From contig JAYTHP010000073.1 of NCBI GenBank assembly GCA_043732485.1, positions 1-37,065 of the forward strand: DNA of 37,065 bases. The letters are read 5' to 3'. The notes beneath the pieces are model-generated. The model was not told the DNA's origin. It ran no database searches and saw only the letters and a program-made list of their open reading frames with translations. This document shows positions 1-37,065 of the stretch, piece after piece. Each line of letters begins with the position of its first letter. Position 1 is the stretch's first letter. A program made the translations under genes and the position numbers. Source of the stretch: Oligoflexia bacterium (GTDB lineage: Bacteria; Bdellovibrionota; UBA1018).

Positions 1-305
1 ATTTACTTTTCCATGAAATTATATATTATAATTTTTATTAACATTAAAATTAATTAAATCACTTCTTTACCCTGATCGTCGCGAGAAGGGCTAAGAGCAG
101 TGGTCAGCCTGACGGCCCCCGGTTACGTCTCTTCTGTAGCGCTATCAAATGCGCGCCTCAAGCCTCTTTCTTACTCTCTTTGCTTCACCTTCCCCCAAGC
201 TTGCTCTGACAGCCACAGCCTCCGCACCGCTTTACCCCTGAAGCTCATCCCGCAAGAAAGTGGATACAACCGTCACAAAAACCTCACAGGCAAACTTCAA
301 GCGTC

Positions 306-345
306 AGAGACTTACAAGAGACTTACAAGAGACTTACAAGAGACT
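306..345. repeat. 11-bp tandem repeat AGAGACTTACA x3.6
   Basis: Exact copies at 306-316, 317-327 and 328-338, plus a partial copy at 339-345. Confidence 0.95.
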
Positions 346-973
346 GAAAACCTTAAAGCCTGCAAACAAGCTCCTGATGGGGGTCCATCACCGACACCCA
401 ACGGCCGCGAGCAAACTATCGACCCCTCGAGATCGGCGCAGACCAGGGAAAACCACGATCACCGCACCTAAGCCCCTGCTCATCCGCTCGCTGTTTTCCT
501 GCCAGCCAGCCCCATTCCCGCCAGCCACTCGGACCCGCAGCCGAGACTCAGCGACGGAAATGGCAAAAAAAGATCGCCCTTTGACCGATCTTTGACCGAC
601 CTTCGCAAAAAAAGCCTGAAGAGCTTGCGCTTCCTCTACCCTTCACCGCAGGCTCTTTCTCCAGCAAACTCGCAACTCCCCCTCAAAAGCGCTATCACCA
701 AGATGGGCGTCCAGACGGGGCGGCGGGAGTAACGAACGGGCGGCAAAAGCTTAGCAAGCAAGGGGAAGAGAACAAGCCAAAGACAACGACAACGCCCGGG
801 GCTAAGGCCGGACCCACACCCCCCAGGCGCGCTCCCCCCGCTTTTTCAGTTTGAAAGCTTTCTCAGGAAAAAGATTCAGAAATTTTGTAAAATTTAGGAT
901 CAAAAGTTTGATTTCTTTTAAATTTCTGGTATACTTGCCCAATTTAAATTTACAATTTTTTGTATAAAAACCA

Positions 974-1966
974 ATGAACAACCGTCTGACCCCCCTCCTA
1001 GCACTGCTGGTCACCCACCCCACAGGCCCACAAGCCTCAGCAGCCAGCTTGCGCGCGGTGACGACTCCTCACGTGGAATTTCAGTTGGCGCGCTCCTCGG
1101 CTTCGCGCGGCACTCACGCGCACCCGGCAAACTTTAGCCAGAACCCGACTGGATCCTTCTCCGGAGAGAAACGCACCTCGCCGCTGCAAGAAAGCTCGCT
1201 CACGCAGTGGACCAGCCGGTTGCGGATTCGTAGTTTTTCGGAATTCATGACTCCCGTGTTTCACGAGTTCTCCAAGCACCAGGTGCCCTCCCCGCAAGGG
1301 GGCAGTGCTTTCACCAGCAATATCTTTAATATTGCCTGGATGGACTATGAAATCGCCCCCCGCTCCTACCTGTTGCTCTGGCAGCGGTTCTTTATCAACT
1401 CCTTTGCCTCGCTTGATCCAGGTGGCCTGGTGGCTGTGGCACGCAACCCCCGTTTCGCCTATCGCCGCACCCAAATCTGGGATCACCCCGACTGGAGCAC
1501 GACGTACGACTTTTATTTACAGCCAGGCTTAGCGCCAGAAAATCGCTCCATGGACCGTACGCTGGAAGTGGGATTCAGGGCGTCCAATAATTTCCATCCC
1601 CAAGGCTCTGACTGGACGCTCGGGCTGACCTTTGAGTTGACGGCTAACCCTCAGTGGACCAGCCCACCTGCCAGTGTGGCTGGCAACCGCGTGGATTACT
1701 ACGGCTCAACTTTTATGTTCGTCGAGCACAAGATCAATGACCTGTTTGCTAGCGAACATTACCTGAGTGTGAATTTTCAGCACTTCCAAGGCAGCGCGCC
1801 CGCCTCGTTGCAACTCGACCTACCGATGCCCTATACTCAAAACGGGATTGGCATCTCTTTGAGTCCCCAGTTTTGGGTGGCGGTTTTTATCAATAATTAT
1901 GTGATCCAGCCGCCCACCCTGAAAACCACCTGGGCCTCGTTGTGGCTAAGCATGACGCTGTTTTAG
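974..1966 (+). CDS. Putative outer-membrane beta-barrel protein (hypothetical)
   Basis: 330 aa. N-terminal signal-like segment (LTPLLALLV), aromatic-rich alternating strands, and a C-terminal beta-signal-like WASLWLSMTLF ending in Phe. Confidence 0.6.
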   Translation: MNNRLTPLLALLVTHPTGPQASAASLRAVTTPHVEFQLARSSASRGTHAHPANFSQNPTGSFSGEKRTSPLQESSLTQWTSRLRIRSFSEFMTPVFHEFSKHQVPSPQGGSAFTSNIFNIAWMDYEIAPRSYLLLWQRFFINSFASLDPGGLVAVARNPRFAYRRTQIWDHPDWSTTYDFYLQPGLAPENRSMDRTLEVGFRASNNFHPQGSDWTLGLTFELTANPQWTSPPASVAGNRVDYYGSTFMFVEHKINDLFASEHYLSVNFQHFQGSAPASLQLDLPMPYTQNGIGISLSPQFWVAVFINNYVIQPPTLKTTWASLWLSMTLF

Positions 1967-1971
1967 CTATT

Positions 1972-2646
1972 TCACTTCACTTCCGGCCAGAGCTCAAGAC
2001 TGGGTACTTCTTTGCGCGCCAAAGCCTCTTTAAAGATCTTGAGACTGTTGCTCTCCTTCTGCCGCAAGGCGCTGAGTTCACCGAGCAACGCTTTTTCTAA
2101 GTCAATTTTTTCGGTCTTAAGATTGGAACTCATCAGATCGCGGCGGGTGATAAAGGCTTGGATGTATTTTCTGCGGGAATGGCCATCCGAGTGCTCAATG
2201 AAAAACGCCTTGCGATCCATCTGCTCTTGCACCAGCCATTGCCGGTGCTTGGATTCTTGCCCAAGCGCAAACTCCTTGCGCTCTTGCAGCTGCTTACGCT
2301 CCAGATCCTTCGTTTCTGCTGCCTGAGCCCGCAGAAATTCTTTTAGCAAGACTTTAGGATCACTCACCTCAGACGGCAAGCGCGGAGGACTGGTGACCAC
2401 AAGCGGCGGGAGCGCAGGGAGCGAGGCGGGGTTTCGGCCACCCCCGTGTTGCTTTCCTGGTCCCCATTTCTTGTAGGGAGTGACGGCGGCGGGTGAGTCA
2501 GCGGCAAACCCAAGCCGCGACGGCGCTGCTGCTGCTGCGATCAAACCCAAGCCACTGAGCGTGAGCGCGACACTTGCGGCAATGAACACTTTGGCTGAGC
2601 TTGCAGTCTTGCGGGTTTCAATCCAAAACTTTTTAGAGGTGATCAC
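1972..2646 (-). CDS. Hypothetical exported coiled-coil protein, last gene of the tgt-yajC-secDF-recJ run
   Basis: 224 aa. Hydrophobic signal/TM (VFIAASVALTLSGLGLIAAAAA), Pro-rich linker, charged helical C-terminal half. Starts 13 bp after the recJ stop with an AGGAG SD. Confidence 0.75.
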   Translation of the reverse strand: MITSKKFWIETRKTASSAKVFIAASVALTLSGLGLIAAAAAPSRLGFAADSPAAVTPYKKWGPGKQHGGGRNPASLPALPPLVVTSPPRLPSEVSDPKVLLKEFLRAQAAETKDLERKQLQERKEFALGQESKHRQWLVQEQMDRKAFFIEHSDGHSRRKYIQAFITRRDLMSSNLKTEKIDLEKALLGELSALRQKESNSLKIFKEALARKEVPSLELWPEVK

Positions 2647-2659
2647 AACTTCTACTCCT

Positions 2660-4714
2660 TCATGTCTGATGTCTTATGTCTTGCGCGCTTTTCTTGCGCT
2701 CTCCAATTTCCAAGGCTCTCCACGCCCTCACTCGAAACGAGGGCGTCAGCTGTCCGCGAAAACGGTTCAGCTCAGGCACACCAGCCCACTCCTGCAACTG
2801 ACTTGCAGCCAGATCCCGCATCGTCTCGGCGTTCTCAGCCACATTAAACCAAATCGCTTCAATCGTTTGTATAGTAGGCTGCGCAGACGTCTGGCCATGC
2901 TGAAGGTGCGGCAACTGATCTTGACAGAGTGTCTGACCAACGAATCGCTCCGTGGTCGCCAAGCCCTGCTCCTCAGCCGTCAGTGACAACTTCAAGTGAC
3001 GCCCCTTTAAAACCCGCTGCTGGCTAATGGCAGCCTGCACCGCAAACACTGGCTCAGGATTGCCAGGACCAAACGGCCCAAGGCGCTCTAATTCCAGCAG
3101 GGTCGGCACCTGTAAATCCTGCAACTGACACGCGCCTTCAATCGTCAAACTACCCGCCTGCGCCTCATACTCCAAAGCACCACAAGCCGCGTTAAAGGCC
3201 TCCTGAAACTCAGCCAAGCGCTCGCCCTTCAGCGAAAGTCCGGCTGCAAAACGGTGACCACCAAAACCCAGTAAATACCCCTCGCATTCACGCAAAGCCT
3301 GCAAAACATCCTTACCGCCGTAGGAACGCACACTTCCCTTGCCCACCACTGGCGCCTGCTCTCCCGCCTCGTTACCCCCCCCGCTCCCCACCGTGTGCTG
3401 AGAGAGCGAAATGACAATGGCAGGCCTTCGGTACCATTCCGTTACCCGGGAGGCCACAATCCCTAATACCCCTTCATGCCAATCACGACTGGCAATCACG
3501 ATCGCGTGCGCATAGAGCCCTTTGGCAATCCCCTGATCCACTTGCACTCGTAACTCATCCCAAATCGCCAACTGCACGCGCGAGCGCTCCTGGTTGAGAT
3601 TCTCAAGGGAGGCTGCCAGCTCTTCCGCCCGCTCGCTATCGTGCGTGGTGAGCAACTCCAACGCCAGACTAGCTGAGGCCATTCGCCCGGAAGCATTAAT
3701 ACGGGGGGCAATCACAAAACCCAAAAACGAAGAGCTAAAATCCCGCGACACCAATCCGGCAGCTTTAAGCAAGGCCTTCACCCCAGGCTTTTGCGAGTTT
3801 TTGAGTACTTGCATGCCATAGCGCACCAAAATATGGTTGTCCCCGGTTAAAGGCACCATGTCAGCGGCCGTGGCCATAACCACCAAATCCAGGTGCTGCT
3901 TCAAGTTAGGCTCAGCCCCTTGCGCAAACCACTGCAACGCCCGCCCCGTCATACGCAGCGCGATTGCAAAATAAAACGCTAGCCCACAGCCACACAGCTG
4001 CTTAAGCCCACTCAAGCAATCCGCGCGCTGCGGGTTAATTACAGCTCCCGCCGGTGGAATCCCCCGCTTGGGATCGACCTGATGGTGGTCAATCACAATC
4101 ACCGCTAAGCCTAGCTCCTGCGCTCGCTCCAGCGCCTGGAAGCTTGTGATCCCACAATCGACGGTGATCAACAATCCCACCCCAGACGCCACCGCCACTT
4201 CAACCGCAGCGACATTTAGTCCGTAGCCGTCTTTAAACCGATCCGGCTGAGTGGCACTCACCACAAAACCCATCTCGCGCAACACCCACACCAACAGCGC
4301 AGCACCTGCCGTGCCATCAACATCGTAATCACCAAACACCAAGACCGGCTGGCGCGTCTCTCGCAAACCCCCGACACCGACAAGCCCGGCACCACTCATT
4401 AGATCCATCGCCCGTTGCATGTCTTGAATCAAAAAGGGACTCGTCAACTGCTCAAGCTTCGGCGATAAGAAAGCTTGGATCGCTTCGACACTGCTTAAGC
4501 CCCGCTGTAAACAAACCCTCACGGTGAGCGCCGATAAACCAGTTTGCGCCCTTAATCTCTCCAGCAACTCTTGAGATTCTACCTCAGAGAGCACTAGCAT
4601 GGACGCAGCACTCCTGCGTTTCCAGTGGCTTGAAGCTAACAGTGGCGCACTCAACTTGTCACCCTCACTGCTCCCCACGCCCTCACTCTCAGGCAAGACG
4701 CAGCAGGTCCACAA
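2660..4714 (-). CDS. recJ: Single-stranded-DNA-specific exonuclease RecJ (DHH family)
   Basis: Motifs GDYDVDG, ITVDCG, IDHH, AADMVPL, PRINASGR, HEGVLGIVASR, GSVRS, GGHRFAAG, PFGPGNPEP. The exact start codon is uncertain. Confidence 0.97.
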   Translation of the reverse strand: MWTCCVLPESEGVGSSEGDKLSAPLLASSHWKRRSAASMLVLSEVESQELLERLRAQTGLSALTVRVCLQRGLSSVEAIQAFLSPKLEQLTSPFLIQDMQRAMDLMSGAGLVGVGGLRETRQPVLVFGDYDVDGTAGAALLVWVLREMGFVVSATQPDRFKDGYGLNVAAVEVAVASGVGLLITVDCGITSFQALERAQELGLAVIVIDHHQVDPKRGIPPAGAVINPQRADCLSGLKQLCGCGLAFYFAIALRMTGRALQWFAQGAEPNLKQHLDLVVMATAADMVPLTGDNHILVRYGMQVLKNSQKPGVKALLKAAGLVSRDFSSSFLGFVIAPRINASGRMASASLALELLTTHDSERAEELAASLENLNQERSRVQLAIWDELRVQVDQGIAKGLYAHAIVIASRDWHEGVLGIVASRVTEWYRRPAIVISLSQHTVGSGGGNEAGEQAPVVGKGSVRSYGGKDVLQALRECEGYLLGFGGHRFAAGLSLKGERLAEFQEAFNAACGALEYEAQAGSLTIEGACQLQDLQVPTLLELERLGPFGPGNPEPVFAVQAAISQQRVLKGRHLKLSLTAEEQGLATTERFVGQTLCQDQLPHLQHGQTSAQPTIQTIEAIWFNVAENAETMRDLAASQLQEWAGVPELNRFRGQLTPSFRVRAWRALEIGERKKSAQDIRHQT

Positions 4715-4726
4715 AAATGCAGCGAC

Positions 4727-5701
4727 TTACACGGGGTTAGCACGGACCATCACAGGCTTTCTCTTCGTCTTACCACCACTGAGCTTCAAGCGGCGGGCTT
4801 GCTCATCATGATAATGAGTCATAATCACCACCAGCGAGCTTGCCACAAAAATCGAGGAATACGCTCCCACCACAATCCCGACCATCAAGGTAAAAGCAAA
4901 GTCTTCAATCACTTTGCCGCCAAACTCCCACAGCGCAAACACCGTGAAAAAGGTGCACAGCGAGGTCAAAATCGTGCGCCCCAAAGTCTCATTAATCGCT
5001 CGGTTCACCGCCTGCTCAATGCTCAACTTCGGATGCATCAGCACCGTCTCGCGCACCCGGTCGTAGACAATAATCGTGTCATTGTTAGAATAGCCAATCA
5101 GCGCTAAAAGTGCGGCTAAGATCTGCAAATCGAACTGCTTTTGCGTTAAGATAAAGATCCCCACCGTCAGCATCGTGTCATGGAGCAGCGCAATCACCGC
5201 ACCAGGCGAATAGCGGTAATCAAACCGCAACGTCACATAAACCAAAATACACACCAAGGCATAAAGCATCGACAAAAAACCACTCATCCGCAAACTGCTG
5301 CCCGCCGCAGGCCCCACCACGTCCACCCGCTGAATGACATAATCGCCAGGCTTCAGCTGCTTCTTCAAAATCGTCTCCACCTGCTGGGAGACTTGACCCA
5401 AAGAATGCTCGTCGCCTTGCGCTTTGATCAAAAACTGATTGCTCTCTGGCGCACCGATTTGCTGGACTTTTAGGCCACGCACGCCCCCTTGCTCAAGTTG
5501 ATCGCGCAGCTCACCGATCCCCCAAGCACTCGGAATGTGCAATTGCACCTCCGCGCCACCGGTGAAATCAATCCCGTAATTTAACCCCCGCGTCCACAAC
5601 AACACCAAGGTGCCCAGCATCGCGATCACGGAAACCGTCATCCACAGCGTGCGCTTGCCCATAAAATCAAACTGCGTTCCTGGCCTGATCAACTCTAACA
5701 T
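4727..5701 (-). CDS. secF: Protein translocase subunit SecF
   Basis: GLNYGIDFTGG, VDVVGP, ALLHD, GYSNNDTIIVYDRVRE, ETLGRTILTS, GAYSSIFVAS. Downstream of secD. Confidence 0.98.
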   Translation of the reverse strand: MLELIRPGTQFDFMGKRTLWMTVSVIAMLGTLVLLWTRGLNYGIDFTGGAEVQLHIPSAWGIGELRDQLEQGGVRGLKVQQIGAPESNQFLIKAQGDEHSLGQVSQQVETILKKQLKPGDYVIQRVDVVGPAAGSSLRMSGFLSMLYALVCILVYVTLRFDYRYSPGAVIALLHDTMLTVGIFILTQKQFDLQILAALLALIGYSNNDTIIVYDRVRETVLMHPKLSIEQAVNRAINETLGRTILTSLCTFFTVFALWEFGGKVIEDFAFTLMVGIVVGAYSSIFVASSLVVIMTHYHDEQARRLKLSGGKTKRKPVMVRANPV

Positions 5702-5945
5702 AGCCTTTTTTCCTGCTTTCCTTAGCTTTCAGTGACGGTGTCACTGGCGATGTCTTTGGGGGAGCGTCCGTGTCGGTATCGTAAAAAGGTCAAAGCGCTT
5801 GCGACTTCTCTAGCCGCCACACCCTTCCCCACCACTTATTACCCACCCCTGAGCCCAAATCGCTCAAAACCTCTTCAGCTCACGACTTTCCTGGCGACTT
5901 TCCTCGTAAACTTCCTCACAACTCTTTTCGTAAACCCAAGACAGC

Positions 5946-7700
5946 TTAAATACTTAAGCGAGCCCGACTCCTCCGCCCCAACCAATTTAAATACACATCA
6001 AACATCAACCGACAGGCAAACACGGAGGTAAACAAGGTCGTGACAATCCCAATCAAGAGTGTCACTGCGAAACCCTTAATCGGACCGGTGCCATAATACA
6101 ACAATACCGTGCCTGCTGCGGCATTGGTCACGTTAGCATCTAAAATAGTACGAAAAGCCTTCTGGAAGCCGGAAAAAACCGCACTTGCCGTCGCCTTTCC
6201 TAAGCGCAATTCTTCGCGAATGCGCTCGTACACCACCACGTTGGAGTCCACCGCAATCCCCACCGTTAAGGCAATCCCTGCGATCCCAGGCAATGTCAGC
6301 GTGGCCTCCAGCGCCACGAGCGCCGCAAGCACAAAAAGGACGTTTAAAACCAACGAAAACACTGCAATCATCCCGCTAACTCGGTAATAAACCAGCATGA
6401 AGAGAAAAACCGCCAGACTACCATAGACCGCAGCCATCGCCCCCTTATGAATCGAGTCCTGCCCCAAGGAGGGACCGACAATGCGTTGTTCTAAAAAATC
6501 TAAGCGCGCTGGCAAGGCACCCGCTCGCAAAACAATCGCTAAATCCTTAGCTTCCCGCAAAGAGTCATCCTCACTCCCTCTCCCCACCGTGATTTGGCCT
6601 TTACCTCCACCAATCCTTGTTTGGATCACAGGCGCCGAGTGCACCAGATTATCCAGCACAATGGCCAAGCGATGACCAATGTGCTCGGCCGTCAAGTGAT
6701 CAAACAAATTGGCGCCGTGCGGATTCAAGGAAAACCCCACAGCAGGCTTCCTGCTCTCAGGATCAATCTGCACGCTTGCGTCTTGTAAGTCGTCGCCGGT
6801 GACTTCCACCTTGGAGTGCAACAAATAGGGCACCCGCGTGGCTTCTTCACTGCTGCTGCCGCCACCACTTGCCGTACTTTTGTTGCGCTCGAAGGCCACT
6901 TCATCACCTTCCGGTAATTTGCCTTTTAAAAACTCATTGAGCTTGCCGACGTAAACCGAAAAAGGCTCGCCTTCCTTATACTTAAGCTGATGCTCGGTTT
7001 CCGTCTTTTCAATCAGATCCAGCAGCTCCTTAGCCTTCATCCCCTGATCATCGACCATCTTAAACTCTAGCCGCGCGGTGCGACCGATTAGCTCCTTGGC
7101 GCGGTCAATTTCCCGCACCCCTGGTAACTCCACCACCACTCGGTCCAGCCCCTGACTGGTAATCGATGGCTCAGACACCCCGAACTCATCAATACGGTTG
7201 CGAATCACCTCAATACTTTGATTCAAGGTCTTTTCTCGCACCTCAAACCGGTAATCGTGCGTCAAACCGAATTGAAAATTGCCAGCTGACGCCTCCTCAG
7301 CCAAGCGTAAGTTCCAAAATTCTTTTTTCACGAGCTGAAGCAGTACATCACGGTTTTGCGGATCAAAAACCAGTTCAATGCGCTGTTCATCAACACCGAC
7401 CCCAACACCCACGCCGTCGCTCAGCACTTTCAGACTGGTAAAGGCCAGTGATTTTTCCTTTAAGCGCTCCTGCAAGGCGCTAGCCTGCCGCTCCACGATG
7501 TCTTGATAAACTTTCTTAAAGTCGATCCCTAAGACGAGATAAAGACCCCCTTGCAAATCGAGCCCAAGATTTATTTTCTGCTTAAAAGGAAAATGCGATT
7601 TTTCAGGATCTAAATTCGCAAGCGTGGGATAAACATAGGCCGCAGCCAAGAGTACCGATAATCCTAAAAAAAACGACTTTCCCCACCATGAACGTGACAT
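5946..7700 (-). CDS. secD: Protein translocase subunit SecD
   Basis: LGLDLQGG, IRNRIDEFGVSEP, VELPG, LRAGALPA, VGPSLG, ATLTLPGIAG, AVDSNVVVYERIREE, TILDANVT, GPIKGFAVTL. Start placed at ATG 7700, which has an AGGA SD, rather than 7781. Confidence 0.98.
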   Translation of the reverse strand: MSRSWWGKSFFLGLSVLLAAAYVYPTLANLDPEKSHFPFKQKINLGLDLQGGLYLVLGIDFKKVYQDIVERQASALQERLKEKSLAFTSLKVLSDGVGVGVGVDEQRIELVFDPQNRDVLLQLVKKEFWNLRLAEEASAGNFQFGLTHDYRFEVREKTLNQSIEVIRNRIDEFGVSEPSITSQGLDRVVVELPGVREIDRAKELIGRTARLEFKMVDDQGMKAKELLDLIEKTETEHQLKYKEGEPFSVYVGKLNEFLKGKLPEGDEVAFERNKSTASGGGSSSEEATRVPYLLHSKVEVTGDDLQDASVQIDPESRKPAVGFSLNPHGANLFDHLTAEHIGHRLAIVLDNLVHSAPVIQTRIGGGKGQITVGRGSEDDSLREAKDLAIVLRAGALPARLDFLEQRIVGPSLGQDSIHKGAMAAVYGSLAVFLFMLVYYRVSGMIAVFSLVLNVLFVLAALVALEATLTLPGIAGIALTVGIAVDSNVVVYERIREELRLGKATASAVFSGFQKAFRTILDANVTNAAAGTVLLYYGTGPIKGFAVTLLIGIVTTLFTSVFACRLMFDVYLNWLGRRSRARLSI

Positions 7701-7823
7701 GTACAACTGTTTCCTTTTCTTGACTAACTTGTCGGGCTTAGACGATCCCCATCTCAGCATACTGACCCCGACCCACCCCAAGCTTTTTAATAATCTTCAC
7801 CAGCGCCCAAAAGCGTCTCCAGC

Positions 7824-8324
7824 TCAGCTCAGCTCTTTAATCTCGCCTTTCACAATCTGCGCCACTTGACTTTTCAGCAGCTTCACGCGCACCTGGTGGG
7901 CGATCTCAAGCGTGACCACCGTCGACGCATCATTGATCGCATGGATCTTACCGATCAATCCCGAGCTGGTCACCACTTCGTCGCCTGCTTTCAGACCTTT
8001 GAGCATCTTTTGCAACTCTGCGGCCTTCTTTTGCTGCGGGCGCAAAACCAAAACATACATCACCCCCAACATCAAAAAAAGCGGCGCATAGGCCATCACA
8101 CCACCACCGACGGGTTGACCCGCCGCAAGCGCCGGGTCGCTCCATTCACTGCTACTTGCGTTCACCGTAACATTGCCAGCCGGAGATAACCCCTGAGCGC
8201 CGGCTGAAGGCCCCAACCCCGCTGGCACGGCAACCGCTGGATCAGCACGCAACAGGGCCTGGTGGTCACCTAGGAAAACAGGGGAAAAAAAACTGCAAAG
8301 AGAAAAAAGAATCGAAAAAATCAT
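7824..8324 (-). CDS. yajC: Preprotein translocase subunit YajC with a long N-terminal extension
   Basis: MYVLVLRPQQKK, LKAGDEVVTSSGLIGKI. Canonical position between tgt and secD, with an AAGG(T) SD. Confidence 0.95.
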   Translation of the reverse strand: MIFSILFSLCSFFSPVFLGDHQALLRADPAVAVPAGLGPSAGAQGLSPAGNVTVNASSSEWSDPALAAGQPVGGGVMAYAPLFLMLGVMYVLVLRPQQKKAAELQKMLKGLKAGDEVVTSSGLIGKIHAINDASTVVTLEIAHQVRVKLLKSQVAQIVKGEIKELS

Positions 8325-8592
8325 ACCTTACCTTTTTAATTGAGCGGCTTTGAACGGTCTGTGAACTGCCAAGGCGCTGATCAGGAAGTTCCAGCAAAGT
8401 CCAGGACCTCCGGCATTAAGTCGGCTTTTCACCCGGGCGACGACAGCGCCGAGGCCGACCCCTTCAAGCATGAAACCATGGGCAGCCAAATCGGTCAAGC
8501 TCTTGCTACTGTCTCACGCATTTGCTGCACCTCGTCAAAGTTCACTCTGAGCTCACGCTGGTCAAAGCCTGATTGAGCGAGTGCCTTTCGAG

Positions 8593-9825
<1,233 letters not shown>

Positions 9826-10466
9826 CTATCACAACACCGCGACAACTCAAGTGCAAACACCTTGAAGTCTTGCGACTTTTCTCTGAGACCCCCCTTGCGC
9901 CCCCCGCCCCGGCCGTTTGCCAGCGGCGACAAGGAGCTGTGGAAAAAGAAAGAGCAAAGGCACGAGTAAAAGCACCCGACAGTCTCCCGAGTGTCTAAAG
10001 AAAAAATGAGAAGGAAGCCCCCCCTCTGGCGCTTGTGGTATTTTGCCGCCTAAAAAACCCCGAAGCTGCTCTCTTTTCAAGACCTCCGACCCCTTTTTTT
10101 TAGGAAAAGCTCAAGAAATTGAGGTGTTTTCCGAAAAAACACTCTGTTCCAATACCGCTATCAGTGTTAGTAAGAAATTACATTTTTATCTCCAAAAACA
10201 ACTCTCCACTGAATAAAGAGTCCCAGCGGTTATCATGGTTTGCAAAACCGGATCTCTTGTCGGACCCTTGTTGTTTTGCTCCTGTTCATTCCCCTGGGGT
10301 GAGACAAGGTCTGTGAGTGCCAAGTTGAGCGCTAGGATGAGGGGTTAAAATGGGTAAGTCAATGAAGCCGCTATCGCTTGCGCCGCCTCGCTTATCCCCA
10401 AAGCGCGAGCAGCACGAGCAGAAAATAAGCACCCAAAGCGGCGGGGTCGCGAAAGATAAGTGACCT

Positions 10467-11564
10467 ATGTTTTTGATCGGTTTATTTTTTTTCTGGAGTT
10501 TTGAAGCTTTTGCCATTGGCCACCCCACCACCAACGCCACCAACGCTTTTGAGTTAGAGCTGCCTGCGACTCCGCCCCCCACTTGTCCTCCAACGGTCGA
10601 CCCGTCTGAGGTAACGGTAACGCTTCATCAGAACCATCCAAGCCAAGAGAGACCAGCCAGCCACCTCAAGCGATCCGGCCGCCCAGGCTTAAGCATTTCC
10701 TTAGAGTCTGAAGAGCCTGATGAGCTTCAAGGTCCCCCTCTGAAACAGCAAGTCAAGCCGCAAGCCCGCCCTTTCGCCGATCCCGATCAGACGACCGCAC
10801 CCACTCTCAGCGTCAGCTGGGATCACTTGCTGGCCTGGAAGGACAAGGCCCTGACTCTGATTTTTCAATTAGGCGCCATCGATAGCTCAGACGAACAGCT
10901 AGAGAAGGCTTTAAAGTGCGCCAAGCTGTTTCAGCTGATCAAACGACAAAACTGTGAGCCACAAAGCGGTCAGCCCTTGATATTAAGAAACCTGGATATC
11001 GAAGAAATTGATCAACTGCGACGCGACTTGCTTGTGAAAGTCATCTTGCGTGAAACGGAGCGAGTGGGTGAGATCCAGCACCCTCAGGTCCGTTTGTATC
11101 ATGAAGAAATGGCCTTACGCACCCTTTTGGCTGCCCGCAATCTGAGCTACCCCCCCCTGGAGCTGTTAAAAATCTGGATTCAAGTCCTTTATGAGAACGA
11201 ACCGATAGACGTCCCGGCAGACTTAAGCGCACTCACCGAGCGGTATTTGAGCCTGGTGCAAGCGAGGCTTGTGCGGTCAAAGGGGACACCAAACCGAGCA
11301 CCAAGCCGAGTAAATGATCAGCAGCACTCCCAGCCCTTCAACCCCCTCTCGTCATCAGGGGCGACTCTAGGGGAATCTCTTGACGCGTCGAACGATGCTC
11401 ACCTCTCCTCCTCCTTTGTATCGTCTTGTTCGACCTCCCACTCTCTCCTTCCCCTTCCCTTTAAATCGACGATCGCCCCAACTAGGTTGGCGCGGATGCC
11501 ACTGAGATCTCACAGCACACACCCCCAGCCCGCCCAGGCGAGGGGCCCTCTTCCCACTGACTAA
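10467..11564 (+). CDS. Hypothetical secreted protein (helical core, disordered ends); may originally have started at 10350
   Basis: 365-aa ORF with a hydrophobic leader ending in AFA. An in-frame upstream segment from ATG 10350 is cut by TGA at 10461-10463. Confidence 0.6.
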   Translation: MFLIGLFFFWSFEAFAIGHPTTNATNAFELELPATPPPTCPPTVDPSEVTVTLHQNHPSQERPASHLKRSGRPGLSISLESEEPDELQGPPLKQQVKPQARPFADPDQTTAPTLSVSWDHLLAWKDKALTLIFQLGAIDSSDEQLEKALKCAKLFQLIKRQNCEPQSGQPLILRNLDIEEIDQLRRDLLVKVILRETERVGEIQHPQVRLYHEEMALRTLLAARNLSYPPLELLKIWIQVLYENEPIDVPADLSALTERYLSLVQARLVRSKGTPNRAPSRVNDQQHSQPFNPLSSSGATLGESLDASNDAHLSSSFVSSCSTSHSLLPLPFKSTIAPTRLARMPLRSHSTHPQPAQARGPLPTD

Positions 11565-11817
11565 GCGGCAGACAGTGCCTGAAGGTTCAACACTTTTTTT
11601 AAAACCCGCCCACTCAAAAAACCCAATCCTTTCAAGCACCCTGGCACGAAAGAGCCCCGAAAAACGCTTACGGTATCCTTATTGCATCTCTTTAGGAATA
11701 AACTATCAGACCCTATTCCTAAACGATGCCTCACTCCAGTCATTCTCGCTTTTTGAAAAAGACAGCAAGCAAGAAAAAAGGAGAGACACGGACTGCAGGC
11801 AAGAAACGAAGGTATTT

Positions 11818-13545
11818 ATGTCGAACACTTTTAAAAATTTCAATCCTCTCCACTGGACCAAAACCCTCCCTCAAACGGAGCATAAACCCACCCACCGGTT
11901 GTTTTTAACCATCCTGCTGATGCTAGCTTTTTCCGGATCCGGCTGCAGCAATCAAGCAAGCACCCAGACCTCAACGAAGACGAATCCAGACGGAGGCACG
12001 ACCACCACCCCGACGCTTTCACCTTCGCCTATGGTGAAAAATGCCTTATTTTCACTAAAAATCTCGAGTGTGACCTCCTCAGGTCAGCCGGTAAGCCCCC
12101 CGATCTTCAATCAATCGGTCGGGAATTCCTCGTTAAAATTACAAGCAAGCGGCGTCTATAGCTTTTTGCTGATGGCACCGGACGCCCCCTCGACGCTGAC
12201 TTATACTGTGACGTTGACCAATAACCTTGGGGTAGGCTCGCAAAGCACGACAAGCATCAAGGCTTTTTCTCAGACCTTCACCCTGCTTCCCAATCAACCC
12301 TCCCCGCAGACCATTGCGCTTGCGCCTGGCAGTTACTCCATTAGCGTCGCCTCCAATCCAACCCCCGGCGTGATCCCGGCTAGCAACCTTTTTTCGGCCA
12401 GTGTGAGTTGCAATAGCGTTAATGCCTTTGTTCCCAATCAGGTGCTAGCACCCAATACCCAAATTAACGTGGTGCTAAACACCAACGCCCCACCGGCTGT
12501 CGCCAATCTCTTTGACTTTTACTTGAATAAAGCACCGATCCAAGGCAATGCTGCAGCAAACGTTGCAGGATCGCCTCCCTACTATTGCGCTTGGGACCAC
12601 TCAGGCTTTGGAGTGATTGATGGCCCGTGGGTCAATTGTCAAAATTTTATCGGACAAAACGCTGCCACCACCTTAAACCCGATTGGTGATTACGTGGCCA
12701 CCGCACCCTCAGGCAACAGCCTGGGCAACACGCTGCCTGGACGCAAAGTCACCTTAGAAGTGACCGACTCCTGTTTCTCGACCTTTTACCCGCTCACCCA
12801 GACCATTGCCTTCCCCCAGCCCCCAGCAGGTGCCGCAGCCCTGCCGATGGGAGGTTACTCGTTTCTTGATTTTACGATGATCCCCTCCTCTCCTGCTACC
12901 CTGGTCGGTCTACCCGATGAGCGTTACTGGAATACCGAGATTTTTGCCACCAACCCCCTCAATATGGCCTATGTCGTCGATACCGCCTTGTACCTGCCTA
13001 ATCAGCTTCCTTCTGACCTAACGACCCTGACCCCAAAATTTACAAAGCAGACCCTATCCTTGAATCAATACGTTAATATCCCTTACGGCTCAGGCGGAGA
13101 AAAGCAGGTCTACACTGCCGCCCTCAGCATTCCTAACTTGCTCAATTATGACTTCAACTCAGGACAGCTCACTTTCGCAAGCGGAAGTAACCTTGGAACC
13201 AACATGACCCTGAGTTACTCCAGTATCTCAGACGCCATCCTCGGCACCTCAATCGGTTTCGGGGGCACCACGGGCGGGCCGCAGACGACTTGCACCTACA
13301 GCATGTCAGAGCCTACCTACGCACCAAGCCCCACCGTGCTTTCTATTCCTTGCACCGGTCCTGCCACAGACACCTCGCTCGTGTTTGCCACCAATCTGGA
13401 ACTGGGAGGGACGTTTAGCTGTAACCCGGTCACGATCAATGGCCACACAATGTCTGTGCAAGGCTCCTTTAACGGCTTCCCGGGCAACCTGACCTTAGAC
13501 TGCCCGCTACCAGGCCCACCAGGACCGACGCTGACGAACAAATAA
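11818..13545 (+). CDS. Large surface lipoprotein, S/T/N/P-rich, with Ig/PKD-like segments
   Basis: ATG 11818 with a GAAGGT SD. Leader LFLTILLMLAFSGSG-C. PKD-like YYCAWDHSGFG and KVTLEVTD motifs, and paired Cys. Confidence 0.7.
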   Translation: MSNTFKNFNPLHWTKTLPQTEHKPTHRLFLTILLMLAFSGSGCSNQASTQTSTKTNPDGGTTTTPTLSPSPMVKNALFSLKISSVTSSGQPVSPPIFNQSVGNSSLKLQASGVYSFLLMAPDAPSTLTYTVTLTNNLGVGSQSTTSIKAFSQTFTLLPNQPSPQTIALAPGSYSISVASNPTPGVIPASNLFSASVSCNSVNAFVPNQVLAPNTQINVVLNTNAPPAVANLFDFYLNKAPIQGNAAANVAGSPPYYCAWDHSGFGVIDGPWVNCQNFIGQNAATTLNPIGDYVATAPSGNSLGNTLPGRKVTLEVTDSCFSTFYPLTQTIAFPQPPAGAAALPMGGYSFLDFTMIPSSPATLVGLPDERYWNTEIFATNPLNMAYVVDTALYLPNQLPSDLTTLTPKFTKQTLSLNQYVNIPYGSGGEKQVYTAALSIPNLLNYDFNSGQLTFASGSNLGTNMTLSYSSISDAILGTSIGFGGTTGGPQTTCTYSMSEPTYAPSPTVLSIPCTGPATDTSLVFATNLELGGTFSCNPVTINGHTMSVQGSFNGFPGNLTLDCPLPGPPGPTLTNK

Positions 13546-13961
13546 GCTCAGGCCTCGAAAACCTCCTCCCTCCCCACCCCTTATTGGAGGAGTCAGGAAA
13601 ACTAACACTCGATGCGATGACCGACCGCCTGCAAGAGCAGTTCCCTTTGGGGGCTCTGGCGCGCGGCCGGTCATCAACTTTAACAACTGCCACGCTCGCT
13701 GTTGGTCGTTGATTTTTCTAAAAATACCTTTCAAAATACTTCTCAAAAGACTGCTCGCTGCGACTGCCCTCATTCACGCATCAGAGCCAGGACTGTGCTC
13801 CGCGTTCGGCTAAGGAGGCCAAGAAAGCTCACCCCGCGCGCTCAAGAGCAGTCGGAGTGTAAAAACCATCCGATGAAACTTAAAATAATAAAAAAATAGC
13901 TTATTTTTAATTATCCTAGGCTTTGTTTTTGGAATAGGCTTGGAGACTTTTGGAAAAACTG

Positions 13962-13970
13962 TGTTAAACT
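13962..13970 (+). promoter_or_regulatory. Putative extended -10 promoter (TGtTAAACT) for the VWA lipoprotein operon
   Basis: TG at 13962-63 and TAAACT at 13965-70, 10 nt before ATG 13981. No good -35 box and no SD. Confidence 0.35.
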
Positions 13971-13980
13971 CAAGAAAGTA

Positions 13981-16113
13981 ATGCCAAGATCCATCTTATT
14001 CACCCAGCGTAGACCCACCACAACAAGGGCCATTCACCTGGCTAACCACCCAACACCGAACCGCCGCCGCGAACTGGGCCGCCTCTGGTCCGGAGTCCTG
14101 TCCGGTGTCTTCTGCGGAGTCCTGGGTTCAGGCGGACTTTTCGGCTGCAAAGCCCCCCTGAACCCGCTGGGGGCGCTCAGTGTTGGGATCATTGCTTCGC
14201 CCCGCCCGCCTGAAAATGTCCAGGTGAACTTCTGTACGGACCCGCCGCAAAAAGAGATCATTCAAGTCAAGTATTTGTTTTTAATCGACCATTCTGGCAG
14301 CAATAGCCAGAACCTGATCATTGACCAGTGCACGGGCTTTGTTGAGACCAACTTTAACCCGAGAGGGAGCGGCGTCCCTGCAGGTAGCAACTGTGAACTC
14401 AACCCCCAGAACAATCAATTTTGTACCGTCCAGCCGCCCACGGCCGTCCCTCCCCAATGCCCCAGCATCCAGCCCACCCCCTGCCCCACGGTCGGTTGCT
14501 CGCCTGTGGCTGCGATTAATAGTTACGTGCTGCCCAACCCCGATAACAACCTTTACGCCACTGACCCAAAAGGAACGTTTCGTTACCCGAGCATTATCGA
14601 ATTTGTGCAAGCCGTACAAAGCTCCTCGTTTGCCAAAAACACCGCTTTTGCCTTAATCGATTTCTCTTCCTCCGTGAGCACTTATCCGAGCAGTGGTGGC
14701 ACCCAGCCAGGAGCGACCCTAGGCTTTGAAACCAATCTCAGTAATTTCATCTGCCAGCTGCAAGCCGACCAAATGGGAATTAGCCCTTTTCCCCCGACCG
14801 TCGTCTGCCCCCCCCAGTTTCAAGCTCTTAATCCGGGTGGCGGATCCACCGATTACATTGGCGCCTTACAGGCCGCCCAGCAAATCATCACAGCCGATAT
14901 CCCGACACTCACTCAACCTACCGACTATGTGCTGATCTTTATCAGCGACGGCGCACCCATCGTCGGTTTTTCCAACGGCAATGGCTTCCAGCCGCTGTTT
15001 GCCAACTACGAATCTCAAACGCAAATCAATGGAATCATTCAGCAACTCATTGACTTAAAGAAAAACAGCGGCACCTACCTCGATAACATTAACCTTTTTA
15101 CTTACTATTACTTCGCGGCAGGCAACAAAGACTTGCAAGGCCAAGCGCTGCTCAAGTCTATGGCACAAACCGGCCTGGGACTGAGTTACGATCTTAATAG
15201 CGGAGAAAAACTCGACTTTTCGCAATTCTTACCCACGGCGCGAAACGTTTCTAAGTCTTTACTGAATGTGACAGTCACCAATAAGAACGTCAGTTACTGG
15301 CAAGGACCGCCGCTCAGTGCCGCCACTCAAGGACAACCGCTCTTAGACAGCGACGGTGATGGCATCCCCGATAGCGTTGAGGTCTTGCTCGGCTCAGATC
15401 CTTTTCAAGCTGACTCTGATGGCAACGGGGTATCGGATCTAGTGGAATACCGCTTAAACGGCTCACCTTGCGCAGGGCTCAGCCAAGGAGCAGGCTGCGC
15501 TCAGGCTGCTGCCACCCATTACCAGACGCTCTCGAAGCCCAACGTCCCCAATTGCGCGGCCTTAACTCCCTTGCCGAGCGCGTCTCCGGGAGGCCCACTG
15601 ATTTTCGCCGACACTGATCATGATGGCTTAAACGATTGCGAGGAGACGCTTCTGGGGAATCACGCCGGGATCAACAACCCGAGCTCCAACGGCAGTAACC
15701 TCTCAGACTGGCTGCTTTTTAAGAACAACGTCAATTTTCAAACCGGTACGCAGCCCGCCATTACGGTGCCTGATGCGAGCGGTAAGAGCATTTTTGATCT
15801 CATTCGCGCCAATCTCCCCGTCGGCATACCCTATCAAGAAATCATTCACCCCCAGCCGGCGCTTTACGCCTTGCAAACGATCAGCAGCTCGCTCACCCAA
15901 AGCTGCTTTCAACTCAACGTCTCAAACCTGCCGACCATCGGACCCAATAACCAGGTGATGGTAGAAGTCATGCTCTCCGATTCGCTCGGCAAACTGCATT
16001 ATCGCAAGGGCCTGAAAGCCTTCGCAGGCAACTCGCTGGTACTGAAATTTAACGACTGGAACGACCAGGCGGAGAAAACCTTAGGAACCTGGACGCAATG
16101 GGATCAACCGTAA
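13981..16113 (+). CDS. VWA-domain lipoprotein with thrombospondin type-3-like DxDxDG repeats (Myxococcus MtsB/MtsD-like)
   Basis: Lipobox LFG-C. NFCTDPP...KYLFLIDHSGS (MIDAS DxSxS), TDPKG, STDY, FISDG. Repeats DSDGDGIPD, DSDGNGVSD, DTDHDGLNDCEE. C-terminal CFQLNVSNL. Confidence 0.8.
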   Translation: MPRSILFTQRRPTTTRAIHLANHPTPNRRRELGRLWSGVLSGVFCGVLGSGGLFGCKAPLNPLGALSVGIIASPRPPENVQVNFCTDPPQKEIIQVKYLFLIDHSGSNSQNLIIDQCTGFVETNFNPRGSGVPAGSNCELNPQNNQFCTVQPPTAVPPQCPSIQPTPCPTVGCSPVAAINSYVLPNPDNNLYATDPKGTFRYPSIIEFVQAVQSSSFAKNTAFALIDFSSSVSTYPSSGGTQPGATLGFETNLSNFICQLQADQMGISPFPPTVVCPPQFQALNPGGGSTDYIGALQAAQQIITADIPTLTQPTDYVLIFISDGAPIVGFSNGNGFQPLFANYESQTQINGIIQQLIDLKKNSGTYLDNINLFTYYYFAAGNKDLQGQALLKSMAQTGLGLSYDLNSGEKLDFSQFLPTARNVSKSLLNVTVTNKNVSYWQGPPLSAATQGQPLLDSDGDGIPDSVEVLLGSDPFQADSDGNGVSDLVEYRLNGSPCAGLSQGAGCAQAAATHYQTLSKPNVPNCAALTPLPSASPGGPLIFADTDHDGLNDCEETLLGNHAGINNPSSNGSNLSDWLLFKNNVNFQTGTQPAITVPDASGKSIFDLIRANLPVGIPYQEIIHPQPALYALQTISSSLTQSCFQLNVSNLPTIGPNNQVMVEVMLSDSLGKLHYRKGLKAFAGNSLVLKFNDWNDQAEKTLGTWTQWDQP

Positions 16114-17207
16114 GCGCCGCCTCACCCCACCCCACTCGCATCCCCGCCACCCGAACCGAAGGCAGGGGCGTAATCCGGCTAAACCGCTTGCAACCCATGT
16201 TTTTGGTCTTGCTGCTGAGCGGCGTTATCGCTAGCTGCTCCTCCCCTGCCACCCCGCCGCTTGCCCCGCTCCCCAGCGGAACGCCGCTTCCTGCCCCTTC
16301 GCCTTCCGTCTCCTTAACCATCACCCACTATACCCCCCAAGCAGGGAAAACTTGGGTCGATTACTTCGTCTCCAACTTCTCCGTCCTGTTGGAAAACCAG
16401 CAACTGGTTTACAGCTCTGCGCGCGATGGGCTCAGTGACACCTTCAAGACGCAGCAAAACGCGTTTTACGGCTTTCTACCCAACTCCCCTTATAGCAATC
16501 CTGGGGCTTTTTTTTCTGATTTGATCCTTTTTCAGCTCGGGATCACCACCCAGCTGCAATCGGCGCTCTGGTGCCCGTCAGGCTTTCAAAACAGCGCACA
16601 CGACGCCTTGATTTATGCCGATGATCGCAACCCCAATCCGCAACCGAGCGTCTTTTTAGGACTCAACGACTGTGAAAAATCAACCTTACAGCTCAATCCG
16701 ACTTTAGTGAGCTTCTCGCAAGACGGCTTACCCGACTACCTCAAGGTGCGCTGTGGACTCAACCCCTTAAGCAGTTCCCAGTCGCAACTCTCACCGGCAG
16801 GCGACGGCCTTAGTAACTATGAAAAATGCAAACGACACCTGCCCCTACGAGAAAATGGCCTCAGTCCCGTCAGTCAAGCCTACGCCTACGACTACTCAAA
16901 AGTGATTAACCCCGATGCCAGTTACGACCTGCAAGTCAACAATATTGCTATCCTCAATCAGGGAGTCGATAATTTTCTAGCCATCTACATCATCGAAAGC
17001 GACGCGCAAAAAAATCTCAGCCTCGCCTCAGCCTACCTCCTCGTAAACCAGGTCACAACGAGCACGGCACTGAGCTTTCCGTACTGGGGAAAATCCGTCT
17101 CAGCGCAAGCGTCGCCCCCAGTAGTGGGCGGAGCGACTTCCCCGTCACCGCAGCCTAGTCTTTTACCTGCTGCTGCCCCCTTAACCAACGTGAGGCTATT
17201 TCCATGA
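16098..17207 (+). CDS. Lipoprotein paralogous to the C-terminal (TSP3-like plus beta) half of its neighbours, lacking the VWA domain
   Basis: Lipobox VIAS-C (alternative start ATG 16197). RDGLSD, GLNDCEK, QDGLPDY, GDGLSNYE, YDLQVNNI. Overlaps both flanking genes. Confidence 0.75.
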   Translation: MGSTVSAASPHPTRIPATRTEGRGVIRLNRLQPMFLVLLLSGVIASCSSPATPPLAPLPSGTPLPAPSPSVSLTITHYTPQAGKTWVDYFVSNFSVLLENQQLVYSSARDGLSDTFKTQQNAFYGFLPNSPYSNPGAFFSDLILFQLGITTQLQSALWCPSGFQNSAHDALIYADDRNPNPQPSVFLGLNDCEKSTLQLNPTLVSFSQDGLPDYLKVRCGLNPLSSSQSQLSPAGDGLSNYEKCKRHLPLRENGLSPVSQAYAYDYSKVINPDASYDLQVNNIAILNQGVDNFLAIYIIESDAQKNLSLASAYLLVNQVTTSTALSFPYWGKSVSAQASPPVVGGATSPSPQPSLLPAAAPLTNVRLFP

Positions 17208-19060
17208 GCAAAAAGCTGCCTGCTCAGCCCAGGCATCAGCCTGCCACCCGTCGCTGGCAGTTTTTCATCAGTAGTTTCAGGCGCCGGGTCATGAAAAGCA
17301 CTATCTCCAGCGTCTTCCTCACCGGCTTACTCACCGGTTGCGGCCAGAACACCTTGACCCCACTTGCGCTCGCGCCAAACTCACAAATCGTGCCCTCCAA
17401 CTTCATTGAGGTGAGCGCAAACTTCTGTACCCGGCCTCGGCAACCGGTCAAAAGCCTAACGAAGTATCTCTTCCTGATCGATCAATCGCTCTACAACTCC
17501 ACCCCGATCAATTTACCGGACAACCCTGTGAATACCTTTCCGCCCGATTTTGCCCCAGCCGACCCTCAAGGCTTTAGCCGCTTTGGTCCGCTGGTGGAGT
17601 TCACCCAGGCGGTGCAAGCGATGAACAACCCGAGTGCCATCACGCTTTGGAACGCCATCGGCTTTAACACCTTCGCCGCACCCAAAGCCAACTCGTCTGG
17701 CTCAGACATTACCGGGCTCTTCACCAACGTCAACGGTAACTTTACTGCCGCATGTCCCAATAGCCTATTTTTGACTCCCAAAGATTTCTTGCCCTGCTTA
17801 CAAGCCAACTGGTGGGGACGCTCCGTGCCGTTTGGTCCCGTGCCGCCACTGCCTGCCGATGAAGGCTGGACCGACTATATCGGAGCCCTCACCACCGCCC
17901 AAATGCTCATCACCCGCGACCTTAATTCCAACACTGCCACCCCTGGAACTGCCAACCTTAAGCCGACCTACCAAGTGTTCTTCATCTCAGGCGGCATGCC
18001 CTTTACCCTGCTCAACAATCCTAACACCCATTTTGCGAATGGCCAGCCGCTCAGTCAAATCACTACCGCCATTCAGGATCTACTGCAACTCCCTAGCCAA
18101 TTTGCTATCCCTTTCCAGGTCAACTTCCATACCGCCTACTACCCACCTACAGGTCAAGTCGGGCAGCCCATCCCGCAGGTCATTCAACTCCTCAAAGACA
18201 TGGCGCAAGTCTCACAAGGCCTTTTCATTAACTTAGGTGCCGCCCAAAACAACACCTACTTCCCACTCACCCCAACCCAATTCAACTTGCGCTCGCAACT
18301 CGTCGATATCTTTCTAGAAAATAGAAACCTCGTTTGGTGGAACGACGGTCGCTTGCTGCTCGATTCCGACGGCGACGGTCTGCCTGATCTCTTAGAAACC
18401 CCAGCAGGCTCCAACCCAAATTTGCCAGACAGTGACGGCAACGGTGTGTCTGATTACGTCGAATACCGCTTGAACGGTAAACCCTGCAACGACCCGCAAT
18501 GCGCCAAGAACAACGCCAACGCCTTTGGCGTCTGCTCAGGCTTAAATCCCATCACCAGCGCAAACGGCACCACCTATCCAGATAGCGACAACGATGGCTT
18601 GAACGATTGCGAAGAAACGCTCCTCAAGGCTAACCTCAATCAGTTCAGCACGCCTGCAAACATGATTCCTGACTTTCTGGCCTTAAAAAACTGGATCCCC
18701 ATCCAGCCCTCCTCCCTGGGTGCCTTCGCAATCCCCTTTAGCGATCTGCTCACGCCCTATCTGAAACTAAAATACGATCTTCCCACCTCGATTGACACCA
18801 GCCAGTCGGCCTCCTCAACCACCACCTACACCAGACGCAGCAGTGAGCTCAGCCTGGTGAGCTCGCCTAACGTCGATCAAGATTGCTACCAAATGCTGTT
18901 TCACTCAGTCAACACCTTGAATTTCCCTGCCACCCTCAAAATCCATCTAATCGAAAACGCCTCCCTCACGCAAGACACCCCCGTGCTGCGCACCGCGGAA
19001 AAAACCCTACCAAGCAAGAACGCTCAGCGACTTGACTTCGTGCCCAGTGACTTTAATTAA
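17204..19060 (+). CDS. Second VWA + TSP3-like lipoprotein (Mts-like) with a degenerate MIDAS
   Basis: ATGA overlap with the upstream gene. Lipobox LLTG-C. NFCTRP...KYLFLIDQSLY, WTDY, FISGG. DSDGDGLPD, DSDGNGVSD, DSDNDGLNDCEE. Confidence 0.8.
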   Translation: MSKKLPAQPRHQPATRRWQFFISSFRRRVMKSTISSVFLTGLLTGCGQNTLTPLALAPNSQIVPSNFIEVSANFCTRPRQPVKSLTKYLFLIDQSLYNSTPINLPDNPVNTFPPDFAPADPQGFSRFGPLVEFTQAVQAMNNPSAITLWNAIGFNTFAAPKANSSGSDITGLFTNVNGNFTAACPNSLFLTPKDFLPCLQANWWGRSVPFGPVPPLPADEGWTDYIGALTTAQMLITRDLNSNTATPGTANLKPTYQVFFISGGMPFTLLNNPNTHFANGQPLSQITTAIQDLLQLPSQFAIPFQVNFHTAYYPPTGQVGQPIPQVIQLLKDMAQVSQGLFINLGAAQNNTYFPLTPTQFNLRSQLVDIFLENRNLVWWNDGRLLLDSDGDGLPDLLETPAGSNPNLPDSDGNGVSDYVEYRLNGKPCNDPQCAKNNANAFGVCSGLNPITSANGTTYPDSDNDGLNDCEETLLKANLNQFSTPANMIPDFLALKNWIPIQPSSLGAFAIPFSDLLTPYLKLKYDLPTSIDTSQSASSTTTYTRRSSELSLVSSPNVDQDCYQMLFHSVNTLNFPATLKIHLIENASLTQDTPVLRTAEKTLPSKNAQRLDFVPSDFN

Positions 19061-19144
19061 CCCCTCAAACGCCCAGGAAAGCAGCGCAATCGCAAAAACC
19101 ATATAATACAATAAATTCGGTTACTTAAAAATATTTAATTCATT

Positions 19145-19173
19145 TTTACATTTTTTATTACCTCTGATAAACT
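19145..19173 (+). promoter_or_regulatory. Putative sigma70 promoter TTTACA-17-TAAACT with extended -10 TG
   Basis: TTTACA at 19145-50, TG at 19165-66, TAAACT at 19168-73, in an AT-rich intergenic region. Confidence 0.55.
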
Positions 19174-19219
19174 ATTACAAAGGAGATGGGAAAGATAGAT
19201 ATACCTCCCCCTAAAGCCT

Positions 19220-19561
19220 ATGTCGCAATCAACCCTCATGCCTGCTTTGCTGCCTCCCCTCACCCCACGTCAAGAGGCTTGCAACAAGAGGTACGCTTAT
19301 TACCGAACATCAAGCGCCTCTCAGCCCATCAGCCGCTCTTCCCTGGCTACGCTCACGCTCTTGCTCGCTTTCCTCACCGCGCCTGTGCTCACTCCCCTGG
19401 CTTGGGCCGCACCCGGCGCCAAAGAGATTCAAAAGCCGCTTGAGATCTCCGGAGCGTCGCGCAAGTTTAGTCTCAGCCTGACGCTTAAAAGCAATAAGGA
19501 CCAACTCGAGACCCGCGTGCGCACTCAGTACCGCGACAAATTTAATCGGGTGAATTTCTAA
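19220..19561 (+). CDS. Small secreted protein, GltF/CglF-like
   Basis: Signal ending in LAWA. The short mature peptide LEISGASRKFSLSLTLKSNKDQLETRVRTQYRDKF resembles the GltF pattern (IeG...R..F/Y). It lies next to a glt-like cluster. Confidence 0.5.
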   Translation: MSQSTLMPALLPPLTPRQEACNKRYAYYRTSSASQPISRSSLATLTLLLAFLTAPVLTPLAWAAPGAKEIQKPLEISGASRKFSLSLTLKSNKDQLETRVRTQYRDKFNRVNF

Positions 19562-19844
19562 CCCGATCCTAAGGCAGCTTTAGTTCTTGGCTCTGCCTTG
19601 AGCAAGTAGCCCCGGGTTCAACCCCGGGAGAGCGAGGCTCTTTGCAGCCGTGAGCGCCCTGCCGTTACGCCTAACCAGTCAGTGCTGATCAACCGTGATC
19701 ATCTCTCAGAGACCTCTCAAGACCCAGCATCAATTTTTTGCCCTATTCTCACTGATTTCAAATAAAAAAAGTGAAACTGTCAATTTCCACTTAACGGCAG
19801 TGAGCTCACTCTGTTAGGGCTTCACCGCCATACATCAATCGCTA

Positions 19845-20910
19845 AAAAAAAAACTTTTTGCGCTACTCTAGCTCTTGCACCTCGTGCTGCTGACCCTCAA
19901 CGCTGCCCAGCAGCAAGGGATCACTGCGGTCGCGTTAGATCACTTCTCCAGGCTACCTTTAGCATTGATTGAAACTCAGCTCTATCCGAGCCTCAGCGTG
20001 CCTGAAATCATCCACTTTGCTATCACGAATCGACGCTGCAGACTGAAGCTGCCTGACTACTTTCAAGAGCTCCAGAAAAAAAAATACCGACTTATTCAAC
20101 ATAATTATCGGGGACCGGGAGTGGGTCAGCTATTTTCAAGATAGAGGGAATTTAAATAGGATAGAAAAATTAGATCTCTCTGGCTCGACTTTTAACCTCA
20201 GCTTGCTTTGCCTGCTTCCCAAAAATCTCAGCCAATTAAAGTTATCAGGCGTCAGGCACTTTAATGGCACACTCTTTGGCGAAAGGGGCGCACAAGCTCT
20301 AGGTCTAGTCTTAGCTAATCACAAAAAGCTGACTGTTTTGTTTCTGAACGACAACCATTTGGGACCAGAAGTAGTCTAAAATTTAAATATAAAATTATTA
20401 ATAAATTTAACCCAGTTGATCCTTTCTGGAAATCCGCTCGGACCAACGGTCATCGAAAGACTGAACCGAAAAAATATTAAAAAATTAAGACTTTTCAACA
20501 ACTATTTTAGGATCGAAGGAGTTCGCACACTCAGCTCATAATAAACATTAAATTATTTAAGTATACTGATTCTCGTAACGAACAATTTAGGCGTAGCAGG
20601 AGTGCAAGCACTCAACTTAAACTTGTTATCTAGGTTGGCTATTTTGGATTTGGGATCAGAGGGCTTACAAGCCATCGACTTAAGCGCTTTGAAGCATTTA
20701 AGTCATCTCGGTCTAGGCAACAATCAGCCAGGAGTCCAAGGACTACGCGCACTCAACGTATCAGATATTTTTCCTCACCTTCGCAGATTAACAAAGACTT
20801 GTCTTTTTTGCAGGCCACGGAAACCTCTTCCCCTGCGACCATCAGGACCTGAAAAACCTCCTACCAAAGGACTGCGATCATCATGCCCGTTAATTTACCT
20901 GGACGCTTAG
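19845..20910 (+). pseudogene. Decayed signal peptide + F-box-like + ribonuclease-inhibitor-type leucine-rich-repeat protein
   Basis: KKKLFALL*LLHLVLL (TAG at 19869). F-box-like FSRLPLALIETQLYPSLSVPEIIHFAITNRRCR. Frameshift most simply placed in the A9 run at 20076-20084. LRRs LTVLFLNDNHLGPE, LTQLILSGNPLGPT, LILVTNNLGVAG, LSHLGLGNNQPGVQG. In-frame TAA at 20377, 20539 and 20542. AT-rich. Confidence 0.85.
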
Positions 20911-21044
20911 CTTAGAATGAGAGTAGGCCCCCTTGGGTAGCAAATTAATTAGCGGCTGACACACAAGGGTGCACCGCTCGTAGCTCACGTGAGCGGCGTG
21001 CAAGGCCTAAGGAAAAATTGTAAGACAATGGGTAAGGAAAACCG

Positions 21045-21872
21045 TCAGAAGATAAGATTAAAATCCACCATCACGGCAATCCCGGCTGCAATGGGGCTAG
21101 AATCGGCCTGCAACAAAGGATCGTTATAGACATAGCTCCAGCCTGCTGCACCGAGGGTGGTGGAGTAATGCTGGGCGTAAAAAACCTGATTGATCTTCAA
21201 CTGATAACGATCCTGAAGCGGAAACACCTCACTGAGGAGGGCACCGTAAATCAGCCCGCCTGTTGCAAGCGGCAACTGAGGGGTAATATAGTTATTTTGC
21301 GTGGTTTGCACTTGGACGTTGGGAAAGCTCAAAAACTCCCAACCCACGAGCGGCCCAAAGCTTAACACCTTGCCTAGCCGCAGTTGCAGACTCGAGCGAA
21401 AAGTATAATGAATGACGTTGAGCTCGGAGTTGGCATTCAGGTAAGTGAGTCCCAGCATGGCGTTAACCACTTCCCAGTGCAAAAAATCATTACGCCAGTG
21501 CAATTGCCCCAGGCTGATTGCTACATCGGGCGTGTGATTGAGGTAAGCAATTGGCGCCAGGCCAAAGCCAAAATAAAAGCCAGTTTCCTTGGGCTTGGCG
21601 CGATAGGAATCCAGCAGCGGAAACTGCTCAGAGAAGCGCTGAGCCCAAGCCTGCTCATCAGGCGCTACTAACAAGGTGAGCGCCAAGCAAAAGCCAATCA
21701 GTGCCTGCTTAAACCATCGCCTCGACCCTTGCCTCAAGCGCGCCTGCCAGAAGATCAAAGACCGAACTTTCCTGGGAAGGTCTCGAGTGAACTGAACTGT
21801 CTTGCGGCTACTGGCTTGTGTTCTCATCACCTTGTTACCTAACTCTGTTTTTTTCTCGCTCACTTGCGCCAA
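21045..21872 (-). CDS. Outer-membrane beta-barrel protein (GltA/B/H-like position)
   Basis: Signal ending in AWA, amphipathic strands (FYFGFGLAP, FGPLVGWEF), C-terminal VDFNLIF. Last gene of the minus-strand glt-like operon. Alternative start ATG 21827. Confidence 0.65.
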   Translation of the reverse strand: MAQVSEKKTELGNKVMRTQASSRKTVQFTRDLPRKVRSLIFWQARLRQGSRRWFKQALIGFCLALTLLVAPDEQAWAQRFSEQFPLLDSYRAKPKETGFYFGFGLAPIAYLNHTPDVAISLGQLHWRNDFLHWEVVNAMLGLTYLNANSELNVIHYTFRSSLQLRLGKVLSFGPLVGWEFLSFPNVQVQTTQNNYITPQLPLATGGLIYGALLSEVFPLQDRYQLKINQVFYAQHYSTTLGAAGWSYVYNDPLLQADSSPIAAGIAVMVDFNLIF

Positions 21873-21903
21873 ACGACTACGACGACAACAAAGACCACTA
21901 CTA

Positions 21904-24900
21904 CTACTGCATCAAACCCTTCAACTGCGACTCGCACGCTCTCTTTTGCGGATCGCTTGCGCCGCTTGCCGACTTAAGATGGAAGGCTGCCTCCTCCAAA
22001 AACCCAAGATGCATCACTGAGCAGCCTAAAAGGGCTTGAAACTCATCCTTTTGGGCAGGAAAACTCCCCTGCCCGATATCCGCTGCTGCGGCTGCAAAGT
22101 GGTAATCGCGCTGATCGTAGTAGAAGTGGATCATCTTGAGTAAGGTGCTGCCCTGCGGCTTAGTCTCACCAAACAGCTCTTTTTGTAATTTTAACGCCTC
22201 ACCCCCACCCGGGGCCTGCGGTAAATCATGATCTGAGCTTTCACCGCCGCCGCCTAACTGACCTGCTGACTGGGACCGCGCAAAGAGCGCGGCACCTAAC
22301 GCCTGCTGGGTGCCCGCTTGACACGAGCGTGCCGCAAGCGTCCCTGCAAGGATTGCTGAAGAGGAAGCCAGTTGCTGACACTTCGCGCGGTAGGCCGTCT
22401 CATCGTTTTGCGTTTCTTTGACCTTTTGACTCAAAACCGCTTGTAATTCTGGATGTTTTTGGCTGACTCGTTTCAAAAACTGACCAAACTCCGCAAAGGC
22501 CTCAGCGCTGCGCAAGCTCACGGCTAAGGCCACTTGTGGACTTGCGACGCCCTCTAAGGCCTTGAGCTGATTGGTGAGCTGGGCGAAGATTTTAGCTTGG
22601 GCTTCAATGGCTGAGGGCTCCGCTGCCGCTTGCCGTACCTGGTTTAAGAAATTCAGCCGCTCGCTGCGCTCCAAGCGCACAAACCGGCTCCACTGACAAA
22701 CAGCAGCACCAGGGTTCTGGGAACAAGTGGTGCGGGTGACGCTTGCCACTCTGGCGCGCAGACTGGCAGGCAAGGAATTTTCTGCGAGCGCGGCAGCCAG
22801 CAACAACTCAGGATCAAGCTCGGCTCTTGCGAGGAGACCTTTTGCGGCAGAGTCGAGTGGAAACGGGGCTGCTAGCGAATCAGCAAGAAATTGTGAGACG
22901 CGGTGCTTCAAATCGGGGCTTAACGCCGACCAGCGTTCGGTTTGGCTCATCAGGCGATTGAACGCCACGGCACTTCTTAAGGCTAACGCCACCCCGACTG
23001 CCTGCTGAAAGGCCTCAGCCTTCTGGCGCTCAGGTAACCCGGGGTCTTGATAAATCCCGGCTAAGCGCTCCAGACCGACTGAAAATTGGGTCATTTGCAG
23101 ATGCTCTTGCACCACTGAGCGTAAGATTTCGCTTTTCTGCTCAGGATCGCGCTCCTTCTGGGCAATCGCGCTGGCTGAACTTAAAAACGTCTGGATATCG
23201 CGCTCGCGCTTACTCTTGACGAGCGCTTCTTTCAAGATTTGATTGCGCAAGGTGACGTTATCAGACTTCAAGGCCGCCTCCAGATAACTCTTCCCTTGCG
23301 AGAAATCATCAAACCCGGCGCTCTTACGGATACTCTCTTGCAAGCCCTTGGAGGACGCCATTTTTTCAATTTTCGCTAACTTCGCGCGAAAGCTGCTGCT
23401 CGACCAGTGCGTCCGCTCCAACCGCTTCGCTGCCGCTTGCAGGGCCGGAAAGTCCTGGCGGGTATTGTAATAGTCTAGAATTAGCTCCGCCGCATCGGCC
23501 GCTTGCGGCTGGCGTGAAAATTGTCCAATAAAGCGATAGAGTTGCTCCAGCGTCTCGGGAAAAAAGCCTTGCTCATAATTCGCTTTGAGCAACGCCAAGT
23601 TCAGCTGCGGATCGGAGCGCTTCTGGGGGTTAAAGACAAAATACTCACCAATACTCTTAATCAACAGGCCATGCAGCCTAAGATTTTCATAATACGGCAT
23701 CTCAGCCTTTTGCGAGAGACAAAGAATAGCATTTTGTAACAGCGACTCTCGCCCGCTGGCGGTGCCGTATTGCCCGGAAAAGAGCTGTAAATAGCGTTGG
23801 CCACAGGCTAAGTAATCTTTTTGCTGAAAATACACCTGCGCCAGGTCATTGGCGATGTTCATCCGCTGCACCGGCTCAAAGAAGTAATCCAGATAGAGCA
23901 GATAAAAATCACGCGCCCGCTCCAAAAGAGCACTAGGCTGGTGGCTCAGCCTCGCTAATTCATGGGCTTTCGTTCCCAGCTCACGCACTTCATTTTCTAA
24001 AAAGTGGTTAGCTGCCGCCTGCACTTGAGGCGGGATTTGATAGAACTGTACCCATTCGGCGTACTTGCTGAGCAAAGAGCGCATCTCAGCTACCGGAATG
24101 CGCACGCGGTCGGCAGGCTCAATGGCAGTAAGAACGTCGCGGTAAATGGTCAATGATTTTTGAGGGTTAAACGCCAACTCCCCAAGCTTGCGCAGCAGCG
24201 GTAAGGCGGTGGCGTAATGCTTCTGGGCAATGTAACGTAAGACTAGCTTTTCTAAGACCTCTTGAAACAAGGCCGCTGATCCAGCAACCCGCGCATAATA
24301 GGCCACCGGATCGGGATTCTTGGGAAACACGTAGGTATAGGCCACCACGGAATCTAAGAGGGCTTGCCGCTTTAAATCATTTTTTACCGTTTTTTGCGTC
24401 AGCGAGACTTCATAGGGGTTGTCTTGGGGTTTGAGTTCCCGGTCGGTGGCCACCAGTTCAAAGAAATGTAACGCCTCTTTAAAACGCTCCACAGCAATCA
24501 GCGACAAACCCGCCTTGTGCCTAGCAACGTTGCGCTCATAGACAAACGAGCTTTGCGTGAGCGGCAGGAAATAGTTCAAAGCGCCACTAAAATCCTTCTG
24601 ATCTAAATAGAACTGACCAATCAGCAGCTTACACTTAAAAGCCTCCTCCGACTGCGGATACTGCTTTAAGACCATCCCGGCATGCAGCATAAAATCGCGC
24701 GTCTCATCAATTGATTTTGCAGCGAGCGCGAGATTGAACAAAACCGTTGGTCTTTTCGCAAAACGCGGAAAATCGTGCAAGATCATCTTATAAGTGGTGA
24801 TCGCTTCCTTTTGTGCCGCGGTGACGGGCGCAAAAGCAGGGTCAGAAGGCGCCGATTCGCCCTGCGTCACTTCCATTTGAATGTAATACAAGGTGGTCGA

Positions 24901-25254
24901 CTTTTGCGACTGCAACTCGGCTAGCTCCAAGTACAGCTCGGGCAAAAATGGCGCACTCAAGCTCTCGGTGATTTGCGCTGAAAGCGTTTTAATTGACTTA
25001 TCGACCCGCTCGAGCATCTGCGACAGGCCTTGCCGAAACTGCGCGTCGTTTCTAGCCCCCGCTCCAGCCTCACTTCCAGCGCCAGCCCCAGTGCTTCCCG
25101 CACCCGTCCCTGCGCTCGGTATCACTTTCTTAGTTGTAGCCGCTACTGCTGCCGCCCCTAAGCCTGAGGCAAATGCTGCCGTGACCAGTAGCGCCACTCC
25201 GCGCCGCCCGCTCCGCAACGCTTGCCTGATGGCAGGTAAATTTTTTACTGGCAT
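21904..25254 (-). CDS. Large periplasmic TPR protein, GltD/AgmU-like
   Basis: 1116 aa with a signal peptide. APFLPELYLELAEL, EAITTYKMILHDFPRF, VLKQYPQS..A, A.DAAELILDYY and other TPR-like helical pairs. Overlaps the upstream gene by 10 nt. Confidence 0.75.
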   Translation of the reverse strand: MPVKNLPAIRQALRSGRRGVALLVTAAFASGLGAAAVAATTKKVIPSAGTGAGSTGAGAGSEAGAGARNDAQFRQGLSQMLERVDKSIKTLSAQITESLSAPFLPELYLELAELQSQKSTTLYYIQMEVTQGESAPSDPAFAPVTAAQKEAITTYKMILHDFPRFAKRPTVLFNLALAAKSIDETRDFMLHAGMVLKQYPQSEEAFKCKLLIGQFYLDQKDFSGALNYFLPLTQSSFVYERNVARHKAGLSLIAVERFKEALHFFELVATDRELKPQDNPYEVSLTQKTVKNDLKRQALLDSVVAYTYVFPKNPDPVAYYARVAGSAALFQEVLEKLVLRYIAQKHYATALPLLRKLGELAFNPQKSLTIYRDVLTAIEPADRVRIPVAEMRSLLSKYAEWVQFYQIPPQVQAAANHFLENEVRELGTKAHELARLSHQPSALLERARDFYLLYLDYFFEPVQRMNIANDLAQVYFQQKDYLACGQRYLQLFSGQYGTASGRESLLQNAILCLSQKAEMPYYENLRLHGLLIKSIGEYFVFNPQKRSDPQLNLALLKANYEQGFFPETLEQLYRFIGQFSRQPQAADAAELILDYYNTRQDFPALQAAAKRLERTHWSSSSFRAKLAKIEKMASSKGLQESIRKSAGFDDFSQGKSYLEAALKSDNVTLRNQILKEALVKSKRERDIQTFLSSASAIAQKERDPEQKSEILRSVVQEHLQMTQFSVGLERLAGIYQDPGLPERQKAEAFQQAVGVALALRSAVAFNRLMSQTERWSALSPDLKHRVSQFLADSLAAPFPLDSAAKGLLARAELDPELLLAAALAENSLPASLRARVASVTRTTCSQNPGAAVCQWSRFVRLERSERLNFLNQVRQAAAEPSAIEAQAKIFAQLTNQLKALEGVASPQVALAVSLRSAEAFAEFGQFLKRVSQKHPELQAVLSQKVKETQNDETAYRAKCQQLASSSAILAGTLAARSCQAGTQQALGAALFARSQSAGQLGGGGESSDHDLPQAPGGGEALKLQKELFGETKPQGSTLLKMIHFYYDQRDYHFAAAAADIGQGSFPAQKDEFQALLGCSVMHLGFLEEAAFHLKSASGASDPQKRACESQLKGLMQ

Positions 25255-27056
25255 TGGTTCACCAACGGCACTTGAAAGTGACTGCGCTCGTCAGCCCAAA
25301 GCTCGCCAAACTGCTCAAAGCGCAGCTCGATGTCTTGTACATCCGTTCCTGCCAGCTTCTGGTCCTTTCCACTGACGCCGCCATTTTCACCGCCACTACC
25401 TCCCACCGAAGCTAAAGCGCTTGGGACTGACCCAGACGCAGACGCAGACTCAGCAACTGATTTTCCGCCGTCTTGGGCATTCAATTGCGCCTTAAAGACC
25501 TGATCGGGATTCTCTTTTTCGCGGATGACATCAAACTTGAGCAACTTCAACTCCTCTGACAAATCCACCACCGAGCGAGCCGCCTGTTCCAGCGCTTCGG
25601 TTTGGGCAATCTGCAGCTCCGCTTTTTGCTTCCTCAGCTCCGATTGGTAGATAAAGCGGGCCGCCTCACGCAGACCCGCTTCCACCACAAGCTGCGCCTG
25701 CTCGGCTTGCAACTCAGCGACGTTTTGCTGCCTGGCAACGTATTGCCCATTTTGCGGCAGCGAGATCTTGTGCAACTGCGGCAGGCTCTCAAGCGGCACT
25801 CCCGTTTGAATGCCCTTTAAGGTCGTGCCAAACTGCTTATCAAACGACTGAATTAGGATCTGCGCACGGTCGCCTGCACAGACTCTACGGTAGATTAAGG
25901 CTCGTAAAAAATAACTTTCTAGATCGATGCTGTGATCCCGCTCAAAACGCATCAAATTGTACAAAACTCCCAAGGCTTCACTATAACGTTTGAGATGAAA
26001 CAGATTCCAAGCGCTTTCTAACCAATCAAGCGCCGTGACCGACTCCCACTGCAGTAAAAACCGCTGATAGACGTCGAGTGACTGCTCGTACTTCGCTTGC
26101 TCAAAATAAACCCGCGCCAAGTTTCTCGCCACTTTTTTGACAAAACTAGCGCGCTCGGGTAAGCCCTTTTCCTGGCTAAGCACCTGGAGCAGCAACTGCT
26201 CAGTTTGTGGCAAGTCATGATTGGCGTAGACCACGAGCGACTGGTAGAAGAGGTATTTGGCAAAACCACCACCGACACCCAAACCACTCACGCCTGCGCC
26301 TGATAACCCTTGCCCCACCTGCACACCATGGTCCACTTGCTCAAACGACGCTTGCGCCCACTGTGGACTTAAGGACTGAGAAAAAAAGATCCCCTGATAC
26401 AAGTAGTAGGAATTAGAAAAACCGCTGTCATCACGAGCAGGCGACAAGTCACCGTAGGAAAACAACTGAGTCAGGGACCGCGGATAACCACGATCGAGAA
26501 TAGCCACCAGCCCCCGGAAAGCAGCCTCTTTCGAGGGCGCATCCGTGAAAAACAAAATCATCCGCGCCGCAAGCGCCGCGACCCCAGCATCCAGGCGCTG
26601 ATCCAAAAGCGCCGCTAGCAGCTTTTGCATCTTCTCACCATCAGCCATCACAGGCGGTTGGCTCCCCTCCCACTTTTTCTCACGCCTCGGGCTGGAAATG
26701 GCAGACGCCCGCTCTGCGCCCGGCCTAGACCCTAAGCCGGATGGCATTGCGACAGTGGACTTCCTGGCTGCACGCCCACCGAGGGCGCGAGGCATCACAC
26801 TAGACCCAGCTGCCGTCTTCCCGCGCGCCAAGTGCCTTGCTTGTCTCGCAGGCTGCGACTTTTTGCGAGCCCACGCCTGATCGATTGGCAAGAGCAGCAA
26901 CAACGATAATAGGGTCATTTTTCCCGCTAGAGAAGACGCCAAGGAACAGGTGAGACTAAAAAAAAAATGCAACGCCCTTGGATCACGCAGCCCCGAGGCT
27001 CGTGAGTTTGCTACCCTACTGGTTGCGCAGTGGAAGCAAGGTGCTATGCCCATCAA
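25245..27056 (-). CDS. TPR protein, GltC-like
   Basis: LARVYFEQAKY, WLESAW, ESYFLRALIYRRVC and C-terminal FEQFGELWADERSHF...NQC, which matches the GltC-type WpFxGEyWxDE...C tail. ATGA-coupled to the upstream barrel gene. Confidence 0.75.
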   Translation of the reverse strand: MMGIAPCFHCATSRVANSRASGLRDPRALHFFFSLTCSLASSLAGKMTLLSLLLLLPIDQAWARKKSQPARQARHLARGKTAAGSSVMPRALGGRAARKSTVAMPSGLGSRPGAERASAISSPRREKKWEGSQPPVMADGEKMQKLLAALLDQRLDAGVAALAARMILFFTDAPSKEAAFRGLVAILDRGYPRSLTQLFSYGDLSPARDDSGFSNSYYLYQGIFFSQSLSPQWAQASFEQVDHGVQVGQGLSGAGVSGLGVGGGFAKYLFYQSLVVYANHDLPQTEQLLLQVLSQEKGLPERASFVKKVARNLARVYFEQAKYEQSLDVYQRFLLQWESVTALDWLESAWNLFHLKRYSEALGVLYNLMRFERDHSIDLESYFLRALIYRRVCAGDRAQILIQSFDKQFGTTLKGIQTGVPLESLPQLHKISLPQNGQYVARQQNVAELQAEQAQLVVEAGLREAARFIYQSELRKQKAELQIAQTEALEQAARSVVDLSEELKLLKFDVIREKENPDQVFKAQLNAQDGGKSVAESASASGSVPSALASVGGSGGENGGVSGKDQKLAGTDVQDIELRFEQFGELWADERSHFQVPLVNQCQ

Positions 27057-27838
27057 AAATTAAAACCCGTTTCGGCAGAAAACATTAAGAAATTGCCAAT
27101 CGATCCCATACTATCTCTGACCCCAAGCTTAAAGGAAAAAGCATCCGTCAGAAAAGCCTCAAGCGAAAAACCCAGATTTAACACCGGCAAAATATTAGGG
27201 ACGTTTTGATGAGTGTAATTCAGGGCCCCGCCACCCACTAAAAAGGACCCCCGCAGATACTTTAACGAGCTGCGAAAAAACAGCATTTTACCGAACAAGA
27301 AATGGTAGGAAAAATTGCTCGACAACAAATAATTGACGTGCTGGATGTAGGTGGGCTTTTCAGTATAAAGGTTAGCAAGATCGGCCGTTAATTTGCTTTG
27401 AAAATTAATAAAATAATTTAAATCCAACAAATTCCAGGAAAAACTCTCTCCCAGACCTTGAGTGTATCCCACCGCTACCCCTAAGGAATTGTAATAAGGG
27501 TCAAAAGGATAACTCAAAACCCCAAAATGCAGGCTATGATTTGAAAAATTTATGTGATCGATGGCTTCAATCTTTTGCTCATCGACGGCTATTTTCTGGT
27601 ATACTCCTGAAGCAGCAGCAGGCTCGAGACTAGCAAACACCAAAGCCACTGCGACAACGGCTGACGTCTTCAACCAGGCTGCCAAGCGAGCACCCACCAG
27701 CACGTAGATCCTGGCAGCAGAAGTGGGCGCACGCTTAATCAGTCGCTGGCTTTGAAAAAAAAGACCAGACCCTACGAGCGAATCTTGGGAAAAAATCACG
27801 CGGCTAAAGGGCTTGTAGTAGGACGAAAAAAGATTCAT
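27053..27838 (-). CDS. Outer-membrane beta-barrel domain protein, GltA/GltB-like
   Basis: PFDPYYNSLGVAVGY, LTADL, FLFGKMLFF, FLVGGG, GVRD and terminal GFNF fit the myxobacterial/Bdellovibrio GltA/B barrel pattern. Confidence 0.75.
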   Translation of the reverse strand: MNLFSSYYKPFSRVIFSQDSLVGSGLFFQSQRLIKRAPTSAARIYVLVGARLAAWLKTSAVVAVALVFASLEPAAASGVYQKIAVDEQKIEAIDHINFSNHSLHFGVLSYPFDPYYNSLGVAVGYTQGLGESFSWNLLDLNYFINFQSKLTADLANLYTEKPTYIQHVNYLLSSNFSYHFLFGKMLFFRSSLKYLRGSFLVGGGALNYTHQNVPNILPVLNLGFSLEAFLTDAFSFKLGVRDSMGSIGNFLMFSAETGFNF

Positions 27839-28221
27839 TTTTTTATTTTTAAATTATTTTTTATTGGTTAGCAACTTTTATCTTTTAAAACACTTAAGAC
27901 TCAAATCCTGCTGCTGCTGCTTATTTTAGCTCGGCTTCAGAAGCAAGCACTCCTGTACGCCTGTCACACAACAGCTGCCTATTCCACGCTGATCGGTCAT
28001 CATCTAATTTTATTCTTATGTTTTTTTCCTTGCTCTCATCCGGTCTTTGAAAACCTTAGCCTTGCTTCCTGGCTAAGTCCTTGGAACAATTCTTAAGACC
28101 AGTTCTTGGCTTTTTTCAAAAAATCGCCAAAAATTTGTCGCAAGACAGATCCTTCAATGCAGGGAAACTGCTCATCAAGGTTCAATGAACCATCCCAACC
28201 CTCCACTGGCTCCCTATTCTC

Positions 28222-28285
28222 AGATTAAAGTAAAGGCGAGGAGCCTGTCAAACATTTTGACAATTTTTATAGACATTTCTATAAA
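28222..28285. promoter_or_regulatory. Back-to-back sigma70 promoters sharing the palindrome TGTCAAA-CAT-TTTGACA
   Basis: Plus strand: TTGACA (28257-62)-17-TATAAA (28280-85). Minus strand: TTGACA (28251-46)-18-TAATCT (28227-22). Confidence 0.6.
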
Positions 28286-28353
28286 TTGATTCAAAATAAA
28301 GAAGTAAGCTTGCAAAATATTGGCAAGAAAGTCTAAAGAAAGCTTAAAATTTT

Positions 28354-29070
28354 ATGAATAACTTTGTTTCTTTTATTGCACACAACTTAGCTCACGTAGC
28401 CCCTATTTTGATCGCAGCCGCCTTTGCCATCGTCATTATTGCAGAACGATTTTATGCCTTGATGGTGGCGTTTCCTCTCACGCGGTCGCGGGGGTTTTTT
28501 GAGAAGATCAGGCAACTCGTGATGTCTGATCGCATCAATGATGCGATCGCCTTGTGTGATCGCTATGACAATAAGCCGGTGATCTTAGTCATCAAAGAGG
28601 GTTTGATACGGGCCCATCAGCCAGAATCGCTGATTGAACACGGCTTGCAAATTGCGGTCAGTGAGGCGCTCGAGAGGATCCAGAGTCGCACTAGCTTTTT
28701 AGCCACCATCGCGAACGTCTCCACCCTGCTGGGTCTTTTTGGGACGATCGTCGGCCTGGTGCAATCCTTCGAGGCGGTTGGCAGTGCCAACGCCCAAATG
28801 CGCTCCACCCTTCTTGCCAACGGGATCTCGACTGCGATGAATGCCACTATGCTAGGGCTAGCGGTGGCTATTCCTTGTATGATTGCCTTTAGTTTTCTGA
28901 TGAACCGTGCCAATCAGTTACAAGCGGAAATTGATCGCTTTGCCGTCAAAATTTTGGATCTTTTAAAGCAACGCTATTACTCAGCTGATCTGGCGTCGCC
29001 TGACGTGCAAACCCGCACGGAAATGACGCTTGAGCAACAGCCCCACCAACGCTCCAAAAGGGAAGAGTAA
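28354..29070 (+). CDS. MotA/TolQ/ExbB proton channel family protein (AglR-like)
   Basis: Three TMs. IIAERF, LATIANVSTLLGLFGTIVGLVQSF, LANGISTAMNATMLGLAVAIP. Confidence 0.93.
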   Translation: MNNFVSFIAHNLAHVAPILIAAAFAIVIIAERFYALMVAFPLTRSRGFFEKIRQLVMSDRINDAIALCDRYDNKPVILVIKEGLIRAHQPESLIEHGLQIAVSEALERIQSRTSFLATIANVSTLLGLFGTIVGLVQSFEAVGSANAQMRSTLLANGISTAMNATMLGLAVAIPCMIAFSFLMNRANQLQAEIDRFAVKILDLLKQRYYSADLASPDVQTRTEMTLEQQPHQRSKREE

Positions 29071-29072
29071 GC

Positions 29073-29540
29073 GTGAGTTCGGTTGATTCAGGATCGGGAC
29101 AGGACTTTGATCTCAACATTGCCCCGATTATTGACTGCTTCACCGTGCTCATTACCTACCTTTTGGTCTCGGCCTCGTTCATTAGCCTCAAAGTCATTGA
29201 AGCAGGCGTTGCGGTGTCGGATCCTAATGCCGCAGCGGCGCAACCCCCTCCCCCTACACCCCCGCAACCACCACTCAATGCTGAAGTCTTTCTCCTGAAA
29301 ACCGGCGCAGCGCAGTTAAAAGTGACTGGTGGACCCAGGAACCTCAATCAGCTGCTAACGCAAAAAAACCTCACCGAACTGAAAAACACGGTGACGATCT
29401 TAAAACAAAGCTACCCTACTTTCAATGAGATCAGCGTTTCAGCGGAAGCCGACGTGCCCTACTCCGACCTCCTGAAAGGCATTGAACCCCTCAAGGAAGT
29501 GATCGCCAAGGTGTTTATTGCCGGAACGGCAAGACAGTAA
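29073..29540 (+). CDS. ExbD/TolR family protein (AglQ-like)
   Basis: GTG start. DFDLNIAPIIDCFTVLITYLL with the conserved TM Asp, and ISVSAEADVPYSDL. Confidence 0.9.
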   Translation: MSSVDSGSGQDFDLNIAPIIDCFTVLITYLLVSASFISLKVIEAGVAVSDPNAAAAQPPPPTPPQPPLNAEVFLLKTGAAQLKVTGGPRNLNQLLTQKNLTELKNTVTILKQSYPTFNEISVSAEADVPYSDLLKGIEPLKEVIAKVFIAGTARQ

Positions 29541-29574
29541 CAAGCGTAAGAAAGAAAAAAAGAGAACGGATGCC

Positions 29575-30060
29575 ATGAAAAGCCACTTCCTTAAACGCAA
29601 GCCACCTTCGCAGGAAATGGCGCTGCAGATTACCTCCATGGCTGACATCTTCATGATTTTATTAGTTTTTTTACTGAAAAGCTATGCCACCAGCGTCTCC
29701 ACCTTGACCTCGTCAAGCGGCATCACGTTGCCAAGCTCGCGCGCAGGCTCAGCCTCCAAGGAGACTTTAAAGCTTGAGGTGTCTGCAAGCAGCATCTCAG
29801 TCGATGACAAGGTGGTGCTCGGGTTAAGTAACTTCAATTTTGCCCCGCAAGAAATCCCTCCCCCGGGACTGGGGCGCTCGGAAACACTTTACCGCTCGCT
29901 GCTGGAAAAACGCCGGCGCATGCCACAAGCTAATCTAGATCCCAACTTACTGCTCTTTGTCGATCGCAAGGCCCCCTACTCGACCCTGCAATCGGTGTTG
30001 GCCTCAGCAGCAAGCGCTGGATTTGTGGATTTGCAACTCGTGGTGATCCACGAGGAGTAA
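29575..30060 (+). CDS. ExbD/TolR family protein (AglS-like)
   Basis: LQITSMADIFMILLVFLLKSY, ITLPSS, LLFVDRKAPYSTLQSVLASAASAGF. ATG 29575 is preferred over TTG 29518. Confidence 0.9.
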   Translation: MKSHFLKRKPPSQEMALQITSMADIFMILLVFLLKSYATSVSTLTSSSGITLPSSRAGSASKETLKLEVSASSISVDDKVVLGLSNFNFAPQEIPPPGLGRSETLYRSLLEKRRRMPQANLDPNLLLFVDRKAPYSTLQSVLASAASAGFVDLQLVVIHEE

Positions 30061-30266
30061 GAACACACCACGGGTAACGACTTGGAATCACGAAAAAAAG
30101 GACACAAGAAAGAGGACAAAAAATACGACAAGTGAGTGGAAGCGCTAAGCGAGTGAACGCTCAGACAACGCCGCGCTTTGGAGAACCTCACTATTGAGAA
30201 CCTTATCAGGTGAAGAGAGCACAAAAGAGAGACACAGAGAGTCAAGGACCCTCAAAAACAAGAATT

Positions 30267-32186
30267 ATGCTAAACCCCAAAACCCACCCACTTAAGCGCA
30301 ACGAGGGCTACCTGGTAACGACCTACCAGCGAGGTCACGCGCGGCCGATCATTTGGCACGCCGAGCACCCGACCCTGATTCACGAGCATGGCTGGTACAT
30401 GGAGCGCACCGCCTCAGGGACGCTGCAATTAGCTTATAAAGTCCCAAAAATCATCGATCAGCGCACCCAAATGGTGGCCAAGAAAATTTATATCCTGAAT
30501 GCCAAAAAAATCAGGACAGGCGAGATCTTCACCTCCCCCATCCCTTGCCCTGCAACAGGTGGCAGCCTAAGCCCTTCCGGCAAACCTCAATTCATTCAGC
30601 TCTCCGTTCGCTCGTTACCCAAGAGCCGGCCGGCTTTTATGCCAAACAAAGCCCACTCGCGGGACTTATCCTCAGGACGCGAAGACTATTACTTGTACTC
30701 TGGGATTCGCTATTATCTCAACGACTCGCAATTCTTCAAGAAAAGCTATCTTGCTGAGATCGATGGCAATGCCATTTTTCGCATCACGCTGGTCGGCGGT
30801 GTTTTTCAAATTAACCCGCTGCAAAAAAACCTGATCTTTAAGACCCACGGCGCAGGACGTAAGGCCTTAAGCCCTGGCGTCATGGTCCCGCTCTCCCCCC
30901 AACAATTTGCCCAAGGCTCCTTGCAGTTGGGTAAATTTTGGTGGCGCATCAATACCGTCTCCAACGACGTGCTAATGAACCAAGCGCTGCTTGCTGAGGC
31001 CGCCGATTCCCCGAGCGTGCAAGATCAGCGCAATTTTTTAAAAATCACCCAAACGATCTTTGCCTCGTTACTCTTCATGGGCCTGGCCTTGAATCACTGG
31101 AGCAAAAAAACGCCCCCCAGCCTCAGCACGCAAACGGTGGATCTGACGCAACTGCCGATCGCCCAGCCCAAGCTGCTGCCACCTGTTCCCAAACCGCTGC
31201 CAACCCCAGTGCGTAGACCTCCTCCTCTGCCTCCCAAGCCAAAACCTTTGCCCAAGCCGCAACCCCCCAAACCTGCGCCCAAACCTCCCAAAGCGCCACC
31301 AGCGCCACCAAAACCTCCCAAGCCACAGGTGCCACAACCTCGCAGACCCGTGACGCCACCCCGCCCAGCGCGTCCTAGGCAGCAGCCTACTCCTCCTCAG
31401 CCGATTCGTCGCGCTCCCCCTGCTACTAGAGCACCTGTCACTCCCAGGCGCCCGCCACCTCAGGCCGTCGTAAGCCGCCCCGTCGCGCTCCCCCCCGGTC
31501 CCACGGCAGCGCAGCTGAAGCAGCAGCAAAACCAGCAAGTGCAAGCTAACTTACTAAAAACTTTAGGCTTTCTCTCAGCCTCCAAGAATCACCCGTCCTC
31601 CACCCTCCCGCCGCCTTCGCAAGATACGGCTGCGCGTTTTCAGGGTCCAGCAGGCGGAGGCTCGGCGCTGGGGCGTAACTCGCGCTTAAAAGACCTCACC
31701 GCGCAATCCAGCGAGGAAGGCAGCGATGATGCGACCACAAGCCTCCATAACTCGCGAAATATCAGCTCCGGCAGTCTCAGCCGTGGCAAAATCCGCGGCG
31801 AAGGGGTGCGCGGTAAAATCACCTTACCCCATGCCTCAGGCGGTGGCGCACTTGGCGCTTCCTTACGCGCCCAACTGACGCTCTCAGGCCCAGGCCAACT
31901 CTCAGAATCAGCCATTGAAAAGGCCTTAAGCAAACACATGGACCAGTTGCAGTTTTGCTACGAAAAAGCCCTGCTCACTGACGCAACGCTTGCAGGATCA
32001 GTTTCGCTCGAATGGGTGATCCAAACCAGCGGCTCGGCTTCGCAACTAAAAGTGGTGCGCTCGCAGCTCAATAACGGCAGCTTGCATTCCTGCCTGATGG
32101 GCGTGATTGCGAAGATCCAGTTTCCAGCTCCCAAAGGCGGTCCAGTCACCATCAGTTATCCGTTTTCCTTCAATCCCAACGGGTAA
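30267..32186 (+). CDS. GltG-like TonB-type energy transducer (AgmX/PglI C-terminal domain)
   Basis: Cytoplasmic N-domain, single TM (IFASLLFMGLAL), long Pro/Lys-rich linker, and C-terminal IEKALSKHMDQLQFCYEKAL...LAGSV.LEW.I...C....I....FPAPKGGPVTISYPFSF. Start is 30267 or 30210. Confidence 0.88.
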   Translation: MLNPKTHPLKRNEGYLVTTYQRGHARPIIWHAEHPTLIHEHGWYMERTASGTLQLAYKVPKIIDQRTQMVAKKIYILNAKKIRTGEIFTSPIPCPATGGSLSPSGKPQFIQLSVRSLPKSRPAFMPNKAHSRDLSSGREDYYLYSGIRYYLNDSQFFKKSYLAEIDGNAIFRITLVGGVFQINPLQKNLIFKTHGAGRKALSPGVMVPLSPQQFAQGSLQLGKFWWRINTVSNDVLMNQALLAEAADSPSVQDQRNFLKITQTIFASLLFMGLALNHWSKKTPPSLSTQTVDLTQLPIAQPKLLPPVPKPLPTPVRRPPPLPPKPKPLPKPQPPKPAPKPPKAPPAPPKPPKPQVPQPRRPVTPPRPARPRQQPTPPQPIRRAPPATRAPVTPRRPPPQAVVSRPVALPPGPTAAQLKQQQNQQVQANLLKTLGFLSASKNHPSSTLPPPSQDTAARFQGPAGGGSALGRNSRLKDLTAQSSEEGSDDATTSLHNSRNISSGSLSRGKIRGEGVRGKITLPHASGGGALGASLRAQLTLSGPGQLSESAIEKALSKHMDQLQFCYEKALLTDATLAGSVSLEWVIQTSGSASQLKVVRSQLNNGSLHSCLMGVIAKIQFPAPKGGPVTISYPFSFNPNG

Positions 32187-32249
32187 GCGATGACTTGAGT
32201 CAGACGTTAAAGATTGGACAAAACACCTCAGCCTCAGTAAGCTTGTTCC

Positions 32250-32624
32250 ATGCAACCTTTTCCTTGGATTTCGCTGGGTAGTTTTTTGGGTTTTCTCTCA
32301 GTCGCCTTAGGGGCTTTTGGCGGACACGCGCTGCGAGGTCGTCTTTCGGAAAAAGGTCTCACCCTTTATCAGACTGCCCACTTCTATCACTCCGTGCACG
32401 CGCTTGCCCTCATCTTGCTTGGATTTTGGGTCTTGCAAAACCCCACCCAGCGCTCAGCCCACTGGAGTGGCATTCTTTTGACAATGGGCACCGTGCTCTT
32501 CTCAGGCAGCCTCTATTTGATGGCTTTGACCGAGTTTCGGCCGCTCGGTTTTGTAACGCCCATCGGGGGATTAGCCTTAATGGCAGGCTGGCTTTGCTTC
32601 AGCTGGAGCAGCTTGAAAGCTTAA
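32250..32624 (+). CDS. DUF423 (YgdD/TMEM256) family membrane protein
   Basis: VALGAFGGHAL, TAHFYHSVHALAL, GTVLFSGSLY, VTPIGG...GW. Confidence 0.93.
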   Translation: MQPFPWISLGSFLGFLSVALGAFGGHALRGRLSEKGLTLYQTAHFYHSVHALALILLGFWVLQNPTQRSAHWSGILLTMGTVLFSGSLYLMALTEFRPLGFVTPIGGLALMAGWLCFSWSSLKA

Positions 32625-32763
32625 TTTTCAGCCGTTTGCGCCGGTAACCTCAACTGAGTGAGGCAATCCTTTCCCTGAGCGCCCTCTCCTAGCCCGAAAA
32701 CGCTCTGGCCTGGGAACAGCAGCAGCAGCGGTGACATTTTTTGCCTCACCCCTCCCATCGGAA

Positions 32764-34680
32764 TTACTCATCGACAGCGCAACAAGGAGCAGAAGCATTG
32801 CAGCCTTCATTCAAGAAGACCTTGATGCAACCCTGACTCAGTGAGGTGGGAAGTCCGCTGGTTGCACTGTCTGGACCATTCACCACAAGGGTTTTCCCGG
32901 CTGCGGGAGAAGTGAGCGTCGGCAGTCCTGTGACGGGATACGGGACCGCCGCCAGGTAGACGGGCTGACCGTCTTGTGGACCGCTTGCAGCAATGCTTGT
33001 CACCGTCACCGACTTGAACGTCGCCTGCCCGGTCACAGGATCAATCAAAGCCGTGGGGTTGGCGCCTGAAAAGAGGCTCTGGTAAGCTTTCGTGCAAAGC
33101 GGATCGCTGTAAGCCATGAGTGTTGCGGTGGTCGCAGGGCCATGAAAAAAGCTAGCTAGCACCGGCGTGGGGCCACTAAAATCTGCCATTTGCGCCACAA
33201 ACGTGGAGGCCTGCGCACTCCCCCCGCTGCCGCTTCGAGTGAGCACGGGAGCACACTGCCCTTCTGGCACTATTGGCGGCCGAGTCAATGAAAGCCCCTC
33301 ATTGACGATCCCCACCGCGACACAAATCGGCTGAGGGAGAGGTCCGGAGCTGACGCTGGTGACTGCTACTTGCACCGACACGGCAGGCACCACGCTACCA
33401 AAAACCATGGGAGAAGCCGTGTTGCCAAAAACATAGAGCTTCAGGCCCTCTAAGGAGCCTCCCTGACTAGAAGACAAATTAATCCCCGTCCCGGTGCAGG
33501 TGGCATTAGAAAACTCCGTGATCGTCATGCCAGTGACCACCTGGGTAGGGTTGCCTGCCGCGTCCGCCGTGGAGACCATTCCGTGCACTCGGCCCTTTTG
33601 GACCATGGTGGGTGGAAGGCCACGAATGGCAAGCACCGGCACCCCGGGCGCAACGGACACCTCCAGTAACAGCGATTGCGCGTTGCTTGCGCTAATGCGC
33701 AAAAAACTCGCCCGCGCACTTGGCATCCAAAGATTAGTCAATTGAAACGAAGTGTTAGAGAGCGCCGCAAAAGGGACACTTGAAGGGCGTTCCACCACAT
33801 TTCCCGAAGCGTCAAGCCCGGTCAGAGTGAAGGTTCTGGGATCAAACGCGTTGCCGCCTGCCGTTAAAAAATCGAGATGGCTGACATTCACCGTCACGCT
33901 ATTAGTTTTTCCGTCAGCGCTCCAGTTCAAGACGCCTGAAGCTTCGCCGGTTAAAGCCGGTAATTGCGAGCAGGCCGCTCCCCCCTCCGAACCCGACGAG
34001 CCTTTACTCAAACTCACGGCCACTGGATCCGACTGCAAGACCGGTCCTCCCTTCACATGCGTCACGCGCGCCACCAGGTAAAACACTCCCTCTACCCCCG
34101 CAAGTAACTTTCCGCCCGTAAAAAAAACACTGGTGGCCCCAGCCGCGGGAACTGCCGTTGGCAAGACCGCAAAAGGCGAAGTAGTCCCCATAAACGCACT
34201 CGGGCAAGTCGCGGCGCCCACTCCCGCTCCAGCTGACGCCGCGCAAACGGCAAAACTCACACGATCGTCAGCCGCAAAAACCAGCTCATGGCCCTGCGCG
34301 TCTTTCATCGCCACTGCCCCAAACGAGGCATCGTCCTTCAAAGAGGGCACCCCAGACGCCGCCGAGCTTTGCCCCCCACTTGCGGACAAAAAACAAGGGT
34401 TTTCCTGCGAAAAGCTCAGGGCCACTAGCCCCTGCGAGGACTCATCAGCCGCTGACTCTTTTGCGGCGCCAGCCTCAGCAGGCAAGGCGCCACTTGCCGC
34501 AGCCAGATCGCTAGACTCGCCCAGCCCAATTTTGCTCCCCGTGACGTTCCCTCCAGCCCCACCGAGGAGTAGGCTTTTATTCGTGCCTAAAGTTGTGGAG
34601 ATTTTTGAGCAGGCTTGCAAGCCGATGAGCCCAAACAAAAGAAAGAGTTGTCCACAGGTACGTTCTATTTTCTTGTTCAT
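32764..34680 (-). CDS. Large surface lipoprotein, Ala/Ser/Gly/Thr-rich, with Ig-like repeats
   Basis: Lipobox LQA-C. Recurrent DAxGN/H turns (KDAQGH, LDASGN, ADAAGNP), FSNATCT and YSDPLCT motifs, and a Cys-rich tail. Confidence 0.75.
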   Translation of the reverse strand: MNKKIERTCGQLFLLFGLIGLQACSKISTTLGTNKSLLLGGAGGNVTGSKIGLGESSDLAAASGALPAEAGAAKESAADESSQGLVALSFSQENPCFLSASGGQSSAASGVPSLKDDASFGAVAMKDAQGHELVFAADDRVSFAVCAASAGAGVGAATCPSAFMGTTSPFAVLPTAVPAAGATSVFFTGGKLLAGVEGVFYLVARVTHVKGGPVLQSDPVAVSLSKGSSGSEGGAACSQLPALTGEASGVLNWSADGKTNSVTVNVSHLDFLTAGGNAFDPRTFTLTGLDASGNVVERPSSVPFAALSNTSFQLTNLWMPSARASFLRISASNAQSLLLEVSVAPGVPVLAIRGLPPTMVQKGRVHGMVSTADAAGNPTQVVTGMTITEFSNATCTGTGINLSSSQGGSLEGLKLYVFGNTASPMVFGSVVPAVSVQVAVTSVSSGPLPQPICVAVGIVNEGLSLTRPPIVPEGQCAPVLTRSGSGGSAQASTFVAQMADFSGPTPVLASFFHGPATTATLMAYSDPLCTKAYQSLFSGANPTALIDPVTGQATFKSVTVTSIAASGPQDGQPVYLAAVPYPVTGLPTLTSPAAGKTLVVNGPDSATSGLPTSLSQGCIKVFLNEGCNASAPCCAVDE

Positions 34681-34686
34681 GTGAAA

Positions 34687-34715
34687 ATTATATTTTTAAT
34701 ACTCTTGAAAGTCAA
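34687..34715 (-). promoter_or_regulatory. sigma70 promoter TTGACT-17-TATAAT, 6 nt before the ATG (leaderless geometry)
   Basis: Reverse complement of AGTCAA at 34710-15 and ATTATA at 34687-92. ATG at 34680. Confidence 0.75.
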
Positions 34716-35036
34716 ATTTTTTGGCAACCTGAGCCTGTGAACCACTCAAGCTTGAGGCAACGCCCGACTTAACACCTAAAGTCCGAAAAAAATGAGGAAC
34801 CCTCGGCAAACCGGCAGGAGAAACAAGCAAAACCAGAAGCAAAAGCGACGGGAGGCAGGACCGGCACTTTGACAACCCAAAAGTTTTAGCCTCACGCTTT
34901 GCGCACCACTCCTCCCCAACACACCAACCCGAGGACGTCAGAGCAAACAAGATGCTCCCTGAATGAAATTTTCCTATTATTAACAAGACTTTAAGCTCTT
35001 AACCCTAAAGGTCATGCTCTCCCCCCTCTGTTCAGA

Positions 35037-35065
35037 TTGACAACCTTCTTAGAATTGCTTATAAT
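35037..35065 (+). promoter_or_regulatory. Perfect consensus sigma70 promoter TTGACA-17-TATAAT
   Basis: TTGACA at 35037-42 and TATAAT at 35060-65, 10 nt before ATG 35076. Confidence 0.8.
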
Positions 35066-35075
35066 TAATGATTAT

Positions 35076-35600
35076 ATGAATAAAAATTTAATCTTCGGAC
35101 TCTCAACCCTTCTCATCTTCGCCCACCCCGCTCAGGCTGGTGCGCAAAACGGCAAGACTCTGGAAGACCTAACGCCGAAAATTGAAAAACACCAAGCTGA
35201 GGCGCAACGACTCAAAAATAAAGCCTATAATCACAGCGACATTGCTACCGACTTTACGTTCACGATCAATCAAAAAATCATGCGCGTGCCTGAGAGCGAG
35301 AGAGCGGCGGTGATTGGCGCCAATGAAAAAGCTGCGACCAGCAACCAAGAAGCAGCAGCGGCTCACAGCGATGCCGTACAATTTTTAAAAACCATGAAAA
35401 ATCAGCATGCCGATGGCTCACCGCTCACGCCAGACGAAGCGGCTACCAAAAAAGTTCACGAAACCTTAGTGAAGGACTTAACGACCCAGGCCAAAGAAGA
35501 TAGCCACGCTGCAGCCATTCCCACCCGCGAAGCTGCCAAAAAAGCAACAATGGGACGGTACCAGGGCCGCGCAGGATCCGTGATCAATTACGGTCGATAA
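35076..35600 (+). CDS. Hypothetical secreted alpha-helical protein
   Basis: MNKNLIFGLSTLLIFAHPAQA signal and an Ala/Lys/Glu-rich mature part. The ORF-track TTG at 35037 is the -35 box. Confidence 0.75.
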   Translation: MNKNLIFGLSTLLIFAHPAQAGAQNGKTLEDLTPKIEKHQAEAQRLKNKAYNHSDIATDFTFTINQKIMRVPESERAAVIGANEKAATSNQEAAAAHSDAVQFLKTMKNQHADGSPLTPDEAATKKVHETLVKDLTTQAKEDSHAAAIPTREAAKKATMGRYQGRAGSVINYGR

Positions 35601-35659
35601 CCCAGCCTCATCGATACGCAAACAATACGCAGCCTCTCCCACACTCTTCTCTCACACTC

Positions 35660-36225
35660 TCAAACTGCTTGATCACGTCTCAGGGTCATGAAACTGACAG
35701 GCAGCTGCTGCACCATTCGCTTTGCCAGCTGCAACAGCTTGCACTTCAGCTCCAAACCCCCAACATACCCCCCAATAACAAGCGCGCGTGGTCCTTGCGC
35801 ACCACCCGGTGGCAGGGAATCAAGATCGGGAAGGGCTTCTTGCCAATGGCCGAGGCAACGGCCCGCACCGCAGGCGCCAGACCGAGAGCTTCGGCTTGTG
35901 CACTGTAAGACGAGGTCTCACCCAACGGTATTGGGCTGATTTGCCGCCAAACTGCTCCTTGCAAAGGGGAGCCGACGAGCCGCAGGGGAAAATCAAACGA
36001 TCGTCTATGACCTGATGCGTACTCCCGGAGCTCTTGTTGCAGCCGGATCAAAAGAGCGTTAGGCTCAAGGCAAATCTCGCAACTAGCAAGCGCTGAGCCA
36101 GGCCCTCGAGTGACTAGACTTAAGGCGCGATTAGGATCAAAGAAAAGTCCAATCAGTTCTCAGTTATTGGCATAGGCATGGAAAGTCGCAAGACCGGTTT
36201 GAATGGCGACTCCATGAAGCTTCAT
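35660..36225 (-). pseudogene. ogt: Methylated-DNA--protein-cysteine methyltransferase, disrupted
   Basis: GAGGAG SD and ATG 36225. In-frame TGA at 36162-36160. IPLGETSSY, RAVASA, IPCHRVV. A frameshift near 35780 precedes the native IGGYVGGLELKCKLLQL tail, which ends at 35660. Confidence 0.9.
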
Positions 36226-36514
36226 CTCATTACTCCTCTCAGGTTGCTTGAGTAGGGCTGCCTGGCGTTGGGTGCTGTTGGGCGAGTATACTTCGTGGCT
36301 CTAGCGTCGGTTTTATTTATAAATAAAAAATATTTAAATTAATTATTTATTATGCTATAACCTTCAAGGTCGCTGTCTCTGCTGCAAGAAAGCGATCCTT
36401 CGACCAGAGACCCCATGTGAGGCATTGACATCACCTCTCGTCGCTCTGTATCTCGTCAATGACTCCCTCACAAAATCCAGGACTCTCTACGAGAGCCTAT
36501 AAGAGAATTTCTTT

Positions 36515-37065
36515 ATGCTAAAAAATTTGAATCTCATTTCGTCTGTAATCCAACCTGCGGTTAAAAATTTTCTTTTATTAGCATTATTGTCTAGTTGTAA
36601 AGAAACTAGACCTCACCAGCCGCCGCCTCAAGAAACCTCCGACCGGGCGACGACCCACTCTTCCAAGCAAAACGACTCTCAACCTCGCGAAAGCGGGGCC
36701 GCAAAGCCACCCACGAATCAGCCCACGAATCAGAAGAACAGTAAGCTTGCTGAGCAGCAGGAGACCAAAAACACCGTCCCCACGCCTATGCCCCGGCCGC
36801 CGCTCACTGAACCACCCACGCAAGGCAACCTACCACCACCACCCATCCCGCCTGCTCCTCCAACAAAGGGGGCTTCAAGCCTTACGCCTCAGGAAGAAAA
36901 TCAGGCTTCTCACCTTTCTAAGCAACCCCAGACGATCCCAGACCCAGCAAAAAAGGGGCCGCTCACGACGCCTCGGCCCAGAAAGCGAACCCCCCACTCC
37001 CTCCCCACCTGGTGCAACGGTCCTACGGTGTCCACCCTCTCAGCTCCCATCTTCCCGCATGATCC
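36515..37065 (+). CDS. Pro-rich lipoprotein, partial (runs off the window)
   Basis: MLKNLNLISSVIQPAVKNFLLLALLSS-C followed by a disordered P/Q/T-rich region. The frame is open to the end of the window and is not in the ORF track. Confidence 0.7.
   Translation, partial: MLKNLNLISSVIQPAVKNFLLLALLSSCKETRPHQPPPQETSDRATTHSSKQNDSQPRESGAAKPPTNQPTNQKNSKLAEQQETKNTVPTPMPRPPLTEPPTQGNLPPPPIPPAPPTKGASSLTPQEENQASHLSKQPQTIPDPAKKGPLTTPRPRKRTPHSLPTWCNGPTVSTLSAPIFPHD

Follow-up and report, generated by a model that had tools for sequence, protein, structure and literature searches.

An Agl-Glt-like gene cluster of the G5 branch, linked to Mts-like lipoprotein genes, in a member of the Bdellovibrionota

What could an Agl-Glt-like trans-envelope machine do in a bacterium that keeps its genes next to those of VWA-containing surface lipoproteins? 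This question is raised by a cluster of 13 genes in the window (i.e., the whole 37,065-nt stretch of DNA analyzed here). The host is a Bdellovibrionota MAG (G000; completeness 89%), in line with the non-myxobacterial lineage that the initial annotation had expected. ORF and profile checks recovered, each at its position, every gene that this annotation had listed, i.e., the motor, GltG-like, barrel, TPR and lipoprotein genes (Table 1). The motor arm on the + strand encodes an ExbB/MotA protein, two ExbD proteins and a GltG-like protein, while the divergent arm on the - strand encodes a TIGR04565-type barrel, a GltC-like TPR protein, a 1116-aa TPR protein and a second barrel. Facing these on the + strand, four ORFs, each encoding a signal peptide and Cys, precede a small secreted ORF. 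The gap at 19.6-21.0 kb, a candidate site for a fourth lipoprotein or GltE, was found to hold a broken leucine-rich-repeat (LRR) gene instead; the fourth lipoprotein has moved upstream, where the annotated start at 11818 is the probable ATG of lipoprotein L and the longest ORF begins at 11575. Promoter and terminator scans stayed at chance level (12 vs. 10.3 and 25 vs. 26.5, respectively).

Table 1. Features of the cluster and their positions in the window.
Feature	Position	Strand	Basis and remarks
Lipoprotein L ("F1" family)	11818..13545	+	Cys-rich, beta-rich; PKD/Ig-like lead
Mts-like lipoprotein V1	13981..16113	+	VWA, three DxDxDG-type repeats, C-terminal beta domain
Mts-like lipoprotein T	16098..17207	+	Repeat and beta-domain half, without VWA; DxDxDG motifs degenerate; NF047639 E 2e-5
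Mts-like lipoprotein V2	17204..19060	+	VWA with degenerate MIDAS, three DxDxDG-type repeats
Small secreted protein, GltF-like	19220..19561	+	Position, size, weak C-terminal motif (I-x-G-Q...R)
Broken leucine-rich-repeat gene	19872..20910	+	Frame change and stops; pieces match intact paralogue G000:C88:1945-3288, E 1e-11 to 1e-13; outside the system
Barrel X	21045..21872	-	Predicted outer-membrane beta-barrel; ESM features 0.96 to OMP barrels
GltD-like periplasmic TPR scaffold, G5 branch, 1116 aa	21904..25254	-	Sequence search and trees
GltC-like periplasmic TPR protein	25245..27056	-	NF033756 E 9e-6, under cut-off; best match G5 GltC, E 1.5e-9
Barrel A	27053..27838	-	GltA/B-family outer-membrane barrel, G5 type; TIGR04565 E 2e-7
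AglR/ExbB-like motor subunit	28354..29070	+	PF01618 E 2e-26; three TM helices
AglQ/ExbD-like motor subunit	29073..29540	+	PF02472; TM Asp21
AglS/ExbD-like motor subunit	29518..30060	+	PF02472; TM Asp43 of ORF
GltG-like transducer	30210..32186	+	One TM helix (about 276-294), Pro-rich linker, TonB-like C-terminal domain

The 1116-aa protein matched generic TPR families but no GltD-specific family in NCBIfam, and a direct search of genome contigs with it found nothing. Its affiliation emerged from comparison with a reference G5 GltD (G465), called G5 from its place beside MtsD, to which it was matched at E 5e-43, vs. 0.13 to the gliding GltD. Similarly, the best matches of the GltD, GltC, barrel A and GltG of the window were all to members of the G5 copy that adjoins mts in a Myxococcus-like genome. 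In the GltD tree, 15 G5-type sequences united at 98/96 with the window GltD among them, its clade sitting on a long stem of 1.3 substitutions per site, and the AU test rejected the grouping of the window GltD with gliding GltD (p 1e-31). At E<=1e-30, the window GltD matched 84 cluster representatives. Sequence searches, the tree and hhalign thus bear out the Glt homology proposed for the long TPR protein, GltC, the first barrel and GltG, and the locus is an orthologue of neither the G1/G2 gliding locus nor the Nfs locus.

The two barrels differ in their relationships. For barrel A, the hhalign probability was 99.8% to the G5 barrel and 95-96% to GltA and GltB. Barrel X had 16 homologues, none of them named, and none of the loci retrieved from outside the window's clade carried it; its match to barrel A was weak (probability 74% over 49 columns), and hhalign, which detected no homology to GltA, GltB or GltH, ruled it out as GltB or GltH. 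The GltF-like ORF is conserved in 13 loci. Position, size and a weak motif speak for its proposed identity, with hhalign to GltF giving a probability of only 4%.

Both ExbD proteins of the motor (PF02472 E 2e-10 and 1e-12) retain the TM Asp. The GltG-like protein scored 88.9 bits against NF033768 (cut-off 40) and E 7e-21 against NF033760, and no FHA domain was matched in its cytoplasmic N-region. The motor tree was incongruent with the GltD tree; to judge from the sequences compared, motors have apparently been swapped among loci. As the motor of G5, single-sequence matches favored the orphan M2 motor, while the motor tree leaves the choice open.

The four lipoproteins are less uniform than originally described. 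All have a signal peptide and Cys, but VWA and DxDxDG repeats occur together only in V1 and V2; T is a degenerate repeat half and L belongs to a different family. V1 has an intact MIDAS of the DxSxS...T...D type (D103, S105, S107, T290 and D323), and Foldseek matched its AlphaFold model (pLDDT 77) best to VWA/integrin I domains. In V2, two of the five ligands are lost (DQSLY...T...SGG). Integrin alpha-X at E 0.02 was the sole match in a sequence search of the PDB. Lipoprotein T aligns to positions 310-533 of the A1 profile and is kept in relatives; matches of this profile in genome contigs were mostly to generic TSP3 repeats. Single-sequence searches matched the adjacent VWA plus TSP3 lipoproteins to MtsB/D/E at E 1e-7 to 1e-11, where the labels MtsB and MtsE for the Myxococcus-like genes are our assumption from gene order. 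The MtsD equivalog threshold was missed (38 bits to NF047639 vs. at least 800 needed). The fusion of VWA with DxDxDG repeats, which had been regarded as new, is also carried by Myxococcus-like MtsD/E. Lipoprotein L was matched at E 1e-14 by a profile of 21 relatives; of the 12 genomes in the order that carry the cassette, 11 encode it. Its relatives end in Cys-GGGGGG-x-x-P, a tail that is degenerate in the window, and ESM features gave one relative a PKD lead (0.88). Lipoprotein L was ruled out as MtsC, MtsF or GltK by hhalign.

The linkage of the lipoprotein genes with the machine is conserved across genomes, as the gene-neighborhood survey revealed. Each of the 40 genomes with the window GltD subfamily, among 401 surveyed in the phylum, has an Mts-like VWA gene, while some GltG-type domain occurs in 387 of the 401. 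The motor, barrel/TPR and lipoprotein blocks are found together in 12 complete loci and in 10 different orders; VWA genes also adjoin 11 of 17 Glt loci of the sister clade (type B) and lie beside G5 in three genomes of the family Myxococcaceae (G465, G448 and G434). Features specific to the window's clade are its own motor, the second unrelated barrel and the PKD/Ig-like lipoprotein with a glycine tail. A lipoprotein cassette that is independent of the machine, the two being merely co-inherited, would account for six genomes (G130, G315, G289, G236, G395 and G362) that have a cassette but no Glt gene within the 11-40 kb retrieved; two others, G214 and G269, carry their Glt operon and VWA genes on separate contigs. 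It would also fit the weak correlation of GltD and lipoprotein distances (r 0.12-0.29, 11 genomes), although adjacent GltD and VWA genes form matching clades in both trees, so that the predicted co-phylogeny holds for clades but is weak at fine scale. We nevertheless consider such independence very unlikely, because none of the 26 genomes with a strong cassette match (E<=1e-90) is without a G5-branch GltD, and the genes have stayed linked through 10 rearrangements and are linked in two phyla. The six genomes, the weak co-divergence and the motor swaps do indicate that calling the machine "dedicated" to these lipoproteins was an overstatement. None of the three outcomes that the initial annotation had named as contrary to its reading was observed.

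On balance, we regard it as an even call that the genes specify an Agl-Glt machine of the G5 branch, powered by a proton-channel motor of its own, that displays, holds and moves four surface lipoproteins, two of them VWA/Ca-repeat adhesins, so that cells adhere to each other or to surfaces rather than glide in a directed manner. The proposal builds on the parts, their G5 ancestry, the intact motor Asp, the intact MIDAS of V1 and the conserved linkage; by analogy, export, display or pulling of the lipoproteins is inferred. The incongruent motor tree, the lack of Glt homology in barrel X and the uncertain GltF count against it, as do the cassettes distant from Glt genes and the weak distance correlation. 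If the Myxococcus model applies, the AglRQS-like subunits would use the flow of protons to drive a stroke on GltG, whose TonB-like end would bind GltD, and GltF would bridge GltG to GltC, which would grip barrels A and X. The barrels would in turn keep the lipoproteins at the outer face by their lipidated N-termini. V1 may bind its ligand via metal, with the Ca-binding repeats stiffening the stalk and V2, T and L as structural partners, and the machine would work locally, as Nfs does on the spore coat.

Some components of the gliding machine were not found in the window. These are GltE, for which hhalign gave no match (elsewhere in G000, at 89% completeness, matches were to generic TPR proteins only), and GltI, GltJ, GltK and GltH, the GltI query being a partial sequence; MtsC was not matched in G000, and MtsF was not found. 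The absence of gltI/J/K noted in the initial annotation was thus confirmed with the partial GltI query, and GltE is an addition to that list. A TPR protein weakly similar to GltE lies near two related loci (G328 and G390). Given that GltI, GltJ and GltE are absent, the cytoskeletal track of gliding is likely lacking. It is rather doubtful that the cluster is a compact gliding engine, in which the motor would drag an adhesin-loaded outer-membrane complex along the cell with V1 in the part of CglB. Such an engine would share the architecture of gliding, with intact motor and MIDAS; MglA is present in G000, and Bdellovibrio glides without GltH/I/J/K (PMC3169522) by machinery described as unidentified (PMC13104615). 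However, the cluster has no GltE, the branch is G5 rather than G1, and a G5 gltD mutant of M. xanthus was unaffected in motility (PMC3169522). In addition, a second Agl-Glt cluster is present on contig C141 of G000, and the subfamily occurs in about 10% of the phylum, no member being detected in four complete genomes from the genus sampled most often (best E 1e-21).

The phylum is predatory, and V1 might instead bind the surface of a prey or host cell, with the motor tightening the contact. The integrin-like fold, the patchy presence of the cassette (12 of 116 genomes of the order) and the small genome with its LRR family are consistent with such an attachment device. We nevertheless judge it improbable, since no killing or secretion genes are conserved in the neighborhood of related loci, and the mts locus of Myxococcus is reportedly connected with social motility and with the matrix at the cell surface. 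Nor were transporter or hydrolase genes conserved there, which argues against TonB-like uptake, whereby the surface lipoproteins would capture a polymer that the motor pulls through the barrels. Although the ExbB/ExbD/TonB-like ancestry and the PKD-like binding lipoprotein lead would suit uptake, profile searches matched no plug or TonB-receptor family in either barrel, each only about 200 aa, and we consider this role highly improbable.

Local display and tensioning of adhesins by a G5-branch machine would have wider implications. G5 has been without an assigned function since 2011, while mts is a cohesion locus; given that the two are jointly conserved across two phyla through many rearrangements, they are predicted to form one machine. 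A tentative and less probable extension is that G5-Mts constitutes a third ancient Agl-Glt class, beside gliding and spore-coat assembly, common to Myxococcota and Bdellovibrionota. In the window's clade, the motor might then build and tension a surface fiber or mesh of four lipoprotein subunits, with the tail Cys-GGGGGG-x-x-P and a conserved strand, Cys-x(2-6)-L-x-x-L, serving in docking or strand exchange, barrel X as the outlet and V1 as the metal-dependent tip. The Bdellovibrionota version offers candidate adhesins for a phylum whose surface machinery was called unidentified in a 2026 review. Its 13 genes cover the motor, the transducer, the barrels and the adhesins, and it may also serve as a compact model for lipoprotein display and force generation by Agl-Glt systems.

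Among known systems, the closest is the G5-mts region of M. xanthus, whose mts locus, adjoining G5, was reportedly described by Zhang and colleagues in 2007. The statement in the initial annotation that mts neighbors a glt paralogue proved correct: the two loci are placed together by their locus tags, and they adjoin in G465, G448 and G434. The G5 gltD homologue is MXAN_1327 (Luciano et al., 2011; PMC3169522) and MtsC is MXAN_1334. In the literature searched, mainly open-access papers, we found no description of the G5-mts linkage, no report of a G5 mutant with an mts phenotype and no mechanism for the mts cohesion locus. The window shares with G5-mts the GltD clade, the best matches for GltD, GltC, barrel and GltG, a single GltA/B-type barrel, and adjacent VWA and DxDxDG lipoproteins, one of which has a degenerate MIDAS in each system. 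Unlike G5-mts, it has its own motor in the cluster, barrel X and lipoproteins L and T, and is without MtsC (MYXO-CTERM), an MtsF-like protein, the 827-aa first gene and a GltE-like TPR protein.

With the gliding machine of M. xanthus (G1, G2, M1, CglB and CglD), the window has in common an AglRQS-type motor with two ExbD-like subunits, GltG, GltD, GltC, a GltA/B barrel, a VWA-MIDAS lipoprotein and DxDxDG repeats; the barrels of the gliding machine hold a VWA lipoprotein whose MIDAS Asp is essential (PMC9946355, PMC11761067). The GltD clade is different, GltE, H, I, J and K were not found in the window, the NCBIfam GltC, GltG and CglD scores were far under cut-off, and the adhesin genes belong to the cluster itself, in contrast to cglD of the gliding machine, which is never clustered. 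The Nfs (G3) spore-coat machine is likewise a Glt paralogue without GltI/J/K (PMC3169522), but its GltD clade differs and it has two GltA/B-type barrels as well as GltE and GltH homologues. The "expanded core" clusters of Bdellovibrio bacteriovorus, such as Bd0828-0838, resemble the window in keeping motor and glt genes together without GltH/I/J/K (PMC3169522). In contrast, three GltD copies from G225 branch outside the G5 clade to which the window belongs; G225 is a complete genome, probably of Bdellovibrio, from the genus sampled most often in the phylum.

The machine and adjoining lipoprotein operon proposed in the initial annotation were borne out by ORF calling and family scans as three blocks on contig C73 of G000, the genome of the window (2.58 Mb, 89% complete). 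Those homologues that bear taxon names are labelled Oligoflexia, Bdellovibrionales or Bdellovibrio, which makes the host a Bdellovibrionota MAG. The transmembrane Asp is retained in both ExbD-like subunits. Glt homology of the TPR and barrel proteins was confirmed for GltD, GltC and barrel A (the GltA/B-family outer-membrane barrel), which matched G5, the Myxococcus glt paralogue adjoining the mts genes, but not for barrel X, which ESM features mark as a barrel (0.96) and which is without homology to GltA/B/H. The gene described as GltF-like is present as a small secreted ORF, but its match to GltF is weak. GltE, GltH and GltK had no match within the window and, in agreement with the earlier remark on gltI/J/K, GltI (partial query), GltJ and GltK were unmatched anywhere in the G000 genome.

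Features of the cluster and of the ORFs around it in the window
Feature	Position	Strand	Content
Motor block	28354-32186	+	ExbB, two ExbD, GltG-like protein
Divergent block	27838-21045	-	barrel A, GltC-like protein, 1116-aa TPR protein, barrel X
Lipoprotein block, facing divergent block	11818-19561	+	four lipoprotein-like ORFs, small secreted ORF
Broken LRR gene	19872-20910	+	between gltF-like gene and barrel X; fills the 19.8-20.9 kb gap
tgt-yajC-secD-secF-recJ operon	2660-9825	-	ordinary operon adjoining the cluster
365-aa ORF	10467-11564	+	signal-like N-terminus, low-complexity ends
638-aa predicted lipoprotein	32764-34680	-	14 Cys, Cys-rich terminal tail, weak DUF7015 match
Short ORF	35746-36051	-	O6-methylguanine methyltransferase DNA-binding domain; possibly truncated

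Homologues of the 638-aa lipoprotein were found neither in G000 nor in the fetched loci, and the 365-aa ORF had no family match and no homologue in these loci. An intact LRR paralogue with a hydrophobic N-terminal segment lies at G000:C88:1945-3288 and is matched by six further G000 ORFs; this small LRR family may point to a eukaryote-associated lifestyle.

Reference Glt and Mts proteins were taken from G465, an 8.97-Mb single-contig genome placed in the family of a Myxococcaceae MAG, whose AglR/Q/S lengths (245/162/194) agree exactly with Table 1 of Luciano 2011 (PMC3169522). Among its four GltD copies, the window-family profile matched the MtsD-adjacent copy at 4e-101 and the rest at 2.5e-18 or weaker. 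In single-sequence comparisons, the window GltD matched G5 at 5e-43 (G4, 0.045; gliding GltD, G1, 0.13), GltC at 1.5e-9 against 0.003, barrel A at 1e-14 and GltG at 5e-21; in the reverse comparison, the G5 GltG slightly favored a copy on contig C141 over that of the window. Quick (45 rows) and careful (22 subsampled rows, LG+G4) GltD trees, with an outgroup of just 7 rows, three of them long, gave the same picture: the window clade (type A; support 100/100), another clade from Bdellovibrionota (type B) and the G5 copies of myxobacteria fall together (98/96), separately from G1, the Nfs copy G3, G4, three copies of G225 (probably Bdellovibrio) and the C141 GltD. Luciano 2011 (PMC3169522) gives Bdellovibrio four expanded core clusters, and a 2026 review calls its machinery unidentified (PMC13104615).

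The cluster is not a plain orthologue of the gliding locus, as grouping of type A with gliding GltD was rejected (AU p 1e-31). A gliding machine is an unlikely reading of it; in Luciano 2011, G5 (MXAN_1327) is named, its mutant had no motility defect and its function is called unknown. MtsC (MXAN_1334) is described as acting in a form of motility distinct from A-motility (bioRxiv 2022.03.08.483542). Our literature searches, mainly of freely available papers, found none that joins G5 to mts or describes the window's clade.

A second, different Agl-Glt cluster lies at G000:C141:44757-59511 (L001), with a motor, a 1141-aa TPR protein, GltF-like protein, GltG, GltC and a barrel; no Mts-like gene occurs within the 20 kb examined near it. 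Its GltD is very divergent, and its motor is nested among type A motors (58% ExbB identity), which suggests motor duplication or swap. In the motor tree at least three motor lineages serve G5-branch clusters, and with the nesting of the C141 motor this indicates that motors were exchanged, a result against a dedicated link.

Linkage of machine and lipoproteins, expected by the initial annotation, was found in related genomes: all three blocks share one contig in 12 loci including the window, in 10 different block orders and five families (G187 minus one VWA gene). A VWA gene adjoins type B Glt loci in 11 of 17 stretches fetched, G5 and mts are back to back in G465, G448 and G434, and Mts-like genes adjoin a motor in two Myxococcota loci (L003 and L006). 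The VWA-TSP3 lipoprotein profile matched 12/116 genomes of the order and 51/401 of a phylum sample (E<=1e-12). The GltD-subfamily profile matched 40 of the 401 (E<=1e-60), all 40 being among the 51, with the caveats that kin are not independent, just 2-3 candidates were scored per genome and 14 of the 40 had supplied the profile, picked for adjoining cassettes. The 11 genomes matched by the VWA-TSP3 profile only mostly have short VWA-type ORFs of about 300 aa. Since the GltG C-terminal domain is found in 387/401 genomes, the GltD-Mts association is more than co-presence of any Glt. Co-phylogeny held in part: in the VWA tree, genes sort into separate groups that match the adjoining GltD (type A, type B or myxobacterial), but across 11 type A genomes GltD-lipoprotein distances correlate weakly (r 0.12-0.29). 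In the same genomes the lipoproteins correlate well with each other and with ExbB (r 0.6-0.9).

Tight coupling is also opposed by six genomes with a type A cassette, no Glt gene in the fetched stretch and no type A GltD (orphan cassettes of repeat half, VWA and fourth lipoprotein at G130:C1, G315:C1, G289:C2, G236:C20, G395:C206 and G362:C105), and by G214 and G269, where Glt operon and VWA genes are on separate contigs. Each of these six genomes encodes a G5-branch GltD at another site, its only G5-branch machine being of type B, and thus may use that GltD in trans. That cassette and machine are merely co-inherited appears very unlikely. G089 has several cassette copies (C67, C107, C138, C304), and in some of them VWA, GltD and fourth-lipoprotein genes are each interrupted by one in-frame stop, TGA or TAG. 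The cluster is real and conserved and, judged by homology, is an Agl-Glt variant on an uncharacterised G5-Mts branch, with barrel X, the fourth lipoprotein, the repeat half without VWA and the in-cluster motor as clade-specific parts.

VWA and DxDxDG repeats do share single polypeptides, as noted initially: V1, the first VWA lipoprotein, combines a complete MIDAS with three DxDxDG-type repeats, and its AlphaFold model (pLDDT 77) drew 22 PDB matches (E<=0.001), to VWA and integrin I domains. In V2, and likewise in the G085 protein closest to it, two of the MIDAS ligands have been lost; in myxobacterial mts loci (G465 and related VWA genes) one of three VWA paralogues has a dead MIDAS, a parallel in a separate lineage. 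The MIDAS Asp of CglB is required for gliding (PMC9946355), and cglD, a gene with DxDxDG repeats, always lies apart from glt clusters (bioRxiv 2023.10.19.562135). Members of the fourth lipoprotein family occur in 11/12 cassette genomes of the order, the window's copy being a divergent member relocated upstream. The family ends in a conserved Cys-GGGGGG-x-x-P-x-x-x without membrane anchor (L082:3567-4946 and 19 other loci), possibly a so far undescribed signal for sorting or docking. Cys-x(2-6)-L-x-x-[LIVM] near the N-terminus, in 33/37 and 37/42 rows of two overlapping alignments (raw counts without shuffle control), is a candidate docking strand.

We propose, at about even odds, that the motor would load, hold or move an adhesin assembly of four surface lipoproteins, for cohesion or attachment. 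The mts cluster has been suggested to aid in building surface matrix (PMC6593220). Prey or host attachment seems improbable, and an uptake system highly so. In the Myxococcus structural model, itself an AlphaFold prediction (PMC11761067), AglR5QS acts on GltG, which surrounds GltD, GltF bridges to GltC under the barrels, and the CglB N-terminal strand lies between GltA and GltB. Apart from GltE, GltK and the cytoplasmic platform, every link of this model has a counterpart in the window, and it is because of these counterparts and the candidate docking strand that a motor-driven adhesin assembly is proposed.
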